This document shows positions 1-64,000 of a stretch of 64,000 nucleotides of DNA, piece by piece. Under the pieces are notes generated by a model. That model had not been told where the DNA came from and searched no databases. It worked only from the letters and a program-made list of their open reading frames with translations. Within the stretch, counting starts at the first letter, position 1. Each line of letters opens with the position of its first letter. The position numbers and the translations under genes are program-made. Source of the DNA: an uncultured Bordetella sp. Its GTDB lineage: Bacteria > Pseudomonadota > Gammaproteobacteria > Burkholderiales > SG8-41. Where the stretch lies: contig CAYSQJ010000005.1 in assembly GCA_964433345.1 (NCBI GenBank), positions 155,585 through 219,584 of the forward strand. Reading direction: 5' to 3'.

Positions 1-11
1 TCCGGCCGTGC

Positions 12-980
12 TCAGTTGGCATCGATTTTCGCGCGCTTGATCACGGGTATCCAGCGCTGCTGTTCGCCGCGGATGAACTTCTGGTATTCACTGCCGCTGG
101 ACGGTGCGGAATCGATGCCGCGATCCTTCAGCTGCTTGACCACCTCGGGTGCATTCAGCGCGGCGGTAAAGTCCTTGCTCAGGCGGTTGACGATCGCCGG
201 CGGGGTTTTCGGCGCCGCCGACAGGCCGTACCAGTTGACCGCCTGATAACCCTTGACGCCGGCCTCGGCAACGGTTGGCACGCCCGGCAGCGCTTCGGCG
301 CGTTTGGCGCCGGTGACGGCGAGCGCGCGAACCTTGCCCGACTGCACATGCGGCACCGCGGTCGAGATGACGGCCATGAATGCCGGCACGTGACCGGCAA
401 TCAGGTCGGTGATGGCCGGGCCGCCGCCCTTGTAGGGCACGTGGTTGAGGGAGATGCCGGTCATGCCTTCGAGCAGCGCGACGGCGAGATGTCCGGGGCT
501 GCCGATGCCCGAGCTGGCGTAATTGACCTTCCCCGGCTGGCCCTTCGCGTAGGCAATGAATTCGCCGAGATTTTTCACCGGCACCGAAGGATGCGTGATC
601 AGGATGTTCTGCAGCGTGACCAGCATGCCGATGTGCACGAAATCCTTCATCGGGTCGTAGCCGGTTTTCTGGATCGCCGGGCTCACCACCATGGAGCCGA
701 TGTGCGACATGCCGACGCTGTGGCCATCGGGTTCCGAGCGCGACAGGATCTGCATCGAGATCACGCCGTTGGCGCCGGGGCGGTTGTCGACGATGACCTG
801 GGTGCCGAAGCTGGCGGCGAGTTTCGGCTGCAGGATGCGCGCGACGAGATCGGTGGCGCCGCCGGGCGGGAAGCCGACGATGAAACGGACGGGCTTGGTC
901 GGTCCCCAGTCGGCAGCCGATGCCGTTGCGGAGAACAATCCGGCGACCAGCAAGGCGATGGCGCGGTGCGGAAATTTCAT
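12..980 (-). CDS. Bug/TctC-family periplasmic carboxylate-binding receptor
   Basis: ORF 12..1028 trimmed to internal Met giving signal peptide MKFPHRAIALLVAGLFSATASA|ADW; hallmarks PVRFIVGFPPGGATDLVAR, YASSGIGSPGHLA, VPYKGGGPA. Confidence 0.85.
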   Translation of the reverse strand: MKFPHRAIALLVAGLFSATASAADWGPTKPVRFIVGFPPGGATDLVARILQPKLAASFGTQVIVDNRPGANGVISMQILSRSEPDGHSVGMSHIGSMVVSPAIQKTGYDPMKDFVHIGMLVTLQNILITHPSVPVKNLGEFIAYAKGQPGKVNYASSGIGSPGHLAVALLEGMTGISLNHVPYKGGGPAITDLIAGHVPAFMAVISTAVPHVQSGKVRALAVTGAKRAEALPGVPTVAEAGVKGYQAVNWYGLSAAPKTPPAIVNRLSKDFTAALNAPEVVKQLKDRGIDSAPSSGSEYQKFIRGEQQRWIPVIKRAKIDAN

Positions 981-1026
981 GGTTGTTTCGCTCCTGAAAG
1001 ATTTATATGCGACGCAGCATTCTCGC

Positions 1027-1068
1027 AAAAAAAAAGACTGCGAAGCCAGCGCTCCGCAGTCTTTTTTG
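1027..1068 (-). terminator. Rho-independent terminator (bidirectional hairpin) after the 1093..2067 gene
   Basis: gactgcg..N..cgcagtc stem flanked by A-run on + strand, which is a T-run on the - strand. Confidence 0.6.
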
Positions 1069-1092
1069 TCAGGAAACGATTTAGTTTTTCTG

Positions 1093-2067
1093 TCAGTTGG
1101 TGTGATACAGGCCGGCCGCCTTGATCACTTTCTCCCACTGCGCCTTCTCGGACCTGATGTAGGCGGCGAAGGCTTCCGGGGTGCTGGTCGAGACATCCAG
1201 ACCCTGCTTGAACAGCAAACCCTTGACCTCGGGCAGGTTCAGCACTGCAATCGATTCCTTGTTCAGGCGGTCGATCACGTTGCGCGGGGTTTTCGCGGGA
1301 GCGAGCAGGCCGTACCAGTTGTTGGCCTCGAAGCCTTTCAGCCCGGCTTCGGCGACGGTCGGCAGTTCGGGCAGCAGTCCTGAACGTTTGGCGGTGGAGA
1401 CGGCCAGTGCGCGGATCTTGCCGGACTTGATGTGGCCGACGGCGCTGGCGGCGGTGGCGAAGATCAGGTTGATCTGGCCACCGAGCAGATCGACCATCGC
1501 CGGTCCGCCGCCCTTGTACGGGACATGTACGATCTTGGTGCCGGCCTGAAGGTTGAACAGTTCCAGCGCGAGGTGCCCGGCACCGCCCACGCCCGAGGAT
1601 CCTCCGTTGAGCGGTTTGGTCTTGGCCAGCGCGACCAGTTCCATGACGCTCTTGGCCGGCACCGAGGGGTGGACGACCAGCGCGTTGGTGGAATCGACGG
1701 CGCGGGTGATTGGCTGCACGTCCTTCAGCGAGTCGAAGGGCAGCTTCTTGTACAGCGAGGGGTTGATGGCCAGTGCAGCGATGGTGCCCATCAGGATCGT
1801 GTAGCCGTCAGGCGTTGCGTTCGAAAGAATCTCGGTTGCGATGTTGCCGGCGGCACCCGGCCGGTTGTCGATGATGATCTGCTGACCGAGCCGCTCGCTC
1901 AGTTTGCTGCCGATGGCGCGCGCCGTGGTGTCGGTGCCTCCGCCCGGCGCGAAGCCGACGAGCATGCGGATGGGCTTGGTCGGCTGCCAATCGGCGGCAA
2001 GGCCATGGGTGGCGAATGCGGCCAATACGGCGCCGGCCATCAGTCGCTTGATCGGGTATTTATTCAT
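1093..2067 (-). CDS. Bug/TctC-family periplasmic carboxylate-binding receptor
   Basis: ORF trimmed from 2181 to Met at 2067 (MNKYPIKRLMAGAVLAAFATHGLA|ADW); PIRMLVGFAPGGGTD, VPYKGGGPA. Confidence 0.85.
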   Translation of the reverse strand: MNKYPIKRLMAGAVLAAFATHGLAADWQPTKPIRMLVGFAPGGGTDTTARAIGSKLSERLGQQIIIDNRPGAAGNIATEILSNATPDGYTILMGTIAALAINPSLYKKLPFDSLKDVQPITRAVDSTNALVVHPSVPAKSVMELVALAKTKPLNGGSSGVGGAGHLALELFNLQAGTKIVHVPYKGGGPAMVDLLGGQINLIFATAASAVGHIKSGKIRALAVSTAKRSGLLPELPTVAEAGLKGFEANNWYGLLAPAKTPRNVIDRLNKESIAVLNLPEVKGLLFKQGLDVSTSTPEAFAAYIRSEKAQWEKVIKAAGLYHTN

Positions 2068-2122
2068 CTTCTTCTCCTCCGGTTTTAAGGTGCTGGTGTG
2101 GGTGTTGCGTTGTCGTAAACGG

Positions 2123-3151
2123 TCAGGCCGCCGCGCTTGCGGCGGCAGCCGCCTTGCGACCGGCCGCAAGCCGGGTGGCAAGGGTAAAGGCGTGTTCCAT
2201 GGCGCCGGGATCGGCCTTGCCCTGGCCGACGATGTCGTAGGCGGTGCCGTGGGCGGGGGTCGTGAACACGCATTTCAGTCCGGCGGTCACGGTGACGCCC
2301 TTGTTGAAGCCGAGCAGCTTGGTCGCGATCTGTCCCTGGTCGTGGTACATCATGACCACGCCGTCGAACTTTCCCTTGAGAGCCTGCAGGAAAATCACGT
2401 CCGAGGAGATCGGGCCCTCGCAGTTGATGCCGGCGGACTTCAGCCTGTCGACGGTGGGGCGGATGATGCGGATTTCCTCGTCACCGAAGAGGCCGTTCTC
2501 GCCGTTGTGCGGATTGAGCGCGGCGACGCCGATGCGCGGGCTGGCCTTGCCGGCGGCGCGCAGCGTGTCGTTGGCGAGATTCACCGCGGCGGTGATGCGT
2601 TCCGGGGTGATCATGTTGACCGCTTCGCGCAACGCGACATGGGAGGTCACGCGGAAGGTGCTGAACTGGTCGATGACATTCATCTCGCCGAAAAAGCCGC
2701 TGTGCGAGGTGAGGTGGGCGAACATCTGGTGTTCGTCGTTGAACTTCCAGCCGCCGCGGTTCATTGCGCCCTTGTTCAGCGGCGCGAAGCAGATGCCGTC
2801 AAGCTTGCCTGCCAGCGCGAGGTCGATCATGAATTTCAGCGTGTCGCCGGCGAGTTTGCCGGCTTCATCGGACGATGTTCCCTGGGGGAATTTCGCGGGA
2901 TCGGTATTGCCGAGGTCGATCAGCGGCAGATCCTGGCGCGGCCAAGTCACCTCGTCGATGCTGCGGCAGACGGTGTATGCAAACCTGACGCCGGCATCAC
3001 GCATGCCGGTTTCGAGCACGCGCCGGTCGCCGACGACGACGACCTCGGCGAGTTGCGCGGGCTTGCCGGATGCCAGCAGTTTTGCGGCGATTTCAGGGCC
3101 GATGCCGGTGACATCGCCCAGCATGAATCCGATGCGGGGGGGCTTGCTCAT
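2123..3151 (-). CDS. PdxA-family NAD(P)-dependent hydroxy-acid dehydrogenase/decarboxylase (4-hydroxythreonine-4-phosphate dehydrogenase family)
   Basis: Trimmed to MSKPPRIGFMLGDVTGIGPEI; motifs NPHNGENGLFGDEE, YHDQGQIA, PAHGTAYDIVGQGKADPGA. Confidence 0.8.
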   Translation of the reverse strand: MSKPPRIGFMLGDVTGIGPEIAAKLLASGKPAQLAEVVVVGDRRVLETGMRDAGVRFAYTVCRSIDEVTWPRQDLPLIDLGNTDPAKFPQGTSSDEAGKLAGDTLKFMIDLALAGKLDGICFAPLNKGAMNRGGWKFNDEHQMFAHLTSHSGFFGEMNVIDQFSTFRVTSHVALREAVNMITPERITAAVNLANDTLRAAGKASPRIGVAALNPHNGENGLFGDEEIRIIRPTVDRLKSAGINCEGPISSDVIFLQALKGKFDGVVMMYHDQGQIATKLLGFNKGVTVTAGLKCVFTTPAHGTAYDIVGQGKADPGAMEHAFTLATRLAAGRKAAAAASAAA

Positions 3152-3183
3152 GAAGGCTCCTGTTGACAGGCTGCCAGTGTAGT

Positions 3184-4620
3184 CTATTTTGCGTGCCGGG
3201 CTGCCGTCCGGCGCGCCGGCGCAATGGCCAGCAATCGAGTCAGGCTGCGGACGCGGGGAAGCTTTTCCAGGTTGTAGACCAGGTCGATGATTTTCCCGGC
3301 CTGCACCGGCTGCAGGCCGCCCCAGGCTGCACATTCACGGAACTTCTCCGCAACCTCGGCATCGCTCATCGGGTTGGCCGGGCTGCCCTTGCCGAAATCG
3401 GCGCGGCCGCTGATCACGCGGCCGTCTTTCAGTTCGATGTCGATGATGGTGGTCATTTTCTCGTAGCCCGCCGCTTCGGCCTCCGGATGCACGCCAAAAT
3501 CGACCAGCCGCATCATGCGCTGGACATCGGCGCGCCTGACCACGGCATCGGTGAACTGTGCCAGTCCCGCCTTTCGTTCGAGCAGCAGGATCGCCATGCA
3601 GAATTCCATGCTGAACTTTGCCTGCAGTTCCGTCTTCGGGCGACGGTGAATCAGGGTGTTGGGCATGTGACGGTTGGTGCCGACGCGGATTTTTCTGACC
3701 TGTGGTGCCCGAATGTCGTGCTTCAGCACCAGGTCGAGCATGACGCCCATGCCGGGGTGGGTCAGCGAACCGCTGGGATGCGGCTTGATCGAGACGCCGG
3801 GGAAGGCGAAGGTCCAGGGCCGGCCGAGTTTGCCGTGGATGGCCTGCGGATCGTAACCGCCACCCGCCGCATTGAAGAAACCGCGTTTTGCTTCGAGGGC
3901 GTCCGGTGCGGCGCTCCAGCCCAGCCGGACCAGTTCTGCGGCGATTACGCCGGATTCGGCGGCGCGCCCGGGATGGAAGGGCTTGGTCATGGTGCCGAAG
4001 TTCTCGCGCAGGCCGGCGGCCTGGCTGGCGCCCAGGCTCAGTGCCTGCGCGGTCCCTGCGGCGTCGAGCCCGAGCAACCGGGCCGCGCCGGCAGCGGCGC
4101 CGATGGCGCCGAAGGTGGCGGTTGAATGGAAGCCTTCGCTGTAATGCCGCGGATGGATCGCTTCGGCCAGCTTGGTTTCGACTTCGACGCCGATCTGGTA
4201 GGCCGCCAGCAGTTCTAGGCCGGAGCGGTTGTCGCGTTCGGCCAGTGCCAGCACCGCGGGCAGCACCGGCGCGGTGGGGTGGGTGAGCAGGCCGTAGACG
4301 CGGTCTTTTGCCACCGCGAGCTGGGTGTCGTCGTAGTCGTCGGCATGGATCGCGATACCGTTGGCGAATGCCGCGAAACGCGGTGGCAGCTTGATCGGGG
4401 TGCCGATGACCGTCGCCCCGCGATCGAGCGGCAGGTCCAGCATCTTCAGATACTTGCGCACCAGATGGCCGGATTCAGCGGCGTTGCCGGCCAGCGCGAG
4501 ACCGAGGCCGTCGAGCAGAGAGCGCTTGCCGTGCCGCATCACCTCGCGCGGGATGCGGGCTGCCGCGGTACGCGTGATGAAGCGCGCAACTTCGGCGGTG
4601 ATGGCGAATTCGCGGGGCAT
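3184..4620 (-). CDS. MmgE/PrpD-family protein (2-methylcitrate-dehydratase-like)
   Basis: About 478 aa after trimming to MPREFAITAEV; length and overall sequence look typical of PrpD/MmgE proteins (recognition from memory). Confidence 0.75.
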   Translation of the reverse strand: MPREFAITAEVARFITRTAAARIPREVMRHGKRSLLDGLGLALAGNAAESGHLVRKYLKMLDLPLDRGATVIGTPIKLPPRFAAFANGIAIHADDYDDTQLAVAKDRVYGLLTHPTAPVLPAVLALAERDNRSGLELLAAYQIGVEVETKLAEAIHPRHYSEGFHSTATFGAIGAAAGAARLLGLDAAGTAQALSLGASQAAGLRENFGTMTKPFHPGRAAESGVIAAELVRLGWSAAPDALEAKRGFFNAAGGGYDPQAIHGKLGRPWTFAFPGVSIKPHPSGSLTHPGMGVMLDLVLKHDIRAPQVRKIRVGTNRHMPNTLIHRRPKTELQAKFSMEFCMAILLLERKAGLAQFTDAVVRRADVQRMMRLVDFGVHPEAEAAGYEKMTTIIDIELKDGRVISGRADFGKGSPANPMSDAEVAEKFRECAAWGGLQPVQAGKIIDLVYNLEKLPRVRSLTRLLAIAPARRTAARHAK

Positions 4621-4660
4621 GGCCTGCCGTGCCTTTCGCCGCGCCGGTTTTACCCGGTGC

Positions 4661-5248
4661 TCAGCCTGCAATCCCGAATTCCCTGCGGAATTCGGCGATG
4701 ACCTGCTCGCGGCTGCGGAGCAGGCGCGGCGGGCGCTGGCCCATCGGGCGGTTCTCGATTTCCGGCACGATTTTCATCGCGACAAAGGTCGGGCCCGGCG
4801 CGGCGAGAATCCGGCCCATATCAAGGGACAGTCTTTCGAGGTTGGTGTAGGCATGCACTGACGGATATCCCGCCGCTTTCGCAAACTGGTCGTAGACGAC
4901 GTTGGCGGCGTTGGGCACAGGTTGCCCGCCGGTGGTTGCATAGCACTCGTTGTCGAGCAGGAAGTGGTAGAAATTCTTCGGCTTGTGCTCAGACACCATC
5001 GCCAGCACACCGAGACTCATCTGCAGGTCGCCTTCGGAATCGAAGAGCACCACTTTCTCGTCAGGCATTGCCATCGCGAGGCCGAGCGCGAACCCGGCGT
5101 GGCCGCCCATCGCGGGGTCGCCCAGCGGGAGATCGCGGGACGGCAGCTTGCTGATCTCGTGCCACTGGCGGTTGCCGCGACCGGGGATCACGACGGCCTT
5201 GCCCCGGTGCTGCTGAAACAGTTCGAGCATTTCGTGCAATACGATCAT
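4661..5248 (-). CDS. TPP-dependent decarboxylase, beta (PP-domain) subunit (sulfopyruvate/phosphonopyruvate decarboxylase-like)
   Basis: 195 aa; TPP C-terminal binding region ...LGLAMAMPDEKVVLFDSEGDLQMSLGVLAMV...; adjacent to alpha-subunit gene. Confidence 0.7.
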   Translation of the reverse strand: MIVLHEMLELFQQHRGKAVVIPGRGNRQWHEISKLPSRDLPLGDPAMGGHAGFALGLAMAMPDEKVVLFDSEGDLQMSLGVLAMVSEHKPKNFYHFLLDNECYATTGGQPVPNAANVVYDQFAKAAGYPSVHAYTNLERLSLDMGRILAAPGPTFVAMKIVPEIENRPMGQRPPRLLRSREQVIAEFRREFGIAG

Positions 5249-5267
5249 GTCCTGTGTCTCCGGGCGT

Positions 5268-5786
5268 TCAGCTGTTGAATCCGTGGTATTCGTCGCCCAC
5301 CAGCACGGCGACCGGGCGGCGCGTCCGGCGCGCCTCCTCGAAGGCGACCGATATGCGCGAAGCGTCGCGGTCGTTCTCGACGAGGTAGTAGCTGATGCCG
5401 AAGGCGTTGAGGAAGCGCTCGGTGTAGACCGCGGCAGTGTCCTTGGTCACGCCGTGCCGGGTCCAGCCGCGGTAGCCGACCAGCATCACCACCGGCACGT
5501 TGAGGCCCATGCCCCAGCCGCGCATCGAGTCGCCGGCTTCCATCATGCCGGTGTTCTGGATCAGGATGATCGGCGTCTTGCCGCCGACATGCAGGCCGGC
5601 TGCAGTGGAGAAGGCGAGGCCTTCCCGCGCAACGGCCATCAGCGTCAGCGTCGGTTCGGACTTCATCAGCATGTACAGCCAGTTGGTCTCGCTGTCCGGC
5701 AGCCAGACCACGTGGCTGACGCCGTTTTTCTTCATTTCGGCGAGCACCGTTTCCGGGCTCAGGTGGGCTTCGTGGGTATCGGTCAT
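5268..5786 (-). CDS. TPP-dependent decarboxylase, alpha (PYR-domain) subunit
   Basis: 512-aa ORF trimmed to MTDTHEAHLSPETVLAEMKKNGVSHVVWLPDSE (172 aa); N-terminal TPP pyrimidine-binding domain with conserved AVAREGLAFSTAAG. Confidence 0.7.
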   Translation of the reverse strand: MTDTHEAHLSPETVLAEMKKNGVSHVVWLPDSETNWLYMLMKSEPTLTLMAVAREGLAFSTAAGLHVGGKTPIILIQNTGMMEAGDSMRGWGMGLNVPVVMLVGYRGWTRHGVTKDTAAVYTERFLNAFGISYYLVENDRDASRISVAFEEARRTRRPVAVLVGDEYHGFNS

Positions 5787-5984
5787 CTGCGTTCTTTTCC
5801 CTTGCGGCAGTGGCATGGCCGCGTGCGATTTCAGGCGCACAGTTCTATCACAGTTCCGGCACGGATTTTCCCGGAGTTCCGGATTCTGGTCGTCGCCCGG
5901 CAGGGCCGCCGCCATGCCTTGCCGCAACGCGAAACGGGGGTTAACCTCGCCCGACCTCCACCACACTGCCCCGGGCTGTCTGCC

Positions 5985-6752
5985 ATGAAAAATCCCGTCC
6001 GCGCCGCGCTGGCCCGCGGTGACACCGTCACCGGCATCATCCTGTTCAGCGGCAGCCCGATGATCACGGAGCTGGCCGCCGCAGCCGGCATCGACTTCGT
6101 GATCATCGATATGGAGCACAGTGCGCTCGATTTCGACACCTGCGCGCACATCATCCGCGCCGCCGATGCCGCCGGGATCACGCCTTTCGTGCGTATCGCC
6201 GACGTCGGGCGCACGCTGATTCTCAAGCTGATGAACATGGGGGCCGCCGGCATTGCGATATCGCATGCGACCAGGGAAAACTGCGTCCAGGCTCTGAATT
6301 ACGCACGTTACGCGCCGGCGGGGGAGCGCGGCGCCTGCACCATTGTGCGCTCGGCCGGCTATGCGCCGGGCGACTGGGATGCGCATGTGCGGAACAGCAA
6401 CGGCGAGCTGATGGTGATTCCGCTGATCGAGGACGCGGAGACGCTGCGCGACTTCGATGCACTGGCCGCAGTGCCGGGGCTGGAGGTGTTTTTCATCGGC
6501 CCTACCGACCTGTCGATCGCGCTGGGCGTGCCGCATGCCACTTTTGACGAGCCGAAGATGGCGGCGGCGCTGGAGCAGGTGGTGGCGGCGGCACATAAAC
6601 ACGGCAAGCACGTGATGACCACCATCGGCAACAAACCCGATCCCGACTACGGCAGATCGGTGCGTGACCGCGGCGTGCAGGCGATCGTGCTCGGCACCGA
6701 CGGGCATCTGTTCCTGGATGTGTGCCGTCGGGTCAATGCTGTAAAAACCTAA
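5985..6752 (+). CDS. HpcH/HpaI-family aldolase
   Basis: ORF 5247..6752 trimmed to MKNPVRAALARGDTVTGIILFSGSPMITELAAAAGIDFVIIDMEHS; typical HpcH/HpaI N-terminus and about 255 aa length. Confidence 0.8.
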   Translation: MKNPVRAALARGDTVTGIILFSGSPMITELAAAAGIDFVIIDMEHSALDFDTCAHIIRAADAAGITPFVRIADVGRTLILKLMNMGAAGIAISHATRENCVQALNYARYAPAGERGACTIVRSAGYAPGDWDAHVRNSNGELMVIPLIEDAETLRDFDALAAVPGLEVFFIGPTDLSIALGVPHATFDEPKMAAALEQVVAAAHKHGKHVMTTIGNKPDPDYGRSVRDRGVQAIVLGTDGHLFLDVCRRVNAVKT

Positions 6753-6765
6753 AAGCATTAAAGCA

Positions 6766-6858
6766 GCCACAGAGGACACAGAGAGCACAGAGAACTTCAA
6801 AAACAAGTTGTACGGGAGAGTTTTGGTTTTCCTCTGTGAACTCTGTGTTCTCTGTGGC
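6766..6858. repeat. CACAGAG-type palindromic intergenic element, copy 1
   Basis: Arms gccacagaggacacagagagcacagagaac (6766-6795) and cctctgtgaactctgtgttctctgtggc (6831-6858) are near-perfect inverted repeats around a 35-nt centre. Confidence 0.85.
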
Positions 6859-6881
6859 TAAAGATTTTGACTTTTAAAACC

Positions 6882-7769
6882 ATGAGCAAAAAACTCATCA
6901 TCACCGTGCGCGTCAACGAGTATATGTCGCGCGACATCAACAGGAATGTGCCGTTCACGCCGGACGAGATCGCCGAAACCGCGGCGGAGTGCCGTGCGGC
7001 CGGCGCCTCGATCATCCATTTCCATGCCCGCACGCCGGACGGCGGCAAGTGCCACGATCCCGAGGTCTATGCCGAGATCGTGGCCAGGATCCGCGAGAAG
7101 ACCGACATCCTGATCGACTCGACGCTGGGCCAGATCACCGTCAACGAGGACGAGAACCGGCTGGCCCATATCAAGTTGATGGGGCAGAAGAGCAAAACCC
7201 GTCCGGATTTCGCCGCGGTCGACACCGGGAGCAGCAATATCGACGCCTATGATCCGGCGACGAAAAAGTTCCTGACCACCGACAAGATCTACAAGAACAG
7301 CACCGAGACCTGCCTGTTCCTCGCCAGGGGCATGACCGAGGCCGGCGTCAAGCCTCATCTGTCGGTGTGGGCGGTGCCCTTCGTGCGCATGGTGGAGGCC
7401 TTTCTCGACATGGGCGCGGTGCGCGAGCCCGCCTATGTGCAGTGCGTGCTGGCGGAGGGCGGCATCGTCGGTGCGCACCCCTGCACCACGCGCGGGCTGG
7501 AGGCGCTGATCGATTTCCTGCCGCCGCAGCGGCGCATCGAATGGACGGTGGCCTGCAAGGAAGGCAACCTGTTCAACGTTGCCACCACCGCGCTCGAACG
7601 CATGGGGCATCTCGCGCCGGGCATCGGCGACTATCCCTATCCTGAGATCGGCTGTCCGACCAACGCCGAACTGGTGCGGCGGTTTGCGGAACTGGGGCGG
7701 GCGGTCGGCCGCGAGCCGGCAACGACCGACGAGGCGCGGGCCCTGCTGGGCATCATGCCTCCCGAGTGA
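6882..7769 (+). CDS. BKACE-family (3-keto-5-aminohexanoate cleavage enzyme, DUF849) protein
   Basis: MSKKLIITVRVNEY..., IIHFHARTPDGG motif, about 295 aa. Confidence 0.75.
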   Translation: MSKKLIITVRVNEYMSRDINRNVPFTPDEIAETAAECRAAGASIIHFHARTPDGGKCHDPEVYAEIVARIREKTDILIDSTLGQITVNEDENRLAHIKLMGQKSKTRPDFAAVDTGSSNIDAYDPATKKFLTTDKIYKNSTETCLFLARGMTEAGVKPHLSVWAVPFVRMVEAFLDMGAVREPAYVQCVLAEGGIVGAHPCTTRGLEALIDFLPPQRRIEWTVACKEGNLFNVATTALERMGHLAPGIGDYPYPEIGCPTNAELVRRFAELGRAVGREPATTDEARALLGIMPPE

Positions 7770-7855
7770 TGCCGGATCCGAATTGGTTTCCGTCGGCGTT
7801 GCCGGATGGCTGCTGCAGAAATGTTTCCTGATCTGAACTGAACCACGGAGTTTTT

Positions 7856-9211
7856 GTGTCTTTCCCGTTTACGAGTGAAATGTTCGGCACTGCGGCCGCG
7901 ATGAAGATTTTTTCGGGGCGGCGGACCGTGCACTGGATGCTGGCTTTTGAGGCTGCGCTGGCGCGTGCGCAGGCGCAGTTCGGCGTAATTCCATTGGAGG
8001 CGGCGGCATCCATCGAACGGGTTTGCGCCGCCGATCCGATTGACCTTGAGCGATTGACCGGTGATTCGATGCTCAGCGCCAATGCGGCAGCGCCACTGGT
8101 CAAGCAATTGACGGCCGCGGTTGCGGTGGATGATCCGGAGGCTGCCAAGTTCGTGCACTGGGGTGCGACCAGCCAGGACGCACTGGATACGGCACTGGTC
8201 CTGCAACTGCGGGAATCGATTGCGCTGTTGCGTGAGGATCTCGATGCCTTCGTAAAAACACTCGTGCAGCTGACTGCACAGCACCAGTCAACACCTATGG
8301 CGGGGCGTACGCTCCTGCAACAGGCCTTGCCCATCACCTTCGGATTCAAGGTGGCCGGATGGCTGGACGCTGCAATGCGCCACCAGGATCGGCTGCTCGC
8401 GCTGGAGGAAGAAATTTCGGTGCTCCAGTTTGGAGGCGCCACAGGCACACTGGCCAGTCTCGGCGACAAGGCACAACCCGTCATGCTTGCGCTGGCCCGG
8501 GGCCTGGATCTGCGTTTGCCCGACATTCCCTGGCATACCCAGCGAGACCGGCTTGCGGCGGTGGCCACCACCTGTGGTTTGCTGGTCGGTACGCTGGGCA
8601 AGATTGCGGGCGACATCGCGCTGTCATCGCAAACCGAGATCGGCGAACTGGCCGAGCCGGCCGAGCCGGGCAAGGGCGGATCATCAACGCTGCCGCACAA
8701 ACGTAATCTTGTGGGCTGCAATTATGTGGCTGCCGTGGCGATGCGGGTGCCGAATCTGGTGGCTACCATGCTGTCCGCCATGGCACATGAACACGAGCGT
8801 GCGGCGGGCGCCTGGCATGCTGAATGGGAAGTGCTGCCGGAGATCCTGAGACTGACCGCCGGCGGTCTGGTCCATCTCAAGCGGATGACGGACAAACTGG
8901 AGGTCAATGCGTCACGGATGCGCGAAAACCTGGGCATTACGCGCGGCCAGTTGATGGCGGAGTGCGTCACCATCGCGCTTGGTGCGCGGATCGGGCGGAT
9001 GCACGCCTACCAGCTGGTGAATGCGGCATGTCAGCGGGCGAATGCCTCTGGCGCTTCCCTGTGCGACGCGATGCGGGATGACCGGGAACTCAGTGCGTTG
9101 CTCGATGACGCGGAGATGGACCGTTTGCTGGATCCTGCAAACTACCTGGGCCAGAGCCGTGCTTTCGCGCTGAAGGTGCTGGAACGCCAGCGGCAGCGCG
9201 GCGGCTCCTGA
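7856..9211 (+). CDS. Class-II lyase (fumarase/aspartase superfamily), 3-carboxy-cis,cis-muconate cycloisomerase-like
   Basis: GTG start with GGAG 6 nt upstream; superfamily signature GKGGSSTLPHKRNLV; 451 aa. Confidence 0.75.
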   Translation: MSFPFTSEMFGTAAAMKIFSGRRTVHWMLAFEAALARAQAQFGVIPLEAAASIERVCAADPIDLERLTGDSMLSANAAAPLVKQLTAAVAVDDPEAAKFVHWGATSQDALDTALVLQLRESIALLREDLDAFVKTLVQLTAQHQSTPMAGRTLLQQALPITFGFKVAGWLDAAMRHQDRLLALEEEISVLQFGGATGTLASLGDKAQPVMLALARGLDLRLPDIPWHTQRDRLAAVATTCGLLVGTLGKIAGDIALSSQTEIGELAEPAEPGKGGSSTLPHKRNLVGCNYVAAVAMRVPNLVATMLSAMAHEHERAAGAWHAEWEVLPEILRLTAGGLVHLKRMTDKLEVNASRMRENLGITRGQLMAECVTIALGARIGRMHAYQLVNAACQRANASGASLCDAMRDDRELSALLDDAEMDRLLDPANYLGQSRAFALKVLERQRQRGGS

Positions 9212-9366
9212 AGTCGGGTGCTGTGCGTTCGGGAGCTGCGCTGGAGCGTCCCTGCGACCTGCTCATATCGTGAACATGTCGGGGTGACCGGACCGGGCTG
9301 GGGTTAGAATCCGGCACTATCGCCGCTTCGGGAAAGACTCGGCGGATTTCCACAGGAGAACACGCA

Positions 9367-10650
9367 ATGGGGCACACCATCGCCGAGAAGATTCTCGGCA
9401 ATCACGCGGGCGGCAAGCCGGCCCGCGCCGGTGAAATCGTGGTTGCGGATGTCGATTTCGCGATGATCCACGATGCGCGCGCCGGCAACGCACTCAAGAT
9501 GGTCGAAAAACTGGGCGCGAAATCCCTGCCTTACGTCAAGCGCACCGCATTGGTGCTGGACCATTATTCGCCGCCGCCCAACATGGAGGCGGCCAATACC
9601 CATGTCGAGATGCGCGCCTTTGCCGAGAAACACGGTGCGCCGATCTATGACGTCGGCGACGGCATCTGCCACCAGGTGCTGCCCGAGGGCGGCCACCTGA
9701 CCTGCGGCGACCTCGTGGTCGGGACCGACACCCACTCGACGACCTATGGCGCCTTCAATGCCTTCGGCACCGGCGTCGAGGGCACCGACGTGTCGGCGGT
9801 GATGATGACCGGCAGGCTGTGGTTCCGCGTGCCCGAGACCATTCGTATCGAATTGAATGGCGCGCTGCAGCCGGGTGTCTGGGCCAAGGACGTCACGCTG
9901 ACCATGCTCGGAAAACTCGGCGCCGAGGGTGCCAACTACCAGGCGCTGGAGTACGTCGGCAGCGGCGTGGCGGCAATGGCCATCGACGACCGCATGACGC
10001 TGTCCAACCATGCCGCCGAGCTGGGGGCGAAGGCCGCTCTGCTCGAGGCCGACGACAAGACCATCGCCTGGCTGAAGGCTCACGGCGCAGCTGCGCCGAA
10101 GCCGGTCAGCGCAGATGCCGATGCCAAGTATGCACAGCGCATCGTCATCGACACCGCAAAGCTTGCGCCGCAGGTGGCGCGCCAGCACCGTATCGATGAC
10201 ATTGCCGCGGTACCCGACGTTGCCGGCCAGAAAATCCAGGTCGCGCTGATCGGCACCTGCACCAACGGCAGGCTCGACGACATCCGCCAGGCGGCGGCGA
10301 TCCTCAAGGGCCGCAGGCTCGCGAAAGGGGTGCGCATGATCGTCACCCCGGCTTCGCGTGCGATTTACCTTGCGGCGATGCGCGAAGGCCTGTTCGAGAT
10401 ACTTACCGAAGCCGGCGCCTCGGTGGAGGCGGCGGGTTGCGGCACCTGCGTCAACATCACCGGCCATTACATTTCCGGCGACGGGCAGGTGGTGATTTCC
10501 AGCGCCAACCGCAATTTCAAGGGCAGGCTCGGCAATCCGAAATCGGAAATCTGGATCGGTTCGGCGGCAACGGTGGCCGCTTCGGCGCTGACCGGCGTGA
10601 TCACCGATGCGCGGACGGTTGCCGGCGGCGACTGGCGGGCAGCTGCTTAA
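9367..10650 (+). CDS. Aconitase-family hydro-lyase large subunit (LeuC/HacA type)
   Basis: MGHTIAEKILGNHAG..., 427-aa short LeuC architecture, Cys ligand region GTCTNGR ... CGTCVN. Confidence 0.85.
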   Translation: MGHTIAEKILGNHAGGKPARAGEIVVADVDFAMIHDARAGNALKMVEKLGAKSLPYVKRTALVLDHYSPPPNMEAANTHVEMRAFAEKHGAPIYDVGDGICHQVLPEGGHLTCGDLVVGTDTHSTTYGAFNAFGTGVEGTDVSAVMMTGRLWFRVPETIRIELNGALQPGVWAKDVTLTMLGKLGAEGANYQALEYVGSGVAAMAIDDRMTLSNHAAELGAKAALLEADDKTIAWLKAHGAAAPKPVSADADAKYAQRIVIDTAKLAPQVARQHRIDDIAAVPDVAGQKIQVALIGTCTNGRLDDIRQAAAILKGRRLAKGVRMIVTPASRAIYLAAMREGLFEILTEAGASVEAAGCGTCVNITGHYISGDGQVVISSANRNFKGRLGNPKSEIWIGSAATVAASALTGVITDARTVAGGDWRAAA

Positions 10651-10664
10651 CCCCTAAAAACCTG

Positions 10665-10769
10665 GCCACAGAGGTCACAGAGGGCACAGAGAAAAAACCG
10701 GCAAAACCAGGCCTCCCAACTATGGATTTTGCTTTTGCAGTTCTCTGTGCTCTCTGTGTCCTCTGTGGC
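10665..10769. repeat. CACAGAG-type palindromic intergenic element, copy 2
   Basis: Arms gccacagaggtcacagagggcacagagaa (10665-10693) and ttctctgtgctctctgtgtcctctgtggc (10741-10769); sits between the large and small hydro-lyase subunit genes. Confidence 0.85.
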
Positions 10770-10808
10770 TGAATTTGAATTTGATCTTGCAGTTCGGAGG
10801 CGTCAAAC

Positions 10809-11321
10809 ATGAACATCATCAAAGGCAGTGCGCGGATCCTCGGTGACGATGTCAGCACCGACATCCACTGTTCCAGCAAGTACCTGCCGGGCAAGGACGC
10901 GACCTACATCGCGACGGTGGCCTTTGACCAGGTCGCGCCGGGATTCGCCAAGGGCTTCGTCAAGGGGGACATCATCGTTGCCGGTAAGAACTTCGGCATC
11001 AATTCCTCGCGCGAGCAGGCAGTGCACGTGATGCACAGGCTGGGTGTGGCGGCGATCATCGCCCCCAGCTTCGGTCGTCAGTTCTATCGCAACGCGATCA
11101 ACAACGGCATGCCGGTGATCGAGTGCGACACTGCCGGCATCGCCGCGGGTGATGCCGTCGAACTGGACCTCGCCGGCGGCCGCATCGGCGTGCCGGCCCG
11201 CAACATCGCGCGCACCGTGCCGCCGCTGCCGGCGGCGGTGCAGGCCCTGCTCTCGGCGGGCGGGCTGATTCCCCTCCTGCAGAAACATCCGGACTGGAAT
11301 CTCGGGGCACTGGCGGCATGA
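10809..11321 (+). CDS. Aconitase-family hydro-lyase small subunit (LeuD type)
   Basis: 170 aa; GKNFGINSSREQA motif (compare GxNFGCGSSREHA). Confidence 0.85.
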   Translation: MNIIKGSARILGDDVSTDIHCSSKYLPGKDATYIATVAFDQVAPGFAKGFVKGDIIVAGKNFGINSSREQAVHVMHRLGVAAIIAPSFGRQFYRNAINNGMPVIECDTAGIAAGDAVELDLAGGRIGVPARNIARTVPPLPAAVQALLSAGGLIPLLQKHPDWNLGALAA

Positions 11322-12448
11322 ACCTGAAGATCGAACGTGTCGAGGTGTTCGGCGTGGCCATGCCGCTGGTCATGGAGTTCAAGAACGCCTATCTCTCGAA
11401 GTCGGTGGTGAAGAGCGCGGTCGTGCGCATCACCGCGACCGGCGGCGCGGTCGGCTACGGCAACATCGATCCGACGCCTGGCTATTCCAGGGAAAGCATC
11501 GAGGACAGCCTGGCGATGATCCAGTCGCGGCTGGCGCCGGCGGTGATGGGCATGGACCCGACCAATCTCCATCGCATCGCCGCCAGGCTGGAATCGGTGG
11601 TGCCCGATTTTCTCGATGCCAAGGCCACCATCGACATGGCCTGCAGCGACCTCGCGGCACGGGTGGCCGGCGTGCCGCTGCACACCTGGCTCGGCGGTGC
11701 GGTGAAGGACAGGCTGCTGTTCAATGCCTGGATCAGCATCCAGTCGCCGGAGAACGCGGCGAGGGAGACACTGGACTGGCAGAAGAGAGGTTTTCGATCC
11801 TGCAAGATCAAGGTCGGCGGCGACATCGCTGCCGACCGCGACCGCATCAAGGCGGTGCGCGAAGCCTGCGGTCCCGAGTTCAATATCCGTATCGATGCCA
11901 ACGCCGGCTACGATGCCGACACCTCGATCAGGCTGGCGGAGATGGTGGCGCCCTACGGGCTGCAGCTGTTCGAACAGCCGGTGCCGGCACAGGACATCGC
12001 CGGCATGGCACGGGTGCGCAAGGCCGCCAATGCGGTCGGTGTGCCGATCATGGCCGACGAGTCGGTGACCGACCATGCCAGCCTGATCGACATCATCCGC
12101 GCCGACGCCGCGGACATCGTCAAGGTCAAGGTCATGAAGCAGGGCGGTTTCCTCAATACCCGGCGCATGATCGCCACCGCCGAAGCCGCGGGCATTCGCT
12201 GCGTGGTCGGACATGGTTTCGGCCTCGGCGTGAACACCATGGCGGAAATCATGCTGGCGGCAACTTCCGACAATGTCATCGATGGTCTCGAATGTGTCGG
12301 GCCGCTGAAAACGAAGGACGACATCGTCACGCAGAAGCTGGACCTCGGCCAGGGCAGCATTGCGCTGCCCGGCGGGCCGGGTCTGGGCGTGACGTTGGAT
12401 GACGCCAAGCTTGCGCAGTACAGCTTCGAAGTCAAAAAGGCGGCCTGA
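11318..12448 (+). CDS. Enolase-superfamily enzyme (mandelate racemase/muconate lactonizing enzyme family)
   Basis: ATGA overlap with upstream gene; FKIKVG-like SCKIKVGGD, IRIDANAGY, LFEQPVP, ADES motifs. Confidence 0.8.
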   Translation: MNLKIERVEVFGVAMPLVMEFKNAYLSKSVVKSAVVRITATGGAVGYGNIDPTPGYSRESIEDSLAMIQSRLAPAVMGMDPTNLHRIAARLESVVPDFLDAKATIDMACSDLAARVAGVPLHTWLGGAVKDRLLFNAWISIQSPENAARETLDWQKRGFRSCKIKVGGDIAADRDRIKAVREACGPEFNIRIDANAGYDADTSIRLAEMVAPYGLQLFEQPVPAQDIAGMARVRKAANAVGVPIMADESVTDHASLIDIIRADAADIVKVKVMKQGGFLNTRRMIATAEAAGIRCVVGHGFGLGVNTMAEIMLAATSDNVIDGLECVGPLKTKDDIVTQKLDLGQGSIALPGGPGLGVTLDDAKLAQYSFEVKKAA

Positions 12449-12494
12449 GCCGCCGCAACCCACGGGCCACCGGCCCCGAACGAGGAGAATCAAA

Positions 12495-13457
12495 ATGAAA
12501 TTGATGCCGAAAATGGAATTGACGCGGTACGCAGTAGCCGCCGCGCTGGCCGGATTTGCCGTGCAGTCCGCGGCGCAGACCTGGCCCACGCGCCCGGTGA
12601 CCATCCTCTGCTGGTCGGCGCCGGGATCGCCGGTGGACATCTATGCGCGCACGATGGCGAAGCTGCTGGTTGCGGAGCTCGGGCAGAATGTCGTGGTGGA
12701 AAACCGCACCGGCGGCTCCGGCATCATCATGACCAATTCGCTGGTGCGCGGCGCTGCCGACGGCTACACCATTGCCGCCAACACGCTGACGCTGGCTACG
12801 CTGTTCAGCGAGGCGAATGCCCAGTTCAAACCCGACGACCTGCAGATGGTCTCGCGTTCGCAGATCGACCCCTATGGCCTGATCGTGCACACGTCCACGC
12901 CGTTCAAGACCATCGAGCAGCTGGTGGCCTTTGCCCGCAAGAAGCCGGACTTCATCAATGTCAGCGGCCCCTTCGCGATGAGCTCGCACCGCGTGGCCTG
13001 GGAAGTGTTCTCCGAAGTCGCGAAAATCAAGGCTACCTGGGTGCCCTATCCCGGCGGCGGACCTGCGCTGACCGCGGTGGCTGGCGGCCACGTCGATGCT
13101 GCGGCGACCAATCCCGGCAACGTCAAGCCGATGATCGCGGCCGGCAAGGTGCGCGTGCTCGCGGTGTCTTCCGACAAGCGGCTCGACGATTTCCCGGATG
13201 TACCGACCTACAAGGAGAAGGGCTGGAACGTGGTGCGCTACCAGTGGCGCGGAATCATGGCCAAGGCGGGCACGCCTAAACCGGTGGTGGATAGGCTGGC
13301 TTCCGCGATCCAGAAGGCGCAGCAGACCGAAGAGTGGAAGACCTATCTGAAGCGGGTCACCCAGCTTGATGGCTACCAGGGACCCGATGCCTTCCGCGCG
13401 CAGCTGCTGCAGGACATCAAGGAAACCGAGGCCGTCAAGAAGAAACTGGGACTCTGA
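12495..13457 (+). CDS. Bug/TctC-family periplasmic carboxylate-binding receptor
   Basis: Trimmed to MKLMPKMELTRYAVAAALAGFAVQSAA|QTW preceded by GAGGAG; VPYPGGGPA. Confidence 0.8.
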   Translation: MKLMPKMELTRYAVAAALAGFAVQSAAQTWPTRPVTILCWSAPGSPVDIYARTMAKLLVAELGQNVVVENRTGGSGIIMTNSLVRGAADGYTIAANTLTLATLFSEANAQFKPDDLQMVSRSQIDPYGLIVHTSTPFKTIEQLVAFARKKPDFINVSGPFAMSSHRVAWEVFSEVAKIKATWVPYPGGGPALTAVAGGHVDAAATNPGNVKPMIAAGKVRVLAVSSDKRLDDFPDVPTYKEKGWNVVRYQWRGIMAKAGTPKPVVDRLASAIQKAQQTEEWKTYLKRVTQLDGYQGPDAFRAQLLQDIKETEAVKKKLGL

Positions 13458-13464
13458 GGGCAGC

Positions 13465-13494
13465 GATGAATGATGAGTGATGAACGATGAGTGA
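13465..13494. repeat. Heptanucleotide tandem repeat (GATGARY) x4.3
   Basis: gatgaat gatgagt gatgaac gatgagt ga, starting 8 nt after the stop codon at 13455-13457. Confidence 0.8.
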
Positions 13495-13651
13495 AAAGAC
13501 ATCCGTTCGGCGGCATTGGCGCAACGGTTGACTGAGGGCGGCGGGGTGCGCCACCGGGCAGGGGCCCTGCGTTAGCGGGGATGCGAGCAAGGTGCATCCC
13601 TGCCGGCCGCCCGGAACAGAAAATAAAGCAGCAAACAATTGAACGGAAACG

Positions 13652-14548
13652 ATGATGGCGAAGTTGACGGTACGACAGCAATTGCGTAAACGGCTCACAG
13701 AGGGCGGCATGATCGTGGCACCCGGCATTTACGATGCCTACGGCGCCCGCATGGTGCAGCAGTCAGGATACGAAGCGGTGTACATGACCGGCAACGGCGT
13801 CTCGGCCTGTCTGCTCGGTCAGCCCGATGTCGGCATGGTCGACCTGACACTGTTCGCGGCGCATGCGCACCGGGCTGCGGCCTGCGTCGACATCCCGCTG
13901 ATCTGCGATGCCGACACCGGCTATGGCAACGCGGTGAACGTGAAGCACACGGTGCGCGAGTTCGAGGCAGCCGGCGTTGCGGCGATCCATCTCGAGGACC
14001 AGGTTGCGCCCAAGCGTTGCGGCCACCTGCCGGGTTCGCGTCCGGTGGTGTCGCTGGAGGAACATGCCGGCAAGATCGAGGCGGCGGTGGCGGCGCGCCG
14101 CGATCCGGATTTCATCATCATTGCACGCACCGACGCCGCGACCGGGCTCGGGCTCGATGAGGCCATCCGCCGTGGCCAGGCCTACCGCAAGGCCGGCGCC
14201 GATGTGGTGTTCGTCGAACTGAAGAACAGCCCGACCATTCTTGAGGATCTGAAGCGGGTCACCGCGGAATCCGGCGCGCCCTGCCTGGTCAATATCGACG
14301 GCGGTGGCAAGCTCGGTGAACTGACGGTGCCGGAAATCGAGGCGCTGGGTTTTCGCATCGCGATATTCCCGGGACTCGCGCGCAATGCCGCGGGTTTTGC
14401 GATCAAGGAAGCGCTGGGTACTCTCAAGCGCGAGGGCAATACGAAAGCGCTGCGTGATCGCATGCTGACGATGAAGGAGTACAACGAAATCCTTGACCTG
14501 GGTGCAGTGGAGGAATGGGAAAAGCGTTATATGCAAAACCGGCAGTAA
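13652..14548 (+). CDS. Isocitrate lyase/PEP mutase-family enzyme (2-methylisocitrate lyase / carboxyvinyl-carboxyphosphonate phosphorylmutase-like)
   Basis: 298 aa; VAPGIYDAYGARMVQQSGYEAVYMTG, CDADTGYGN, IHLEDQVAPKRCGHL. Confidence 0.8.
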   Translation: MMAKLTVRQQLRKRLTEGGMIVAPGIYDAYGARMVQQSGYEAVYMTGNGVSACLLGQPDVGMVDLTLFAAHAHRAAACVDIPLICDADTGYGNAVNVKHTVREFEAAGVAAIHLEDQVAPKRCGHLPGSRPVVSLEEHAGKIEAAVAARRDPDFIIIARTDAATGLGLDEAIRRGQAYRKAGADVVFVELKNSPTILEDLKRVTAESGAPCLVNIDGGGKLGELTVPEIEALGFRIAIFPGLARNAAGFAIKEALGTLKREGNTKALRDRMLTMKEYNEILDLGAVEEWEKRYMQNRQ

Positions 14549-14563
14549 TTTGCATGTGTATAT

Positions 14564-14595
14564 AAGTAATTGTTTTTAAACATATTTTTAACAAT
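14564..14595 (+). promoter_or_regulatory. AT-rich recurrent element (IHF-site-like), copy 1
   Basis: aagtaattgtttttaaacatatttttaacaat; 15-nt core AAGTAATTGTTTTTA recurs at 6 other sites. Confidence 0.6.
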
Positions 14596-14634
14596 CACCC
14601 GAGTTGGCAACCGCCAACCGCTGGAGTTTCAGAA

Positions 14635-15870
14635 ATGGCCGTATCCCGCAGCAGGAAAAAAACCGTAAGCAAGAAACCGGCAGCATCCAAACCCCGCGCC
14701 GCCGCCAAATCCGTCGCCTTGCGCAAGGCCACGGCAGTCGCGAAGCCGGCGAAGAAATCCGCGAATCCGCTGGGTCTGGAAAAAAAGGCGCCGGACCAGT
14801 TCGATACCTTGCAGGAGATCGCGCTGGCCGCGCATCGCAAGATGCCGGCGCCGGTATGGGATCACCTGATGGGTGGCGCCGATTCCGAAATGACCCTGCG
14901 CCGCAACCGCGCGGGACTGGATGCGCTGGCGCTGCGTCAGCGCGTGCTGGTCGATGTGCGCAACATCGACATGAGCACCACGCTGCTCGGGCAGAAGCTG
15001 GACATTCCCGTGTTCCCGGCGCCGGTCGGCGGGTTTCTGAGCAAGGTGCACCACGAGGGCGGACCGGCGGTCGCCCGTGCCGCGGTATCGCGCGGCACCA
15101 CGGCCTTCATCGCCACGGCGGCGAAACCCAGCCTGGAGGCCGCGCAGGCGGCGGTCGAGCGCAAGCTGGTGTTCCAGCTCTATGTGCGCGGTGACCGCGG
15201 CTGGGTCGAGGGCATGCTCGACCGCGTCAAGGCAGCGGGCTATGCCGCGCTGTGCGTGACGGTGGACCGCAATTTCTACGGCCGCCGTGAACGCGACATC
15301 ATCAGCGGCTTGCCGGTGAAGGAAGGCTTTGGTGACCAGTCATACCAGGCCAGCCTCAACTGGAAGGATCTGCTGTGGATGAAGGAGCGCGTCGGCCTGC
15401 CGCTGATCGCCAAGGGCATCGCCACCGCGGAAGACGCGGAGCTCGCCGTCGAACATGGCGCCGATGTGGTCTATGTCTCCAATCACGGCGGCCGCCAGCT
15501 CGACCATGCCCAGGGCAGCATCGAAGTGCTGGCCGAGGTGGTGAAGGCGGTTGCGGGGCGAGCCGAGGTGCTGGCCGACGGCGGCGTGCAGCGCGGCACC
15601 GACGTGGTCAAGATGCTGTGCCTGGGTGCGCGCGCCGTCGGCGTCGGCAAGCTGCTGGGTCTCGCGTTGTCTGCCAACGGTGAAGCCGGTGTTGCGCGCA
15701 TGCTCGAACTGATGGAAGTGGAGATCCGCCACGCGCTGGGACTGATGGGGGTGACCTCGATCAAACAGCTCGGCCCGGAGTGGCTGCGCGAGGTGCCGGT
15801 GCTGGGCACGCCCGGCGTCGCCAGTGCCTACCCGCTGCTCGAGGCGGCGCTGCGCAACCCGCGCGGCTGA
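14635..15870 (+). CDS. FMN-dependent alpha-hydroxy-acid dehydrogenase/oxidase with Lys/Ala-rich N-terminal tail
   Basis: C-terminal 355 aa match the L-lactate/glycolate oxidase family (SNHGGRQLD, GGVQRGTDVVK); first 53 aa are a basic low-complexity extension. Confidence 0.8.
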   Translation: MAVSRSRKKTVSKKPAASKPRAAAKSVALRKATAVAKPAKKSANPLGLEKKAPDQFDTLQEIALAAHRKMPAPVWDHLMGGADSEMTLRRNRAGLDALALRQRVLVDVRNIDMSTTLLGQKLDIPVFPAPVGGFLSKVHHEGGPAVARAAVSRGTTAFIATAAKPSLEAAQAAVERKLVFQLYVRGDRGWVEGMLDRVKAAGYAALCVTVDRNFYGRRERDIISGLPVKEGFGDQSYQASLNWKDLLWMKERVGLPLIAKGIATAEDAELAVEHGADVVYVSNHGGRQLDHAQGSIEVLAEVVKAVAGRAEVLADGGVQRGTDVVKMLCLGARAVGVGKLLGLALSANGEAGVARMLELMEVEIRHALGLMGVTSIKQLGPEWLREVPVLGTPGVASAYPLLEAALRNPRG

Positions 15871-15895
15871 GTCCGCGCGGGCTCAGGCGATCCGA

Positions 15896-16981
15896 ATGCA
15901 AACAACGCAGACGCAAGGAGCGACGGTGTACAAACTGGGAATACTCGAAGGCGACGACATCGGTCTGGAAGTGGTGCCGGAGTGCGTCAAGGTGATGAAG
16001 GCCGCGGCGGCGAAGGCGGGCGTGCAGATCAAATGGCTGCCGCTGCCGATCGGCAGAAAAGGGCATGAAAGCCATGGCCATACCATGCCGCAGTACACGG
16101 TCGATGCGCTGAAGACAGTTGACGGCTGGGTGCAGGGCCCCATCGGCCACAATGCCTACCCGCGCAATGACAGTACCTGGATCAATCCGCCGCTGCGCAA
16201 GAAGTTCGAACTCTTCGCCAACGTCAAGCCGGTGAAGTCCTACCCGAGCCTGCCGTCGCTGCACAAGGACGTGGACATCGTGTTCCTGCGCGAGACCACC
16301 GAGGGCATGCAGTCGGGCAGCGTGGTCTATGCGGGAACCGGCGAGTTCCAGCCCAACGAGGACATTGCGGTCGGCATGCGCGTGGTCACGCGCAAGGGTG
16401 CCAGCCGCGTCGCGAAAGAAGCCTTCGAAATCGCGCGCACCCGCAAACGCAAAAAAGTCACCGCGCTGCACAAGGAGCCGGTCTACCGCCTGGTCTGCGG
16501 AATGTTCGCGCGCGAGTGCCGTGCGATGGCCGGGAACTACCCGGATGTCGAGTTCGAGGAAGTGCTGATTGACGGTTTCGCGATGAAGGCGGTGATGCGT
16601 CCGCAGCAATACGACGTGGTGGTCACCACCAACCAGTTCGGCGACATCGTCACCGACCTCGGTGCAGGACTCGTCGGCGGTCTGGGCCTCGCGCCGGGCC
16701 TGGTCGTCGGCGAGAAGCAGGCGATGGCGCAGGCCACACACGGCTCGGCGCCGGACATTGCCGGCAAGAATATCGCCAACCCTTACGCGATGATCATGTC
16801 GGGCAAGATGCTGTTCGAGTGGCTGGGCCGCACGCGCAACGATCCGCAAGCGACGGCTGCCGCGAAACTCATCGATGCTGCCGTTGACCGGGTGATTGCC
16901 GAGGCGAAACACCTGACCGGTGATCTGGGCGGCAAGGCCGGCACGACCCAGATGGGGGATGCGATTGCCACGGCTGTGTGA
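15896..16981 (+). CDS. Isocitrate/isopropylmalate/tartrate dehydrogenase-family beta-decarboxylating dehydrogenase
   Basis: Trimmed to MQTTQTQGATVYKLGILEGDDIGLEVVPE; NQFGDIVTDLGAGLVGGLGLAPG, GSAPDIAGKNIANP. Confidence 0.8.
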   Translation: MQTTQTQGATVYKLGILEGDDIGLEVVPECVKVMKAAAAKAGVQIKWLPLPIGRKGHESHGHTMPQYTVDALKTVDGWVQGPIGHNAYPRNDSTWINPPLRKKFELFANVKPVKSYPSLPSLHKDVDIVFLRETTEGMQSGSVVYAGTGEFQPNEDIAVGMRVVTRKGASRVAKEAFEIARTRKRKKVTALHKEPVYRLVCGMFARECRAMAGNYPDVEFEEVLIDGFAMKAVMRPQQYDVVVTTNQFGDIVTDLGAGLVGGLGLAPGLVVGEKQAMAQATHGSAPDIAGKNIANPYAMIMSGKMLFEWLGRTRNDPQATAAAKLIDAAVDRVIAEAKHLTGDLGGKAGTTQMGDAIATAV

Positions 16982-16993
16982 AGCCCGGGGCGC

Positions 16994-17623
16994 ATGTTGC
17001 GAGGAGGTGTTTTGTTAAAAAATGCAATAAAAACAATTACTTGCTTATTATTTCTGCTGCTGGCTGCGCCGCTTGCGGCACAGCAGCCGGCGACGCCGTC
17101 CGGTGGCAAGCCCGCTGCGGCTCCGAAAAAACAAATGCACAAAGTGCAATCCAAAAAGCCTCAGCACAAGCGCAAGGCAGGTCCGCGCCGCGGCAGACTG
17201 GAAAAACTGGCCTGCAAGCTCGGCAACGAAGACCGGCAGGCGCGCATCGCGGTCGAGCTGATCGGCGGCCGCGTCGAAAGCATTGCCTACTACTCCAAGT
17301 GGAAGCCGCGCACCTGCTCGGTGCACATCGTGCGTGATGACGCCTACAGCAAGTGGGAGGATACCGGCCATGTCACCATCGTCACGCTGAACGAGGAGAA
17401 GGGGTCCTTCCTGATCGACCACGGCCGTCGCGCCGTCAAGTTCCTGTTTCGCGAGATCGATCGCGAGCGCTTCTGCGGCATGAGCGGCAAGATCACCGGC
17501 AGCCTGACGGTGACCCGGGGCCGCGATCAATGCGCGCTCGAGGGCGTGATGGACGAGGGTGATGACGACATGCTGCGCCGGCAGCAACCCGCGGAGGCAC
17601 CGCAGCCTGCGCCAATGTCCTGA
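16994..17623 (+). CDS. Hypothetical secreted protein (Lys-rich linker, Cys-containing C-terminal domain)
   Basis: Hydrophobic N-terminus ITCLLFLLLAAPLAA|QQ; no recognisable family; start uncertain (ATG 16994 or TTG 17012 after AGGAGG); its first codons are supplied by the AT-rich element. Confidence 0.45.
   Translation: MLRGGVLLKNAIKTITCLLFLLLAAPLAAQQPATPSGGKPAAAPKKQMHKVQSKKPQHKRKAGPRRGRLEKLACKLGNEDRQARIAVELIGGRVESIAYYSKWKPRTCSVHIVRDDAYSKWEDTGHVTIVTLNEEKGSFLIDHGRRAVKFLFREIDRERFCGMSGKITGSLTVTRGRDQCALEGVMDEGDDDMLRRQQPAEAPQPAPMS
17012..17042 (-). promoter_or_regulatory. AT-rich recurrent element (IHF-site-like), copy 2, inverted
   Basis: ttgttaaaaaatgcaataaaaacaattactt; perfect 15/15 reverse-complement core. 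Confidence 0.6.
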
Positions 17624-17632
17624 CGCGGCTGC

Positions 17633-17968
17633 CTAGCCGTTCGAAACCAGTTTCAGACCGAAAATACCGGCGACGATCAGGCCGATGCAGAACAGCCGCG
17701 CCGCGGTAGCCGGTTCGCTGAACAGCGCGATGCCGAGTATCGCCGTACCCACGGCGCCGATGCCGGTCCATACCGCGTAGCCGGTGCCCACCGGTATCGA
17801 CTTCAGCGCCAGCGCGAGCAGCCAGACGCTGGCGATCATGGCCGCGATGGTGATGATGCTCGGCAGCAGCCGCGAAAAGCCGTCGGTGTACTTGAGGCCG
17901 ATGGCCCAGATCACTTCGAGCAATCCGGCCGCGAGCAGCAGCAGCCAGGCGGTGGAGGGCAGGGTCAT
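17633..17968 (-). CDS. sugE: SMR-family efflux protein SugE (quaternary ammonium/guanidinium exporter type)
   Basis: 111 aa, four TM segments, [25 protein letters not shown] and [18 protein letters not shown] motifs. Confidence 0.85.
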
Positions 17969-19188
17969 GGCTGTTTTCCCCCGGCTGCGCGGTACTTGTC
18001 GTAGAGCACGCCTTCCGCGAACAGCGCCGCGATCTCGGCGTTGCTGCAGCCGAGGCTGCGCACGGTATCTTCGGTATGCTGGCCGAGCCAGGGCGCGGGC
18101 CTGCGGATCGCGGTCAGCTCGCCGCTCGACTTGACGGGGATGCCCAGCGATTTCATGCGGCCGATTTTCGGGTGGTCGTACTCGACTACCATGTTGCGCG
18201 CCTTGATGTGCGGGTCGCCCAGGATCTGGCTGTAGGTGTAGACCGGTCCGCCCGGCACCTGCGCTTCATCGAGCTTTTCGACCCAGTGCGCGGTCGGTGC
18301 GGTGGCGAAGACCTTTTCGATCTCGGCCTCCAGTTCGTCGATGTTCTTCAGCCGCGAGGGCAGGTCCTTGAAACGCGGGTCGGTGAGCCACTCCGGCCTG
18401 TTGCAGGTGATGGTGCAGAAATTGGTCCACAGCTTGTTGTTGTTGGCGCCGACCGTGACATAGCCGTCCTGCGTCCTGTAGGCCTGGTACGGCGTCGAGC
18501 GCCGGTGGCGGGTTCCGGTGGCCAGCGGTTCCTCGCCGCCGCCGAAGAAGGCGCCGGATTCCCAGTGCGTCCAGGCCAGTCCCGCCTCGAGCAGTGAGGT
18601 CTCGACGTACTGGCCCTTGCCGTGGCGCAGCTTGCCGATGTAGGCGCCGAGGATCGCGTAGAGCGCGGTGACGCCGCTGGCGATGTCGTTCATCGCGATG
18701 CCGACCTTGGCCGGCCGGCCGCCGGGGGCGCCGGTCATCATCATGATGCCGGACATGCCCTGGGCGACGATGTCAAAGCCGCCCTTGTGGCCGTAGGGCC
18801 CCGTCTGGCCGAAACCCGACATTGAGGCGTAGATCACACCCGGATTGAATTTGCTGACACTGTCATAGTCGATGCCCAGTTTTTTCACCACGCCGGGCCG
18901 GAAATTCTCGGTAATGATGTCGGCCTTGGCGGCGAGCTTCATGAAAATCTCCTTGCCGCGCGGGTCTTTCATGTTGATGCCTATGCTTTTCTTGTTGCGG
19001 TTGAGCACCGCGAAGCAATAGGACTCGTCGTTGACCTTCGGTTCGAAGCGCCGCGAGCCGTCGCCCTCGGGAAAATTCTCGACCTTGATGATGTCGGCGC
19101 CCATGTCCCCCAGCACCATGGTGCAGTATGGGCCCGCCATGACGGTGGTCAGGTCGAGGACAGTGACGCCTTCAAGCGGAAGTGCCAT
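17965..19188 (-). CDS. Family-III (CaiB/BaiF) CoA-transferase
   Basis: [37 protein letters not shown]; start set at the ATG with GGAG 9 nt upstream (alternatives 19203, 19245); 4-nt overlap with sugE. Confidence 0.8.
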
Positions 19189-19334
19189 GGGGAAATGCTC
19201 CATTCTGGTGCGTCGCCGGCAAGGGCGATGCCTGGGATCGGACACGGGAACGGCGGGATCCGTTCATCAGTAAGTCATGAAAAACCGTGTGTTAGGCGCA
19301 TTTTAGCGCGGTCGCGCAACCGCGAATATGAACG

Positions 19335-19363
19335 TTGCCTCATCACCTTATGTCACACATAAT
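19335..19363 (+). promoter_or_regulatory. Candidate sigma70 promoter TTGCCT-N17-CATAAT, overlapped by palindrome TTATGT-N3-ACATAA
   Basis: Hexamers at 19335-19340 and 19358-19363, 42 nt upstream of ATG 19405; palindrome 19348-19362. Confidence 0.35.
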
Positions 19364-19404
19364 GGAATCGGCTTCGAGCCCATAACCATAAAAGGAGGAG
19401 TGTC

Positions 19405-20373
19405 ATGAACTCAGCTATTCGTTTGGCTACGCTGCTGATGGCCGGGGCGCTGGCCTCGCCCCTGGCTGTATCAGCACAGAAGTATCCGGAAAAACCGGTA
19501 CGGGTGGTGATCGTATTCCCGCCCGGCGGCTCCAACGACGTGGTCGGGCGCATCGTGTTCCAGAAGGTGTCGGAACTGGCCGGCCAGCAGTTCGTCATCG
19601 ACAACCGCGGCGGCGCGGCGGGGCAGATCGGCTCCGAAATCGTCGCCAAGAGCCCGGCTGACGGTTACACGGTGATGGTGCAGTCGACGACGCATGTTGC
19701 CAACGCCCACCTCTACAAGAAACTCAACTATGACCCGCTGAAGGATTTTATCGGCATCACCACGCTGGCGCGCCAGGTGGGCATGCTGGTGGTGCATCCC
19801 TCCCTGCCTGCAAAGAACGGCAAAGAACTGATCGCGCTGGCGAAGAAGCGGCCGGGAGAATTGGTCTACGCTTCGGCGGGCAACGGCAGCTATGTGCACC
19901 TGTCGATGGCGCTGATGGCTGAGATGGCCGGCATCAGGATGGTGCATGTACCGTACAAGGGCGGCGGTCCTGCCGGCACCGCACTGATTGCGGGTGAAAC
20001 CCAGGCCATGCTGGCGACCATCGGCTCGCTGTTCCCGCATATCAAGTCCAAACGCGTGCGGCCTATCGGTGTCGCCACCGACAAGCGGGTGTCGCAGTTT
20101 CCGGATGTGCCGGCGATCGCCGAGTTCGTGCCGGGCTATGACTTCACGGCCTGGGTCGGCAGTTTCGTCCCGGCGGGCACGCCGAAGGCGGTGGTCGACA
20201 CGCTCAATGCGCTGCTGGGCAAGGCGCTCGCCGACCCCGGGGTCACCGAAAAACTGGTCGCGCAGACGCTGGATCCGATGCATATCTCCCCGGAGCAGTT
20301 CGCCGCAAGGCTCAAGTCTGACTACGACAAGTACGAGAAGGTGGTGAAAATCAGCGGCGCCAGGGTCGACTGA
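19405..20373 (+). CDS. Bug/TctC-family receptor (tandem paralogue 1 of 4)
   Basis: AGGAGG RBS; signal peptide ...GALASPLAVSA|QKYP; PVRVVIVFPPGGSNDVVGR, VPYKGGGPA. Confidence 0.85.
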   Translation: MNSAIRLATLLMAGALASPLAVSAQKYPEKPVRVVIVFPPGGSNDVVGRIVFQKVSELAGQQFVIDNRGGAAGQIGSEIVAKSPADGYTVMVQSTTHVANAHLYKKLNYDPLKDFIGITTLARQVGMLVVHPSLPAKNGKELIALAKKRPGELVYASAGNGSYVHLSMALMAEMAGIRMVHVPYKGGGPAGTALIAGETQAMLATIGSLFPHIKSKRVRPIGVATDKRVSQFPDVPAIAEFVPGYDFTAWVGSFVPAGTPKAVVDTLNALLGKALADPGVTEKLVAQTLDPMHISPEQFAARLKSDYDKYEKVVKISGARVD

Positions 20374-20460
20374 CCAACCGGCCGGGCGCGGCTTCTCCAC
20401 CGCGTCCGGCTGGCGGCGGAACAATCCGTTGCGGACCATGTCCGAGCAACGTCCCCGGCG

Positions 20461-20490
20461 TTGAACTGCGGGACAGTTGTCGCGGATAAT
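20461..20490 (+). promoter_or_regulatory. Candidate sigma70 promoter TTGAAC-N18-GATAAT
   Basis: Hexamers at 20461-20466 and 20485-20490, about 50 nt upstream of ATG 20541. Confidence 0.35.
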
Positions 20491-20540
20491 CCGCCCCCGC
20501 GCCGCCATGCGGCGTTTCCTGAACTCTCGGAGAACAATCC

Positions 20541-21512
20541 ATGTATCGAAGCATTTCCAGCCTCGCGGCTGTGATGGCCGGCGCGCTGCTGTTCGCGCCC
20601 GGACTCGTGATTGCGCAGAACTATCCGGTCAAGCCGGTGCGGGTGATCATTCCCTGGCCCCCGGGCGGCTCGAATGACATTGCAGGGCGCCTGGTGATGC
20701 AAAAGATGAGTGAAAACGTCGGCCAGCAGTTCGTCATAGACAATCGCGGCGGTGCATCCGGCATCGTCGGGTCCGACATGGTCGCGAAAAGCCCGGCCGA
20801 CGGTTACGTGATCATGGTGCACTCGACGACACATGTGTCCAATCCGCATCTTTATCGCAAGGTGCCCTATGACACGATGAAGGATTTTGTCGGCATCTCG
20901 CCACTGGCGCGACAGGTCGGCATGCTGGTGGTGCATCCCTCGCTGCCGGTGAAGACAGTCAGGGAGTTCATCGATCTCGGCCGCAAGCAGCCCAATGCCA
21001 TTACCTATTCCTCGTCGGGCAACGGCAGCTTCGTACACCTCGGCATGGCGCTGCTCAATTCGATGAGCAACACGAAGATGGTGCATGTGCCGTACAAGGG
21101 CGGTGGCCCGGCCGCGGTCGCGATTTCCTCGGGCGAAGTGCAGGCGATGATGGCCACCGTCGGCTCCGTGATTCCGCACATCAACTCGAAACGCCTGCGC
21201 CCGATTGCGGTGACTTCCGACGAATCGATCTCGCAGTTCCCGCAGGTGCCGCCGATTGCCTCGGTGGTGAAGGGTTACGAGTTCACTGCCTGGATCGGCG
21301 CGCTGGCGCCTGCCGGCGTGCCCAAGCCGATCGTCGACCGCCTCAACGCCGAGATCCAGAAGGCGCTTAAGGACAAGGGGGTTTCCGAGAAGCTGAGTGC
21401 GCAGACCTTGGATCCGATGTTCATGACGCCTGAACAGTTCGCTGCCCGGCTCAAGTCCGATTACGACAAGTACGCGAAGGTGATCAAGGAGACGGGCGCC
21501 AGGGTCGACTGA
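20541..21512 (+). CDS. Bug/TctC-family receptor (tandem paralogue 2 of 4)
   Basis: Signal peptide ...LLFAPGLVIA|QNYP; PVRVIIPWPPGGSNDIAGR, VPYKGGGPA. Confidence 0.85.
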   Translation: MYRSISSLAAVMAGALLFAPGLVIAQNYPVKPVRVIIPWPPGGSNDIAGRLVMQKMSENVGQQFVIDNRGGASGIVGSDMVAKSPADGYVIMVHSTTHVSNPHLYRKVPYDTMKDFVGISPLARQVGMLVVHPSLPVKTVREFIDLGRKQPNAITYSSSGNGSFVHLGMALLNSMSNTKMVHVPYKGGGPAAVAISSGEVQAMMATVGSVIPHINSKRLRPIAVTSDESISQFPQVPPIASVVKGYEFTAWIGALAPAGVPKPIVDRLNAEIQKALKDKGVSEKLSAQTLDPMFMTPEQFAARLKSDYDKYAKVIKETGARVD

Positions 21513-21536
21513 CCGGTGTTCCTGCTGCATGAAGAA

Positions 21537-21562
21537 AGCCGGCGCCCGCGCCGGCTTTTTTG
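21537..21562 (+). terminator. Rho-independent terminator
   Basis: agccggcg-ccc-cgccggc followed by tttttt. Confidence 0.75.
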
Positions 21563-21570
21563 CGTCCGGT

Positions 21571-21599
21571 TTGTGGTCACCGGGCATTTTGTCCATAAT
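21571..21599 (+). promoter_or_regulatory. Candidate sigma70 promoter TTGTGG-N17-CATAAT
   Basis: Hexamers at 21571-21576 and 21594-21599, about 57 nt upstream of ATG 21656. Confidence 0.3.
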
Positions 21600-21655
21600 G
21601 TGTGCGAGCCGGCGTCGGTAGCGGCACGGTTTCCCATAACAACAGGAGGAGATGG

Positions 21656-22642
21656 ATGATGAACAGCAACAGCATGATGTGCCGCGCGCCGCTGCTTGCG
21701 GCACTGGCAGCAACGGCCTGGGCGGTTTCACCTGCGCTGCAGGCGCAGAACTATCCCTCAAAACCGGTGCGGGTCATTGTGGCCTGGCCGCCGGGTGGTG
21801 CCAACGACATCGCCGGCCGCATCGTCGCGCAGAAGCTCACCGAGAACACAGGCCAGCAGTTCGTCATCGACAACCGTGCCGGCGCTTCCGGCATTCTCGG
21901 CTCCGACCTGGTGGCGAAGAGTCCGGCCGACGGCTACACGATCTTGGTGCATTCGGCCACGCACATGTCGAATCCGCATCTCTACAGCAAGGTCCCGTAC
22001 GACACGCTGAAGGATTTTGTCGGCGTCTCGCCGCTCGGCCGCCAGGTCGGCATGCTGGTGGTGCATCCCTCGCTGCCGGTGAAGACGGTCAAGGAATTCA
22101 TCGACCTCGGTCGCAAGCGGCCCAACGACATCACTTATTCCTCATCCGGCAACGGCAGCTTCGTGCACCTGGCGATGGCGCTGATCAACTCGATGAGCAA
22201 CACGAAGATGGTGCACGTGCCGTACAAGGGCGGTGGACCGGCCGCGGTGGCGATTGCTTCGGGTGAGGTGCAGGCAATGACAGCCACTGTCGGATCGGTG
22301 ATTCCGCATCTCAACGCGAAACGCCTGCGCCCGGTTGCGGTGACTTCCGAGGATCGCATCAGGCAATTCCCGGATGTTCCGGCGGTCGGTGAAACCATCA
22401 AGGGCTACGAGTTCACGGCCTGGGTCGGCACCTTCGCGCCGGCAAAAACGCCGAAGGACATCGTCGATCGTCTGAATGCGGAGATCCAGAAGGCGATGAA
22501 GGACAAGGGTGTTGCTGACAAACTCGGCGCGCAGACGCTGGATCCGATGTTCATGACGCCGGAGCAGTTTGCCGCGCGCCTGAAGTCCGATTACGACAAG
22601 TACGGCAGGCTGATCAAGGAGACAGGAGCCAAAGCCGGCTGA
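21656..22642 (+). CDS. Bug/TctC-family receptor (tandem paralogue 3 of 4)
   Basis: Trimmed to MMNSNSMMCRAPLLAALAATAWAVSPALQA|QNYP after AGGAGG; very similar to paralogue 2. Confidence 0.85.
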   Translation: MMNSNSMMCRAPLLAALAATAWAVSPALQAQNYPSKPVRVIVAWPPGGANDIAGRIVAQKLTENTGQQFVIDNRAGASGILGSDLVAKSPADGYTILVHSATHMSNPHLYSKVPYDTLKDFVGVSPLGRQVGMLVVHPSLPVKTVKEFIDLGRKRPNDITYSSSGNGSFVHLAMALINSMSNTKMVHVPYKGGGPAAVAIASGEVQAMTATVGSVIPHLNAKRLRPVAVTSEDRIRQFPDVPAVGETIKGYEFTAWVGTFAPAKTPKDIVDRLNAEIQKAMKDKGVADKLGAQTLDPMFMTPEQFAARLKSDYDKYGRLIKETGAKAG

Positions 22643-22666
22643 ACGTCATAACGACCATATCGTGCA

Positions 22667-22696
22667 AAAGCCGGCGCCTGTCGCCGGCTTTTTTTG
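22667..22696 (+). terminator. Rho-independent terminator
   Basis: aaaagccggcg-cctgt-cgccggc followed by ttttttt. Confidence 0.75.
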
Positions 22697-22705
22697 TCCC
22701 GAACA

Positions 22706-22734
22706 TTGTAGAGGGGGGTGGTTTTCCGGATAAT
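22706..22734 (+). promoter_or_regulatory. Candidate sigma70 promoter TTGTAG-N17-GATAAT
   Basis: Hexamers at 22706-22711 and 22729-22734, about 52 nt upstream of ATG 22786. Confidence 0.3.
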
Positions 22735-22785
22735 CGGGCACAGTCCCGCGCGATGAACGCGGGGGCATACTGAAGGAGGAAATAC

Positions 22786-23760
22786 ATGAAAGCAGTACTC
22801 AGCATTGCCGGCGTTGCGCTGGTTGCAGCGTTTGGCGCGCCATTGGCGGTTCAGGCGCAGAATTATCCGTCCAAGGTTGTGCGCGTGGTCATTCCCTGGC
22901 CACCGGGCGGCTCCAACGATGTGGTCGGTCGCGTCGTGATGCAGAAGGTGTCGGAAGCCCTTGGCCAGCAGTTCGTCATCGACAACCGCGGGGGCGCATC
23001 GGGTTCGATCGGCGCCGACGTCGTCGCCAAGGCTGCTCCCGATGGCTACACCATCATGGTGCACTCGACGACCCATGTCGGCAACGCCCATCTCTACGGC
23101 AAGAAGCTCGCATACGACACGCTGAAGGATTTTACCGGCATCGGCAGGCTTTCAGCACAGCCCGGCGTGCTCACCGTGCATCCCTCGCTGCCGGTGAAAA
23201 ACGTCAAGGAGTTCATCGCACTGGCCAAATCACGGCCGGGCCAGATCAACTATTCGTCTTCTGGCAACGGCAGCGCGCCTCATTTGCAGATGGCGCTGCT
23301 GATCTCGATGACCGGCATCAAGATCACCCACGTGCCGTACAAAGGCGGCGCGCCACAGGTCACGGCGCTGATGGCCGGCGAGACGCAAGCCTCGTTCGCC
23401 ACTGTGGGCACGGTGATCAACCACATCCGCAACGGCAAGCTGCGTCCGCTGGGTCTGGGTTCGACCAATCCGAGCAAGGCACTGCCGAATGTGCCGACGC
23501 TGTCGGAATCAGGCGTTCCCGGCTACGACATGAGCCCGTGGATTGGCGCCTTCGCGCCGGCCGGCACGCCGAAGCCGATCATCGACCGCCTCAACGCCGA
23601 GATCAACAAGGCGCTGGCGTTGCCCGAGGTGATCAAGACCCTGGAAAACCAGGCACTGGATCCTTCACCGACCACGGTGGACCAGTTCAATGCCACGATC
23701 AAGGCTGATTACGAGAAGTACGGCAAGCTGATCAAGATGACCGGCGCCAAGGTCGAATAA
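22786..23760 (+). CDS. Bug/TctC-family receptor (tandem paralogue 4 of 4)
   Basis: Signal peptide ...AFGAPLAVQA|QNYP; VVRVVIPWPPGGSNDVVGR, VPYKGGAPQ. Confidence 0.85.
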   Translation: MKAVLSIAGVALVAAFGAPLAVQAQNYPSKVVRVVIPWPPGGSNDVVGRVVMQKVSEALGQQFVIDNRGGASGSIGADVVAKAAPDGYTIMVHSTTHVGNAHLYGKKLAYDTLKDFTGIGRLSAQPGVLTVHPSLPVKNVKEFIALAKSRPGQINYSSSGNGSAPHLQMALLISMTGIKITHVPYKGGAPQVTALMAGETQASFATVGTVINHIRNGKLRPLGLGSTNPSKALPNVPTLSESGVPGYDMSPWIGAFAPAGTPKPIIDRLNAEINKALALPEVIKTLENQALDPSPTTVDQFNATIKADYEKYGKLIKMTGAKVE

Positions 23761-23786
23761 CCAAACTGGTGATTTCTGTTGAAGCT

Positions 23787-23816
23787 GCAGGCGCGGATTC
23801 CGCGCCTGCTTTTTTT
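23787..23816 (+). terminator. Rho-independent terminator
   Basis: gcaggcgcgg-attc-cgcgcctgc followed by ttttttt. Confidence 0.75.
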
Positions 23817-23847
23817 GTGGTGATCGAAGGAAGGGCGGGGCAGGCGC

Positions 23848-24642
23848 ATGGATCTGGGCATCAAGGGTGAATGGGCGCTGGTCGTAGGCGCCAGCGAAGG
23901 CATCGGTTACGAATGCGCGAAGGGGCTGCTGGAAGAGGGCGCCGAGGTGATGATCTGTTCGCGCAGCGCGGACAGGCTGAAGCAGGCCGCGGCTGAACTG
24001 GAGCGCGCCACCGGACGTGCGGTGCGCTGGTTCGCAGCCGACGTGACCAAGGCCGGCGATGTGGCGGCGCTGCAGTCCTGGCTTGTGCAGCAGACCGGCC
24101 GGCTCGACATCCTGGTGTCGGCGGTCGGCGGCAGCCAGCGCGCGCTGTTCGGCGAGCTCGACGACGCCGCCTGGTATGCGAATTACGAATTCAACGTGAT
24201 GGGCACGGTGCGTGTGATCCGCGCGGCGCTGGAACCGCTCAAGCAGTCGGTGAAAGGCGGGCGCATCGTGATCCTCGGCGCGGCGGGTCCGCGCATGCCC
24301 TATCCGCACCAGCTGGTGTCCAATGTGCACAAGGCCGGGCTGATCGCGATGGTGAAGACGCTCGGCGTCGAGTTTTTGCCCTTCAATATCCGGGTCAATT
24401 CGGTGTCGCCGGGGCGCACGATGACTGGATTGTGGACAAAACGGATCGCCGGACTCTCGCAGGAACGCGGCGTGCCGGCGGAGCAGATTGCCGCCGAGTT
24501 CACGCATGAAATCCCGATGGGCCGCTTCGGCAGGCCGGAAGAGATCGCGCCGATGGTGGTGTTCCTCGCCTCGCACAAGACCAGCTACGTCACCTGCCAG
24601 TCGATCCTGGTGGACGGCGGCATCGCAAGGGGCCTGATCTAG
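23848..24642 (+). CDS. SDR-family oxidoreductase
   Basis: 264 aa; N-terminal VVGASEGIGYE dinucleotide-binding motif, NVHKAG (YxxxK-region variant), C-terminal SYVTCQSILVDGG. Confidence 0.8.
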   Translation: MDLGIKGEWALVVGASEGIGYECAKGLLEEGAEVMICSRSADRLKQAAAELERATGRAVRWFAADVTKAGDVAALQSWLVQQTGRLDILVSAVGGSQRALFGELDDAAWYANYEFNVMGTVRVIRAALEPLKQSVKGGRIVILGAAGPRMPYPHQLVSNVHKAGLIAMVKTLGVEFLPFNIRVNSVSPGRTMTGLWTKRIAGLSQERGVPAEQIAAEFTHEIPMGRFGRPEEIAPMVVFLASHKTSYVTCQSILVDGGIARGLI

Positions 24643-24646
24643 CCGG

Positions 24647-24679
24647 CCCTCACCCCCGACCCCTCTTCCTCGGGGGGGG
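24647..24679. repeat. Degenerate copy of the CCCCTCACCC/GGGGAGAGGG REP family
   Basis: ccctcacccccgacccctcttcctcgggggggg. Confidence 0.5.
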
Positions 24680-24693
24680 CGAAGGTGATATGC

Positions 24694-24719
24694 GATGGCC
24701 GTGCATCCGCACGGCCATC
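24694..24719 (+). terminator. Perfect 11-bp stem-loop downstream of the SDR gene (no T-run)
   Basis: gatggccgtgc-atcc-gcacggccatc. Confidence 0.3.
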
Positions 24720-24972
24720 TGAATGAAACGGGCGACCTTGCGCGCAGCTTGATCTGAACGAACTTCCGGGGCGCGTCCGTATCGTGGCGGACGCTCGGTC
24801 CGCGGTTGCCGCTGCCCGGCTAATTGGGCATTATCTGCGGGCGTGCAGGAACAACAAAAACACCGCCTGCCCGCCTGTCGGAGGAGATAATGGCGCGTAC
24901 CCGTACCGCCGGCATTGATCCGCAGCTGACCGCAGCACCCTCAGGATCAACAGCACAGACAGGAAAACCCGA

Positions 24973-26208
24973 ATGTACGATCTTAAGTTGACGGCGGAGC
25001 AACTCGAGTTCCGCGATGCCATCCGCGATTTTGTCGAGCGCGAAGTCAAACCCGCGGCGACCGACCCCAAGCGGCTCGAGCCTTTCGAGAAGCCGCTGAT
25101 GACGGATTTTCTGGACCAGCTTTCGCAGATGGGACTGCGCGGCCTCGCGCTGCCGGAGGATGCGGGCGGGGCCGGCGCCGACCTGCTCACCCAATGCCTG
25201 CTGCTGGAGGAGATTGCCGCAGGCGATGTCGACCTTGCGATGGTGCTGGGCGAAACCGCACTGCTGGCGCGCGCCGCGCACGGTGCGATGAATGACGCGC
25301 AGCGCGCGCGCTGGCTGCCGAAGTTCGAGGCCGGCGACCGTTTCCACCTCGCGCTGATCGCGCGCGACGAAACGGTGCAACGCGCCTGGAGCTACCACCA
25401 GCCGGCGCCGGAAGATGCCGAAATGATGGGCGAACCCGAACTGCTCGCCTCCCGTGACGGCAAGGGCTGGATCATCAAGGGACTGGCGCCCTTTGTCGCC
25501 AACGCGCCGGTCGCAGGGCTGTTCATCGTGCAGGCGAAGATCGACGGCGAACCGGGCACGGTGACCGTGCTGATCGGGCGGGATGCGAAAGGGCTGGAAA
25601 TCGACGAAGCGCTGCCGGCATTCGGCGACGGCGGCGAGCGCGCGCGCTGGCACCACGGCGCGGTGGCCTCGGTGGCGCTGAACGATTGCAAGGTCGGCGC
25701 CGATGACGTGATTGCCGCCGATGCGGCGCATCGCATGCTGCAGTCCGACCTGGCCGCGCGGCGCATGCTGCAGACCGCGGCGGTCAATGTCGGCGTGGCG
25801 CGCGCGGCCTACGAGGCGGCGGTGGACTACGCAAAAATGCGCTGGCAGGGCGGACGCCACATCATCGAACACCAGTCCATCGGCATGAAACTCGCCGATG
25901 TCGCCATCCAGCTCGAGGCGGCGCGTGCGCTGGTGCTGAAGGCGGCGTGGATCGCCGATCATCCCGATGCCGTCGGCGAGCGCCATGTCAGCGATCTGCC
26001 CTGGCACGTGGTGGCGCGCAGCTTCACTGCGCAGGCACTGCACCGCGCGACGCTGGAATCAGCCGAATGTTTCGGCGCGATGGGCGTGATGCGCGACATG
26101 CCCTTGCAGAAGTATGTGCACGACACCCTGGTGTTGCAGCATTCCGTCGATAACGATCTCGCGGCGCCGCTGGCAGTGGCCGAGGCCGTTGCCGGTCATT
26201 CGCGGTGA
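24973..26208 (+). CDS. Acyl-CoA dehydrogenase-family protein (divergent, first of an adjacent pair)
   Basis: 411 aa; N-terminal LTAEQLEFRDAIRDFVEREV and overall ACAD layout. Confidence 0.7.
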   Translation: MYDLKLTAEQLEFRDAIRDFVEREVKPAATDPKRLEPFEKPLMTDFLDQLSQMGLRGLALPEDAGGAGADLLTQCLLLEEIAAGDVDLAMVLGETALLARAAHGAMNDAQRARWLPKFEAGDRFHLALIARDETVQRAWSYHQPAPEDAEMMGEPELLASRDGKGWIIKGLAPFVANAPVAGLFIVQAKIDGEPGTVTVLIGRDAKGLEIDEALPAFGDGGERARWHHGAVASVALNDCKVGADDVIAADAAHRMLQSDLAARRMLQTAAVNVGVARAAYEAAVDYAKMRWQGGRHIIEHQSIGMKLADVAIQLEAARALVLKAAWIADHPDAVGERHVSDLPWHVVARSFTAQALHRATLESAECFGAMGVMRDMPLQKYVHDTLVLQHSVDNDLAAPLAVAEAVAGHSR

Positions 26209-26214
26209 TATAGC

Positions 26215-26244
26215 AAGTAATTGATTTTATTGATAAAATTTAAA
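26215..26244 (+). promoter_or_regulatory. AT-rich recurrent element (IHF-site-like), copy 3
   Basis: aagtaattgattttattgataaaatttaaa; the reverse complement contains aATCAAttacTTg, a full match to WATCAANNNNTTR. Confidence 0.6.
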
Positions 26245-26252
26245 GGTTGATC

Positions 26253-27449
26253 ATGGATTTTTCGCTCAACGAAGAACAGCGTCACTGGCAGACTGAAGCC
26301 CGGCGTTTTGCCGATGAGGAAATCCGCCCGCTGTCGCTGGCGCGCGACCAGATTGCCGATCCCAAGGCGACTTTCGACTGGACCATCATCAAGCGCGGCT
26401 CCGAACTCGGTTTCCGCACGCTGGCGGTACCCAAGGAATGGGGCGGCCACGAGGCCGACTTCGTGACCCAGGCGCTGGTGATGGCGGAACTCGCGCGCGG
26501 CGACAGCTCGGTATCCAAAACCTTCAGCCAGTGCTGGAAGTGGAGCCACCTGATCGCGGCGTCCTGCACCAAGGACCAGAAGGAGCGTTTCCTCAAGCCC
26601 TTCATGGCCGACCACGGCTTCGTGCTCGGCAAGGGCGGCACCGAAGCCAATGCCGGATCCGACAACCGGATGCCGCCGGAGAACGACCCCAAGGCCGGCT
26701 GGCGCCTGCGCGCCGAGCGCGACGGCGACCACTGGGTGCTCAACGGCAGCAAGATGTTCATTGCCAACGGCAGCGTCGCCAAGCTGTTCTTCGTCGATGC
26801 GCGCACCAATCCCGACGCCAACATCCGCGAGGGCAGCACGATGTTCATGATCCCGAAGGACACCCCGGGATTCCGCATCGGCAAGGTGTTCAACAAGCGC
26901 GGCTGGCGGTTCTACCAGAATGGCGAATTGATATTCGAGAACTGCCGCGTGCCGCATGCCAACGTCGTCGGCGAAGTCAACGGCGGCGTCAAGGCGCGCG
27001 CCACCGACAAGTCGGAGTTCGGCGACATCGAGCTGGCCGCCAACGCGCTGGGCATCTGCGAGGACGCCTGCGGCATGGCGATGAATTTCGCCAAGACGCA
27101 GAAGCGTGCCGGCAGGCTGGTCATCGATCACCAGCTGGTGCAGCTGAAGCTGAACGAGATGTACATGCTGACCGAGGCGCTGCGCGCCTTCGTATTGCGC
27201 ACCGCCTGGGAGCGCGACCGCAAGCTGCCGGACCTCGGCAACAACGTGCTGGTGATGAACTATTCTCAGGAAGTCGTGCAGCGCGTGACCCGCGCCAACA
27301 TGGACATCCACGGTCCCGAGGGCTGCATGATGCATGCCCGCGTCGACAAGCTGGTGCGCGACGCGATGGTGTGGACCCACCTCGCTGGCGACACCGTGCA
27401 GCGGGTCAAGGTCGTCAAGCGGCTGCCGATGATGCCGCTGCTGATGTAG
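26253..27449 (+). CDS. Acyl-CoA dehydrogenase-family protein (second of the pair)
   Basis: ATG 26253 (MDFSLNEEQRHWQ...) preferred over TTG 26247; ACAD fold motifs GGTEANAGSD, WVLNGSKMFIANG. Confidence 0.8.
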   Translation: MDFSLNEEQRHWQTEARRFADEEIRPLSLARDQIADPKATFDWTIIKRGSELGFRTLAVPKEWGGHEADFVTQALVMAELARGDSSVSKTFSQCWKWSHLIAASCTKDQKERFLKPFMADHGFVLGKGGTEANAGSDNRMPPENDPKAGWRLRAERDGDHWVLNGSKMFIANGSVAKLFFVDARTNPDANIREGSTMFMIPKDTPGFRIGKVFNKRGWRFYQNGELIFENCRVPHANVVGEVNGGVKARATDKSEFGDIELAANALGICEDACGMAMNFAKTQKRAGRLVIDHQLVQLKLNEMYMLTEALRAFVLRTAWERDRKLPDLGNNVLVMNYSQEVVQRVTRANMDIHGPEGCMMHARVDKLVRDAMVWTHLAGDTVQRVKVVKRLPMMPLLM

Positions 27450-27478
27450 CGGGTCGGCGCGAACGCGCTTCCGGATAC

Positions 27479-28744
27479 ATGGGGAAAGAGAAAGCCGGGC
27501 CGGTTTCCGTGCCCGATTTCGCCGCGTTGCTGCGATCCGGCGACGTGGTTTCCTGGCCGCAGGGCACCGGTGAACCGGCAGGGCTGACCCGCCGCCTGGT
27601 GGCGCAGCGCCATGCCCTGAAGGATGTGAGCCTGTTCATCGGCATGATGGCCGGAGACACACTGCTTCCCGGTCAGGTCGACGGTTTCCGCATCCACGCG
27701 CTGAACGGCGCCGGCAGCAACCGCAGACTGGCTGCTGCCGGACTCCTCGATATCGTGCCGGTGCCCGTGTCCACCGTGCCGCGTCTGCTGCGTTCGCGGG
27801 AGATCGCGGTGGATGTCGCGCTGATCCGCGTGCGGCCGGCAGCAGAATCCGGCTGGTACACCACAGGCGTTATTGCCGATTACACGCAGGCGCTGGTGTC
27901 CGCCGCGCGCTGCGTGATTGCGGAAATCGATGAGCATCTTCCGCTGACGGCGCAGGACGCGCTGATTGCCGCCGAAGACATCGATGTTCTGGTGCGGGCG
28001 GACGGTGCCGCGGTGGTGATGGACGACGGCGAGCCTTCGGCGATTGAAATGCAGGTGGCGGAACAGGTGGCCGCGCGCATTCCGGACGGTGCGACGCTGC
28101 AGCTGGGCATCGGCGGCCTGCCCGTGGCGGTGTGCCGCGCGCTGCAGGGCCACCGCCATCTGGGCGTGCACAGCGGCGTGGTGCCGGATGCGATCGTCGA
28201 TCTCGTCAGATGCGGTGCCGTTGATCACACGCGCAAGGGTGCCGATGCCGGACTCATGGTCACCGGCGGGCTGTTCGGCGGCGAGCGCCTCTACCGTTTA
28301 GCCGATGCCAATGCCGCGGTCGCGATGCGTTCGGTGGAATACACCCACAATCCCGCGGTGATGGCCGGCATCAACCAATTGCATGCCATCAATTCAGCGA
28401 TCGAGGTTGACCTGTCGGGACAGGCCAATGCCGAGGTGGCCGGCGGCCGCTACATCGGCGCGGTCGGCGGACACGGTGATTTCGTGCGCGGCGCACAGGT
28501 TTCAAGCGGCGGCCGCTCGATCATCGCGCTGCCGTCGACGACGCCCGACGGCAGACATTCACGCATCGTCGCCTCGCTCGCGGGGCGTCCAGTGACCACG
28601 GTGCGCGCCGACATGGATTGGGTGGTGACGGAATACGGCCTTGCCGAATTGAGGGGCTGTTCGCTGGCGCAACGCGCGCAGCGCCTGCTTGCCATCGCAC
28701 ATCCGGCATTCCGTGAACGACTGGCCGCGGACATGAAACAATAG
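27479..28744 (+). CDS. Acetyl-CoA hydrolase/transferase-family CoA-transferase (4-hydroxybutyrate CoA-transferase-like)
   Basis: 768-aa ORF trimmed to MGKEKAGPVSVPDFAALLRSGDVVSW; ...INSAIEVDLSGQANAE..., GGHGDFVRGA, VTEYGLAELRG. Confidence 0.75.
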   Translation: MGKEKAGPVSVPDFAALLRSGDVVSWPQGTGEPAGLTRRLVAQRHALKDVSLFIGMMAGDTLLPGQVDGFRIHALNGAGSNRRLAAAGLLDIVPVPVSTVPRLLRSREIAVDVALIRVRPAAESGWYTTGVIADYTQALVSAARCVIAEIDEHLPLTAQDALIAAEDIDVLVRADGAAVVMDDGEPSAIEMQVAEQVAARIPDGATLQLGIGGLPVAVCRALQGHRHLGVHSGVVPDAIVDLVRCGAVDHTRKGADAGLMVTGGLFGGERLYRLADANAAVAMRSVEYTHNPAVMAGINQLHAINSAIEVDLSGQANAEVAGGRYIGAVGGHGDFVRGAQVSSGGRSIIALPSTTPDGRHSRIVASLAGRPVTTVRADMDWVVTEYGLAELRGCSLAQRAQRLLAIAHPAFRERLAADMKQ

Positions 28745-28788
28745 CGGGATGCAGCAGGCGGCATGCAGTGGCAGTGGAAAATTTTAAT

Positions 28789-28803
28789 AAGTAATTGATT
28801 TTA
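28789..28803 (+). promoter_or_regulatory. AT-rich recurrent element core, copy 4
   Basis: aagtaattgatttta, 11 nt upstream of ATG 28815; the reverse complement aATCAAttacTTa matches WATCAANNNNTTR. Confidence 0.55.
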
Positions 28804-28814
28804 AAGGAAATAGT

Positions 28815-29978
28815 ATGGAATTTGCTTTGACGCCCGAACAGCACAGCGTGGTCAAGACGGTGCGCGAACTGACGCAGGACCAGTTCAAGCCGAACGCCCT
28901 GAAGTACATGGACGGCACTTTTCCCTGGGACAACATCAAGGCGCTCGCGGAAATCGGCGTGCTCGGCATGGCGGTGCCCGAGGAATACGGCGGGCTCGGC
29001 CTGCCGGTGTTCGACACCGCGCTGGTGCTCGAGGAAATTGCCAAGGGCTGTTACGTCACCGCGATGGCGGTGCTTGGAGAGGTCGGCGTGCAGACCAAGA
29101 TCATCGACAATTTCGCGCCCGACAGCATCAAGAAACGCCTGCTGCCCGGCGTGTGCACCGGTGAAACCATCCTCGCGATCTGCATGACCGAGCCGCATGC
29201 CGGCACCGACGTCGCCAACTACCGCACCAACACCGAGATCAGGGGCGACAGACTGGTGATGAACGGCGTGAAGACGCTGATCAGCCGCGTCGACGAGGCG
29301 CAGGCCTTCATCGTGTTCAGCCGCATCAACAAGACCCCGGGACGCGAGGGCATAGGCTGCGTGATGATCGAGCGCGGCACGCCGGGGTTCGAGTGCACGG
29401 CGCGTTACCACACCATGGGCGGCGAGAATCTCGCCGAAATCCGCTTCGAGAACTGTGAACTGCCGCTGGAAAACCTGATCATCCGCGAGGACGGTTTCCG
29501 CAAGCTGCTCAACGCCTTCAACACCCAGCGTTGCCTCAACCCGAGCATTTCTCTGGGCCTGGCCGAAGGCGCCTTCGAGGAGGCGGTGAAGTACGCGCGC
29601 GAACGCGAGGCCTTCGGCCGCTCGATCGGCGATTTCCAGGCCATCCGCCACAAGATCGCCGAAATGTACCGCGACATCGAGGCCAGCCGCTCGATTCTCT
29701 ACCGCGCCTGCGCCACCGCGAACCCCTTTCCGAATCCGTACATGGCGGCGATCGCGAAAATCACCGTCAACGAAATGTCGCTGCGCGTGACCAGCGAGGC
29801 GATTCAGGTCCACGGCGGTTACGGCTTCACCGACGAGTTCCCGGTGTCGCGGTTCTACCGCGGCGCGCGTTACGGCTCGCTGGGCGGCGGCACCACCGAG
29901 ACGCTGAAGGAACTGGTCGGCAAACACATCCTCGGCGATTTCGGCAAGGATGGTTTCCTTGACCTGGGCACGTTCTGA
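28815..29978 (+). CDS. Acyl-CoA dehydrogenase
   Basis: 387 aa; CMTEPHAGTDV, LVMNGVKTLIS, IQVHGGYGFTDEFPVSRFYRGAR. Confidence 0.85.
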   Translation: MEFALTPEQHSVVKTVRELTQDQFKPNALKYMDGTFPWDNIKALAEIGVLGMAVPEEYGGLGLPVFDTALVLEEIAKGCYVTAMAVLGEVGVQTKIIDNFAPDSIKKRLLPGVCTGETILAICMTEPHAGTDVANYRTNTEIRGDRLVMNGVKTLISRVDEAQAFIVFSRINKTPGREGIGCVMIERGTPGFECTARYHTMGGENLAEIRFENCELPLENLIIREDGFRKLLNAFNTQRCLNPSISLGLAEGAFEEAVKYAREREAFGRSIGDFQAIRHKIAEMYRDIEASRSILYRACATANPFPNPYMAAIAKITVNEMSLRVTSEAIQVHGGYGFTDEFPVSRFYRGARYGSLGGGTTETLKELVGKHILGDFGKDGFLDLGTF

Positions 29979-29992
29979 GCGCGGGGTGATTG

Positions 29993-30859
29993 ATGCGATC
30001 GCTGCTGTTCGTGCCCGGTGACGACGAGCGCAAGCTGGCGAAAGGGCTGGCCTGCGCAGCCGACGCCCTGATCCTCGATCTCGAGGATTCTGTGGCCGTA
30101 GCGCGCAAGCCTGCGGCGCGCGGATTGTGCGCGGAAGTGCTGGGTTCGGCACGGACGGACAAGCGTCTCTACCTGCGCATCAATGCGCTGGACAGCGGTC
30201 TTGCGGAGGACGACCTCGCCGCGGTGGTGGCGTCCGGGCCGGCGGGCATCATGCTGCCGAAATGCCGTCACGGTGACGATGCGCGGCAGCTCGCCGCGAT
30301 GTTGTCGCGGCTCGAGGCCGAAGCCGGCCTGCCGGCCGGCGGCATCGGCATTCTGCCGATTGCCACGGAAACCGGTGCGTCGATGTTCGGCCTTGGCAGT
30401 TACGCCTATCCGCCGATCCCGCGGTTGCACGGATTGCTGTGGGGTGCCGAGGACCTCGCGGCAGACCTGGGCTCGCTGGCCAAACACGAGGCCAATGGGC
30501 AGTACACGGCGCCGTACCAGCTCGCGCGATCCCTGTGCCTGTACGGCGCGGCTGCGGCATCGACCATCGCGCTCGATGCGGTGTTCGTCAATTTCCGCTA
30601 CTCCGCGGGTCTGCGCGCCGAGGCCGAAGCCGGCGTGCGTGACGGTTTCCAGGGCAAGGCCTGCATCCATCCCGACCAGGCCGTGGTGATCAACGAGGTG
30701 TACACACCGTCGCCGGCCGCCATCGAGGAAGCCCGGCGCATCGTGGCCGCTTTTGATGCCAGTCCCGGCATGGGGGTGGTGGCAATGGAGGGCAGGATGG
30801 TGGACCGGCCGCATTATGTGGCCGCGCAGCGCGTGCTGGCGCGCGCGGGGCGCGCCTGA
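29993..30859 (+). CDS. CitE/HpcH-family acyl-CoA lyase (citrate lyase beta / citramalyl- or malyl-CoA lyase-like)
   Basis: MRSLLFVPGDDERKLAKG..., ADALILDLEDSVA, IHPDQ motif. Confidence 0.8.
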   Translation: MRSLLFVPGDDERKLAKGLACAADALILDLEDSVAVARKPAARGLCAEVLGSARTDKRLYLRINALDSGLAEDDLAAVVASGPAGIMLPKCRHGDDARQLAAMLSRLEAEAGLPAGGIGILPIATETGASMFGLGSYAYPPIPRLHGLLWGAEDLAADLGSLAKHEANGQYTAPYQLARSLCLYGAAAASTIALDAVFVNFRYSAGLRAEAEAGVRDGFQGKACIHPDQAVVINEVYTPSPAAIEEARRIVAAFDASPGMGVVAMEGRMVDRPHYVAAQRVLARAGRA

Positions 30860-30873
30860 GATCGGCGGGGCGC

Positions 30874-32154
30874 ATGGCTGCGGCACGCAAAAAAACGGTC
30901 GCGAAAAAATCACCGTCGCGGCAGCCCGCTCGGCGCAAGCCGTTGCGATCCGCGAAGCGGGCGGGCGGCCAGCCGCTGGCGGGCATCACCGTCATTGACC
31001 TCTCGCATGTCTATAACGGGCCCTATGCCACCTTCCTGATGGCGATGGCCGGTGCCGAAGTGATCAAGGTCGAGCCCCTGTCGGGTGAACACCTGCGCAG
31101 CCGCGGCGACATGGGCGGTGCCGACTATCCCTTCGCCATGCTCAATTCCAACAAGAAATCAGTGACCCTCAACCTCAAGGCGAAGCAGGGGCGTGAACTG
31201 CTGCGCGAAATGGCCGTGCGAGCCGACATCCTGGTCGAGAACTTTGCGCCGGGCGTCACTGACCGCCTCGGCATCGGGCCGGCCGCGCTGCGGAAAATCA
31301 ATCCGCGGCTGATCTACGGTTCGAGCTCGGGTTACGGCAAGACCGGTCCCTACCGCGACTACCCGGCGATGGACCTGGTGATGCAGGCAATGTGCGGCGT
31401 GATGCATTCAACCGGTTTCCCCGATCAGCCCCCGGTCAAGTCAGGTGCGGCAATGTGCGATTTCAGCGCGGGCATTCATCTGTATGCCGCGATCATGACC
31501 GCTCTTTTTGAACGCGAGCGCACGGGCAGGGGGCGAGTGGTCGAAGTCTCGATGCAGGACGCGACCTATGCCTCGCTGGCCTCGAACCTCGGCATGCTGC
31601 ATGCGCGCGGCGCCGCCGCACCGGCGCGCACCGGCAACCGCCACGGCGGCCTCGGCATTTCGCCCTACAACGCCTATGCCGCTAAGGATGGATATGTCGT
31701 GCTCAATGCGCCGGGTGATCATCATTTCCGCGCCATCCTCGATGTGATGGGGCGTTCCGGGCTGAAGGACGATCCGCGTTTTGCCAGCCGTTCGGCGCGC
31801 GTTGCGAATTTCGCCGCCGTCGACGAACTGATCGAGGGCTGGACACGGACCCTGCCGAAGCACGACATTGCGCAACGCATGCTCGCGGCTGCCGTGCCCT
31901 GCGCGCCGGTGCGCGATCTGGCGGAAGTGATGAACGACGAAAACATGCACGCCCGCGGCAGCCTGCAATGGGTCGACCATCCGCAGCTGGGGCGCGTGGT
32001 GCTGCCGCATACGCCGCTGGTGTTCGAGGGTACAAAGCGAAAACCGCTGCAAGCCAGCCAGGCGCTGGGTACGAGCAATGATGCGGTGTTCGGCCGCTGG
32101 CTCGGGCATACCAAGCGCGAACTGGCGGCGTTCAGGGCTGACGGGGTGATCTGA
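30874..32154 (+). CDS. Family-III (CaiB/BaiF) CoA-transferase with basic N-terminal tail
   Basis: PLAGITVIDLSHVYNGPYATFLMAMAGAEVIKVEP and the rest of the CaiB fold; first 33 aa are Lys/Arg-rich. Confidence 0.8.
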   Translation: MAAARKKTVAKKSPSRQPARRKPLRSAKRAGGQPLAGITVIDLSHVYNGPYATFLMAMAGAEVIKVEPLSGEHLRSRGDMGGADYPFAMLNSNKKSVTLNLKAKQGRELLREMAVRADILVENFAPGVTDRLGIGPAALRKINPRLIYGSSSGYGKTGPYRDYPAMDLVMQAMCGVMHSTGFPDQPPVKSGAAMCDFSAGIHLYAAIMTALFERERTGRGRVVEVSMQDATYASLASNLGMLHARGAAAPARTGNRHGGLGISPYNAYAAKDGYVVLNAPGDHHFRAILDVMGRSGLKDDPRFASRSARVANFAAVDELIEGWTRTLPKHDIAQRMLAAAVPCAPVRDLAEVMNDENMHARGSLQWVDHPQLGRVVLPHTPLVFEGTKRKPLQASQALGTSNDAVFGRWLGHTKRELAAFRADGVI

Positions 32155-32185
32155 GTTTCAGTGCCCCGGGGCGAATGGCGGCGCT

Positions 32186-33061
32186 CTAAAGCAGTTTTCG
32201 CGCAATACCGTCGACCATCGCATTCAGGGTATCGAACACCTTGACGCCGGCTGCTTCCAGCGCTGCGCGTTTCGCGGCATAACCACCGTGCGAGCCGTAG
32301 GTCAGCGCGCCGGCATGGCCCATCGCCACGCCCTCCGGAGCCGTCCTGCCGGCGATCAGCGCGAACACCGGCTTGGCGAAGGCCTGCGCCTGCAACGCCT
32401 GCGCGAAATCCTCCTCGTCGTGGCCGCCGATTTCACCGATGATCAGCAGTGCCCTGGTCTGCGTGTCCTGCGCATAGAAGGGCACCAGGTCCGAATAACG
32501 CAGGCCCTTCACCGGATCGCCGCCGACGCCGATCCACACCGAGGTGCCGACGCCGCGCTGGGCGAGACGGAATCCCGCTTCGTAGGACAGCGTTCCCGAT
32601 TTCGACATCAGGCCCAGCGGGCCGGACTTCAGTGACACGTCGGGCAGGAAGCCGAGCTTGGCGACTTCGGCCACCGCCATGCCCGGCGTCGAGCCGCCGA
32701 TCCACAATACGCCGGCCTCCTGCGTCAGGCGTTTGGCCTGCAGCGCATCGTGCACTGGCATGCCTTCGGTGGGCGTGACGATCATTTTGACACCGGCGGC
32801 GACGGCTTCGCGCATGGCGGCCAGCAGGTCATAGGCGCCGACCAGCGCGACACTGACCGTGGCGCCGGTGGCCTTCACTGCAGAGGCGCAATCCGGGAAC
32901 AGCGGAGTGCCGTTGATCTCCTTGACGTCCTTCGCCGGCGACACGCCGCCGACAAGATTGGTGCCGTATTCCTTCATCAGCCGGCTGTGCAGGCGGCCGG
33001 CGCGGCCGCTGATGCCCTGGAGGATGATCCTGGTGCTGCGGTCGATGCGGGGGAGGCTCAT
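32186..33061 (-). CDS. Succinyl-CoA synthetase alpha-subunit-like acid-CoA ligase subunit
   Basis: 291 aa; RIILQGISGRAG, SKSGTLSYE, catalytic-His region AMGHAGA. Confidence 0.8.
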   Translation of the reverse strand: MSLPRIDRSTRIILQGISGRAGRLHSRLMKEYGTNLVGGVSPAKDVKEINGTPLFPDCASAVKATGATVSVALVGAYDLLAAMREAVAAGVKMIVTPTEGMPVHDALQAKRLTQEAGVLWIGGSTPGMAVAEVAKLGFLPDVSLKSGPLGLMSKSGTLSYEAGFRLAQRGVGTSVWIGVGGDPVKGLRYSDLVPFYAQDTQTRALLIIGEIGGHDEEDFAQALQAQAFAKPVFALIAGRTAPEGVAMGHAGALTYGSHGGYAAKRAALEAAGVKVFDTLNAMVDGIARKLL

Positions 33062-34209
33062 TGTTTTGCTCCCCGGTTTGCGGCCTGCAGGTGCCCGCGC
33101 ACTTCCACCAGCGCGGCATCAAGATCGTTGTGCAGCGTGATGCCGGCTTGCGCCAGCACCTCGCGCGCGGCTTCCATGCCGTTGCCGACCAGCCTCGCCA
33201 CCACCGGCACCCTGAACTCCGGCACATCCTTCAGCGCGCTGACCAGCAGCCTCGAGAATTCGCCGAGTTCGGTGATGCCGGCGAAAATGTTGATCAGCAG
33301 CACCTTCACGTTTTTGCCTTCGCGCATCCAGTTCAGCACGTTGATGAGGCGCTTGGTTTCGCCGCGCAGGCCCCCGGTGCGGATGTCGAGGAAGTTGTAG
33401 GGTTTGAGTCCGGCGCCGCGCATCTCGTCGATCAGCATCATCGACAGCCCGGCGCCGGTGGTCAGCAGTGCGATTTCACCCTCGGGGTCGACCACCACGT
33501 AGTCGCAGCCGTGGGCATCCTTCAGCGTGGTTTCGACATAGGCGCCGCAGACATCTGCGAGCAGCGCGTGCTGCTGCGGCTGGCGGGGCAGCGCGGAGTC
33601 GTCGGTGACGAACTTGGCGTCGCCGGCGAGCCAGCTGCCGTCGGCCTTCACGAACAGCGGGTTGATTTCGATAAGCAGGGCTTCTTCGGCGAGGAAGGCA
33701 GAGGCCATCGCACGACCGGCTTCGGCAAGTGCCTTGCCTGCGGCACCGGGAAACGAGACCGCCAGCTTTTCCGCGGCTGCGGTCAGCGCCGGAACATCGG
33801 GTGCGGCAGATGCGGTTTTCAGCGCATCGCGCGGCAGGGCCTCGATTTCCATGCCGCCCTGCGCCGCCATGATGATGCGTACGCCGGCCGCAGCAGGGTC
33901 TAGCATCATCGCGATATAGGCTTCGCTGGCGCCATCAACCTGTTGTTCGACGCGCACCGCATTGACCGTGCGGCCCTTGGCTGTTTTGCCGATGATGTCT
34001 GCGGCGCGCGCTGCCACATCGGCGGCGCTGTCGGCTTTTTTGATCAGGCCGGCCTTGCCGCGGCCGCCGGCAGTGATCTGGCCTTTGACCACCCAGGGAC
34101 CTGCGGGCAATGCGTTTGCGGCCGTCGGCTGGGTCAGCAGGCAGCCTTGCGGTGCCGGGATGTTATGGCGGGCCAGCAGCTGCTTGGCGTCGTGTTCTAA
34201 TAAGTACAT
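33058..34209 (-). CDS. Succinyl-CoA synthetase beta-subunit-like (ATP-grasp) acid-CoA ligase subunit
   Basis: MYLLEHDAKQLLARHNIPAP, ATP-grasp layout, INIFAGIT; ATGA overlap with the alpha-like gene. Confidence 0.8.
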   Translation of the reverse strand: MYLLEHDAKQLLARHNIPAPQGCLLTQPTAANALPAGPWVVKGQITAGGRGKAGLIKKADSAADVAARAADIIGKTAKGRTVNAVRVEQQVDGASEAYIAMMLDPAAAGVRIIMAAQGGMEIEALPRDALKTASAAPDVPALTAAAEKLAVSFPGAAGKALAEAGRAMASAFLAEEALLIEINPLFVKADGSWLAGDAKFVTDDSALPRQPQQHALLADVCGAYVETTLKDAHGCDYVVVDPEGEIALLTTGAGLSMMLIDEMRGAGLKPYNFLDIRTGGLRGETKRLINVLNWMREGKNVKVLLINIFAGITELGEFSRLLVSALKDVPEFRVPVVARLVGNGMEAAREVLAQAGITLHNDLDAALVEVRGHLQAANRGAKQ

Positions 34210-34219
34210 GATTTATATA

Positions 34220-35005
34220 TTATTTTTTCTTGCGGTTGAGGAATGATTGCATCATGCGCCGCGGTTCGTCGGTGCTGCGGGCCTCCACGCAGGTGCGAAT
34301 GCCCGCCTGTATGGCCTCTGCCAGCGGCAGCCGCTCCCAGTCGCGCAGCAGCGCCTTCTGCAAACGCATCACGCGCGGTCCGCCGCGCAGGAGGGAATCG
34401 AGCCATTGCCCGACCTTCGCATCGAGACCGGCCGCGGGTGTGACCGCCTGCAGAAAACCGATGCGGTGGGCCTCCTGCGCATCGATGATGTCGCCGGTGT
34501 ATACGAGTTCGGCCGCCTTGCCCCAGCCGACGAGCCGCGGCAGCAGCGCGGCCTCCATGCCGGAAGGAATGCCCACCCGCACTTCGGGCATGCCGAACTT
34601 TGCGCTGTCGACGGCGACCCGCAGATCGCAGGCCGCGGCGAGCTCCATGCCGAATCCCAGGCACCACCCGTTTATTCGCGCAATCACCGGAACCGGCAGT
34701 GCGCGTATGGATTCATTGGCGACATGCGTCAGGCTGTGCTCGACTTCCGCGCCGGCGGCATCGAGATCCTTCATTTCATGAATGTCGGCGCCGGCGATGA
34801 ACGACTTCTCTCCGGCGCCGGTGATGACCACCGCGCGCAGCCCCTCGTCACGGCCGAGCTCCGAAAACCTTGCGGCAATTGCGCGCTTGCCGGCCATGCC
34901 CAGGGCGTTGCGCCGTGAGGGATTGTTGACCGTCAGCCAGGCAATGCGGCCGGCTTCACCCCGTTCCTCGATGCGGCAAAGCAGCAGCTCTTCCTGTGTG
35001 CTCAT
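34220..35005 (-). CDS. Enoyl-CoA hydratase/isomerase (crotonase) family protein
   Basis: 261 aa; VVITGAGEKSFIAGADI, ARINGWCLGFGMELAAACDLRVA. Confidence 0.85.
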   Translation of the reverse strand: MSTQEELLLCRIEERGEAGRIAWLTVNNPSRRNALGMAGKRAIAARFSELGRDEGLRAVVITGAGEKSFIAGADIHEMKDLDAAGAEVEHSLTHVANESIRALPVPVIARINGWCLGFGMELAAACDLRVAVDSAKFGMPEVRVGIPSGMEAALLPRLVGWGKAAELVYTGDIIDAQEAHRIGFLQAVTPAAGLDAKVGQWLDSLLRGGPRVMRLQKALLRDWERLPLAEAIQAGIRTCVEARSTDEPRRMMQSFLNRKKK

Positions 35006-35709
35006 GATATCGATATCCGTTTTTGGGAAGCGGCTTGTTCGTGGCTGACCGCCGGCGCGATCAGTCGGTACAGCGCGCGCCGCGTGTTGCTGAACAGCGA
35101 GCGCATTTTTTCGGTCCAGGGCGTCTTGCGCGCCTGCAGCGCGGCCGGGCTTTCCCAGACATCGGGGCCGGTCATTTCGTAGGCGGTCAGGTATTTCGGG
35201 CCGTCAGAACCGCTGCCGAGAATGCCGGTGGACATGTAGCGCCGGGCGCGCAGCACGCCGGGAATCGCCGCGCAGCGCGGCAGGTGCTCGCTGTCGTACC
35301 AGGCGTTGTATTCGTCGACGATATGGTCGGGGATGTCGGTATGCACGATGTACATCCATGGCGCGTCGCCGAAATCCGTCCGGCCCACTTCGCACATCAG
35401 CCTGAAGTTCATGCGTTCGCGCCTGTCGCCGTACAGCGTGCGCATGCGCTGCGACCAGGGCGTGGGGCTGGAGACGATATGCTGGAAATCCGGACCGGCC
35501 TCGACGGTTTCGTCGGCGGTTTCGTACCAGGCAAGGTAGCGGATGTCTGCGCTTTCGCAGAAATAGCGCCGCGTGCGTACGAAGCCGGGCAGGGCGGTCA
35601 GCTGCGGCACATGCTCGAGGCGGTACCAGTCGTTGAATTCGGCGTCGTGTTCGGGCGCGACGTCAAGGCGGACGGTGATGAGGCCGGTGGCTTGGGCTTG
35701 GATGTTCAA
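35002..35709 (-). CDS. Hypothetical protein with two tandem EthD/DUF4286-like (dimeric alpha/beta-barrel) repeats
   Basis: Internal repeat EFNDWYRLEHVPQLTALPGFVRTRRY / EYNAWYDSEHLPRCAAIPGVLRARRY; TTG start, uncertain; ATGA overlap with the crotonase gene. Confidence 0.5.
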   Translation of the reverse strand: MNIQAQATGLITVRLDVAPEHDAEFNDWYRLEHVPQLTALPGFVRTRRYFCESADIRYLAWYETADETVEAGPDFQHIVSSPTPWSQRMRTLYGDRRERMNFRLMCEVGRTDFGDAPWMYIVHTDIPDHIVDEYNAWYDSEHLPRCAAIPGVLRARRYMSTGILGSGSDGPKYLTAYEMTGPDVWESPAALQARKTPWTEKMRSLFSNTRRALYRLIAPAVSHEQAASQKRISIS

Positions 35710-35744
35710 GAGATCAACTGGGCTGGTTTTGAGGTTTGGGGTTG

Positions 35745-35867
35745 CCCCTCACCCTAACCCTCTCCCCATCAGGGGACGGGGAGAGGGGACGAGCAAGGTT
35801 GGGTGGATAAGTCCGCTCTTTTACACCCTCTCCCCGAACGCTTTCGGGGAGAGGGCAGGGTGAGGGG
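35745..35867. repeat. REP pair (tail-out) of the CCCCTCACCC-CCCTCTCCCC-loop-GGGGAGAGGG family
   Basis: Forward unit 35745-35788, inverted unit 35826-35867. Confidence 0.85.
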
Positions 35868-35888
35868 CTACAAAGTCGCAAGACTGAT

Positions 35889-36200
35889 TCAAGCCGGAAC
35901 CTCAATATCCACCAGCGGCCCGTACTGCTGCCCACCAAATACATCGCCGTCATCGACATCCCCTGAAATCACCGGCCGCGGGATGGTGATCTTGATCGCG
36001 GTCGCAGCGTCGTAGTTGATGATGGCGACGACTTCGGGTTTCAGGCGGTAGGTCTTCGCGAACCAATCGGCATTGATCAGCTTTGCGTCGCGGACTTTCT
36101 CGTAGGTCGCGCGCTCCTTGAAAATGACGTCGAAGGTCAGCTCGAAGGGGCCGGAGTTCTTGCTGCGGATCAGCTTGGTCACCTGCCAGAGTTTGATCAC
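35889..36200 (-). CDS. DUF4387-family protein (AtuA partner)
   Basis: 103 aa, MIKLWQVTKLIRSKNSGPFELTFDVIF; sits directly downstream of an AtuA/DUF1446 gene as in known pairs. Confidence 0.7.
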   Translation of the reverse strand: MIKLWQVTKLIRSKNSGPFELTFDVIFKERATYEKVRDAKLINADWFAKTYRLKPEVVAIINYDAATAIKITIPRPVISGDVDDGDVFGGQQYGPLVDIEVPA

Positions 36201-36215
36201 GTTTTTACCCCTTCC

Positions 36216-37583
36216 TTACACCTGTTCGTAATTGAGCCGGAACATCTCCAGCGGAGTGTCCGGCTCGACGACATGGTTCATGTTGAAGCGGTAACTCGCG
36301 CCCTTGTCGATTTCGGCGGGCGAGTAGGGGAAGGCCACCGAGGTGATCAGTCCGGTCCACTCCGGCACCGGGTAATGCACGGCGATGTGGCTCAGGGATT
36401 TCGCCAATGAGTTGGCCAGCTTCTGCGTCGGCGCGGTGATCTGGAACAGCAGGCCGATCTCGTGGCCGATGCTCATGTCTGGCTCCAGCACGCCCATCGC
36501 GGCGTTACGGCCGAACTGGCGGATGTCGAGCCGGTACTGGCTGTCGATGGCCTCGCCCATCACCGCGCGGATGCGGTCGCGTGCCGCCTTGACCAGGTTT
36601 TCCAGCCAGTGGTCGAACTGGCGCAGGATGATCGGGTCGCGCACCGAGCCGAGCACGATGCTCTGGTAGCCGGCAAGCTCGGCGCCTTCCAGCTTGATGG
36701 TGTAGCGCTCGGCATGTTTGAAGCTGCTGCCGGAGACTTTCACCGCCCGGTCGGAGGCCGCTTCGTAACGGGCATTGACGGTATTCAACACGCCGGAGGG
36801 CTCGACCAGCTCGTACGGCGTAGAGTTTTCGTAGAGGTTGTGCGAGGCCACGCTGGCCGGGTCGCAGCGGTAATCCGGGTTCGGCGGCTCGATGATGAAA
36901 TGGTCATCGGTGACGATCGCGAAATTGCAGTCCGGATACTTGCGCAGCACCACGCTGGCGGCGCCGCATTCCATGATTTTCGCCATATGCCAGACCGTCG
37001 CCGGATTGAAGCCTTTCATCACCGGCATCGCCGCGAAGATCGAGGTGTCGCTGGAGCGTCCGGCGATGACCACGTCGGCGCCGTTCTGCAGCGCTTCGAT
37101 ATAGGGTTCGGCGCCGCACATGCCGACGATATGGCTGCTGCGGTCGATCACCGCCTCGTCAAAATGCGGTGCGTTGGCCAGCGACCTGATGCGGCCTTCC
37201 TTCAGCCGTTTTTTCAGGTAGCCGCGGTCCTGTTCGGAGTAGATGGTCGCCAGCTTGAAGCTCAGCTTCTCCTCGCTTGCGATTTCGCGGGCGATGCCGG
37301 CGAGGCGATCGACCTGGGCATCGGTACCCGCGGTCATCGCCGAACCGACCAGCACCGGAATTTTTGCCGCGCGTGCGGCCAGCAGTATCAGGCGGAGGTC
37401 GCGCTTGCAGGCGGCATCGGAAAACTGCGGCTCGCCGGATCCGAGATGGTGGGGACCTGGGTCGGTGGAACCGCAGTCGGCGCCGATGAAATCGGGCTTC
37501 AGGCCCATCGCCCGCTTCAGGGTCTCCTCGCGGAAACCCGAACCGAGGATGCCGGTTGCCGAGAGGACGCGGATTTCCTTCAT
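36216..37583 (-). CDS. AtuA-family (acyclic terpene utilisation, DUF1446) protein
   Basis: 455 aa; MKEIRVLSATGILGSGF...DFIGADCGSTDPGPHHLG. Confidence 0.75.
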   Translation of the reverse strand: MKEIRVLSATGILGSGFREETLKRAMGLKPDFIGADCGSTDPGPHHLGSGEPQFSDAACKRDLRLILLAARAAKIPVLVGSAMTAGTDAQVDRLAGIAREIASEEKLSFKLATIYSEQDRGYLKKRLKEGRIRSLANAPHFDEAVIDRSSHIVGMCGAEPYIEALQNGADVVIAGRSSDTSIFAAMPVMKGFNPATVWHMAKIMECGAASVVLRKYPDCNFAIVTDDHFIIEPPNPDYRCDPASVASHNLYENSTPYELVEPSGVLNTVNARYEAASDRAVKVSGSSFKHAERYTIKLEGAELAGYQSIVLGSVRDPIILRQFDHWLENLVKAARDRIRAVMGEAIDSQYRLDIRQFGRNAAMGVLEPDMSIGHEIGLLFQITAPTQKLANSLAKSLSHIAVHYPVPEWTGLITSVAFPYSPAEIDKGASYRFNMNHVVEPDTPLEMFRLNYEQV

Positions 37584-38491
37584 TGCAGCTCGATCGAATC
37601 AGCGACCGCCGGCCCGCGCACCGTGGTGCGGTAGAGCAGGCGCGGCAGCGGGTCGTAGTCAAAGGTGGCCTTGTGCTGGACGGCGATGTTGTCCCACATC
37701 AGCAGGTCGCCGGGCGTCCAGTGATGGGTGTAGATGAATTCGGGCTGGGTGATATGGTCGTAGAGCCAGCGCAGCAGGGTGTCGCCTTCCTCCCGCGGCA
37801 GGTCATGCATGTGCGAGGTGTGGCCCTCGTTGACGAACAGCCCCTTGCGTCCGGTCACCGGATGCACCCGCACCACGGGAGTTGCCATGTCGGGCACGCT
37901 GGCGAGCTGCTCCGGCGTCGGCGCGTGTTCCTGCACGGTGCGGATGCCGAGGCGCTCGTCTTCCTGCTGCGCGGCATAGTTCTTCAGCCGGTAGTCGCGG
38001 TAGCTGTGGATGTTCCTCAGCCCGGCGAGCCGCTGCTTCAGCTCGTCCGGCAGTGCCCTGTACGCGGCGGTCGTGCTGGCGAAATGGGTGTCGCCCAGCG
38101 GTTTGCCGTCCTTGACCGGAATCTCGACCGCATAGAGCGCGGACAGCAGGCTGGGCTCACGCTTGTAGGACAGGTCGCTGTGCCAGAAGCGGCCGGCATC
38201 CTGGGCGCCGATGGCCTTGCCCTGGGCATCCAGCTTGTTGGAGAGGATGAAGATTTCCGGATGGTCGCCAAGCCGGGCTTCCTTGCGCACATGGTGCTCG
38301 AGCACGCCGAAACGCCGGGTGAAGGCGATCTGCTGATCCGGCGTGAGCTTCTGGCCGGGGAATACGACCACCTCGTTGTCGAAAAAGGCCTGGCTGACCT
38401 GGGCAAAAGTGTCGTCGTCGAGAGGCTGCGAGAGGTCGACGCCGGTAATGGCGGCGCCGATGTGTTTGCCGAGCTTGGTGACGGTGATCAT
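37580..38491 (-). CDS. TauD/TfdA-family Fe(II)/2-oxoglutarate dioxygenase
   Basis: 626-aa ORF trimmed to MITVTKLGKHIGAAITGVDLSQPL; WHSDLSY (HxD), MWDNIAVQHKA; ATGA overlap with the AtuA gene. Confidence 0.8.
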   Translation of the reverse strand: MITVTKLGKHIGAAITGVDLSQPLDDDTFAQVSQAFFDNEVVVFPGQKLTPDQQIAFTRRFGVLEHHVRKEARLGDHPEIFILSNKLDAQGKAIGAQDAGRFWHSDLSYKREPSLLSALYAVEIPVKDGKPLGDTHFASTTAAYRALPDELKQRLAGLRNIHSYRDYRLKNYAAQQEDERLGIRTVQEHAPTPEQLASVPDMATPVVRVHPVTGRKGLFVNEGHTSHMHDLPREEGDTLLRWLYDHITQPEFIYTHHWTPGDLLMWDNIAVQHKATFDYDPLPRLLYRTTVRGPAVADSIELQ

Positions 38492-38650
38492 GATTCTTTC
38501 CGCTGTTGCACAAAATGGACCCATTGATGTTAGCAGCGCGGTCGCCCCCGATAAAGCGACATTCCATGTTGCGGATTGACGCGGGAATGACCCGAATCCG
38601 CGGCCTGTTAAAATCCGGCTTTGCCCACCCACTGAGGGAGTTGCAACACC

Positions 38651-39274
38651 ATGAAGCTTTACGGTTCGCTCACATCGCCCTACGTGCGCAAGGCGCGCGT
38701 GCTGATTCACGAAAAGAACATGCCGGTCGAACTCGTCATCGAGGATCCCTGGACCGAGGACAGCCCGATCATCGCCAAAAACCCGCTGTCCAAAGTGCCA
38801 GTGCTGGAAATCGGCCCCGACAGCTATATGTTCGAGTCGCAGCTGGTAGTGCATTACCTCGACCATGCCGACGGCAAATCCTTTACCCCGCGCGACCCCG
38901 CCGGCTACTGGCAGTCGCAGTGGTGGCAGGCACTGGGCAACGGCATCATTGATGCCGGCATCACCCGCGCTTTCGAGAACCGCCGCCCCGCGGAGCTGCA
39001 GATGGCGGAGAAAAAAGCGCGAGAAGAGCAGCGCATCGACCGCGCGATCGACCTTGCCGAGAAAACCCTGAAAGAGGGCAACGAATTCCTGCTCGGCAAC
39101 CGCTTCGGCCTTGCCGACATCGTGATGGGCGTGGCGCTGCAGTACACCGATTTCCGCTACCCCAACGACTGGCGCAGCCGCGCACCGAAGCTGGCGAAAT
39201 GGGCCGCCGGCGTGCATGCGCGACCGTCCTTCGTCGAGACCGTGCCGCCGGGGTTTGTGCCGCCTGCGGCCTGA
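38651..39274 (+). CDS. Glutathione S-transferase
   Basis: MKLYGSLTSPYVRKARVLIHEK..., KNPLSKVPVLE, ESQLVVHYL. Confidence 0.8.
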   Translation: MKLYGSLTSPYVRKARVLIHEKNMPVELVIEDPWTEDSPIIAKNPLSKVPVLEIGPDSYMFESQLVVHYLDHADGKSFTPRDPAGYWQSQWWQALGNGIIDAGITRAFENRRPAELQMAEKKAREEQRIDRAIDLAEKTLKEGNEFLLGNRFGLADIVMGVALQYTDFRYPNDWRSRAPKLAKWAAGVHARPSFVETVPPGFVPPAA

Positions 39275-39294
39275 GGTCAGGTCTGGTTTGAAAT

Positions 39295-39323
39295 AAAAAA
39301 GGGCGCTGCGGCGCCCTTTTTTG
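39295..39323 (+). terminator. Rho-independent terminator
   Basis: aaaaaagggcgc-tgcg-gcgccc followed by tttttt. Confidence 0.75.
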
Positions 39324-39348
39324 TTGTTGCAAGGTTTTATGATTTTTA

Positions 39349-39497
39349 CCCTCTCCCCGCAAGGCGGGGAGAGGGGAGGGTGAGGGGCAGCGCAAATGCT
39401 GGTTTTTGCCCTTCTGCTTCGTTCCAAGCGTTCCCCCTCACCCCAACCCTCTACCGTCAAGCGGCACCGAGGCCCCCACGAAGGCGTGGGGAGAGGG
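39349..39497. repeat. REP pair (tail-in); second unit has an expanded loop
   Basis: Inverted unit 39349-39387, forward degenerate unit 39433-39497. Confidence 0.8.
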
Positions 39498-39517
39498 AGT
39501 TGTGATGTTTCGTTGTT

Positions 39518-41017
39518 CTATCTCAACACGAACGGATTCGGCACTTCCGTCGCCGTCGAAATCCACACGCTCTTGGTCTGCAGGTATTCGTAGATCATGT
39601 CCTGCCCGCTTTCGCGGCCGATGCCCGAGCGCTTGTAGCCGCCGAAGGGCGACATGAAGGACACCGCGCGATAGGTATTGACCCAGACCGTTCCGGCCTG
39701 CAGCTTCTCGCTCATCAGGAAGGCGCGGCGCATGTCCTGGGTCCACACGCCGGCTGCCAGTCCGTAGACCACGTCATTGCCGATGGCGATGGCTTCCTCC
39801 TCGTCCTCGAAGGGAATCACCGACAGCACGGGCCCGAACACTTCCTCCTGCGCGATGCGCATCGCGTTGTCCACACCGGTGAAAATTGTCGGCTCGACGA
39901 ACCAGCCGCTGCCGCATTCTGGCCGATTGGCCGGACCGCCGCCGAGCACGGTTGCGGCGCCTTCCTTTTTGGCGACGTCGATGTAGTGCAGGATTTTTTC
40001 GTACTGCGGCGCGTTGGTGACCGGGCCGACCTGGGTTGTCGGTTCCATCGGATTGCCCATTTTCGCGGTCTTCGCCAGCGCCACCAGCTTGTCGACGAAC
40101 TGGTCGTGGATCGAACGCTGCACCAGCAGGCGCGAGCCGGCGATGCAGGTCTGCCCTGTGGCGGCGAAAATGCCGGAGATCACGCCCTTCACCGCGTTGT
40201 CGATCTGCGCGTCATCAAAGACGATGTTCGGCGACTTTCCGCCGAGTTCCATCGTGACGCGTTTGAGGTTTTTTGCCGCCGCCTCGTAGATGCGCTGCCC
40301 GGTGGCGTCCGAGCCGGTGAAGGCGACCTTGGCCACCTTCGGATGTTCGACCAGCGGTGTACCGGCCTCAGCGCCGAAGCCGGTCACCACGTTGACCACG
40401 CCCGGCGGGAAACCGGCCTGCTCGATCAGCTTCATGAATTCCAGCGCCGAGGCGGAGGTGTATTCAGAAGGCTTGATCACCACAGTGTTGCCGGCTGCCA
40501 GCGCAGGGGCGAGTTTCCAGGCCAGCAGCAGCAGCGGCGAATTCCAGGGAATGATCATTGCCACCACGCCCAGCGGCTCGTAACGCGTGTAGTTGAAAGT
40601 GTCGGGCTTGTCGATCGGGATCACCGCACCTTCGATCTTGTCGGCGAGCCCACCGAAGTAGTAGTACCACTGTGCCATGTAGGCGGTTTGCGCGCTCATC
40701 TCCGCCCACAGCTTGCCGTTGTCGCGCACTTCGGTCTCCGCCAAAGACTTCGAGTGTTCGGTGATCAGGTCGCCGAGTTTGCGCAGCAGCGCACCGCGTT
40801 TGGTCGCGTTGCATTTCGGCCATTCACCGGTGGTCAGCGCCTGGTGTGCGGCTTCCACTGCGCGCTCGACGTCAGCCTTGCCCGCGCGCGGAATTAGCGC
40901 CCAGGGCTGGGCGGTGTACGGGTTGTCGGTGGGAAAGGTGTCGCCGGAGGCGGCATCGACCCATTCGCCGCCGATGAACATTTTGTATTGCTTCAGGGTT
41001 TTGGGGCTATCGACCAT
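39518..41017 (-). CDS. NAD(P)-dependent aldehyde dehydrogenase
   Basis: MVDSPKTLKQYKMFIGGEWVDA; ELGGKSPNIVF, GQTCIAGSR catalytic Cys, EEVFGPV. Confidence 0.9.
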   Translation of the reverse strand: MVDSPKTLKQYKMFIGGEWVDAASGDTFPTDNPYTAQPWALIPRAGKADVERAVEAAHQALTTGEWPKCNATKRGALLRKLGDLITEHSKSLAETEVRDNGKLWAEMSAQTAYMAQWYYYFGGLADKIEGAVIPIDKPDTFNYTRYEPLGVVAMIIPWNSPLLLLAWKLAPALAAGNTVVIKPSEYTSASALEFMKLIEQAGFPPGVVNVVTGFGAEAGTPLVEHPKVAKVAFTGSDATGQRIYEAAAKNLKRVTMELGGKSPNIVFDDAQIDNAVKGVISGIFAATGQTCIAGSRLLVQRSIHDQFVDKLVALAKTAKMGNPMEPTTQVGPVTNAPQYEKILHYIDVAKKEGAATVLGGGPANRPECGSGWFVEPTIFTGVDNAMRIAQEEVFGPVLSVIPFEDEEEAIAIGNDVVYGLAAGVWTQDMRRAFLMSEKLQAGTVWVNTYRAVSFMSPFGGYKRSGIGRESGQDMIYEYLQTKSVWISTATEVPNPFVLR

Positions 41018-41038
41018 CACGATTCACTTTCAAGGGTT

Positions 41039-41431
41039 CTAACTCCCTCTCCCCGTAGTCTTACGGGGAGAGGGTTGGGGTGAGGGGCTGCCAAGAGTCT
41101 CAAAAATAACCTGCATCACACTGTCCGTTTTCAACAACACATCATCATCCCAAAACCGCAACACCCGATACCCCGACTGTTCCAGAAACGCCGTGCGCTT
41201 CGCATCGTAGTCCTGTTGTTGCTGATGCTGGCCGCCATCGAGTTCGATGACCAGTTTTTCATTTATGCAAATAAAATCAACAACATACGGACCTACCGGG
41301 TGCTGGCGCCTGAATTTGGCACCGTTCAGACTCTTGCTGCGCAGTTGCTGCCAGATTTTGCGTTCGGCATCGGTTTCGGATTTTCTGAGTTTGCGGGCGA
41401 AGGTTTTGCCGCGCTGGGTATTGCCCTTCAA
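41039..41431 (-). CDS. DUF559 (Vsr/restriction-endonuclease-like) domain protein; both ends abut REP units
   Basis: ARKLRKSETDAERKIWQQLRSK...FRRQHPVGPYVVDFICINEKLVIELDGGQH...RVLRFWDDDV; TTG start; last 16 codons (SPSPQPSPRKTTGRGS) are REP sequence. Confidence 0.7.
   Translation of the reverse strand: MKGNTQRGKTFARKLRKSETDAERKIWQQLRSKSLNGAKFRRQHPVGPYVVDFICINEKLVIELDGGQHQQQQDYDAKRTAFLEQSGYRVLRFWDDDVLLKTDSVMQVIFETLGSPSPQPSPRKTTGRGS
41045..41087. repeat. REP unit (inverted orientation) forming the 3' end of the DUF559 ORF
   Basis: ccctctccccgtagtcttacggggagagggttggggtgagggg. Confidence 0.85.
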
Positions 41432-41437
41432 AGGTTG

Positions 41438-41569
41438 CCCCTCACCCTAGCCCTCTCCCCGCGAGTCCGCGGGGAGAGGGGACTGGCTATTGGCAACTTC
41501 ATGACCATTTCCGAAGACCTATATTCCCTCTCCCCAAATGCTTTTGGGGAGAGGGTTAGGGTGAGGGGG
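41438..41569. repeat. REP pair (tail-out) immediately upstream of the DUF559 start
   Basis: Forward unit 41438-41481, inverted unit 41526-41569. Confidence 0.85.
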
Positions 41570-41584
41570 AATCACCACAACGTG

Positions 41585-42187
41585 TTATTCCAATGCGTTA
41601 GAACCCAGCAACGCCGTCCGAAACCGGTACTTAATCGCCGTCCCATCCCGCAGCGGCAAGCGCATTGGGGCCGGATCGGCAGACACCTTGATGTCGGCGA
41701 ACACCGGGCCGGTCTTGCCATGGCATTCCGGTAGCCAGCGCTGCAGGCCTGTCATGCTGTCGATCGGGGTGGCCGACTTGAAGCCCGCACCCTTGGCAAT
41801 TCCGACCAGATCAACGCCGCGCGCGGTGTGTGCACGCTGCATGCCGGTTTCGCCGTAGTGGCCGTTGTTGATGACGGCGATCACGAGGTTCTTCGGTGCT
41901 TCGCAGGCGATGGTGGCGAGCGAACCGATGCCCATCAGCATCTCGCCGTCGCCGGTGATCACCAGCACGCGGCGCTTCGGCTGCGCCAGCGCGAGTCCGA
42001 GGCCGGCCATCGCCGCGCCGCCCATCGCGCCCCAGAGATAGAAATTCAGATCGTGGTCACCCGCGGCATAGGTGTCGTAGGTCGGCGAGCCGAGGCCGGT
42101 GACGACCAGCGCGTCGCCACGGTCTGCGAGCAGGGCGGCGACGACCTTGCGGCGGTCGAGTCCGGAGGGGTTTGAAGTTTTTTTCAT
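41585..42187 (-). CDS. TPP-dependent decarboxylase, beta (PP-domain) subunit, second copy
   Basis: 200 aa; LVITGDGEMLMGIGSLATI...VINNGHYGETG. Confidence 0.75.
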   Translation of the reverse strand: MKKTSNPSGLDRRKVVAALLADRGDALVVTGLGSPTYDTYAAGDHDLNFYLWGAMGGAAMAGLGLALAQPKRRVLVITGDGEMLMGIGSLATIACEAPKNLVIAVINNGHYGETGMQRAHTARGVDLVGIAKGAGFKSATPIDSMTGLQRWLPECHGKTGPVFADIKVSADPAPMRLPLRDGTAIKYRFRTALLGSNALE

Positions 42188-42223
42188 TTTGAGATCCTGA
42201 GCATATTGATCAGCAGTGGTTAC

Positions 42224-42348
42224 CCCTCACCCTAACCCTCTCCCCATCAAGCGATGGGGAGAGGGAATGAATAACCACGCCCCCTCTCCCCACGGACTCG
42301 TGGGGAGACAAGGGCACACTTGAAGCGAAGCAGGGTTGGGGTGAGGGG
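42224..42348. repeat. REP pair (tail-out) separating the beta and alpha decarboxylase genes
   Basis: Forward unit 42224-42265; inverted unit 42282-42348, interrupted by about 20 nt. Confidence 0.8.
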
Positions 42349-42375
42349 CTGCGAAATCGCATCAAAAATATCGCT

Positions 42376-42912
42376 TCATTTATTCCAGTTTTTAAATCCG
42401 ATGACGCGCTGCTGGATCAGCACCGCGACCGGGCGTTGGGTGTTGAAGGCGAGGGCGGCGGAGGCATGGACGGTGTCCCGGACATCCTCGGCGCGATCGG
42501 CCGAATGCACGATCACGCCGGCGTTCTCCAGTGCCGCGGCAGTGCTGCCACCCATCGGCACCTGCCAGGGATTGAATTCGCCCCAGACGCCGCGCATGGT
42601 GACGATCATCAACAGCGGCAGACGGCATTCTTCATACATGGAGAGCATGTTGATGCAGTTGCCGACGCCGCTCGATTGCATCAGCAGCACGCCCTTCGCG
42701 CCGCCCATCCACGCGCCGGCGAGCATGGCCACGCCTTCCTCCTCGGTGGTCAGCGACACCGCGCGCATGGTCTTGTCGGCATGGCAGCGGTTGATCAGTT
42801 TGGCGTGGCCGGCGTCCGGGACATAGGCCACCTGGGTCACGCCGGCGTCTTTCAACACCTCGTAAATCTGGTCCGGCCACAGGGTGGCGCGGGTCTGTTG
42901 GTCGGTCTGCAC
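42376..42912 (-). CDS. TPP-dependent decarboxylase, alpha (PYR-domain) subunit, second copy
   Basis: GTG start 42912 preceded by AGGAGG; ...VAYVPDAGHAKLI..., TTEEEGVAMLAGAW, LLMQSSGVGNCIN. Confidence 0.7.
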   Translation of the reverse strand: MQTDQQTRATLWPDQIYEVLKDAGVTQVAYVPDAGHAKLINRCHADKTMRAVSLTTEEEGVAMLAGAWMGGAKGVLLMQSSGVGNCINMLSMYEECRLPLLMIVTMRGVWGEFNPWQVPMGGSTAAALENAGVIVHSADRAEDVRDTVHASAALAFNTQRPVAVLIQQRVIGFKNWNK

Positions 42913-43042
42913 GATTCCTCCTGTCTGCGGGACTGTCAGTGTAGAACGATTGCCGGCGCTATCCAATGCGCAGGCGGCGGGAGTCCATCCTTTATAATCA
43001 GACGTGAATTCCGGCGTTTCTCGGCCACTTCCCAGTTTGGTT

Positions 43043-43149
43043 CCCTCTCCCCATCACTTGATGGGGAGAGGGGCAGGGTGAGGGGCGGTGGAGATGCCTG
43101 TCGTTGCCCCTCACCCCAACCCTCTCCCCGTAGGTCTACGGGGAGAGGG
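43043..43149. repeat. REP pair (tail-in)
   Basis: Inverted unit 43043-43085, forward unit 43107-43149. Confidence 0.85.
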
Positions 43150-43211
43150 AGTTTGTTGATGTTAGGTGAAGAAGCTCCCATTTTCGTGATAACAGACGTT
43201 CAGGCAAACCC

Positions 43212-44378
43212 ATGCTCTCCATCCCTCAAACCACCGACCATGACGACCTGCGCGACGGCGTGCGCGCCGTGTGCAACCAGTTCGACAATGCCTACTGGCA
43301 GCAGATCGACGAAGCGCGCGGTTACCCCGAAGCCTTCGTCAAGGCGCTGACCGAAGCCGGCTGGCTGTCGGCGCTGATTCCCGAGGAATACGGCGGCTCG
43401 GGCCTGAGCCTGACCGAAGCCTCGATCATCATGGAAGAGATCAACCGCAGCGGTGGCAACTCCGGCGCCTGCCACGGCCAGATGTACAACATGGGCACGC
43501 TGCTGCGCCACGGATCCGACGCGCAGAAGAAAAAATACCTGCCGAAAATCGCCACCGGCGAACTGCGGCTGCAGTCGATGGGCGTGACCGAGCCCACCGC
43601 CGGCACCGACACCACCAAGATCAAGACCGTCGCCGTCAAAAAAGGCGACAAGTACGTCGTCAACGGCCAGAAGGTGTGGATCTCGCGCATCCAGCACTCC
43701 GAACTGATGATCCTGCTCGCGCGCACCACGCCGCTCGACCAGGTCAAGAAAAAATCCGAAGGCATGTCGATTTTCATCGTCGACCTGCGCGAAGCGATCG
43801 GCAAGGGCCTGGAGGTGAAGCCGATCCGCAACATGGTGAACCACGAAACGAATCAGCTCTTCATCGACAACCTCGAAGTGCCGGCCGAGAACCTGATCGG
43901 CGAGGAGGGCAAGGGTTTCAAATACATCCTCGACGGCCTCAACGCCGAGCGCATCCTGATCGCCGCCGAATGCATCGGTGACGGCTACTGGTTCATCGAC
44001 CGCGCGAAGAACTACGCCAAAGAACGCGTCGTCTTCGACCGCCCCATCGGCCAGAACCAGGGCGTGCAGTTCCCGATTGCAAAAGCCTACGTCAACATTG
44101 AAGCCGCCAACCTGATGCGCTACAAGGCCGCCGCGCTGTTCGACGCCAAACAACCCTGCGGGGCAGAAGCCAATATGGCCAAGCTGCTCGCTGCGGATTC
44201 ATCCTGGGAAGCGGCCAACGCCTGCCTGCAGACCCACGGCGGCTTCGGTTTCGCCGCGGAATACGATGTCGAGCGCAAGTTCCGAGAGACGCGGCTGTAT
44301 CAGGTGGCGCCGATTTCGACCAATCTGATCCTGTCGTATGTGGGGGAGCATATTCTCGGGATGCCGAGGTCGTTCTGA
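43212..44378 (+). CDS. Acyl-CoA dehydrogenase
   Basis: 388 aa; MGVTEPTAGTDT, YVVNGQKVWISR, LQTHGGFGFAAEYDVERKFRETRL. Confidence 0.85.
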   Translation: MLSIPQTTDHDDLRDGVRAVCNQFDNAYWQQIDEARGYPEAFVKALTEAGWLSALIPEEYGGSGLSLTEASIIMEEINRSGGNSGACHGQMYNMGTLLRHGSDAQKKKYLPKIATGELRLQSMGVTEPTAGTDTTKIKTVAVKKGDKYVVNGQKVWISRIQHSELMILLARTTPLDQVKKKSEGMSIFIVDLREAIGKGLEVKPIRNMVNHETNQLFIDNLEVPAENLIGEEGKGFKYILDGLNAERILIAAECIGDGYWFIDRAKNYAKERVVFDRPIGQNQGVQFPIAKAYVNIEAANLMRYKAAALFDAKQPCGAEANMAKLLAADSSWEAANACLQTHGGFGFAAEYDVERKFRETRLYQVAPISTNLILSYVGEHILGMPRSF

Positions 44379-44390
44379 TGATTGGGATCG

Positions 44391-44750
44391 ATGATGATTG
44401 ATCAAAAGCGAGTCATCATCATCGCGGGGCCGAATGGTGCGGGCAAAACGACGTTTGCGCGCGAGTTTCTGCCGAACGAAGCGGATTGTCCGGTATTCAT
44501 CAATGCCGATCTGATTGCGGCCGGACTGGCGCCTTTCTCCCCTTAATCTGTGGCGGTGCGTGCTGGCCGGCTGATGCTGGAAGAGATTCAGAAACACTTT
44601 CTGGCAGGGGAAAGTTTTGCTTTTGAGACTACGTTGGCCGGGCGCGGTTATCTGCGCCATATTCGCCAGTGGCAAGCCGCTGGTTACCGTGTGACCTTGT
44701 TATTTTTGCGTCTGAACAATCCAGAACAGGCCGCCGTTGAGCAAGCCTGA
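44391..44750 (+). pseudogene. Zeta-toxin-like P-loop kinase/AAA-family gene, frameshifted and 3'-truncated
   Basis: Frame 1 [28 protein letters not shown]...GLAPFSP stops at TAA 44544-44546. It continues in another frame from 44550 (VAVRAGRLMLEEIQ...TLLFLRLNNPEQA) and ends far short of the family's usual length (from memory about 190-200 aa). Confidence 0.65.
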
Positions 44751-44788
44751 GCGATCCGTCACTGGTCTGGAGAGGTGATGACTTGGTG

Positions 44789-44816
44789 CTTAAAAATGTA
44801 ATAAAAACAATTACTT
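44789..44816 (-). promoter_or_regulatory. AT-rich recurrent element (IHF-site-like), copy 5, inverted
   Basis: cttaaaaatgtaataaaaacaattactt; perfect 15/15 core. Confidence 0.6.
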
Positions 44817-44890
44817 ATAATTAATCCACTATCCCCGGGCGGTTGCTGATCTTGTTTTACTCAATACATTGAGTAAAAATACTCAACGTA

Positions 44891-46093
44891 ATGAGTAAAT
44901 CGACAATCCCTTATCGTCGTTCCCAGACCGATCTGCTGGCCAGCCGCCTCGCCGAGCCGCGGCGTTTCCTGCAGGTTGTGGCCGGCCCGCGCCAGGTGGG
45001 CAAGTCCACCTTGGTCGAGCAGGTGACCGGTGCACTTGATCTGCCAGTGCGTTACGTCAGCGCCGACGAGCCGACATTGCGCGGGGGCGACTGGATCGCG
45101 CAGCAGTGGGAGGCGTTGCGGCTGGAAGCGGGCAAGAGTGCTGCGGTGCTGGTGCTCGATGAAATCCAGAAAATTCCCGACTGGTCCGAAACCGTCAAAC
45201 GGCTGTGGGACGAGGACACGCGCGCCAAACGCCCGCTGAAGGTGGTGCTGCTTGGTTCGGCGCCGCTGCTGCTGGCGCAGGGACTGACCGAGAGCCTCGC
45301 CGGGCGCTTCGAACTGCTGCCTGTGCCGCACTGGTCGCTGGCGGAGATGCACGAGGCCTTTGGCTGGTCGCTGGAGGACTATCTGTATTTCGGTGGTTAT
45401 CCCGGCGCGGCGCCGCTCGTTTCGGAACCGGCACGCTGGACGCGTTATGTTGCGGACAGCCTGATCGAGACTTCGATCGCGCGCGACGTGCTGCTGCTCT
45501 CGCGCGTGGACAAGCCGGCATTGTTGCGGCGGCTGTTCGAACTCGGCTGCCGGTATTCCGGGCAGGTGCTGTCCTATACCAAGATGGTGGGACAGTTGCA
45601 GGATGCCGGCAACACCACCACGCTGGCGCATTACCTGGAGCTGCTGGCCGGCGCGGGCATGCTCTGCGGGCTGCAGAAGTACGCCGGTGATGCAGCGCGT
45701 AGCCGGGGTTCCAGTCCCAAGCTGCAGGTGCTCAACACGGCGCTGATGAGCGCGCTTTCAGGCCTGACTCCGGAGGAAGCGCGCGCCGACCGCGAGTTTC
45801 GCGGCCGGCTGGTCGAGTCCGCGGTCGGGGCGCATCTGGCGAACGCGGCGGCCGGCGGCGTGTGCAAGCTGTATTACTGGCGCGACAAGAATCAGGAAGT
45901 GGATTTTGTGGTCGAGGCGGGGCGCCGGCTGATCGCCGTCGAAGTCAAAAGCGGGCGGGCGCCGCAGGCGCATCCGGGTTCGGCGGCATTCGCCAAGGCA
46001 TTCAAGGTGCATCGTTCGCTGCTGGTGGGGGGCGACGGTATTTCTGTGGAGGATTTTCTGGGAAAGCCGGTATCGGAGTGGATTGCGGCTTGA
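44891..46093 (+). CDS. AAA_14/DUF4143-family ATPase with C-terminal PD-(D/E)xK-like region
   Basis: Walker A GPRQVGKST, Walker B VLVLDEIQ, C-terminal EVDFVVE...AVEVKSG. Confidence 0.75.
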   Translation: MSKSTIPYRRSQTDLLASRLAEPRRFLQVVAGPRQVGKSTLVEQVTGALDLPVRYVSADEPTLRGGDWIAQQWEALRLEAGKSAAVLVLDEIQKIPDWSETVKRLWDEDTRAKRPLKVVLLGSAPLLLAQGLTESLAGRFELLPVPHWSLAEMHEAFGWSLEDYLYFGGYPGAAPLVSEPARWTRYVADSLIETSIARDVLLLSRVDKPALLRRLFELGCRYSGQVLSYTKMVGQLQDAGNTTTLAHYLELLAGAGMLCGLQKYAGDAARSRGSSPKLQVLNTALMSALSGLTPEEARADREFRGRLVESAVGAHLANAAAGGVCKLYYWRDKNQEVDFVVEAGRRLIAVEVKSGRAPQAHPGSAAFAKAFKVHRSLLVGGDGISVEDFLGKPVSEWIAA

Positions 46094-46174
46094 ATCGCAC
46101 TAAATTGAGTATTTTGTGCAGGTACACTTTTACTGGATTGTGGTTTTAAGAGAGAAATGTTTTTCTTGTGATTG

Positions 46175-46218
46175 CCCCTCACCCTAACCCTCTCCCCGCG
46201 AGTGCGCGGGGAGAGGGG
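46175..46218. repeat. Single REP unit (forward)
   Basis: cccctcaccctaaccctctccccgcgagtgcgcggggagagggg. Confidence 0.85.
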
Positions 46219-46259
46219 ATAAAACCAAGGGGAGGGCTTAAATGCCTGGTTTATTCCTC

Positions 46260-47441
46260 ATGTCAAAACTTCCGCTATCCAACATCACCGTCATCGCCCT
46301 AGAACAAGCCGTCGCCGCGCCGTTCTGTTCCCGTCAGCTCGCCGACCTCGGCGCGCGGGTGATCAAGATCGAGCGGCCGAAGGTCGGTGACTTCGCGCGC
46401 GACTATGACCAGACCGTCAAAGGCCAGTCGGCCTATTTCGTCTGGCTGAACCGCTCCAAGGAAAGCCTGACGCTGGACGTGAAACATCCCGAGGCGAAGA
46501 ACATCCTCGCCAAGCTGATCGCCGAAGCCGATGTGTTCATCCAGAACCTCGCGCCGGGTGCGGCGCAGCGCTTGGGATTGGGCGCTGCCGATTTGCGCGC
46601 CAAGCATCCGAAGCTGATCGTCTGCGATGTGTCGGGTTACGGCACGACGGGACCGTATTCCAAAAAGAAGGCCTACGACCTGCTGGTGCAGGGCGAGGCG
46701 GGGGTACTGTCATTGACCGGCACGCCGGAGTCGCCGGCGAAAGTCGGCATTTCGATCACCGACATCGGCACCGGGCTGCATGCTTATGCCGCGATCCTCG
46801 CCGCGCTCTACACGCGCGAACGCACGGGCGAGGGCGCGCATATCGATCTGACCATGTTCGAGACCATGGCCGAGTGGATGGGCCATCCGCTGTATTACAC
46901 GCATTACTCGGGCAAGGCGCCGCGGCGCAGCGGGCCGGATCACGCGACCATCGTACCCTACGGGCGTTTCCGCACGAAGGATGGCGATGTGCTGTTCGGC
47001 ATTCAGAACGAACGCGAGTGGGCGAACTTCTGCGACAAGGTGCTGGGCCGGCCGGAGTTGGCGAAAGACCCGCGTTACGACAACAACACCAAGCGCACCG
47101 CGGCGCGTGCTGAAGTCGTCGCGCTGATCGAGAACACTTTTGCGCCGTGGACGAGTGATGAAGTGGTGGCGAAGCTGGATGCCGCTGACATCGCCAATTC
47201 ACGGCTCAATACACCGGACCAGGTCTGGGATCATCCGCAGTTGCAGGCACGGCAACGCTGGCGCGAGGTGGAGACGCCGGCAGGGACTATTCCGACGCTG
47301 TTGCCGGCGGCGACGTTTGAAGGGTTTGAGGCGCGGATGGATTCTGTGCCGGCGGTGGGGCAACAGACCGAGTTGATTCTTGGGGAACTGGGGTATTCGG
47401 TGGCGCAGATTGCCGAATTGAAAACGGCCGGGGCGATTTGA
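46260..47441 (+). CDS. Family-III (CaiB/BaiF) CoA-transferase
   Basis: Trimmed to MSKLPLSNITVIALEQAVAAPFCSRQLADLGARVIKIERP. Confidence 0.8.
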   Translation: MSKLPLSNITVIALEQAVAAPFCSRQLADLGARVIKIERPKVGDFARDYDQTVKGQSAYFVWLNRSKESLTLDVKHPEAKNILAKLIAEADVFIQNLAPGAAQRLGLGAADLRAKHPKLIVCDVSGYGTTGPYSKKKAYDLLVQGEAGVLSLTGTPESPAKVGISITDIGTGLHAYAAILAALYTRERTGEGAHIDLTMFETMAEWMGHPLYYTHYSGKAPRRSGPDHATIVPYGRFRTKDGDVLFGIQNEREWANFCDKVLGRPELAKDPRYDNNTKRTAARAEVVALIENTFAPWTSDEVVAKLDAADIANSRLNTPDQVWDHPQLQARQRWREVETPAGTIPTLLPAATFEGFEARMDSVPAVGQQTELILGELGYSVAQIAELKTAGAI

Positions 47442-47506
47442 ACTCTGCGCTTAATCGATTCCATTCGGACAGATGACATCAGCGTTTGAGGCGCTGAATC
47501 TCTAAA

Positions 47507-47591
47507 CGTCATTCCGGCGGAAGCCGGAATCCAGCGTTTTTGCATTTACTGCACTGGATTCCGGATCGCGCTACGCGCGTCCGGAATGACG
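47507..47591. repeat. Third REP type: inverted pair of GTCATTCCGG..CCGGAATCCAG units
   Basis: cgtcattccggcggaagccggaatccag (47507-47534) and ctggattccgg..ccggaatgacg (47554-47591). Confidence 0.8.
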
Positions 47592-47622
47592 GGATATGGC
47601 TCGCAGATGCGGAATATTATGT

Positions 47623-47652
47623 AAGTAATTGTTTTTATTGACTATTTTTAAC
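47623..47652 (+). promoter_or_regulatory. AT-rich recurrent element (IHF-site-like), copy 6
   Basis: aagtaattgtttttattgactatttttaac; overlaps the last 5 codons and stop of the minus-strand gene. Confidence 0.6.
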
Positions 47653-48870
47653 GCCCGCTCCCTGCCAGTTGTAAGCCCGCAGATCCAGCAGCAATTCCGG
47701 CTTCATCTCCTTCGGCGAGTTCACGCCGACCAGCGCCATGTCGGTCATCAGTTCGCTGCGCATCAGGTTGATGACGTGTTGTGCGCCGTGTTCGGCGCCA
47801 ATGGATATCGCATAAAGAAAGGGCCGGCCGATGAAGACGAAGTCGGCGCCCAGCGCCAGTGCTTTCAGTACATCGGTGCCGCGGCGGATGCCGCTGTCCA
47901 TCATCACCGCCATGTTGCCGGCATTGGCCTTCACACCCGGCAGCATGCGCAGCGGGCTTACTGCGCCGTCGAGCTGGCGGCCGCCGTGGTTGGAGACCAT
48001 CACGCCGTCGACGCCGGCGTCGCGCGCGCGCGCGGCGTCCTGCGGGTCGAGGATGCCTTTCAGCACCAGCTTGCCTTTCCACAGCTGGCGCATCAGCTCC
48101 ACATGTTTCCACGACAGCCGGTCGCGGCGGCCAGCCTGGCGGTTGAGCGCCGAGATCATCGGCACGCGCGGGCCCATGTTCTCGAAATGCGGCATGCCGT
48201 GGCTCAGCGTGTGTCTGAGCATTGCCAGGCACCAGCGCGGGCGGGTGGCCATGTCCCAGGCGAGGCGCAGGCTGGGGCGCAGCGGCGTGCTGAAGCCGGT
48301 GCGCACATTGTTCTCGCGGTTTGCGAGCACCTGGACGTCGACGGTCAGCACCAGCGTGTCGTAGCCGGCCTTTTCGACGCGGTTGATCAGCGCCTTGATC
48401 ACGTCGTCCTCGCCGGGCAGGTAGGCCTGGAACCACGCGGTCTTGCCTTCCTGCTTGACGCGTTCCAGCGAAGTGAGCGCGGCGCCGCTGACCACCATCG
48501 GGATGTTGTTGCGCGCTGCGGCACGGGCCAGCGCGACGTCGCCGTCGGCGCAGGCCATCCCGGTGCCGCCCATCGGCGGGATGCCGAAGGGCAGGTCGTA
48601 CTGGGTGCCCATCAGCGTGGTCTTCAAGCCGCGGTCGCCGGTGTCGATGAGGGTTTTGGGGATGAACTGCAGTTCGTCCCATACCGCGCGGTTGTCGCGC
48701 AGCGAGGCGTTGGTCTCGGCGCCGCCGTTGATATAGCCGAAGATCGGGCGCGGAATGCCGCGGCGGGCGGCGTCCTCGAAGTCGTCGAGGGCGAGCATCT
48801 GCTGCAGGATGCGCGGGGCGGAGGAGGACAGGGCCGCGGTGGCGGCGTTTTCGTAGCTGACGCTGGTCAT
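47635..48870 (-). CDS. FMN-dependent alpha-hydroxy-acid dehydrogenase (L-lactate/mandelate dehydrogenase-like)
   Basis: 671-aa ORF trimmed to MTSVSYENAATAAL...; SNHGGRQLD, DSGIRRGTDVLKALALGA. Confidence 0.8.
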   Translation of the reverse strand: MTSVSYENAATAALSSSAPRILQQMLALDDFEDAARRGIPRPIFGYINGGAETNASLRDNRAVWDELQFIPKTLIDTGDRGLKTTLMGTQYDLPFGIPPMGGTGMACADGDVALARAAARNNIPMVVSGAALTSLERVKQEGKTAWFQAYLPGEDDVIKALINRVEKAGYDTLVLTVDVQVLANRENNVRTGFSTPLRPSLRLAWDMATRPRWCLAMLRHTLSHGMPHFENMGPRVPMISALNRQAGRRDRLSWKHVELMRQLWKGKLVLKGILDPQDAARARDAGVDGVMVSNHGGRQLDGAVSPLRMLPGVKANAGNMAVMMDSGIRRGTDVLKALALGADFVFIGRPFLYAISIGAEHGAQHVINLMRSELMTDMALVGVNSPKEMKPELLLDLRAYNWQGAGVKNSQ

Positions 48871-49044
48871 GGTGTCGGGTGGGGTGATTGCAGTTGAGGT
48901 CCGATGATACCGGTTGCGGGACGGTTGGCGCAGCATGCGGCGGAGGTCCGTTCCGGAACCGGGGAACGGTGCTAGCATAGCCGCAGGCCGCTCTACAAAT
49001 AAATGAAATGGCCGGCCCATCAAAAAACCGGGAGGAGAACTGCA

Positions 49045-50079
49045 ATGCGCTCGAATACCCTTGATACGCAGGTTTTTCGCGGCTTCGGCCGCGTGTTCAA
49101 ACGCCGCGCGACGGCCGCGCTGCAGATGTTCGGCATGGGGCTGCTGGCCCTCGGGCTGGTGGCCCCCTCGCTGGCGCAGTCGCAGTTTCCGAACCGTCCG
49201 CTGCGCATGGTGCTGCCCTTCCCGCCGGGCGGTTCGACCGACATTCTCGGGCGTATCGTTGCGGCCAGCCTCAGCGAGAAACTGGGCCAGCCGGTCATTG
49301 CCGACAACCGGCCCGGACTGGGTGGTTATTACGGGCTGGACATGGCTTCGAAGTCCCAGCCTGACGGTCACACCTTCACCATCGCCTCGCTGGTGTATGC
49401 GAGCGGCCCCGTGACCTATCCGGACATGAAATTCAATCCGGCCAAAGACCTGACTTCGATCGGGCAGATCTCCGAGGCGCCGAACTTCCTGGTGGTCAAC
49501 CTCGGCGTACCGGCGAAATCGATGAAGGAACTGGTGGATTACGTCCGCGCCAATCCGAAGAAACTGCACTACTCGACCAGCGGCGTCGGATCGACGCTGC
49601 ACCTGTCGGCGGCGATGATGAACAGCATCACCAAGATGGACATGGTGCATGTGCCGTACAAGGGCGGCGGCGGCCCGGCGATGACTGCAGTGCTGGGCGG
49701 CGAGGTGCAGGTGATCGTGCTCGGACCGGCGTCAATCCAGCATTTCCGCGCAGGCAAGGCGCGCGCGCTGGCGGTGTTGAGCGAGGAACGGGTGTCGGTC
49801 ACGCCGGATGTGCCGACAGCCAAGGAACAGGGCTTCAATGTCGTGGTGGCGGGCTGGCACGGCCTGCTCGCGCCAGCAGGCACGCCGCGTCCGATCATCC
49901 AGCGCCTGAACAAGCTCTGGGTGGACAGCGCGAACAGCCCGGACGTGAAGGCGCGGCTGGAGAAGCTCGGGTTTTTCCCGCGGCCCGGCACGCCGGAGCA
50001 GTTCACGGCTTACCTGAAGAACGAAACCCTGCGCTGGCAGCGGCTGATCAAGGAAATCAATCTCCAACCCGCCCGATGA
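49045..50079 (+). CDS. Bug/TctC-family receptor
   Basis: GGAGGAG RBS; PLRMVLPFPPGGSTDILGR, VPYKGGGGPA. Confidence 0.8.
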   Translation: MRSNTLDTQVFRGFGRVFKRRATAALQMFGMGLLALGLVAPSLAQSQFPNRPLRMVLPFPPGGSTDILGRIVAASLSEKLGQPVIADNRPGLGGYYGLDMASKSQPDGHTFTIASLVYASGPVTYPDMKFNPAKDLTSIGQISEAPNFLVVNLGVPAKSMKELVDYVRANPKKLHYSTSGVGSTLHLSAAMMNSITKMDMVHVPYKGGGGPAMTAVLGGEVQVIVLGPASIQHFRAGKARALAVLSEERVSVTPDVPTAKEQGFNVVVAGWHGLLAPAGTPRPIIQRLNKLWVDSANSPDVKARLEKLGFFPRPGTPEQFTAYLKNETLRWQRLIKEINLQPAR

Positions 50080-50104
50080 TAATGGCGCGCCGGGCAACAG
50101 CGTC

Positions 50105-50971
50105 ATGAGATTGCGCAGCGTCGAACTGGCCCTGCCGCAGGCGCAGGCGGCAGCGGAATTCCTGCAGAAGCCCTGGCGCCTGATTGCGGCCGGCTCACAG
50201 GGCGGGGCGCTGTTTTTCCGCGGCACCGGCAGCCATCCGTACATCCTGGCACTGCGCGAGGCTGCTGCGCCGGAGGTTCTCGCCATCGAGTTCTCCGGCA
50301 CGCCGGAGGAAGTGGCGGCAGTGCAGGCGCGGGCGAGTGCTGCGGGTGCTCCGCTGCAGGCTTTCACCGAACTCGATGCGCCGGGCGGCGGTGCGGGTTT
50401 TGTCGTCGAAGGTCCGGAGAAACAGAAATACCGCTTCATCGCGGAGGCTGCGCCGGTTGCGGAATTGCCGCCTGATCGCGACCGGCCGCTGCAGATCACC
50501 CATGCGGTGCTCAATTCGGTGGACGTCGCGGCCTGCGAGCGTTTCGTCGAGACCGCGCTGGGTTTCCGGGTCTCCGACCGCACCAAGATGATGACTTTCG
50601 TGCGCTGCAACCGCAAACACCATGCGCTGGCCTATGCGCATTCCGATGTGCCCTCGCTCAACCACATCGCCTTCGAGATGAATGATGCCGACGGCGTGAT
50701 GCGGGGCATCGGCCGCATGCGCGACGCCGGCTACGACGTGGTGTGGGGCCCCGGGCGCCACGGCCCCGGGAACAATGTCTTCGGTTATTTCATCGCGCCC
50801 TTCGGCGGGATCGTCGAATACACCGCAGAGGTGTCCGAAGTGACGGATGACTACAAGGTGGGCACTCCGGAAGACTGGAAATGGCCGCCCGGGCGCATGG
50901 ACCAGTGGGGCATCTCGACCAAGGACGGCAAGAGGATCCCGGTGGCGGAGCGCGTATTCCGCTTCACCTGA
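50105..50971 (+). CDS. VOC-superfamily extradiol ring-cleavage dioxygenase-like protein
   Basis: Two-domain about 288 aa; HAVLNSVDVAACERFV, LNHIAFEM, GPGRHGPGNNVFGYFIAPFGGIVEYTAEV. Confidence 0.7.
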   Translation: MRLRSVELALPQAQAAAEFLQKPWRLIAAGSQGGALFFRGTGSHPYILALREAAAPEVLAIEFSGTPEEVAAVQARASAAGAPLQAFTELDAPGGGAGFVVEGPEKQKYRFIAEAAPVAELPPDRDRPLQITHAVLNSVDVAACERFVETALGFRVSDRTKMMTFVRCNRKHHALAYAHSDVPSLNHIAFEMNDADGVMRGIGRMRDAGYDVVWGPGRHGPGNNVFGYFIAPFGGIVEYTAEVSEVTDDYKVGTPEDWKWPPGRMDQWGISTKDGKRIPVAERVFRFT

Positions 50972-51111
50972 GCGTATCGCCGAGGAGCGCTGCCGGCGCG
51001 CGGTAATCGAGGCGGCAATTGCCCGTCTGTCAAGCTGTTGCCGCCTGGAGTGCGTCCGTATAATCGGCCGCTTTGCAGCGATCAGGCCGTCTTCCCGGTT
51101 TACCTATTCCC

Positions 51112-52014
51112 ATGTGGCTCAAGAATCTCGTGGTCTACCGCCTGCCGGCGGACTGGTCCGCCGACGCGGACGCACTCGAACAGAAACTCGCGCAGCAGCC
51201 GCTGCAGCCCTGCGGCGGTTTCCAGATGGAAAGTTCGGGCTGGGTCTGTCCGCATGACGACGGCCGTTTTCTCTACACCCTGCAGCGCCAGTGGCTGCTG
51301 GCGCTGGCCACCGAGCAGAAACTGCTGCCGGCCTCGGTGATCCGCCAGGAGGCGGAAGACCGCGCGGTGCATATCGCCGCGCAGCAGGGACGCCCGGTCG
51401 GACGCAAGCAGATGCGCGACCTCAAGATGCAGGTCACCAACGAACTGATGCCGCGCGCACTGGCGCGCCGGCGCACCACCCACGGCTGGATCGACACCGC
51501 GCAGCGCTGGCTGGCAGTGGATGCCGCGGGAGATGCCAAGGCCGAGCAGTTCATGGAAGCGCTGCGGCGCTCCGACGATGACATCCTCGCACTGCGGCTG
51601 GAAACCCGGCGTTCGCCGGCGGCGGCGATGGCCGAGTGGCTGGTCGCCGGCGAGGCGCCGGGCACATTCACCATCGACCAGGACCTCGAACTGCGCGCGG
51701 CCGACGGCAGCAAGGCGACGGTGCGTTATGCGCGCCACAACCTCGACGGTAAGGAAATCCGCGACCACATCGCCGGCGGCAAAACCGTGGTGCGGCTGGG
51801 GCTGACCTGGAACGACCGCATCTCCTTCGTGCTGACGGAGCAGCTGCAGGTCAAGCGGCTGGTATTCCTCGACATCCTGCGCCGCGAGTCCGACTCGGAG
51901 GCCGGGGACGAGAGCGAGCGTTTCGAAATCGATTTTGCGCTGATGACCGGCGAGCTGTCGCTGATGCTGGCGGACCTGGTCAAGGCATTGGGCGGAGAAC
52001 AGGCAGAAGAATGA
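51112..52014 (+). CDS. rdgC: Recombination-associated protein RdgC
   Basis: [15 protein letters not shown]..., SSGWVCP, about 300 aa. Confidence 0.85.
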
Positions 52015-54389
52015 GCAACAGCACCACGACCACCACTGCAGCCGTGCAGGAACGCATCAATACACTGATCGCCGGCGAAATCGGCGTCGCCGCGCGCCAG
52101 GTCGCCGCGGCGGTCGCGCTGCTCGACGAGGGCTCGACGGTGCCCTTCATCGCGCGTTACCGCAAGGAAGTCACCGGCAACCTCGACGACACCCAGCTGC
52201 GCACGCTGGAGGAGCGTCTCGGTTACCTGCGCGAGCTGGAAGCGCGCCGCGCCGCAGTGATTGCCTCGATCGACGAGCAGGGCAAGCTGACCGATGCGCT
52301 GCGCAAGGCGATCGAGGCGGCGGCGACCAAGCAGGCGCTGGAGGATCTCTACCTGCCATACAAGCCGAAGCGGCGCACCAAGGCGCAGATCGCGCGCGAG
52401 GCGGGGCTGGAGCCGCTGGCCGATGCACTGCTCGCCGATCCCGGCCTGCAGCCGGAGACCGAGGCGGCCAAGTACATCCGCGTCGAACCGGCGAAAGAAG
52501 GCGTCGAGGCGATCAACGTGCCGGATGCCAAGGCTGCACTCGACGGCGCGCGCGACATCCTGGTCGAGCGTTTTGCCGAGACCGCGGAACTGCTGGCCAA
52601 GCTGCGCACGCGGCTGCAGCAGGAAGGCATTCTCGCCTCGACGGTGATTCCCGGACAGGAAGCCGCGGAAGAGGAAAAATTCCGCGACTACTACGCTTAC
52701 TCGGAGCCGTTGCGAGCAATCCCCTCGCACCGCGCGCTGGCGCTGTTCCGCGGCCGCGCGCAGGGCGTGCTGAGCCTGCAGCTGGGACTGGGCGAGGCGC
52801 TGGAGGCGGAGAATCCCCACCCCTTCGCGGCGATGGTGGCGGCGCATTTCGGCATCGAGAATCGCAAGCGTCCGGCGGATGCCTGGCTGGCGAATGTCTG
52901 CCACTGGACCTGGAAAGTGAAGCTGCAGCTGCACCTCAGCACCGAGCTGATGGTCGAACTGCGCGAACGCGCCGAGGCCGAGGCGATCCGCATATTCGGA
53001 CGCAATCTCCATGATCTGCTGCTCGCCGCGCCGGCTGGCCCGCGCGCGGTGCTCGGACTGGATCCGGGGCTGCGCACCGGCTGCAAGGTGGCGGTGGTCG
53101 ATGCCACCGGCAAGCTGCTGGATACCGCGACGATTTATCCGCATGCGCCGCGCAACGATATCGAGGGTTCGCTGGCGACGCTGGGGCGGCTGGTGGTCAC
53201 CCACGGGGTCGAGCTGATCGCCATCGGCAACGGTACCGCGAGTCGTGAAAGTGATCGTCTTGCCGGGGAGCTGATCAAGCGCGTTAAGGCGGTGAAGCCG
53301 GAGCTCAAGCTCGCGCGCATCGTGGTCAGCGAGGCGGGGGCTTCGGTGTATTCGGCTTCGGCCTTTGCCGCGGCGGAGTTTCCGGATCTCGATGTCAGCC
53401 TGCGCGGCGCGGTGTCGATCGCGCGGCGTATCCAGGATCCGCTGGCGGAACTGGTCAAGATCGATCCCAAGGCGATCGGCGTCGGCCAGTACCAGCACGA
53501 TGTCAACCAGCGCGCGCTGGCGAAGTCGCTGGATGCGACGGTCGAGGACTGCGTCAATGCCGTCGGCGTCGACGTCAACACCGCCTCGGCGCCGCTGCTG
53601 GCGCGGGTGTCAGGCCTCAATGCGACACTGGCCCGCAACATCGTCGAGTATCGCGATGCGCATGGCCCGTTTCCGGACCGCGCCACCATCCGCAAGGTGC
53701 CGCGGCTGGGCGACAAGACTTTCGAGCAGGCGGCGGGTTTCCTGCGCATCAGCAACGGCAGCAATCCGCTGGACCGCTCGGCGGTGCATCCCGAGGCCTA
53801 TCCGGTGGTCGAGCGCATCCTGACGCGCATCGGCAAGGAAGTCTCCGAAGTGATGGGACAGACCGCGCTGCTGAAAACATTGTCGGCGGCGGATTTTGCC
53901 GATGAACGTTTCGGTGTGCCGACGGTGCGCGACATCCTCGCCGAACTGGAAAAACCGGGCCGTGATCCGCGTCCGGAATTCCGCATGGCCGCCTTCGAGG
54001 ACGGGGTGGAAAAGCTCTCTGACCTGCGCCCCGGCATGATCCTTGAGGGCGTGGTGACCAACGTCGCCGCCTTCGGCGCCTTTGTCGACATCGGCGTCCA
54101 CCAGGATGGCCTGGTGCACATCTCCGTGCTGTCGAACCGCTTCGTCAAGGATCCGCACGAGGTGGTGAAGCCCGGGCAGATCGTCAAGGTGCGCGTGCAG
54201 GAGGTGGATCTCAAGCGCCAGCGCATCGCCCTTAGCATGCGCCTTGAAGAGCCCGCGCCGCGTGAGGGTGGATCGCAGCGCCGCGGGGCGGAAGCGCGGC
54301 CCGGCAATACGCGTCAGGCAAAGCCGCAGCAACGCGAAGAGAAGCCGGCCGGTGCGATGGCGCTGGCCTTCGCCAAACTCAAGCGTTAG
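52011..54389 (+). CDS. tex: Transcription accessory protein Tex (YqgF-like plus S1 domain)
   Basis: 792 aa; [33 protein letters not shown]-terminal S1 domain [21 protein letters not shown]. Confidence 0.9.
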
Positions 54390-54921
54390 TGCCGATTCGG
54401 CCACTACCTCAAGTGCCCGGGCTTGACTGTCCGCGCTGCCCTGCTGAAACACGCGGCGCGAGCTGCTACCCGTTGTCGCAGGGCCCCAGGATCACCGCCG
54501 CGACCATGGCATCCTGTGTGCGCTGTTTTCTGCCGAAGAGGGCTTTAAGGAAGTAGCGCCTGCGCGTGCGGGTCGAGGCATCCGCCGCGAAACGAGGCAT
54601 CAACCGGACTCCAACAGGGCATGCCGGCTGGCGGAAAAGACCTGTCTGCAGTAAGGACGGAGAATTTCCATCATAAGCGCCTAACGGGAAGCCGGGCCGG
54701 CGCCGGGCATCGTGGTGAGCAGCTGATGCGCAGCGCTGCAATGCATTGCGCGCATGGCCTCGGGTTCCCAAGCTGTGAAGACGCACATGCAACTTCGGGC
54801 TGGCACGATAACGTCCGCAATGAAACTTAGGCTGTCGACCGCGGTCACAGATTTGCAGGCTAAAACCTGAACAGGCCGATTCGTCATCGTTGAAATCGGA
54901 GCCCCATTCTTTGGAGAGCAC

Positions 54922-55320
54922 ATGAAAATTCAAGTCAATACAGATGACAACGTCGCAGGCCGCGAGAGTTTGGCGCGACGTGTCGAGGCGGAGGTCAGTC
55001 GTACGCTGGGACATCTCAGTGATCACATCACGCGTGTCGAAGTACACCTGAGCGACGAGGATAGCGGCAAGACAGGGGGCAACGACAAGCGCTGTCTGAT
55101 GGAGGCGCGGCTTGCGGGGCGTCCGCCGGTGGCAGTGACGAACCATGCGGAATCTCTTGGCGAAGCCTTCGGTGGCGCCGCCGACAAGCTGAAGCGCTCA
55201 CTCGAACGCACGCTTGGCCGTCTCAAGGACCATAAAGGCCGTGTATCCATAAGGGGTATCGAGAGCCCGATCGGCCCGCAATCCGATGAGACGGTCACGG
55301 CGCCGGGAGGAGAGAGGTGA
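54922..55320 (+). CDS. HPF/RaiA-family ribosome-associated protein (short form)
   Basis: MKIQVNTDDNV...HITRVEVHLSDE...KRCLMEARL; 132 aa. Confidence 0.6.
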   Translation: MKIQVNTDDNVAGRESLARRVEAEVSRTLGHLSDHITRVEVHLSDEDSGKTGGNDKRCLMEARLAGRPPVAVTNHAESLGEAFGGAADKLKRSLERTLGRLKDHKGRVSIRGIESPIGPQSDETVTAPGGER

Positions 55321-55423
55321 TGGAGTTACCCGGAGTTGCGGTATTCGGCGGACACGCGAATTTTCCGGGTTTCACGCCTTTGACCAGCGGAAAATGCATG
55401 GCCGGAATGCGGGGGCAAAAATC

Positions 55424-55720
55424 ATGAGCCTGATTTCAGTGGCACGAATCGGAGTTTTACTGTTTCTGTCGGCAGCCGCGTCGGCGATCTGGGCAGACGA
55501 CAGGGCTGATTACAATGCCCGTGCGGCGGACCGGCTCGAGAGCTTGTTTCAGGCCCTGGATCGGAATGCCGACGGTGCGCTGACTCCGGAGGAGTCAAGA
55601 GGTGACCTTGATCTGGGACCCCGATTCAACGACATCGACATCAACCGCGACGGCATCATGACGCGGGCGGAGTTGGGGGTGTACCTACAACGTCGTTACG
55701 GCAGCCGGCCTGCGCCATGA
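55424..55720 (+). CDS. Secreted EF-hand calcium-binding protein
   Basis: Trimmed to MSLISVARIGVLLFLSAAASAIWA; two EF loops DRNADGALTPEE and DINRDGIMTRAE. Confidence 0.7.
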   Translation: MSLISVARIGVLLFLSAAASAIWADDRADYNARAADRLESLFQALDRNADGALTPEESRGDLDLGPRFNDIDINRDGIMTRAELGVYLQRRYGSRPAP

Positions 55721-55805
55721 TCGGCTTGAATCTGCAAGGTTCTTTGCCTGACCCCGTTTCCGTCAATGTTCAAAAGCGATGGATCTGAGCGGTGCCGGAT
55801 TCATT

Positions 55806-55830
55806 GAAAAAGCCCCGTCGCAGGGGCTTT
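55806..55830 (+). terminator. Rho-independent terminator
   Basis: aaaaagcccc-gtcgca-ggggc followed by tttt. Confidence 0.65.
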
Positions 55831-56002
55831 TGTATGGCGGAGAGGGAGTCCGCCATACTAATGTCCAATGACGTCCAACCCGGTCCGATGATTCTGGGTT
55901 TTACAGAGGGAAATTGTTGATCATGGCTTGACATGCCCAAATCAATCCAACACCATCCTTACCTGAAACGTGGGTAGAAACGAGGGTAGGATTGGAGGTG
56001 CA

Positions 56003-57223
56003 ATGGGGCGGGCATTACAGCGGTTGTCGACACGATTCGTGGCCAGCAAGACGGTAGCCGGTTATTACGCCGACGGCGGCGGGCTGTATCTGCAGGTCGG
56101 CTCCTCCCGCAGCAAAAGCTGGATATTCCGTTACACCCTCAACGGCCGCGCCCGCGAGATGGGGCTGGGATCCGTGAGCAATATCGGCCTGGCGGATGCA
56201 CGTAAGTCTGCCAGTGCGTGCCGCGGCCTGTTGCATGAAGGCAGGGATCCCATCCAGGTGCGCGATGCTGAACTGGCAGCTGAGCGGCTTGTACAGGCGC
56301 GCGCCATCACTTTCCGGGAATGTGCGGCAGCCTATATCGATGCTCACCGCGCAGGCTGGAAAAACGCCAAACACGCCAGTCAGTGGACCAATACCCTGGA
56401 GACCTATTGCGGGCCGGTATTTGGCGGTTTGCCGGTTGCGGAAGTGGATACCGGCTACGTGCTGAAGGTGCTGGAACCGATATGGGCGCAAAAGTCCGAG
56501 ACGGCAAGCCGGCTGCGGGCACGCATCGAAAACGTGCTGGATTGGGCGACCGTCAGGAAATACCGCTCCGGTGAAAACCCCGCCAGATGGCGGGGGCATC
56601 TGGATATGCTGCTTCCCAGGCTCGGCAAGAAACAACGGGTCAAGCACCACCCGGCGATGCCTTATGGCGAAATCGGTGCTTTCATGGAGCGGCTGAGGGC
56701 GCAGCCCGGAATCGCCGCCCGTGCGCTGGAGTTTCTTGTCTTGACCGCCGCGCGTACGGCCGAGGTGATTGGTGCAAGGCCGGAAGAATTCGACTTGAGC
56801 AAGGGCGTCTGGATCGTGCCGGCCGAGCGCATGAAATCCGGCCGGCCGCACCGGGTGCCGTTGTCAGGGCGGGCGCTGGCAATTGTCAAAAAACAGAAGG
56901 AGGGGAAATACATCTTCCCGGGGGCCCGCGGAAAAAATCCCTTGAGCAACATGGCCATGCTCAAGCTCCTTGAGCGCATGGGCATTGATGCCACGGTGCA
57001 CGGCTTCCGGTCGACGTTCAGGGACTGGGCCGCGGAGTGCACCCATTATTCGCGGGAGGTGTGCGAAATGGCCCTGGCCCACACGGTCGGGGATCAGACC
57101 GAAGCGGCGTATCGGCGTGGTGATTTGTTTGAAAAGCGCAGACTGCTGATGGGCGACTGGGCTGAATACTGTTCGGCACCGGCAGAGACGAAGATTGTGC
57201 CGCTCAGGCAGGCGTATGCGTAA
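56003..57223 (+). CDS. Tyrosine recombinase/integrase (P4-like, DUF4102 arm-binding N-terminus)
   Basis: ATG after GGAGG; YYADGGGLYLQVGSSRSKSWIFRY, C-terminal HGFRSTFRDW...LAH...Y. Confidence 0.85.
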   Translation: MGRALQRLSTRFVASKTVAGYYADGGGLYLQVGSSRSKSWIFRYTLNGRAREMGLGSVSNIGLADARKSASACRGLLHEGRDPIQVRDAELAAERLVQARAITFRECAAAYIDAHRAGWKNAKHASQWTNTLETYCGPVFGGLPVAEVDTGYVLKVLEPIWAQKSETASRLRARIENVLDWATVRKYRSGENPARWRGHLDMLLPRLGKKQRVKHHPAMPYGEIGAFMERLRAQPGIAARALEFLVLTAARTAEVIGARPEEFDLSKGVWIVPAERMKSGRPHRVPLSGRALAIVKKQKEGKYIFPGARGKNPLSNMAMLKLLERMGIDATVHGFRSTFRDWAAECTHYSREVCEMALAHTVGDQTEAAYRRGDLFEKRRLLMGDWAEYCSAPAETKIVPLRQAYA

Positions 57224-57266
57224 GGATTAGCAGAGTGTCTTTAATCGACCTCGAAGGGAAGTGGGT

Positions 57267-57710
57267 ATGGCCAATCTTGAACGGGCAATCAGCATTGCGG
57301 TTGAGGCGCATCGTGGTTCGGTAGACAAGAGCGGGGTGCCTTACATCCTGCACCCCTTGCGTTTGATGTTGGGGATGTCTACCGACGCAGAGCGCATGAT
57401 TGCGGTGCTCCATGATGTGGTGGAAGACACGCACTGGACGCTGGATGCACTCCGCGCGGAGGGGTTTTCGGAAGATATCCTGTCGGCGCTGGACTGCCTG
57501 ACGCGGCGGGAGGGCGAAACCTACGAGGCGTTTATCGCCCGCGCGTCCGCCAACCCGTTGGCCCGCCGGGTGAAAGTCGCAGATCTTGAGGACAACATGG
57601 ACATCCGCCGGCTTTCTCGTCTTGCGGATAAGGATGTGGAGCGACTGCGGCGCTATTTGGCGGCGTGGCAGTTCATGGTGAGTGAAGCTCACGAGTTGGG
57701 AATGACTTGA
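57267..57710 (+). CDS. Small HD-domain protein, RelA/SpoT-type (p)ppGpp hydrolase-like (small alarmone hydrolase candidate)
   Basis: About 147 aa; AHRGSVDKSGVPYILHPLRL, VLHDVVEDT, VKVADLEDNM. Confidence 0.65.
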   Translation: MANLERAISIAVEAHRGSVDKSGVPYILHPLRLMLGMSTDAERMIAVLHDVVEDTHWTLDALRAEGFSEDILSALDCLTRREGETYEAFIARASANPLARRVKVADLEDNMDIRRLSRLADKDVERLRRYLAAWQFMVSEAHELGMT

Positions 57711-57776
57711 ATCTGGAATTTTGTCTATCAAACTAGGGGCAATTCATCCTTCCACGAGCTTGGCACCTTTGATTTG

Positions 57777-58118
57777 CTATCCACACCCATGCACTACTTG
57801 GTTTAGGTCGGACAACGATCCGCGCGATCTCTTCAAGCTGATTCGCCCGCCAATCACGTAACCGCTACGTCCGTCGGGCAGGCGAACAATGGGCGTGACG
57901 TCATCCTTTTCGACATCGCATCCAATGACGGGGAGTTCTTCACCGGCGCGTAGGACTTTGATAGGCGCATTGGGGATTGTACCCTTTGGTGCACCATAGA
58001 TCTCGGTTTGTTGATCGGCTCTCAAGACAATAACGTCACCACTCAGCACATAGCCAACGAGACTAAGGCCGAGTGAAACCAAAACTGCTATTCCGGCCAG
58101 GACTGCCTTTTGAAACAT
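57777..58118 (-). CDS. Membrane-anchored small protein, candidate immunity protein for toxin CT2
   Basis: ATG 2 nt after the toxin stop; N-terminal TM anchor AVLAGIAVLVSLGLSLVGYVL; AT-richer than the genome. Confidence 0.5.
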   Translation of the reverse strand: MFQKAVLAGIAVLVSLGLSLVGYVLSGDVIVLRADQQTEIYGAPKGTIPNAPIKVLRAGEELPVIGCDVEKDDVTPIVRLPDGRSGYVIGGRISLKRSRGSLSDLNQVVHGCG

Positions 58119-58120
58119 GG

Positions 58121-60211
58121 TCAAGGCACCATCGGTAGCGGTGACAAGGGGCGCGGTCCGGGATAGTAGTTGCCCGGTAACGTAAATGGCGACCGCCCTA
58201 GATCCCTTAAGAAGTCGCGTGGCAACATCGAGTCACCGACATCGATCCCAAATTGCCTCAGGCACTCCTGCCACGGAGTACCACAATTATTACTCGTCGC
58301 GCTGTATTGGGGATCCGACGACAGAAGGCATTTCCGCAACTCCGCCTCTTGCTGCGGTGTAAGCGGAATTCGCACTCCGATCCCATTGCGAACCTGCTGC
58401 TGCCGCTGAATGTAGTCATCAGCGCGAGGATATGTACGATCCCAGCCCCGAGGTCCGAAGGAGAAGTTTTCCCCGTTGATGTTCCCCGAGACATGCCCGA
58501 AGCTACTCTCAAGCTGGCCCAAGTTCCCAGGAACGATTCCGCCCGACCAGGAAAGAGCGCCCCAGAATATGATCTCCGTCATGAGTCCGAGTGGATCTAC
58601 CCTGCTCAATGGATTGCTCCCGACATACGCATAGGTATTAATCCCTCCCGCCAGTCCAATCGGATCAGATTGCACATACCGTCCGGTGAGCGGGTCATAG
58701 TCCCTGAAGTAGTTGTAATGCGTGCCGAGTTCTGTGTCGAAGTACTGCCCCGGCAATCTGAGGTTGCAGGTAAAGTTCCCCGCCCCCGAGGGGTTCTCGT
58801 TCGGCGCATTGTTCCCATAGGGATCATCGTTCGCCCAACTCCACACCGCCTGTCCCGTGTCACTGGTAATGAGCCGCGGCGTGTTCAGGTGATCGGTGTG
58901 CACGAAGTACATCTTCGGCACGGTGGTGAGCGCGATCAGCTGGATCGCATCCGCAATGACGAAGCCGTTGGCCTGGTCGGTGAGGGTGATGGTGCTGCTG
59001 CCGTTGAGGTTAAACGTCCCCAGCAGGTTGAAGGCACCGCCATTGGTCTGCTGGTTGACGGGTACTTGAGTGGTCCCCTGGGCATGGTTCACCGTGTAAG
59101 TCGCATTGCTCGCCCGATTCGGGTTTGCCGTCCACTTCGCATACACCTCGTATTGCCCCGCTGCGACGTTCGGCGTCCAGGTCGCGGTGTTGAACTCCGG
59201 CGCCGAGGCCTCGATCAGCCGGATCGCATCCGCAATCACGAAGCCATTGGCCTGATCCGTCAGACTCACCTTGTGGCCCGATCCGGGCGCCATGCTGTAA
59301 GTGCCGAGCAAGACCCACTGCCCGTTGTTCTGCACCTGATCCACCGTCACCGGGGTGTCACCCCCGGCATGGGTCACCGTGTACTGGGCATTGCTCGCCC
59401 GGTTCGGATGCGCCGTCCAGCGGGCATAGACCTTGTAGCTGCCCGCACTGGGGATCGTCGGCGTCCAGGTGGCCGTATTGGGGGCCGCATTCTCCGGGGT
59501 GACCTTGATCGCATCGGCAATGACGTAGCCGTCACCCTGGTCGACCAGCACCACCGAGTGGCCGCTGCCGGCGTTGAGACTGAAGGTGCCCAGCAACTGC
59601 CAAGTCCCGCCATTGGCCTCCTGGTTCACCGTCACCGCTGTCGCGCCCCCGGCATGGTTCACCGTATAGGTGGCCTGGGTGCTGCGGTTGGGGTGGGCGG
59701 TCCAGCGGGCATAGACCTTGTAGCTGCCGGTGGTGGGGATGGTGGGGGTCCAGGTGAAGCTGTTGGCCCCGGCCCCGGCCGGGTGATGCTGGTAGTTGCT
59801 GCCGTAGTAGCCGCCGACACTGGTGGAAGTGGCCCAGGTGCCGGAGGCCGTGCCCGCGGTGTTGTCCACCACGATGGCAGAGGGTTCCTCGCCATTGGCG
59901 GCGTGGACCTGGTAGTTGCTGCCCAGATACCCGCCCACCGAGGTCGAAGTGGGCCAGGTGCCAGTGACACTGAAGCCCGAGTCGGTGTTGTCCACCACGA
60001 TGGCGCCGGGCGGGCTGCCGTTGGCGGGGTGGGCGAGGTAGTTCGTGCCCTGGTAACCGGGCACATTGGTGGAGGCCGACCAGCTGCCCAGCGTGCTGAA
60101 GCCGGCGTCGGTGTTGTCGATCACCACCGGGGTGGCGGCCTGGGTGGCCACGGCAGCGCAGAGGAGGAATGCAGCGAGTATTCCTGCGGTACTGTGGTTA
60201 TGGGAGGGCAT
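58121..60211 (-). CDS. Secreted lectin-repeat / RHS-core / C-terminal toxin (CT2) protein, downstream copy
   Basis: Signal peptide ...AAFLLCAAVATQA|ATP; repeat modules; core MYFVHTDHLNTPRL...YDPLTGRYVQSDPIGL...SRVDPLGL; unique 153-aa C-terminus; no obvious SD. Confidence 0.8.
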   Translation of the reverse strand: MPSHNHSTAGILAAFLLCAAVATQAATPVVIDNTDAGFSTLGSWSASTNVPGYQGTNYLAHPANGSPPGAIVVDNTDSGFSVTGTWPTSTSVGGYLGSNYQVHAANGEEPSAIVVDNTAGTASGTWATSTSVGGYYGSNYQHHPAGAGANSFTWTPTIPTTGSYKVYARWTAHPNRSTQATYTVNHAGGATAVTVNQEANGGTWQLLGTFSLNAGSGHSVVLVDQGDGYVIADAIKVTPENAAPNTATWTPTIPSAGSYKVYARWTAHPNRASNAQYTVTHAGGDTPVTVDQVQNNGQWVLLGTYSMAPGSGHKVSLTDQANGFVIADAIRLIEASAPEFNTATWTPNVAAGQYEVYAKWTANPNRASNATYTVNHAQGTTQVPVNQQTNGGAFNLLGTFNLNGSSTITLTDQANGFVIADAIQLIALTTVPKMYFVHTDHLNTPRLITSDTGQAVWSWANDDPYGNNAPNENPSGAGNFTCNLRLPGQYFDTELGTHYNYFRDYDPLTGRYVQSDPIGLAGGINTYAYVGSNPLSRVDPLGLMTEIIFWGALSWSGGIVPGNLGQLESSFGHVSGNINGENFSFGPRGWDRTYPRADDYIQRQQQVRNGIGVRIPLTPQQEAELRKCLLSSDPQYSATSNNCGTPWQECLRQFGIDVGDSMLPRDFLRDLGRSPFTLPGNYYPGPRPLSPLPMVP

Positions 60212-60227
60212 CAAGAGATATTGTTTT

Positions 60228-60257
60228 AAGTATTTGTTTTTATTGATTATTTTTATC
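60228..60257 (+). promoter_or_regulatory. AT-rich recurrent element (IHF-site-like), copy 7
   Basis: aagtatttgtttttattgattatttttatc (14/15 core), 17 nt upstream of the minus-strand start at 60211. Confidence 0.55.
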
Positions 60258-60262
60258 GTCCG

Positions 60263-60577
60263 TTATGTTTTTTGCTCCATCATTTTCCGCAGACCGTAAA
60301 AAGCAATCGATAAGAGTGCGATACCAGATATCAACGCAACTAACACGGCTAGCCCCCCCCGCAGCCCTCCCACTGAATGGATCACATGTCCCATTGCAAA
60401 TACGCCAAGTAAAGTAGTGGAAATCGAGATCAAGATCGCGTGGCGCAACCATTGCTGTCCGCGATGTAGGGATCTATTGAAGCGCACCAGCAAATAGCAA
60501 AAAAAACAAGTACAGCCGGTGAGCCAGCCATATCCAATGGACCAGAGCACTGTCTCCCAATAACTAACGTCCACCAT
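60263..60577 (-). CDS. Small polytopic membrane protein (second immunity-like gene after CT1)
   Basis: 169-aa ORF trimmed to MVDVSYWETVLWSIGYGWLTG...; three hydrophobic segments; starts 2 nt after the previous stop; AT-rich. Confidence 0.45.
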   Translation of the reverse strand: MVDVSYWETVLWSIGYGWLTGCTCFFCYLLVRFNRSLHRGQQWLRHAILISISTTLLGVFAMGHVIHSVGGLRGGLAVLVALISGIALLSIAFYGLRKMMEQKT

Positions 60578-60579
60578 AT

Positions 60580-60906
60580 TTATGCTCGGCTGGCACTGCG
60601 AACGACCCTTGGTACGACGTACTTGATACCGACAATGGTTACGGCAAATAGCATCACAAGGGCAAGAAGCGGTGGAAGCAATCCACCATCGGAACTTAAG
60701 CGAAACGCCCTCACAACCGAAAGAGAAACTGCCGCGAACGCGAAGAAGAGAAGACGTATAGTAATTATCCATAGGTGACGGTGCGCGCTTCTACCATTGG
60801 GCGGCGCAGGTAAGAGCGTTAAGTTAATCACGGAATAAGTTACCGCGAGAGCTCCTACCGCAGATCCGAACCCGATTCCAGCTAGCAGGCTGAGTAGTGC
60901 GTCCAT
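60580..60906 (-). CDS. Small polytopic membrane protein, candidate immunity protein for toxin CT1
   Basis: MDALLSLLAGIGFGSAVGALAV...; TAATG stop/start overlap with the toxin gene; three hydrophobic segments. Confidence 0.5.
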   Translation of the reverse strand: MDALLSLLAGIGFGSAVGALAVTYSVINLTLLPAPPNGRSAHRHLWIITIRLLFFAFAAVSLSVVRAFRLSSDGGLLPPLLALVMLFAVTIVGIKYVVPRVVRSASRA

Positions 60907-63071
60907 TACTGGCACCCACAAGACATGTCGGGGTTGTACCCGCCAAGCGTGGTTGGCACGAACAGATTTGCTCCCATTTGGCTCGCGGCACTTGCCCCAA
61001 CTGAGACAGCAGCACCAGCATTGAGTGCATTCTGCATATTCGCGCTGATCGTCGCTGGGCTGGTAAAACCGCTAAATGTACGGTTTTGTCCAATATACTG
61101 GAGCGTGCGCCCAAGTCCTGCCGCGCTGCCCAAACCTCCGGAGATTGCACCGATTCCAGCTTGCACACCTGCTTGACCCCAACACACATTGCCAGTTGTG
61201 GCGTACTGATTCACTACATTACTCGTGCCACCAATCAGGCCTCCGGCCAATCCTGTTCCAAAGACACCCCATGAGGTAGGAACAAACGTTGCAGCGACGC
61301 CAGCACCAGCGCCAACAACCGTCCCCCACGCGATAGCAGAGGCATTCTGCCAAGTCCATCCGCCGCTCGCATTTGCTGCTTGGATCGCACCGGCAGCACC
61401 CCCGACGACACCGCCGATAGTTTGAATGATCCAGAGGCCCTCTGGGTCAACACGACTCAGCGGATTGCTTCCAACATAGGCGTATGTATTGATTCCCCCT
61501 GCGAGCCCAATCGGATCAGATTGCACATACCGTCCGGTGAGCGGATCATAATCCCTGAAGTAGTTGTAGTGTGTGCCGAGTTCAGTGTCGAAGTACTGCC
61601 CCGGCAGTCTGAGGTTGCAGGTAAAGTTCCCCGCCCCCGAGGGGTTCTCGTTCGGCGCATTGTTCCCATAGGGATCATCGTTCGCCCAACTCCACACCGC
61701 CTGTCCCGTGTCACTGGTAATGAGCCGCGGCGTGTTCAGGTGATCGGTGTGCACGAAGTACATCTTCGGCACGGTGGTGAGCGCGATCAGCTGGATCGCA
61801 TCCGCAATGACGAAGCCGTTGGCCTGGTCGGTGAGGGTGATGGTGCTGCTGCCGTTGAGGTTAAACGTCCCCAGCAGGTTGAAGGCACCGCCATTGGTCT
61901 GCTGGTTGACGGGTACTTGAGTGGTCCCCTGGGCATGGTTCACCGTGTAAGTCGCATTGCTCGCCCGATTCGGGTTTGCCGTCCACTTCGCATACACCTC
62001 GTATTGCCCCGCTGCGACGTTCGGCGTCCAGGTCGCGGTGTTGAACTCCGGCGCCGAGGCCTCGATCAGCCGGATCGCATCCGCAATCACGAAGCCATTG
62101 GCCTGATCCGTCAGACTCACCTTGTGGCCCGATCCGGGCGCCATGCTGTAAGTGCCGAGCAAGACCCACTGCCCGTTGTTCTGCACCTGATCCACCGTCA
62201 CCGGGGTGTCACCCCCGGCATGGGTCACCGTGTACTGGGCATTGCTCGCCCGGTTCGGATGCGCCGTCCAGCGGGCATAGACCTTGTAGCTGCCCGCACT
62301 GGGGATCGTCGGCGTCCAGGTGGCCGTATTGGGGGCCGCATTCTCCGGGGTGACCTTGATCGCATCGGCAATGACGTAGCCGTCACCCTGGTCGACCAGC
62401 ACCACCGAGTGGCCGCTGCCGGCGTTGAGACTGAAGGTGCCCAGCAACTGCCAAGTCCCGCCATTGGCCTCCTGGTTCACCGTCACCGCTGTCGCGCCCC
62501 CGGCATGGTTCACCGTATAGGTGGCCTGGGTGCTGCGGTTGGGGTGGGCGGTCCAGCGGGCATAGACCTTGTAGCTGCCGGTGGTGGGGATGGTGGGGGT
62601 CCAGGTGAAGCTGTTGGCCCCGGCCCCGGCCGGGTGATGCTGGTAGTTGCTGCCGTAGTAGCCGCCGACACTGGTGGAAGTGGCCCAGGTGCCGGAGGCC
62701 GTGCCCGCGGTGTTGTCCACCACGATGGCAGAGGGTTCCTCGCCATTGGCGGCGTGGACCTGGTAGTTGCTGCCCAGATACCCGCCCACCGAGGTCGAAG
62801 TGGGCCAGGTGCCAGTGACACTGAAGCCCGAGTCGGTGTTGTCCACCACGATGGCGCCGGGCGGGCTGCCGTTGGCGGGGTGGGCGAGGTAGTTCGAGCC
62901 CTGGTAACCGGGCACATTGGTGGAAGCCGACCAGCTGCCCAGCGTGCTGAAGCCGGCATCCGTGTTGTCGATCACCACCGGGGTGGCGGCTTGGGTGGCC
63001 ACGGCAGAGCCCAGCAGCAGGGCGGCGAGCAGGTGGCGGGCGGTGGTCATGATGTGTTTGTTGTTATTCAT
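60906..63071 (-). CDS. Secreted lectin-repeat / RHS-core / C-terminal toxin (CT1, glycine-zipper-rich) protein, upstream copy
   Basis: AGGGG SD; signal peptide MNNNKHIMTTARHLLAALLLGSAVATQA|ATP; same modules and core as the 58121 gene up to SRVDPEGL, then a 175-aa Gly/Ala-rich C-terminus. Confidence 0.8.
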   Translation of the reverse strand: MNNNKHIMTTARHLLAALLLGSAVATQAATPVVIDNTDAGFSTLGSWSASTNVPGYQGSNYLAHPANGSPPGAIVVDNTDSGFSVTGTWPTSTSVGGYLGSNYQVHAANGEEPSAIVVDNTAGTASGTWATSTSVGGYYGSNYQHHPAGAGANSFTWTPTIPTTGSYKVYARWTAHPNRSTQATYTVNHAGGATAVTVNQEANGGTWQLLGTFSLNAGSGHSVVLVDQGDGYVIADAIKVTPENAAPNTATWTPTIPSAGSYKVYARWTAHPNRASNAQYTVTHAGGDTPVTVDQVQNNGQWVLLGTYSMAPGSGHKVSLTDQANGFVIADAIRLIEASAPEFNTATWTPNVAAGQYEVYAKWTANPNRASNATYTVNHAQGTTQVPVNQQTNGGAFNLLGTFNLNGSSTITLTDQANGFVIADAIQLIALTTVPKMYFVHTDHLNTPRLITSDTGQAVWSWANDDPYGNNAPNENPSGAGNFTCNLRLPGQYFDTELGTHYNYFRDYDPLTGRYVQSDPIGLAGGINTYAYVGSNPLSRVDPEGLWIIQTIGGVVGGAAGAIQAANASGGWTWQNASAIAWGTVVGAGAGVAATFVPTSWGVFGTGLAGGLIGGTSNVVNQYATTGNVCWGQAGVQAGIGAISGGLGSAAGLGRTLQYIGQNRTFSGFTSPATISANMQNALNAGAAVSVGASAASQMGANLFVPTTLGGYNPDMSCGCQ

Positions 63072-63084
63072 GTCCGCGGCCCCT

Positions 63085-64000
63085 TTACTGGATCACCGCC
63101 ACGGGGGCATCCCCGAGGTAGATGTATTCCCGCTGGGGGGTGCCGGAGGCACTCGTCTCCGAGATCAGACGCCCCTGGGCGTCATAGTGGTAAATCGTGT
63201 CGCCCTGGGTGTTGGTCTTGCGGATCCGCTGACCGACACTGTTCACCTGGTAGGTCGTGCTGCCCCCCACGCCAGTGGCCTGCACCAGGCGCCCGCGGCT
63301 GTCGTAAGCGAAGCTGCGTGCCGTGTCGGCCGTGGTGCTGCCATTGGCGTCGTAGCTGTAGCTGCGGTTCGTCGTGCCGCTGATGCTGGCGAGCCGGTTG
63401 CTGCTGCCGCTGTAGGCATAGGTGTCGGTGTTCGCCCCCACGGTCCGGGTCAACCGGTTGCCCACCGCATCGAAGGTGTAGCCCTGGCTCGTGCTGGGGC
63501 CGGTGAAGCCCGTCAGCCGGTCCAGCGTGTCATAGGCATAGGTGTTGGTATTGACCGGGGTCACCGTGTCGGTCAGGCTGGTGATGCGGCTGGCGGGGTC
63601 GTAGCCCACGGCAATCGACTGGGTGGCCAGCGTGTAGCTCGCGATGCGCCCGTCCTGATCAAACCCGCGGCTGTAGGTCTGCCCGTTGCCGAAGGTGTGG
63701 CCCGAACTGGGCCCGAAGGGCCGGTAGGCGACGCTGGAGACGACCGTCTGGGTCTCCGAGTCCTTGGTGGTGGCCACCGCCTGGATGCGGCCCAGCGCAT
63801 CAAGGGTGTAGGTGACCTGCCGCCCGGAGGGGTAGGTCATCCCGGTCATGCGGCCTGCGCTGTCATAGGCGTAGGCGGTGACATAGGGCACGCCGTTGAT
63901 GGTGCGGGTCTCCGACAGCAGTCGGCCGTGCACGTCATAGGCATAGTCGGTGAGGCTGTTGGGCTCGGTGATCTGCGTGAGCCGTCCCTTGCCGTTCGTG
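63085..64000 (-). CDS. YD-repeat (Rhs shell) protein, C-terminal part; N-terminus lies beyond the window
   Basis: Repeated YxYDxxGR(L/M) units (YAYDSAGRMTGMTY, YTLDALGRIQAV, YAYDTLDRLTGF, YHYDAQGRLISE). The frame stays open to 64000. It ends ...REYIYLGDAPVAVIQ with TAA at 63085-63087. Confidence 0.85.
   Translation of the reverse strand, partial: TNGKGRLTQITEPNSLTDYAYDVHGRLLSETRTINGVPYVTAYAYDSAGRMTGMTYPSGRQVTYTLDALGRIQAVATTKDSETQTVVSSVAYRPFGPSSGHTFGNGQTYSRGFDQDGRIASYTLATQSIAVGYDPASRITSLTDTVTPVNTNTYAYDTLDRLTGFTGPSTSQGYTFDAVGNRLTRTVGANTDTYAYSGSSNRLASISGTTNRSYSYDANGSTTADTARSFAYDSRGRLVQATGVGGSTTYQVNSVGQRIRKTNTQGDTIYHYDAQGRLISETSASGTPQREYIYLGDAPVAVIQ

Follow-up and report, generated by a model that had tools for sequence, protein, structure and literature searches.

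Copies of an AT-rich element in the 64-kb window

The window, that is, the whole 64-kb stretch of DNA analyzed here, belongs to the 3.49-Mb genome (63% GC; assembly 99.8% complete) of an uncultured freshwater bacterium. Among genes for acyl-CoA dehydrogenases, FMN-dependent dehydrogenases, a CoA-transferase, an ATPase, and a toxin, it carries repeated copies of an AT-rich element. Searching the window for the core AAGTAATTGTTTTTA with up to two mismatches gave exactly seven matches, at 14564 (+), 17042 (-), 26215 (+), 28789 (+), 44816 (-), 47623 (+), and 60228 (+). None of 100 dinucleotide shuffles of the window gave a match (chance expectation, 0), confirming the seven copies that an earlier sequence-only reading had located. 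Its counts of the core variants were also correct, with four exact copies of AAGTAATTGTTTTTA, two of AAGTAATTGATTTTA, and one of AAGTATTTGTTTTTA. A weight matrix was built on the genome-wide copies and then used to score those of the window. The seven copies scored 47 to 61 bits, and the matrix recovered a weak copy, previously suspected at about 34198 to 34228, as well as a marginal match.

14554 to 14595, plus strand: copy 1 (60.0 bits), between the stop of a PEP-mutase/ICL-family gene (13652-14548) and an FMN-dependent dehydrogenase gene (14635-15870)
17011 to 17052, minus strand: copy 2 (51.6 bits), within the 5' end of a gene
26205 to 26246, plus strand: copy 3 (47.9 bits), occupying the 44-nt spacer of two acyl-CoA dehydrogenase genes
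28779 to 28820, plus strand: copy 4 (47.3 bits), with only its left half intact
34192 to 34233, plus strand: weak copy (31.8 bits), across the 10-nt gap of two minus-strand genes
41255 to 41296, minus strand: marginal match (20.7 bits), within a DUF559 ORF
44785 to 44826, minus strand: copy 5 (52.9 bits), between an acyl-CoA dehydrogenase gene (43212-44378) and an AAA_14/DUF4143 ATPase gene (44891-46093)
47613 to 47654, plus strand: copy 6 (57.4 bits), between the convergent genes for a CoA-transferase (46242-47441, plus strand) and an FMN-dependent dehydrogenase (47635-49650, minus strand)
60218 to 60259, plus strand: copy 7 (61.4 bits), with the core AAGTATTTGTTTTTA, the majority core genome-wide

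The gene contexts and coding overlaps described in the sequence-only reading were borne out. Three copies lie directly upstream of the plus-strand genes at 14635, 26253, and 28815. Copy 1 is followed by a conserved GTTGGC..GCCAAC hairpin; ~20 species of the genus share this copy at the orthologous position. At its right end, copy 3 enters the AAAGG ribosome-binding site that serves the gene at 26253; in copy 4, the ribosome-binding site and start codon (ATG) of the acyl-CoA dehydrogenase gene at 28815 take the place of the right half. Copy 2 overlaps the first codons of an ORF in which a GAGGAGG ribosome-binding site precedes a TTG start at ~17015 and the sequence M-L-K-N-A-I-K-T-I-T-C-L-L-F..., corresponding to a signal-peptide n-region; this coding arrangement is retained in ~20 related species. 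Copy 6 contains the stop and the last five codons (V-K-N-S-Q-stop) of the minus-strand FMN-dependent dehydrogenase gene, and copy 7 lies between the start of a Golvesin/RHS toxin gene (60214) and the stop of a 169-aa ORF (60263), both on the minus strand. The weak copy spans the stop of an enoyl-CoA hydratase gene (34220) and the start of a CoA-ligase beta-like gene (34209), thereby overlapping both coding ends. The match at 41255 to 41296 could be a decayed copy or have arisen by chance; at a threshold of ≥20 bits, local-shuffle controls gave 5 to 9 matches genome-wide. In the comparison with relatives that the sequence-only reading had proposed, copy 3 is present in ~22 species and missing in 6, in which the spacer is GC normal and of similar length.

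A genome-wide family with the features of IHF sites

The estimate of at least seven copies was true but far too low, since the family comprises ~358 copies in this genome (about one per 9.7 kb) and extends to several genera. The predicted enrichment outside the window was found on a large scale, with 365 raw matches genome-wide at ≥25 bits versus 0 to 2 in local-shuffle controls. The copies account for 91% of the AT-rich islands of the genome. The de novo logo reads YAA-N4-TTG(A/T)T-W, 9 nt, and a T-tract. Unbiased motif discovery in 390 AT-rich islands returned the same arrangement on the other strand, namely, an A-tract, 9 to 10 nt, W-A-(T/A)-C-A-A, N4, and T-T-R, with an information dip at N4. 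Base frequencies in this Gibbs logo were.94 (W = A),.94 (A),.50/.48 (T/A),.94 (C),.96 (A), and.91 (A), followed after the weak N4 by.91 (T),.96 (T), and.87/.10 (R = A/G). The conserved flanks reported earlier, including a second T-tract ~8 nt past the core, proved to be real: the T-tract at +21 to +25 carries 1.4 to 1.9 bits although it lay outside the search pattern, and it corresponds to A-tract positions 8 to 12 of the Gibbs logo. Conservation is limited to positions -10 to +31 and the median AT-island is 38 nt long, defining a sharply bounded element of ~38 to 40 nt. The element contains -10-box-like hexamers (TATAAG). Its information content is 50 bits (still 27 bits when the background is set to 90% AT), whereas 14.3 bits would suffice to specify 358 sites, and exact 28-mers exceed expectation (10 observed versus 0.1 expected). 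This excess of information and of near-perfect copies goes beyond the normal demand of one binding protein and is a hint of additional constraints or of a directional drive.

The IHF core WATCAANNNNTTR, which reads YAANNNNTTGATW on the other strand, is present in the element. As anticipated from the window, copies 3 and 4 match it perfectly on the opposite strand and the other window copies have a single T-to-A mismatch; 65% of the copies of the genome have A in place of T in WATCAA. In the H' site of phage lambda, the T-tract occupies positions 15 to 20 after the first T of TTG. It is found at positions 16 to 20 in the element, within 1 nt of H', so that all of the IHF determinants (YAA, TTGAT(W), and a 5- to 6-nt T-tract 9 to 10 nt further) are in register. 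Seen from the WATCAA side, the dA+dT tract lies ~8 to 9 bp away in helical register, and the extent of the element matches the ~35-bp IHF footprint. Like the H'-type sites of lambda attP (A/T-tract plus WATCAANNNNTTR), the element is asymmetric, spans ~35 to 40 bp, has three determinants in register, and is least constrained at N4. It differs from them in being present as ~358 near-identical copies per genome rather than as isolated degenerate sites, in the predominance of TTGTT over TTGAT, and in a stronger conservation next to the core.

Comparison of 34 orthologous pairs (G000 versus G003) revealed identities of.85 to.97 for TAA,.62 to.79 for N4,.82 for the first T and 1.0 for the final TG of TTG,.91 to 1.0 for TTTTTAWW,.85 to.88 for the first three bases of the T-tract,.71 to.74 for its last two, and ~.5 for the flanks. 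At the sequence level, this constraint profile is IHF-like. In the 34 copies located mid-gene, N4 relaxes most and position -1 is Y (T.71, C.29), giving YAANNNNTTGATW. The reading of the element as a putative IHF site, put forward on the basis of the window, thus passed every sequence test applied: the de novo logo, the lambda H' register, the ortholog constraint profile, and the relaxation of N4 inside genes. The genome encodes both IHF subunits (ihfA at C6:204748-205014 and ihfB at C17:19938-20207), the sole two DNABII genes found; neither HU nor H-NS family genes were found in the 99.8%-complete assembly.

Placement, origin, and lineage distribution

Most copies are at gene boundaries and 86% are intergenic. 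Orientation is independent of the flanking genes, with 95, 105, 54, and 51 copies over the four gap types (54 in convergent and 51 in divergent gaps, the co-directional gaps being used as well), in proportion to gap abundance, and it is linked neither to GC skew (p = 0.36) nor to the orientation of the neighboring copy. These observations support the earlier suggestion of an architectural element rather than a simple promoter. A sigma-70 promoter and an intrinsic terminator were both rejected on the basis of the random orientation, the use of all gap types, and the lack of a hairpin and of a -35 partner. In co-directional gaps, the element often stops a few nucleotides 5' of the ribosome-binding site (e.g., 26215 and 28789), and in-gene copies sit in few reading frames, at tolerant residues. 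No association with recombination, replication, or sigma-54 promoters was apparent.

Copies are more evenly spaced than expected for random intergenic placement, with a coefficient of variation (CV) of 0.68 versus 0.94 to 0.98 (standard deviation, 0.05). Distances of <2 kb were rarer (4.8% versus 15 to 17%), as were those of >25 kb (1.5% versus 6%). When 400 kb of a second species was sampled, close pairs were again deficient but the low CV was not replicated (pooled CV, 1.06), a single 62-kb gap being responsible. Low-GC islands of foreign appearance make up the two longest gaps without a copy.

For each of the 33 G000 copies with syntenic flanks, an ortholog exists in a species whose nucleotide identity is 86%. 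Position sharing with G003 amounted to 33/33 and 29 to 32 of 34, and idiosyncratic weak variants are kept between species. At empty orthologous sites, the spacer length is unchanged. Within glmS, a copy has converted AILRQIDSV to KIFNKINGL, in a gapless alignment to orthologues without the element. Hairpin energies of the flanks equaled those of random 40-mers, and flank-to-flank duplex energies equaled those of permuted pairs. The search for terminal inverted repeats and target duplications gave longest direct or inverted flank words equal to permuted controls, which leaves room for a very short duplication (TA). Thus, the copies are nonmobile; point substitutions created them in situ, and purifying selection maintains them. 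The sequence-only reading had offered a mobile element as the other meaning of the variable orientation, and this part of it is not supported. A low-copy REP-like palindrome adjoins only 16 copies.

Large expansions are restricted to two genera of the host family and one genus of another family. Hundreds of copies are present in g1, g19, and g8, and none in g18 and g20 of the same family; within the genus, copy numbers span a 30-fold range. The g1 and g8 versions differ at IHF-neutral positions. The element 18-mer is also found as a single copy in many further families of the order (33 matches versus 2 for the reversed control) and of the class, as expected for a recognizer common to all. Sister genera devoid of the expansion have nearly identical IHF alpha and beta subunits, indicating that IHF alone does not explain hundreds of copies only in g1, g19, and g8. 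Loss of HU does not track the element either, since g18 lacks both and g8 has both.

A candidate chromosomal array of IHF sites and its alternatives

We consider it reasonably likely that the family is an array of high-affinity IHF sites organizing the chromosome, both IHF as the binder and the architectural function being our inference. Each copy, reading YAA-N4-TTG(A/T)T-W, 9 nt, and TTTTT on the strand of the earlier reading, within ~38 to 40 bp of AT-rich DNA, the size of an IHF footprint, would be a high-affinity lambda-H'-type site for the IHF heterodimer. Bound IHF would impose a sharp U-turn on the DNA at ~350 fixed places, about one per 9 to 10 kb, and the array, operating at the level of DNA, would form a hard-wired architectural scaffold of fixed bends. 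The bends may be barriers to supercoil diffusion. Occupancy by IHF would also close the only easily melted AT-rich spots of a 63% GC chromosome, and individual copies may influence the adjoining promoter or ribosome-binding site. Points that count against this reading are the A in WATCAA of most copies, the nearly identical IHF of genera devoid of the expansion, the surplus of information and of near-perfect copies, and the low CV that was not replicated in the second species. The repeat is probably a built-in chromosome-folding scaffold, of a kind not described in the literature searched.

The closest known families differ from the element in several respects. The RIP/RIB (BIME-1) sequences of E. 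coli are IHF sites scattered between REP palindromes, for the most part at the 3' ends of transcription units, and BIMEs have been proposed to be topological insulators (reviewed in PMC6907758). Both families are intergenic, dispersed, lineage specific, and often abut stop codons, and both are plausible barriers to supercoil diffusion. Unlike RIP/RIB, the element has no flanking REP hairpins and no 3'-end preference, is several times more abundant, occurs in some genes, and originates from in-place substitution rather than from REP-type spread. Membership in the REP/BIME-1 family was rejected, since GC-rich palindromic REP units do not flank the copies and hairpin energy is at the control level. 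The Correia elements (CREE) of Neisseria are ~100- to 150-bp MITEs, many of which contain an IHF site (PMC2649163, PMC2229807). They likewise form hundreds of IHF-site repeats between genes in a betaproteobacterial lineage, but they are mobile, with terminal inverted repeats and a TA target duplication, none of which was found here.

The uptake sequences of Pasteurellaceae (USS) and Neisseriaceae (DUS) resemble the element in a core with two phased T-tracts, the use of both orientations, writing into genes by substitution, absence from foreign-looking DNA, and lineage dialects (PMC3458573, PMC2817400, PMC3630211). The element could accordingly be a DNA uptake signal, enriched in place by biased uptake and recombination owing to a competence surface receptor that prefers easily kinked sequences, which we regard as unlikely. 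The core and two T-tracts about one helical turn apart reproduce the H. influenzae USS architecture (PMC3458573), both orientations are equally used, and the copies originate by substitution rather than insertion. In-gene copies favor few frames at tolerant residues, as in glmS and as reported for uptake sequences, and the foreign-looking character of the longest copy-free gaps parallels the finding that "genes lacking homologs also lacked uptake sequences" (PMC2817400). The lineage-specific expansion with dialect-like variants, the surplus of information, and the pile-up of perfect copies fit the same scheme, and ComEC and a ComP_DUS-family pilin are encoded. However, the three-part match to IHF in exact register would be a coincidence (about 1 in 1000 from composition, by our estimate), and the density of one per 9.7 kb is ten times below the ~1 per kb of known uptake sequences. 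The element, in an uncultured host, is also AT-rich, mostly intergenic, and a fit to the IHF consensus. Sister genera that lack the element encode the tested competence genes equally, single copies of this sequence are enriched in many nonexpanded families, and weak variants are kept between species rather than driven to consensus. It is rather unlikely that the element is a third independent family of uptake signals, after those of Pasteurellaceae and Neisseriaceae, that evolved in uncultured freshwater Burkholderiales, whose optimum coincides with an IHF-type kinkable sequence and whose ~350 copies, including those in essential genes such as glmS, were written by molecular drive rather than by selection for binding.

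A site for another DNA-binding or nucleoid protein confined to the expanded lineages, with a partial or secondary resemblance to IHF sites, appears quite unlikely. The contrast of g1, g19, and g8 with g18 and g20 demands a lineage-specific cause, IHF itself is the same in expanded and nonexpanded groups, and the core-adjacent TTTTTAWW and position 3 of N4 are conserved beyond the E. coli IHF consensus. Against this, no candidate was identified, the H-NS family is not encoded, HU loss does not track the element, and the single copies in many families point to a widely shared recognizer. A role in transcription or on RNA, as a promoter, terminator, AU-rich translational enhancer, or RNase target, is very improbable: the TATAAG hexamers resemble -10 boxes and an unstructured AU-rich leader could aid translation where the element abuts a ribosome-binding site, but gene-relative orientation is random, convergent and divergent gaps are used about equally, 34 copies are mid-gene, and there is no conserved -35 partner, hairpin, flank complementarity, or Rfam family match. 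The element is hardly a miniature mobile element or insertion-sequence terminus: a dispersed near-identical repeat with over-represented perfect copies and variable copy number would suit one, but nothing is conserved past ~40 nt, flank repeats and pairing do not exceed controls, testable positions are common to both species, copy-less spacers keep their length, the glmS alignment is gapless, and the plasmid collection held nothing relevant.

IHF sites are known singly, serving regulation or recombination, or as passengers of mobile repeats (RIP/BIME-1 and Correia). What differs here is a stand-alone IHF-type site multiplied to hundreds with few close pairs, originating by in-place substitution, even in glmS, and kept in position genus-wide. 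The copies represent nearly all of the AT-rich DNA of a GC-rich chromosome that appears to lack HU and H-NS. If IHF does not bind, the leading alternative, a new uptake-signal system, would be at least as interesting, and the family is in either case a ready-made, testable set of sites. If IHF binds, the family would be a natural experiment in sequence-encoded nucleoid architecture, in which the genome sequence itself would show where bends and possible domain barriers lie, allowing comparison across species.

Copies in the window and in the genome

A search of the window for the 15-nt core, allowing up to two mismatches, returned seven copies at the coordinates and on the strands proposed by the sequence-only reading, versus none in 100 dinucleotide shuffles. 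Aligned on the core, these copies have ~40 nt of AT-rich sequence in common and no likeness outside it. They score 47 to 61 bits with a weight matrix derived from the genome-wide copies, which also recovered, at 34192-34233 (31.8 bits), a weak copy that had been placed at about 34198-34228, and gave a marginal match at 41255-41296 (20.7 bits). The gene contexts proposed for copies 1, 2, 3, 4, and 6 were correct. The copies, by their first window position, are as follows.

Copy 1, 14554, plus strand: just upstream of an FMN-dependent dehydrogenase gene
Copy 2, 17011, minus strand: overlaps the first codons of an ORF starting near 17015
Copy 3, 26205, plus strand: just upstream of an acyl-CoA dehydrogenase gene
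Copy 4, 28779, plus strand: just upstream of an acyl-CoA dehydrogenase gene
Copy 5, 44785, minus strand
Copy 6, 47613, plus strand: contains the stop and last five codons of a convergent minus-strand gene
Copy 7, 60218, plus strand

Other sequences lie close to these copies. Downstream of copy 1 and ahead of the FMN-dependent dehydrogenase gene is a hairpin (GAGTTGGCAACCGCCAACC, window 14596-14634) that is kept in ~20 species with compensatory stem changes (GTTGGC..GCCAAC and GGTTGGTG..CACCAACC; orthologous loci L001-L027) and is probably a 5'-UTR structure. The acetyl-CoA hydrolase/transferase gene (window 27500-28744) located between the two acyl-CoA dehydrogenase genes occurs only in the source genome and in one other of 40 members of the genus; in at least four members lacking it, the matches to the dehydrogenase flanks share one contig, separated by ~120 to 250 nt. 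Copy 4 marks the downstream end of the insertion. The segment at 44827-44890, just upstream of an AAA_14/DUF4143 ATPase gene, is AT rich and carries repeated operator-like palindromes (TTACTCAATACATTGAGTAA ... TACTCAACGTAATGAGTAA) that are distinct from the element. Directly left of copy 6 is a REP-like GC-rich palindrome (..ATTCCGGATCGCGCTACGCGCGTCCGGAATGACGG, window 47545-47600). Its arm TCCGGAATGAC is low copy in the genome, with 152 matches at up to one mismatch, mostly coding noise, 16 of which have an element within 120 nt.

In the whole assembly (3.49 Mb, 63.3% GC, 29 contigs; the window is positions 155585-219584 of contig C5), the majority core is AAGTATTTGTTTTTA, with 51 exact occurrences and 199 within two mismatches. 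Measured from the core start, conservation is confined to about -10 to +31, with background levels on either side. At a threshold of ≥25 bits, the first-pass matrix gave 365 raw matches, or 358 once merged, versus 0 to 2 in genomes shuffled in 40-nt blocks, which preserves AT-rich islands. The first-pass matrix was used, as iteration shifted it towards an FNR-like TTGAT-N4-ATCAA and AT-rich DNA in general. Copies of the element account for 279 of the 307 genome stretches (91%) containing at least 26 A/T in 30 nt, and the other AT-rich stretches belong mostly to a single atypical region on contig C6. Among the most frequent genomic 12-mers, the sole nontrivial entries are fragments of the element, indicating that the genome contains no other high-copy dispersed repeat. 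Six 15-mers of the element were not found in the literature searched, and a plasmid collection returned nothing relevant, its only match being a marginal one of 33 nt at a single location.

Placement, spacing, and descent of the copies

Genes were called with a simple codon-usage caller, which is approximate, and distances to start codons were left unused as unreliable. On these approximate calls, 308 copies are intergenic, 16 lie across a gene edge, and 34 are mid-gene. When regions were oriented by the element, the intergenic copies fell into 95 "++", 105 "--", 54 convergent, and 51 divergent gaps, close to the genome proportions of those gap types. Copy orientation was independent of local GC skew (p = 0.36) and unrelated between neighbouring copies (155 in the same orientation and 179 in the opposite one). 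The copies had no polarity relative to replication or to their neighbours, and close pairs showed no orientation bias. The conservation table contained a conserved -35/-10 pair in no arrangement, which disposes of a sigma-70 reading of the hexamers. The earlier suggestion of an architectural element rather than a simple promoter is supported by the independence from gene orientation and by the use of gap types in proportion to their frequency. Copies are packed tight against coding ends: an opposite-strand stop codon falls inside the element in about one-third of cases, and the TAA of the element at -1 to +1 frequently acts as a stop codon. The longest-ORF start rule produces an artefactual sharp peak of "start codons" immediately past the T-tract.

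The mean distance between copies is 9.3 kb. The coefficient of variation (CV) of the spacing is 0.68, versus 0.94 to 0.98 (SD, 0.05) for random placement in intergenic gaps; distances of <2 kb make up 4.8% (15 to 17% for random placement) and those of >25 kb make up 1.5% (~6%), irrespective of the minimum gap length set in the random model. The mid-gene copies proved not to be fillers of unusually long gaps. The longest copy-free stretches of the source genome, C6:148517-201341 (53 kb) and C3:296858-342956 (46 kb), both outside the window, look foreign: their codon usage is atypical and their GC content is 55 to 58%, versus 63% genome-wide. Horizontal acquisition is the probable origin of both islands. 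In a second species, a 400-kb sample reproduced the deficit of close pairs (4.7% at <2 kb) and gave a pooled CV of 1.06, raised by one 62-kb gap. The robust claim is therefore limited to a scarcity, in native DNA, of both close pairs and long gaps; strict periodicity is not claimed.

The relatives compared were lake and groundwater metagenome-assembled genomes labelled merely Burkholderiales or Betaproteobacteria. Copy 1 was found at the orthologous position in ~20 species, and copy 2 is retained in ~20 species as coding sequence for a signal-peptide n-region. Copy 3 is present in ~22 species and is replaced in six by a GC-normal spacer of about equal length (31 to 57 nt, versus 43 to 65 nt), which is not the trace expected of an insertion. 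In a comparison with G003, a species with 86% nucleotide identity over the aligned blocks, all 33 source-genome copies with syntenic flanks had an orthologous copy; reciprocally, 29 of 34 G003 copies were clearly conserved and 3 weakly so. The two genomes have idiosyncratic weak variants in common, and some copies are 12 to 13 mismatches off the consensus yet only 1 to 2 bases from their orthologue.

Mid-gene copies use the three stop-free reading frames, encoding K-N-I-N-K-N-K-Y-L and I-K-I-S-I-K-T on one strand and (H)K-Y-L-F-L-L-I-F, commonly a signal-peptide core, on the other. In glmS of species from genus g1 (that of the source genome) and genus g19 of the same family, AAAATATTCAATAAAATCAATGGGTTR encodes ...KIFNKINGL...; the collinear segment reads AILRQIDSV, PVFQGARSV, or KVFAAIDSI, in GC-rich codons, in genera g18 and g20 of that family and g8 of another. 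These segments lack the element, indicating that the copy was made by about a dozen substitutions within an essential gene; judged from this comparison, it is older than the g1/g19 split. In three species, at loci orthologous to window ~16981-17015 (L008, L020, and L022), an insert of 1.3 to 1.45 kb between an isopropylmalate-dehydrogenase-like gene and the copy-2 signal-peptide gene carries a ~1.0-kb gene, the product of which resembles a periplasmic solute-binding protein equipped with a signal peptide of its own.

Correspondence with the IHF site and candidate proteins

To guard against circularity, a Gibbs sampler was run on 390 AT-rich islands picked by composition only. On the strand opposite that of the sequence-only reading, the logo consists of AAAAW, 9 to 10 nt, A (.94), A (.94), T/A (.50/.48), C (.94), A (.96), A (.91), four weak positions, and then T (.91), T (.96), and A (.87)/G (.10). 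In sequence terms, this is WATCAANNNNTTR plus an upstream A-tract, with low information at N4 and a purine at R. On the other strand, counting from the initial T of TTG, the T-tract of the element occupies positions 16 to 20; that of H', the IHF site of lambda attP, occupies positions 15 to 20. Among 34 orthologous pairs of copies from two species, identity was.85 to.97 in TAA,.62 to.79 in N4, and ~.5 in the flanks. Within TTG, it was 1.0 for the final TG and.82 for the first T; TTTTTAWW reached.91 to 1.0, and the T-tract.85 to.88 in its first three bases and.71 to.74 in its last two. The 34 mid-gene copies are likewise most relaxed at N4, and their position -1 (T,.71; C,.29) corresponds to the Y of YAANNNNTTGATW. 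These two independent measures of constraint agree with the logo. Binding by IHF is the best-supported mechanism and a fairly probable one: all three parts of the site are matched exactly, the constraint is distributed as in an IHF site, and other lineages carry single copies.

The source genome (99.8% complete) has just two genes of the DNABII (HU/IHF) family, encoding IHF alpha (ihfA, C6:204748-205014) and IHF beta (ihfB, C17:19938-20207). Neither a Pfam search nor tblastn with HupB of E. coli as the query detected an HU gene in this genome, and no H-NS family protein was found in it. Good genomes of g1, g18, and g19 have two DNABII genes only, versus three to five in 15 of 16 other families sampled. 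Loss of HU as the cause of the expansion fails on wider sampling, since g18 has neither HU nor the element and g8 has an HU-like gene together with ~390 copies. The HU-like gene of g8 (locus L063; G106:C61, 1501-1770) encodes an unusual arm, GHNPRTHMPIKI, in place of GRNP.TG.EI.I, and a copy of the element (L063 1447-1490) lies immediately upstream of it. A lineage-specific change in IHF was rejected, as no substitution in the DNA-binding arms tracks the element; both subunits are near-identical between genera with and without the expansion. An H-NS-type silencer was also discarded (PF00816 protein in none of five genomes), and competence genes did not discriminate, ComEC and a ComP_DUS-type pilin being present in all five genera tested.

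Phyletic distribution and competing explanations

The distribution was searched with a strict 18-mer pattern, TAAGTWWTTGWTTTTAWW, the order-level search covering 301 good genomes in all.

Matches to the strict 18-mer pattern
Genus g1: 5-165 per genome; present in 24/24 genomes sampled
Genus g19, same family: 134 and 280 per genome
Genus g8, another family: 6-19 per genome; 389 within 2 mismatches (control, 11)
Genera g18 and g20, family of g1: zero; also zero AT islands in 50 kb read
Other families of the order: 1-2 in ~25 genomes; total 33 versus 2 for the reversed control
Class-wide sample, 400 genomes: mostly single matches, ~6x control; 14 identical in one genome

The consensus in g8 is slightly different, TAAC/GTATTTGATT(T/A)TATT. 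Single copies in other families are intergenic, and several are full length; their neighbour genes are unrelated (rimM, rpsO, glyA, mgsA, and binding-protein genes), with no common gene context. The genome with 14 identical copies of TAAGTTATTGATTTTAAT (G464, from another family of the class; e.g., C23:13134-13151) has a congener with one, and its copies could be a small independent expansion or a motif embedded in some other repeat.

Recognition by a widely shared protein such as IHF would explain the single copies found elsewhere but not an expansion in only three genera. The main rival is that the element is a DNA uptake signal spread by uptake-biased recombination, and many properties are common to the element and uptake signal sequences (PMC3458573, PMC2817400). 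The information content of 50 bits, versus 14.3 bits needed, and the ten perfect 28-mers, versus 0.1 expected, are awkward for a plain binding-site model, as is the lineage-specific expansion; a directional process such as uptake-biased recombination could account for all three. We nevertheless consider this explanation unlikely, and binding by another, lineage-specific protein slightly more so. A role at the level of RNA or transcription is very improbable: the hairpin energies of the flanks match those of random 40-mers, left-right flank pairing equals that of permuted flanks, which dismisses flank stems and terminator hairpins, and no Rfam family matched anywhere in the window. Least credible of all is the mobile element envisaged by the sequence-only reading, given that direct and inverted words common to both flanks do not exceed permuted controls, leaving no sign of target-site duplications or terminal inverted repeats, and that positions are conserved across species.

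Binding by IHF thus ranks first among these explanations. The closest described elements, RIP/BIME-1 and Correia elements, bear their IHF site within a hairpin or inverted-repeat element. A putative architectural role is suggested by the orientation independence of the copies, by their spacing, and by the apparent lack of both HU and H-NS; it would resemble the insulator function proposed for BIMEs (PMC6907758).

Follow-up and report, generated by a model that had tools for sequence, protein, structure and literature searches.

A compact, predicted permuted NlpC/P60-type toxin tip on a Rhs carrier of an uncultured Bordetella sp. and its putative membrane-anchored SH3-like immunity protein

Lipid-targeting toxins of the circularly permuted NlpC/P60 kind have, to our knowledge, been characterised only in 2024-2026 and from one Salmonella T6SS effector. 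The closest characterised system to the locus described here is Tox-Act1/Imm-Act1 (STox_15) of the Salmonella SPI-6 T6SS, reported in PLoS Biol in 2026, the likeness being drawn from the published description (PMC12994826). Tox-Act1 is a permuted NlpC/P60 toxin belonging to a sister clade of DUF4105, which is toxic in the periplasm only, requires both its His and its Cys and cleaves PG and PE, while its immunity protein Imm-Act1 has two membrane helices (PMC12994826). Lnb of Bacteroides, described in PNAS in 2024, is a DUF4105 lipoprotein N-acyltransferase with a proposed Asn-His-Cys triad (PMC11573676). A further permuted NlpC/P60 toxin used between bacteria, TseH of V. cholerae (VCA0285, PDB 6V98), has a Glu-His-Cys triad and is reported to behave as a phospholipase in a liposome-based fluorescence assay but not in a mass-spectrometry PG/PE assay (PMC12994826). 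The same permuted catalytic order occurs in YiiX/Peptidase_C92 (2if6), PPPDE/DeSI (2wp7, 3ebq) and LRAT/PLAAT proteins, none of which serves as a toxin module accompanied by an immunity gene.

The domain to be compared with these systems, referred to here as CT2, is encoded in a 64,000-nucleotide stretch of DNA from an uncultured Bordetella sp. (the window), and all features described below lie on its minus strand. The carrier gene (58121..60214) encodes 697 aa made up of a signal peptide, Golvesin_C repeats, the Rhs C-terminal core and CT2, and matches Golvesin_C (5e-106) and RHS in a Pfam search. Two cassettes with a long identical stretch in common stand here in tandem, of which this is the second, the upstream cassette being identical as far as DPEGL and divergent beyond. 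The carrier gene has a start of its own and its own signal peptide, which differs from that of the upstream copy. The TIGR03696 Rhs_assc_core match covers carrier residues 464-544 and ends at the DPLGL junction (58583..58597), where, judging by the sequence and by this match, the Rhs core ends and the variable tip starts. The C-terminal sequence of the carrier thus reads ...NPLSRVDPLGL and then CT2, MTEIIFWGALSWSGG...GPRPLSPLPMVP*, the latter comprising 153 aa (carrier residues 545-697; 58121..58582 including the stop) with coding positions 58582-58124 and a stop codon at 58123-58121. The immunity candidate (57777..58118; 113 aa) has its ATG at 58118, 2 nt past the CT2 TGA, and its stop ends at 57777; an alternative TTG start at 58124 would give 115 aa, but the ATG is preferred because the closest CT2 relative (L003) has the same 2-nt toxin-immunity spacing. 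With a variable domain right after a DPxGL core and a small gene directly downstream, the locus has the makeup expected of a Rhs tip, and CT2 is the predicted exchangeable toxin tip of a Rhs-type polymorphic toxin. The first-pass annotation, made from the letters alone, had described 153 aa after DPLGL carrying a GH and then an NNCG motif, followed 2 nt after the stop by a 113-aa gene; both motifs are present (SSFGH and SNNCG) and the reading-frame layout is as it described.

Like Tox-Act1, which is missed by standard HMMs and linked to DUF4105, CT2 escapes the standard models: neither NCBIfam nor PADLOC nor Pfam, the last searched to E<=1, gave a match, and the immunity candidate was likewise without a match in the Pfam, NCBIfam and PADLOC searches. 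Chance similarities to influenza NS1, RAD52 and M-CSF in PDB sequence and profile searches (E at least 0.2) were dismissed. CT2 matched 252 representative proteins at E<=1e-3, including 127 at E<=1e-10, whereas a separate word-indexed homologue search with CT2 alone retrieved only 4 proteins; relatives were counted as clusters at 50% identity, so that the family has at least 252 of them. Eight close CT2 sequences served as query in a search for related loci. The relatives are always C-terminal on Rhs/YD-shell proteins of up to 2236 aa, and a signal peptide opens both long relatives whose N-termini were read as well as the window's own carrier. Gly29, Arg65, Cys100 and Pro121 are invariant in all 109 aligned relatives, and His30 (108/109), Ser41 (106/109), Tyr93 (106/109) and Trp7 (105/109) are nearly so; the window CT2 retains every conserved residue. 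Since there are 252 relatives, with the His kept in 108 and the Cys in all 109 of those aligned, a chance origin can be dismissed, and CT2 is by sequence a real family without a Pfam or NCBIfam model, far beyond chance.

The predicted catalytic histidine, His30 (codon 58493..58495; SSFGHVS), and the predicted nucleophile, Cys100 (codon 58283..58285; SNNCG), were both assigned from their conservation and from alignment with Lnb_N, and, as in Tox-Act1, itself a polymorphic-toxin domain built on a permuted NlpC/P60 core, the His precedes the Cys. Sub-threshold Pfam matches among 45 CT2 relatives fall solely in permuted-papain families, namely Lnb_N (20/45, best E 1.5e-4), PPPDE (4/45) and LRAT (1/45); the clade table of the Tox-Act1 study similarly contains Rhs C-terminal toxins with weak DUF4105 or Peptidase_C97 Pfam matches (PMC12994826). 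The organism names looked up from CT2 relatives are absent from the supplementary tables of that study (PMC12994826). When a profile of 109 CT2-family sequences was aligned by HHalign with one of 25 Lnb_N domains (PF13387), the match had a probability of 94.5% (E 7.6e-8, 138 columns) and paired His with His, Cys with Cys, Arg with Arg and Tyr with Tyr, bringing CT2 His30 onto the Lnb_N SMFGHT motif and Cys100 onto ENCS; shuffled and reversed controls gave 0.7% or less. Arg65 and Tyr93 lie in motifs common to CT2 and Lnb_N. For CT2 itself the homology to Lnb_N emerges solely from comparing profile with profile. Two other HHalign comparisons were too weak to be retained, one with Peptidase_C92/YiiX-like domains (8.3%, though His and Cys were aligned) and one with membrane-bound DUF4105 proteins encoded in related genomes (24.8%).

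Structural modelling agrees with the profiles. In the AlphaFold model of CT2 (pLDDT 88.6, pTM 0.82) His30 opens a strand (30-35) and Cys100 stands just ahead of a helix (102-109); in papain-like enzymes the Cys lies just before a helix. The top PDB matches found with Foldseek are YiiX, DeSI-1 and PPPDE1, all weak (E 0.14-0.67, TM 0.35-0.49), and the matches in a viral structure library include a cysteine peptidase as well as a PPPDE protein and an LRAT; TseH (6V98) is absent from both the PDB profile-search and the Foldseek matches. Taken with the profiles, the model supports placing CT2, a compact domain of about 140 residues, in the circularly permuted NlpC/P60 papain-like superfamily; of the named families, the periplasmic Lnb_N/DUF4105 domain is nearest to it by profile comparison. 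This bears out the suggestion of the first-pass annotation that CT2 has a circularly permuted papain fold of the LRAT/YiiX-like NlpC/P60 kind, since Lnb_N is the 94.5% profile match, YiiX, DeSI-1 and PPPDE1 are the top, if weak, fold matches, and the remote-homology and structure searches of aa 545-697, apart from the chance similarities noted above, returned permuted-papain matches and no unrelated fold.

CT2 differs from its described relatives in several respects. It shares with Lnb the aligned His, Cys, Arg and Tyr and a site of action that for CT2 too would be periplasmic. Lnb, however, has a housekeeping role and contains five membrane helices, whereas CT2 is soluble and has none; an Lnb_N gene was not found in the host genome. 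The position of Lnb's Asn aligns with Ser41 of CT2, which is likely the third polar residue of the active site. The spacing between His and Cys is 70 residues in CT2 as against 108 in Tox-Act1 (H43/C151) and 99-108 across Lnb, TseH and Tox-Act1, the stretch being about 35 residues shorter than in Lnb, so that the lipid-binding parts of these three proteins may be missing from CT2. A conserved, predicted structural disulfide is a feature of CT2 in comparison with Tox-Act1: Cys85 (codon 58330-58328) and Cys107 (58264-58262), which flank the nucleophile (58262..58330), covary almost perfectly across the 109 relatives (both present in 79, neither in 29, a single one in 1), which predicts a disulfide and hence an oxidising compartment. 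The carriers also differ, Tox-Act1 using the T6SS and CT2 a Sec-signal Rhs cassette, while TseH is T6SS-delivered and is no Rhs tip. Searches of the source genome (99.76% complete) for VipB/TssC, Hcp and PAAR gave no match, and type VI secretion cannot be the route by which CT2 would be delivered in this genome.

The gene directly downstream, as in Tox-Act1/Imm-Act1, encodes a product predicted to sit in the membrane. The immunity candidate begins with MFQKAVLAGIAVLVSLGLSLVGYVLSG, which forms one helix (residues 2-25) in the model (pLDDT 80.9) and is followed by a predicted exported bacterial SH3 domain at about residues 28-99; the first-pass annotation's single N-terminal membrane anchor with a soluble domain is what the model displays, the soluble part being an SH3b fold. 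The model matches the SH3b domains of ALE-1 and lysostaphin (Foldseek probability 1.00, E 0.017, query-normalised TM 0.43). The window protein has 41 relatives, and Pfam SH3_3 (PF08239) is matched by 35 of 49 immunity-family members (best E 1e-5), the window protein itself having no match. A partner gene lies directly downstream in 52 of the 58 distinct CT2 relatives, at a spacing of about -12 to +54 nt from the toxin, and is of SH3 type in 44 and of a second family of small exported proteins (family B) in 8. In both families the proteins start with a membrane helix or a lipobox, and a Cys pair of their own is present in many. Judged by sequence, the CT2 branch pairs with exported immunity candidates from two unrelated families, single-helix or lipoprotein SH3b proteins (or family B) standing in the place of the two-helix Imm-Act1. 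An EF-hand assignment for family B (E 0.17 only; no Pfam family) was rejected. The SH3-like, membrane-anchored 113-aa protein is most likely what blocks CT2.

We consider it fairly probable that CT2 is an acyl-lipid enzyme, acting as an envelope toxin on the periplasmic side and blocked by its coupled SH3 partner. Cys100 would serve as the nucleophile, activated by His30, and the Cys85-Cys107 disulfide would lend CT2 stability once it is outside the cytoplasm. If the enzyme behaves like Tox-Act1, TseH, Lnb, LRAT and YiiX, it would form an acyl-thioester and cleave or transfer fatty-acyl chains of membrane lipids; the substrate, phospholipids or possibly lipoproteins, would be met at the periplasmic face of the competitor's envelope. 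The producer would be shielded by the translationally coupled downstream protein, whose SH3 domain would be anchored to the inner membrane on its outer face and is predicted to block the toxin by binding to it. Toxicity of CT2 and protection by its partner are both predictions. The action in the envelope that the first-pass annotation had proposed fits the covarying Cys pair and the exported partner proteins, which point to the periplasm.

That the substrate would be lipid rather than peptidoglycan we infer by analogy. An unlikely alternative is that CT2 attacks peptidoglycan, as an amidase or endopeptidase of the Tae-like NlpC/P60 type that cuts the wall from the periplasm and is blocked by the SH3b protein. 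It keeps the superfamily and the periplasmic site, and it would agree with SH3b domains typically binding peptidoglycan peptides and accompanying NlpC/P60 wall hydrolases, with the presence of 3h41, 6biq and lysostaphin among the matches of the immunity model, and with the original proposal of TseH as an endopeptidase. The wall-cutting NlpC/P60 enzymes known so far, however, have the canonical Cys-then-His order, whereas acyl lipids are the substrates of the permuted enzymes, among them LRAT, YiiX, Lnb, Tox-Act1 and, on the evidence of the liposome-based assay, TseH (PMC12994826). Lnb_N is moreover the sole significant profile link, and no canonical NlpC/P60 or CHAP family appears among the Pfam matches of the 45 relatives.

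We regard as rather unlikely a more specific proposal, in which CT2-type tips, rather than being simple phospholipases, attack the lipid anchors of lipoproteins as mini Lnb relatives, with SH3b immunity derived from the accessory SH3b domains of NlpC/P60 enzymes. Acyl chains would be removed or mis-transferred, blocking Lol sorting, and the SH3b immunity proteins would descend from accessory domains packed onto the active site of NlpC/P60 enzymes. If true, the toxin target would be one not yet described, and the immunity protein would have been recruited from the enzyme's own regulatory module.

A PPPDE/DeSI-like peptidase or isopeptidase, cutting a periplasmic or outer-membrane protein, for example at a lipoprotein linkage, is improbable. 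The Peptidase_C97 matches (best E 6.4e-4), a precomputed PF05903 assignment on one relative and the rank of DeSI-1 and PPPDE1 as fold matches 2 and 3 all speak for it, but such matches are fewer than those to Lnb_N, the bacterial periplasm has no known ubiquitin-like modifiers, and the motifs beyond His and Cys (Arg65, Tyr93 and NC) are those of Lnb_N.

Just as improbable, and compatible with any enzymatic activity, is the possibility that the CT2 cassette is a silent spare tip, kept only to recombine with the upstream cassette and yielding no protein where it now lies. This reading is suggested by the position of CT2 in the second of two cassettes that are in tandem and share a long identical stretch, and by decayed copies at other loci (L014, L070, L096, L120 and L127); the lack of a sigma-70-like promoter in 57600-60500, where no terminator was found either, points the same way, but that scan was a crude consensus search. 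The 697-aa reading frame is intact, with its own start, a distinct signal peptide and the full set of conserved residues, and the immunity gene is intact and coupled, which argues against a spare. Action in the target cytoplasm, where effectors fused to Rhs repeats usually work (PMC12994826), is very improbable given the disulfide implied by the covarying Cys pair, the membrane helix or lipobox at the N-terminus of both partner families and the periplasmic action of the nearest relatives.

If CT2 is, as we favour, a periplasm-acting acyl-lipid enzyme, it would represent a widespread, uncatalogued and far more compact branch of the lipid-targeting permuted NlpC/P60 toxins. As a small and well-modelled domain, it may be of use for defining the minimal catalytic unit of permuted NlpC/P60 enzymes, and its locus would provide a test case for Rhs cages delivering periplasm-acting enzymes without type VI secretion. 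For the annotation of toxin-immunity loci, SH3b would be a new immunity fold.

The carrier ORF (697 aa; 58121-60214, minus strand) has four parts: a signal peptide, Golvesin_C repeats (Pfam E 5e-106), an Rhs C-terminal core (TIGR03696, residues 464-544) and finally the 153 residues past DPLGL, here called CT2, for which no match was found in Pfam, NCBIfam or PADLOC. The first-pass annotation had described such a tip with His and Cys motifs and an adjoining gene for a 113-aa protein; this was confirmed as a whole, and the CT2 sequence it quoted is letter-for-letter identical in the window. Numbered within CT2, the two residues, read from the sequence, are His30 (codon 58495-58493, minus strand) and Cys100 (58285-58283, minus strand). 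The toxin and immunity genes are each present in a single copy in the host genome.

When 1.84 billion representative proteins were scanned in full with HMMER, 252 relatives were returned at E<=1e-3 (127 at E<=1e-10); the match is C-terminal in every one, and the proteins are up to 2236 aa long. Seven long relatives were tested, and each proved to be an RHS or teneurin-like YD-shell protein; three have DUF6531 and none has PAAR. The two relatives read full length (P0018 and P0107) begin with signal peptides. P0107, at 2236 aa, is a teneurin-like bacterial protein with TTR-like, NHL and YD-shell domains, and the domain therefore also occurs on very large, eukaryote-like YD-shell carriers. The family is patchily distributed: it was detected in 4 of the 301 genomes sampled from the host's order, but not in the three further species sampled from its genus. 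Decayed or truncated CT2-type genes were also observed (L014:3953-4390, L070 with one in-frame TGA, L096, L120 and L127); in those examined the partner gene is lost or disrupted, except at L070, which keeps an SH3-type partner. These genes appear to be what is left of cassettes that have been displaced.

Among 109 aligned CT2-type domains, Gly29, Arg65, Cys100 and Pro121 are invariant, while His30 is found in 108, Ser41 and Tyr93 in 106 each and Trp7 in 105; the window's CT2 retains all eight. The same alignment reveals an 11-residue insertion (SWSGGIVPGNL, residues 11-21; 58520-58552, minus strand) that is present in about 5% of the relatives, including the 78%-identical one at L003 in a Rhodocyclaceae MAG, and whose end (residues 18-23) is the sole low-confidence segment of the AlphaFold model.

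The proposal that CT2 has a permuted papain fold of the LRAT/YiiX-like kind was supported by both remote-homology and structure searches, which led to the same superfamily throughout and to no unrelated fold. When 45 family members were scanned singly, Pfam gave weak matches to Lnb_N (formerly DUF4105) in 20, to PPPDE in four and to LRAT in one, all three being permuted papain-like families. HHalign of the CT2 family against a profile of 25 Lnb_N domains, all taken from genomes within the host's class, gave 94.5% probability (E 7.6e-8, 138 columns), with four motifs in register: SSFGH with SMFGH, NNC with ENC, Arg65 with the conserved RD and Tyr93 with the conserved Tyr. With CT2 alignments that had been reversed or shuffled by column the probability was at most 0.7%, and with Peptidase_C92 (YiiX-like) just 8.3%. 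From 121 sequences AlphaFold produced a confident model (pLDDT 88.6, pTM 0.82), with a strand beginning at His30 and Cys100 immediately preceding a helix, as in papain-like enzymes. Foldseek against the PDB ranked YiiX (2if6), DeSI-1 (2wp7) and PPPDE1 (3ebq) at the top, all of them weak matches (E 0.14-0.67, TM <=0.49) and none significant singly; in a viral structure library the matches, at TM ~0.5, included a cysteine peptidase, an LRAT and a PPPDE protein. Profiles and model thus place CT2 in the permuted papain-like superfamily, with all lines of evidence agreeing and none pointing elsewhere, and His30 and Cys100 are its predicted catalytic pair. For Lnb the triad Asn66-His49-Cys148 has been proposed (PMC11573676), and through the profile alignment we infer that its conserved Asn column falls on Ser41 of CT2.

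The predicted nucleophile is flanked by Cys85 and Cys107, which occur together in 79 of the 109 relatives and are both missing from 29; the sole relative with a single one also lacks the His. From this co-occurrence a structural disulfide is predicted, which in turn indicates that CT2 would work outside the cytoplasm, and the exported partner proteins agree with this. The fold, the Cys pair and the partner together support the earlier interpretation of a permuted papain fold acting on the envelope side beside an anchored partner.

The immunity candidate (113 aa, minus strand) starts at ATG 58118, 2 nt past the toxin TGA, and has a hydrophobic N-terminus; a TTG start at 58124 is also possible, the ATG being preferred because the closest relative (L003) has the same 2-nt spacing. 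The N-terminal anchor and soluble domain expected of it appear in its model (pLDDT 80.9) as a helix at 2-25 followed by seven strands, which resemble SH3b domains found in ALE-1, in lysostaphin and in NlpC/P60 enzymes (Foldseek probability 1.00). Beside this gene, and convergent with it, 57261-57710 (plus strand) encodes a stand-alone HD-domain protein (HD_4, E 4.5e-5, below the Pfam cut-off), flanked on its other side by a P4-type integrase gene (55970-57223).

CT2-type toxins were examined at 12 loci from genomes, 58 from metagenomes, 2 from plasmids and 3 more that came from genome searches. They are followed, mostly at -12 to +54 nt, by either of two kinds of small protein, with family A after 44 and family B after 8 of 58 distinct toxin domains, counts that include near-duplicate loci and are not independent events; in the remaining six the contig ends, the toxin gene is decayed, or the A-like gene is divergent or frameshifted. 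This pairing with exported partners is conserved, and the partner would putatively protect against the toxin. Family A, to which the window's protein belongs, has an N-terminal helix or lipobox and then a beta-rich domain, with Pfam SH3_3 matches in 35 of 49 members, and by sequence and model consists of bacterial SH3 domain proteins; the branch that contains the window's protein carries a Cys pair of its own. Family B is unrelated, without a Pfam family, and comprises proteins of 83-91 aa in which a single N-terminal helix is accompanied by a stretch resembling DxNxDG and by two invariant Cys (L007:643-912, L009:687-938, L011:4414-4680, L013:691-966 and L041:5375-5647; also L094, L103 and L108). 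It replaces the SH3b protein in loci of one toxin lineage, and since B-linked toxins group in one region of the toxin tree, immunity type tracks toxin lineage.

The gene context suggests delivery by a route other than type VI secretion. Neither VipB/TssC, Hcp nor PAAR was found in the host genome (99.76% complete), and the layout is split and Sec-exported, an Rhs shell gene (DUF6531 and RHS repeats) lying separately upstream of the carrier. At L002:5739-13857 the shell gene is placed back to back with a cluster resembling those for type II secretion or type IV pili, made up of G, F, E, PilN and a secretin with a cohesin domain. Azoarcus sp. KH32C has a similar layout on its plasmid pAZKH (NC_020548.1; L040:1578-6800), where a DUF6531/Rhs shell gene and a small gene are followed by a separate ORF whose product combines a hydrophobic stretch at the N-terminus with an Rhs core and a CT2-type tip, then by an unannotated 128-aa SH3-like family A partner and an IS3 element.

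By published description, CT2 resembles Tox-Act1 of Salmonella, a PG/PE phospholipase whose permuted NlpC/P60 core forms a sister clade to DUF4105, which standard HMMs fail to detect, which is toxic in the periplasm only and requires H43 and C151, and which is paired with a membrane immunity protein (PMC12994826). CT2 shares the core, the DUF4105 kinship, the failure of standard HMMs and the membrane-anchored partner, and may likewise be toxic and act on a lipid. The published clade table includes toxins at Rhs C-termini that match DUF4105 or Peptidase_C97 weakly (PMC12994826), the pattern also seen in the CT2 family. The two differ, however, in that CT2 has a predicted disulfide, a His-Cys spacing of 70 residues (99-108 in Lnb, TseH and Tox-Act1), SH3b or family B immunity candidates where Tox-Act1 has Imm-Act1 with its two helices, an Rhs carrier that bears a Sec signal of its own and a host genome without T6SS markers. 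CT2 is a new, compact form of a toxin type described only recently.

Follow-up and report, generated by a model that had tools for sequence, protein, structure and literature searches.

[quoted passage not shown] 2014, PMC3967940), in which tandem copies share core DNA up to the DPxGL motif and each carries a different C-terminal toxin with its own immunity gene. The main and orphan genes of Salmonella recombine across 522 bp at 95% identity, which in LT2 swaps the expressed toxin (PMC3967940), and recombination of toxin-immunity cassettes at the 3' tip is the general model for polymorphic toxins (PMC3482391). [quoted passage not shown] 2012, PMC3482391).

In the BC cocoon of ABC toxins (TcB plus TcC, for example YenB/YenC2 and TcdB2-TccC3), the YD/Rhs shell is made of two polypeptides, and the C-terminal partner bears the core aspartyl protease and a hypervariable toxin. 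Several TcC paralogues can serve one TcB. The MafB toxins of Neisseria reportedly combine a signal peptide, a conserved N-terminal domain, a polymorphic C-terminal toxin, and an immunity gene, and are said to occur as several full-length paralogues with spare cassettes in islands.

The window analysed here (the whole stretch of 64,000 nt) holds two tandem modules that share with MafB the signal peptide, conserved body, variable C-terminal toxin, and a candidate immunity gene, whereas the conserved domain of MafB (DUF1020) is unrelated and MafB has neither an RHS core nor a DPxGL autoprotease. Compared with the rhs-main/orphan loci, the repeat is three times longer than in LT2 and spans nearly the whole ORF, the downstream copy is complete (start codon, signal peptide) instead of 5'-truncated, the shell is a separate gene, and no PAAR, VgrG, or T6SS context is visible in the window. 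Unlike the BC cocoon, the second protein has only the core and a lectin array besides the toxin, so that the split point differs; no TcA-like gene was seen at the locus, and both parts have Sec signal peptides, their assembly in trans being putative. Neither Golvesin_C nor a separation of the shell from the lectin array by a stop codon and a new signal peptide is described for the toxins of Zhang et al. (2012), and full-text literature searches found no paper treating golvesin and Rhs together.

Organization of the toxin modules and the YD-shell gene

Module A, the upstream copy, is a 721-aa ORF on the minus strand (60906..63071) with an SD-like AAGGGG 8 nt before the ATG, and comprises a signal peptide (62988-63071), a Golvesin_C array (~61782-62987), an RHS core (61434-61781), and the toxin tip CT_A (60909-61433). 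Module B, the downstream copy (58121..60211, minus strand), encodes 696 aa from the ATG at 60211, with an alternative TTG at 60214, and comprises a signal peptide (60137-60211), a Golvesin_C array (~58931-60136), an RHS core (58583-58930), and CT_B (58124-58582); its protein is identical to database protein P0001. Golvesin_C (PF25275) was matched at 350 bits (cutoff 31.6; E 4e-106 in module A), with five stretches in each module protein, and the RHS-associated core (TIGR03696) was matched to its last position at 78.8 and 78.9 bits (cutoff 32.5), both aspartyl motifs (DPIGL...DP(E/L)GL) being present in both modules. Golvesin_C is a CBM6/35/36-like domain (PMC9166713). In the AF2 model of a fused homologue, the array reached a pLDDT of ~90-96 and matched xanthan lyase (6f2p), and it is predicted to be carbohydrate-binding-like (CBM-like) in the modules.

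A sequence-only reading of this DNA had assigned the two genes to the Rhs/CDI pattern. The tandem polymorphic-toxin genes with unrelated tips were confirmed, but the modules are not Rhs proteins proper, as no YD/RHS repeat (PF05593 or TIGR01643) was matched in 60906-63071 or 58121-60214 with Pfam and NCBIfam. A single-chain Rhs protein proper was accordingly rejected for both modules, which lack YD repeats and have their shell encoded in a separate upstream gene. No CDI-type family was detected with Pfam in the two module proteins or in six ORFs around them (57261-63933; integrase 55970-57223).

The 3' end of this YD/RHS-repeat shell gene lies at 63085..64000 on the minus strand, closing with REYIYLGDAPVAVIQ and the stop codon at 63085-63087, 13 nt upstream of module A, and its frame stays open to the window end, where the gene runs off. 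It matched Pfam RHS_repeat (E 1e-27) and TIGR01643, and no RHS core domain was found in the part within the window. Orthologues in L007 (1272 aa) and L003 (1267 aa) have a signal peptide and no core, a 10-15-nt gap between YD gene and module is kept in the window, L001, L007, and L003, and tblastn coordinates revealed the same layout in L004. Single-ORF (fused) forms also exist (P0021, P0026, P0093), and L082 and L081 are split at another point. As judged from these gene models, shell and core-toxin are encoded on separate, adjacent, co-oriented genes that are fused in other genomes, and the split of a YD shell from a lectin-core-toxin protein is a little-described Rhs variant that appears undescribed in this form. 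The locus draws attention to a large, apparently undescribed family (>2000 database matches), in which the Rhs shell and the core-toxin would be secreted as distinct proteins, the latter bearing a lectin array.

In addition, a P4-type tyrosine integrase (55970..57223, plus strand; Pfam Arm-DNA-bind_3, Phage_int_M, Phage_integrase) probably marks the edge of a lower-GC island holding the toxin locus, according to the GC profile; no tRNA genes were detected in the window.

Identity pattern of the direct repeat

Both repeat copies lie on the minus strand, and the alignment of 58583-60156 (copy 2) with 61434-63007 (copy 1), at an offset of 2851 nt, bore out the indel-free repeat reported earlier, with 33 mismatches in 1574 nt (97.9% identity). 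The longest mismatch-free run spans 1289 nt (58757-60045 in copy 2, 61608-62896 in copy 1) and encloses the segment 58771-60045 already described as free of differences. It is bordered on the toxin side by a sparse zone (58656-58756 and 61507-61607) and a dense "stub" (58583-58655 and 61434-61506), and on the other side by a 5' flank (60046-60156 and 62897-63007). Every substitution in 58611-58770 is synonymous, as had been stated, although the recount gave 17 instead of 18. The dense stub has 22 mismatches in 73 nt, the sole amino-acid difference being L/E in DP(L/E)GL, and similarity stops directly after this motif, exactly where the sequence-only reading had placed its end. At the other end, the substitutions said to begin at 60046 number five within 60046-60140 (one T/S and four synonymous), and similarity fades 5' of this zone within the signal-peptide coding region, consistent with the reported divergence of the signal-peptide ends.

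Divergence between the two genes is thus sharply graded and not even along their length: dS was 0 across the 428 codons of the perfect block, 0.15 in the 5' flank, and 0.34 in the sparse zone (codons -58 to -26), and was saturated in the dense stub (codons -25 to -1). Among 200,000 random placements of the 33 mismatches, the longest run reached 590 nt, and the clustering is far beyond chance (p ~1e-23, analytic bound).

The proposed exchangeable cassette and its boundary

In both stubs GC3 was 0.52, against 0.85 in the perfect block, 0.50 in CT_A, and 0.65 in CT_B. The breakpoint was analysed further in 83 intra-locus module pairs with unrelated toxins from 19 loci. Upstream of codon -25, these pairs had an amino-acid identity of 0.85-0.89 and a synonymous codon identity of 0.68-0.71, whereas after the first DPIGL the former fell to 0.76 and then 0.49 and the latter to 0.50 and then 0.41. 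This family breakpoint coincides with the start of the dense mismatch zone in the window. The proposal that an incoming cassette brings its own core stretch is therefore supported by the synonymous saturation, the toxin-like GC3, and the break at the family-wide point, suggesting that the last 25 codons (GLAGG to DPxGL) form the core stub of a mobile cassette that also holds the toxin and the immunity gene. The boundary of this cassette is sharp and can be located at single-codon resolution, immediately behind the first DPIGL motif.

Two observations fit this picture less well. In a weak test, the stub on contig L079, which carries the CT_A homologue, agreed with copy A in 56/72 and with copy B in 49/72, and this was counted against the picture. 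Moreover, the two stubs in the window share 24/25 residues despite their saturated DNA, a level of at least 24/25 reached in only 3 of 8778 pairs, and this protein identity is not predicted by a simple picture of two independent imports.

Arrays in relatives and origin of the repeat

In related MAGs, between 2 and 8 or more modules come after the YD gene (four in L001, two in L007, six or more in L002, and seven or more in L008, with L005 also arrayed). Mosaic perfect blocks were found in L001 (1141 nt), L008 (long-read; 200-360 nt), L005 (326 nt), L002 (216 nt), and L039 (2548 nt). The perfect block of the window has 82% identity with each of the four copies in L001 and 74-75% with each of the four copies compared in L002. 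Copies cluster by genome, which together with the mosaic blocks indicates concerted evolution, as would result from gene conversion.

Recent duplication or gene conversion had been suggested for the perfect block, and the analysis supported gene conversion or recent recombination as its explanation. With good though not full confidence, the locus is regarded as a set of tandem polymorphic-toxin modules in which the perfect block is a recent gene-conversion tract and the stub-toxin-immunity cassette was exchanged separately. Homologous recombination inside the array would produce the observed pattern: a recent tract of at least 1289 nt, deduced here from one assembled sequence, would have made the Golvesin array and the greater part of the core uniform, stopping at unrelated DNA (the signal-peptide n-region and spacer on the 5' side, the toxin on the 3' side). 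The flanks would keep older divergence because conversion cannot enter unrelated DNA at either end, and this divergence would be graded owing to the differing end points of earlier tracts, while the last 25 codons would be saturated and low in GC3 because they move between genomes with the toxin and immunity gene. On this evidence, a known mechanism appears to act in an undescribed split-Rhs variant, and the repeat would be a clear example of polymorphic-toxin array evolution, with the body kept uniform by conversion and the tip variable. The 1.57-kb direct repeat would also be a substrate for deletion or duplication; a deletion across it would fuse the 5' end of module A to CT_B, with loss of CT_A, immA1, and ORF2, and the layout is consistent with the predicted loss of the first toxin and its immunity genes.

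Zero differences over 1289 nt would also follow from a recent tandem duplication of a single module with its immunity unit, if horizontally acquired DNA later displaced the stub, toxin, and immunity gene in one copy and, in the other, the 5' end together with the spacer. The perfect block would then be what these replacements left of the duplication rather than a conversion tract. Such duplications arise often and have been documented at rhs loci (PMC3967940), and the range of 2 to 8 or more modules in relatives indicates that duplication and loss occur. Such a history is nevertheless unlikely, as it needs two further independent replacements, both ending within the gene. In addition, the 5' end of module A and its YD junction have orthologous counterparts in the first modules of L001 and L007 (~80% identity), whereas the 5' end of module B is of the internal-copy type with an AT-rich spacer; both 5' ends are thus old and position-specific, as expected if an interior segment was converted. 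Nested conversion tracts also account better for the graded flanks (dS 0.15 and 0.34) than clean replacements do.

An artefact of assembly or polishing, in which a repeat collapse or multi-mapped polishing reads gave one consensus to true copies differing by ~1-15%, or in which only a single copy exists, is considered very improbable. The source is a 360,770-nt NCBI contig for which the sequencing technology is not stated, and L001, whose copies 1 and 2 are the closest parallel, contains a stretch of Ns within copy 2, exactly in the repeat, so that part of its perfect block may stem from the assembly. Both copies in the window, however, are flanked by unique sequence and keep intact reading frames, the mismatches at their edges stay in frame and are synonymous, each toxin-immunity cassette exists independently in other samples, and relatives as a rule carry arrays of several modules, among them the long-read assemblies L002 and L008. 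Furthermore, a chimeric join would not yield a composition and codon gradient matching the family-wide breakpoint.

Spacer and presumed expression of module B

As described earlier, module B lacks an SD sequence before its start and is preceded by an AT-rich element (60215..60262, minus strand), which contains AATAAAAACAAATACT at 60229-60244 and a -10-like CAATAT 6 nt before the TTG/ATG. A sigma-70 consensus scan of this spacer gave no match. The motif AATAAAAACAAATACT has five occurrences in the window, where 0 were expected, and is also present at three sites in the related MAG L001, one of them upstream of an unrelated gene. Because of the four other sites in the window, the motif looks promoter-like and would point to independent expression rather than displacement. 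Both modules are presumed to be expressed, although the missing SD was counted against expression of module B. The suggestion that the downstream copy is a displaced orphan cassette was not supported, as module B is a complete 696-aa gene with its own signal peptide and full Golvesin array, and the AT-rich motif is dispersed. An orphan rhs-CT/rhsI cassette was likewise rejected for module B, which has an ATG/TTG start and is not 5'-truncated; it shares one trait with such cassettes, the core-coding homology with the upstream gene (1574 nt, 97.9%).

A putative two-component Rhs system

A bolder and rather doubtful reading is that the locus encodes a two-component, Sec-exported Rhs weapon, in which one YD shell is completed in trans by interchangeable lectin-core-toxin subunits from the tandem array, with a converted body and a swapped tip. 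Gene conversion would then keep the shell-facing body (Golvesin array and core) identical among subunits, and only the 25-codon stub, toxin, and immunity gene would be exchanged. On target length, the AF2 model of the fused homologue P0026 best matched TcC chains (5kis_B, TMt 0.52; 6l7i_G, 0.50), with low confidence for the core and toxin of the fused form. A dedicated T2SS-like cluster (pseudopilin, GspF-like, GspE-like, and PilN-like genes) adjoins such loci in relatives from several bacterial lineages (Gemmatimonadaceae, Rhodocyclaceae, Duganella, and alphaproteobacterial MAGs) and may carry the weapon parts across the outer membrane, which, if true, would add a route of Rhs delivery not described before. 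Assembly of the parts in trans would allow a single shell to be armed with different toxins, which would matter for competition between bacteria in soil and wastewater and for the engineering of protein-delivery cocoons.

Toxin tips and candidate immunity genes

After DPxGL, CT_A and CT_B share no similarity, and their toxin activities, like the export of both modules, are predicted from sequence. CT_A, which has one homologue (83% identity), is predicted to be a Gly/Ala/Ser-rich membrane-active toxin with zipper-like motifs. The candidate immunity gene immA1 (60580..60906, minus strand; 108 aa, ~3 TM segments) overlaps the CT_A stop codon with its ATG (TAATG), and its orthologue follows the CT_A homologue on the soil-metagenome contig L079. 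A second small membrane ORF after immA1 (60263..60577, minus strand; 104 aa, from ORF and hydropathy) had no family match in Pfam or NCBIfam and may encode a second immunity or accessory protein. For CT_B, the candidate is immB (57777..58118, minus strand; 113 aa, one N-terminal TM anchor), whose ATG lies 2 nt past the CT_B stop codon (58121-58123) and a homologue of which follows the CT_B homologue P0121 on contig L080. Both putative toxin-immunity pairs are thus conserved as pairs on the unrelated metagenome contigs L079 and L080. CT_B has an H...C motif, with SSFGHVS...TSNNCG invariant in A2, and possibly adopts a permuted papain-like fold (the YiiX fold match is weak). Its family comprises 619 representatives, all at the C-terminal position, and the domain is also borne by canonical Rhs proteins. 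Members of the module family carry Ntox10, Ntox16, Colicin_M, Tlde1, and PLA2 toxin domains.

Architecture of the split Rhs system

The two tandem toxin genes belong to a new variant of carrier, a split Rhs system whose modules combine lectin, core, and toxin, and the mechanism acting on them, recombination within a polymorphic-toxin array, is already known. Both lie on the minus strand, with module A (60906-63071; 721 aa) as the upstream copy and module B (58121-60211; 696 aa) as the downstream copy. Each encodes a protein that starts with a signal peptide and continues with five stretches of Golvesin_C (PF25275, 350 bits), which belongs to the CBM6/35/36-like carbohydrate-binding group (PMC9166713), and an RHS-associated core (TIGR03696, ~79 bits; cutoff 32.5) ending in DPIGL...DPxGL, after which the C-terminal domains (CT_A and CT_B) are unrelated. 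No YD repeats were detected in either protein with Pfam or NCBIfam, and family scans of the module proteins and neighbouring ORFs revealed no CDI-like families. The ORF directly upstream of module A, open to the window end and ending at 63085, encodes a YD-repeat protein whose C-terminus (...REYIYLGDAPVAVIQ*) lies 13 nt before the module A ATG. A full-text search found no paper joining Golvesin domains and Rhs.

A database search returned 2188 matches, most of them ~650-aa proteins that share this build but vary at the C-terminus, and the closest genomes had the same layout as the window. For example, the YD protein of L007 (1272 aa) has a signal peptide, DUF6531, and 17 RHS repeats but lacks a core, and its stop codon is followed by a short gap, a first module that again starts with a signal peptide, and then a second module; in L003, a Gemmatimonadaceae MAG, a 1267-aa YD protein precedes a 670-aa module. 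Module counts reached four in the MAG L001, at least six in the long-read MAG L002, and at least seven in L008. Single-ORF forms were also found, with the Golvesin array placed between ...REYIWLGDxPVA and YYVHxDHLxTPR. The AF2 model of one fused protein, P0026 (pLDDT 76.5), was confident for the YD hairpins and the Golvesin array and matched T6SS Rhs cores, TcC chains, and teneurins, with the lectin part matching xanthan lyase. Since such fused forms exist, the YD protein and the modules would, by a gene-fusion argument, represent two halves of one Rhs machine.

The split point varied by genome (L082:6089-11300; L081:109-4400; L068; L048), being located before the Golvesin array or, as in L082 and L081, inside the YD region instead (639 aa + 1099 aa, with an 8-nt overlap), while unsplit forms without a Golvesin array also occurred. 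In addition, the array at L005:3400-17400 harbored complete modules, with signal peptide, Golvesin array, and core all present, beside classical short orphans of core stub plus toxin, indicating that both cassette types coexist in one locus.

The direct repeat and its exchangeable cassette

Positions 58583-60156 and 61434-63007 aligned without gaps at an offset of 2851 and with 33 mismatches, confirming the direct repeat described in the sequence-only reading. The perfect block proposed there also exists and is slightly longer than described, spanning 58757-60045 (1289 nt). On the toxin side, 28 mismatches were counted (6 in 58656-58756 and 22 in 58583-58655), all of them synonymous apart from the L/E difference in DP(L/E)GL, and the five on the 5' side fell within 60046-60140, one of them T/S, beyond which likeness fades within the signal-peptide coding region. 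The uneven pattern of identity held as well, as random placement of 33 mismatches (200,000 trials) never gave a run above 590 nt, with an analytic bound of ~1e-23 for the observed one.

Synonymous divergence and GC3 resolved three layers within the repeat, namely the Golvesin array together with the bulk of the core (dS 0; GC3 0.85), codons -58 to -26 (dS 0.34; GC3 0.64-0.70), and the last 25 codons up to DPxGL, hereafter the stub (dS saturated; GC3 0.52 in copies A and B alike), compared with a GC3 of 0.50 in CT_A and 0.65 in CT_B. Among the 24 stub codons encoding the same amino acid, 6 were identical between copies, compared with 6.8 expected at random under uniform codon usage; this is no excess of divergence beyond saturation, and selection for synonymous divergence was rejected. 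Across 83 intra-locus pairs with unrelated toxins from 19 loci, protein and synonymous identity fell just after the first DPIGL. This drop is thus general in the module family, and the exchangeable cassette accordingly comprises toxin and immunity gene together with the 25-codon core stub, in agreement with the published toxin-immunity cassette model (PMC3482391). The breakpoint agrees with the earlier idea that an incoming cassette carries its own core stretch, and the sequence-only interpretation holds for the most part; its suggestion that the downstream copy is a displaced orphan is not supported, as module B is a complete gene and not truncated.

Whether the stub travels with its toxin could also be compared through L079, a soil contig with the only close CT_A homologue, whose stub matched copy A at 56/72 and copy B at 49/72 positions; this difference is small, and the stub argument therefore rests on the family-wide profile instead. 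Despite saturated DNA divergence, the stub peptides (58583-58655 and 61434-61506) were the same at 24 of 25 residues, a level reached by only 3 of 8778 pairs, with typical intra-array pairs differing at about half of the 25 residues. Both window stubs, like those on L079 and on contig L080, were close to the clade consensus, and this likeness may thus reflect chance plus constraint.

Origin of the identical interior

The window block shared 82% identity with each of the four L001 copies, the second of which contains Ns, and 74-75% with each of the four L002 copies compared. Paralogues inside one genome were 84-100% identical, copies clustered by genome, and mosaic perfect blocks were seen in other arrays too, a combination that amounts to concerted evolution. 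Moreover, the 5' end of module A has its orthologues in the first modules of L001 and L007, and that of module B was of the internal-copy type; both ends are therefore old, and the identical stretch between them is young. Old ends around a young interior favour gene conversion over plain duplication as the probable origin of the block. Such repeats do recombine in the Salmonella rhs main/orphan system (PMC3967940).

Toxin and immunity genes

CT_A comprises 175 aa, of which 45% are Gly/Ala/Ser, with numerous small-xxx-small motifs. The ATG of immA1 (60580-60906), encoding a candidate immunity protein with three TM segments, overlaps the CT_A toxin stop codon, and a second TM ORF (ORF2, 60263-60577) follows. 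The sole CT_A homologue found, on L079, showed 83% identity and was followed by an immA1 orthologue. For CT_B, the candidate immunity protein is encoded by immB (57777-58118) and has one TM anchor; an immB homologue comes after the CT_B homologue on L080. Both toxin-immunity pairs thus recur together on other contigs and behave as mobile cassettes.

CT_B (58124-58582; 153 aa) was identified as a widespread toxin domain without a Pfam model, with the SSFGHVS and TSNNCG motifs invariant, including the conserved H and C, respectively. A profile search gave 619 representatives at 50% clustering, with the match C-terminal in 150 of the 150 listed. Its carriers comprised canonical Rhs, teneurin-like, and Ig-array-plus-core proteins; among nine representatives in a Pfam scan, several were canonical Rhs, one was teneurin-like, and one had a Big_3_5 plus core module. 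None of CT_A, CT_B, immA1, ORF2, or immB matched a Pfam or NCBIfam family, even with the cutoff relaxed to E 0.1. For the medium-confidence CT_B model (pLDDT 66), the best Foldseek fold match was weak (E 0.38), to YiiX, a permuted papain-like protein, and any assignment of the toxin's chemistry is tentative. Toxins elsewhere in the module family include Colicin M, Tlde1, and PLA2, which, together with the membrane-anchored candidate immunity proteins, suggests the cell envelope as the site of toxin action. In L002 (15290-15900), the CT_B-like toxin of module f was broken by frame changes, making protein alignment impossible, and represents either a decaying cassette or homopolymer sequencing errors.

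AT-rich leader and genomic setting

Module B lacks a Shine-Dalgarno (SD) sequence, as previously noted, and its AT-rich leader contains AATAAAAACAAATACT. With at most two mismatches, this motif occurred five times in the 66%-GC window (17026-17041(+), 26216-26231(-), 44800-44815(+), 47624-47639(-), and 60229-60244(-)) versus 0 expected, and in L001 at 4488, 7588, and 12591, ahead of two internal modules (2 and 3) and of one unrelated gene. The dispersed element is ~45 nt long (TTAAAAAT-N3-4, further letters, then a TATAAT-like hexamer) and, in at least two cases, is separated by 17-20 nt from a downstream start codon that lacks an SD; in the module copies, the -10-like hexamer is 6-12 nt ahead of the start codon. 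A simple sigma-70 consensus scan of 57600-63300 found no promoter. The element is interpreted as promoter-like and lineage-specific, and may yield short-leader or leaderless mRNA.

The GC content drops from ~0.66 to 0.54-0.61 at ~54600, and a P4-type integrase gene (55970-57223, plus strand) and a weak HD-domain ORF (57261-57710, plus strand) separate a Tex-like gene from the toxin array. The whole window yielded no tRNA, and 54300-64000 yielded no Rfam match. The region 54600-58100 is a probable genomic-island edge.

T2SS-like genes adjoining YD/Rhs genes

A T2SS-like gene set adjoined YD/Rhs genes in Gemmatimonadaceae, Rhodocyclaceae, Duganella, a Bordetella-like MAG, and alphaproteobacterial MAGs; in the window it is out of view, since the YD gene is cut by the window end at 64000. 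No paper linking T2SS-like genes with Rhs came up in a full-text search. The full set, encoding a pseudopilin (64-69% identity) and GspF-like and GspE-like proteins, was detected at L003:778-5993 (minus), L082:422-4995 (minus), L048:2578-5919, and, in the cultivable relative Duganella aquatilis FT26W, L068:17670-20341, with an additional PilN-like gene in L003 and L082. Partial sets comprised the pseudopilin and GspF-like genes (L009:21202-22683 and L045:10095-11774) or the pseudopilin gene only (L002:1471-1866). This set may be an export apparatus dedicated to Rhs proteins that carry signal peptides.
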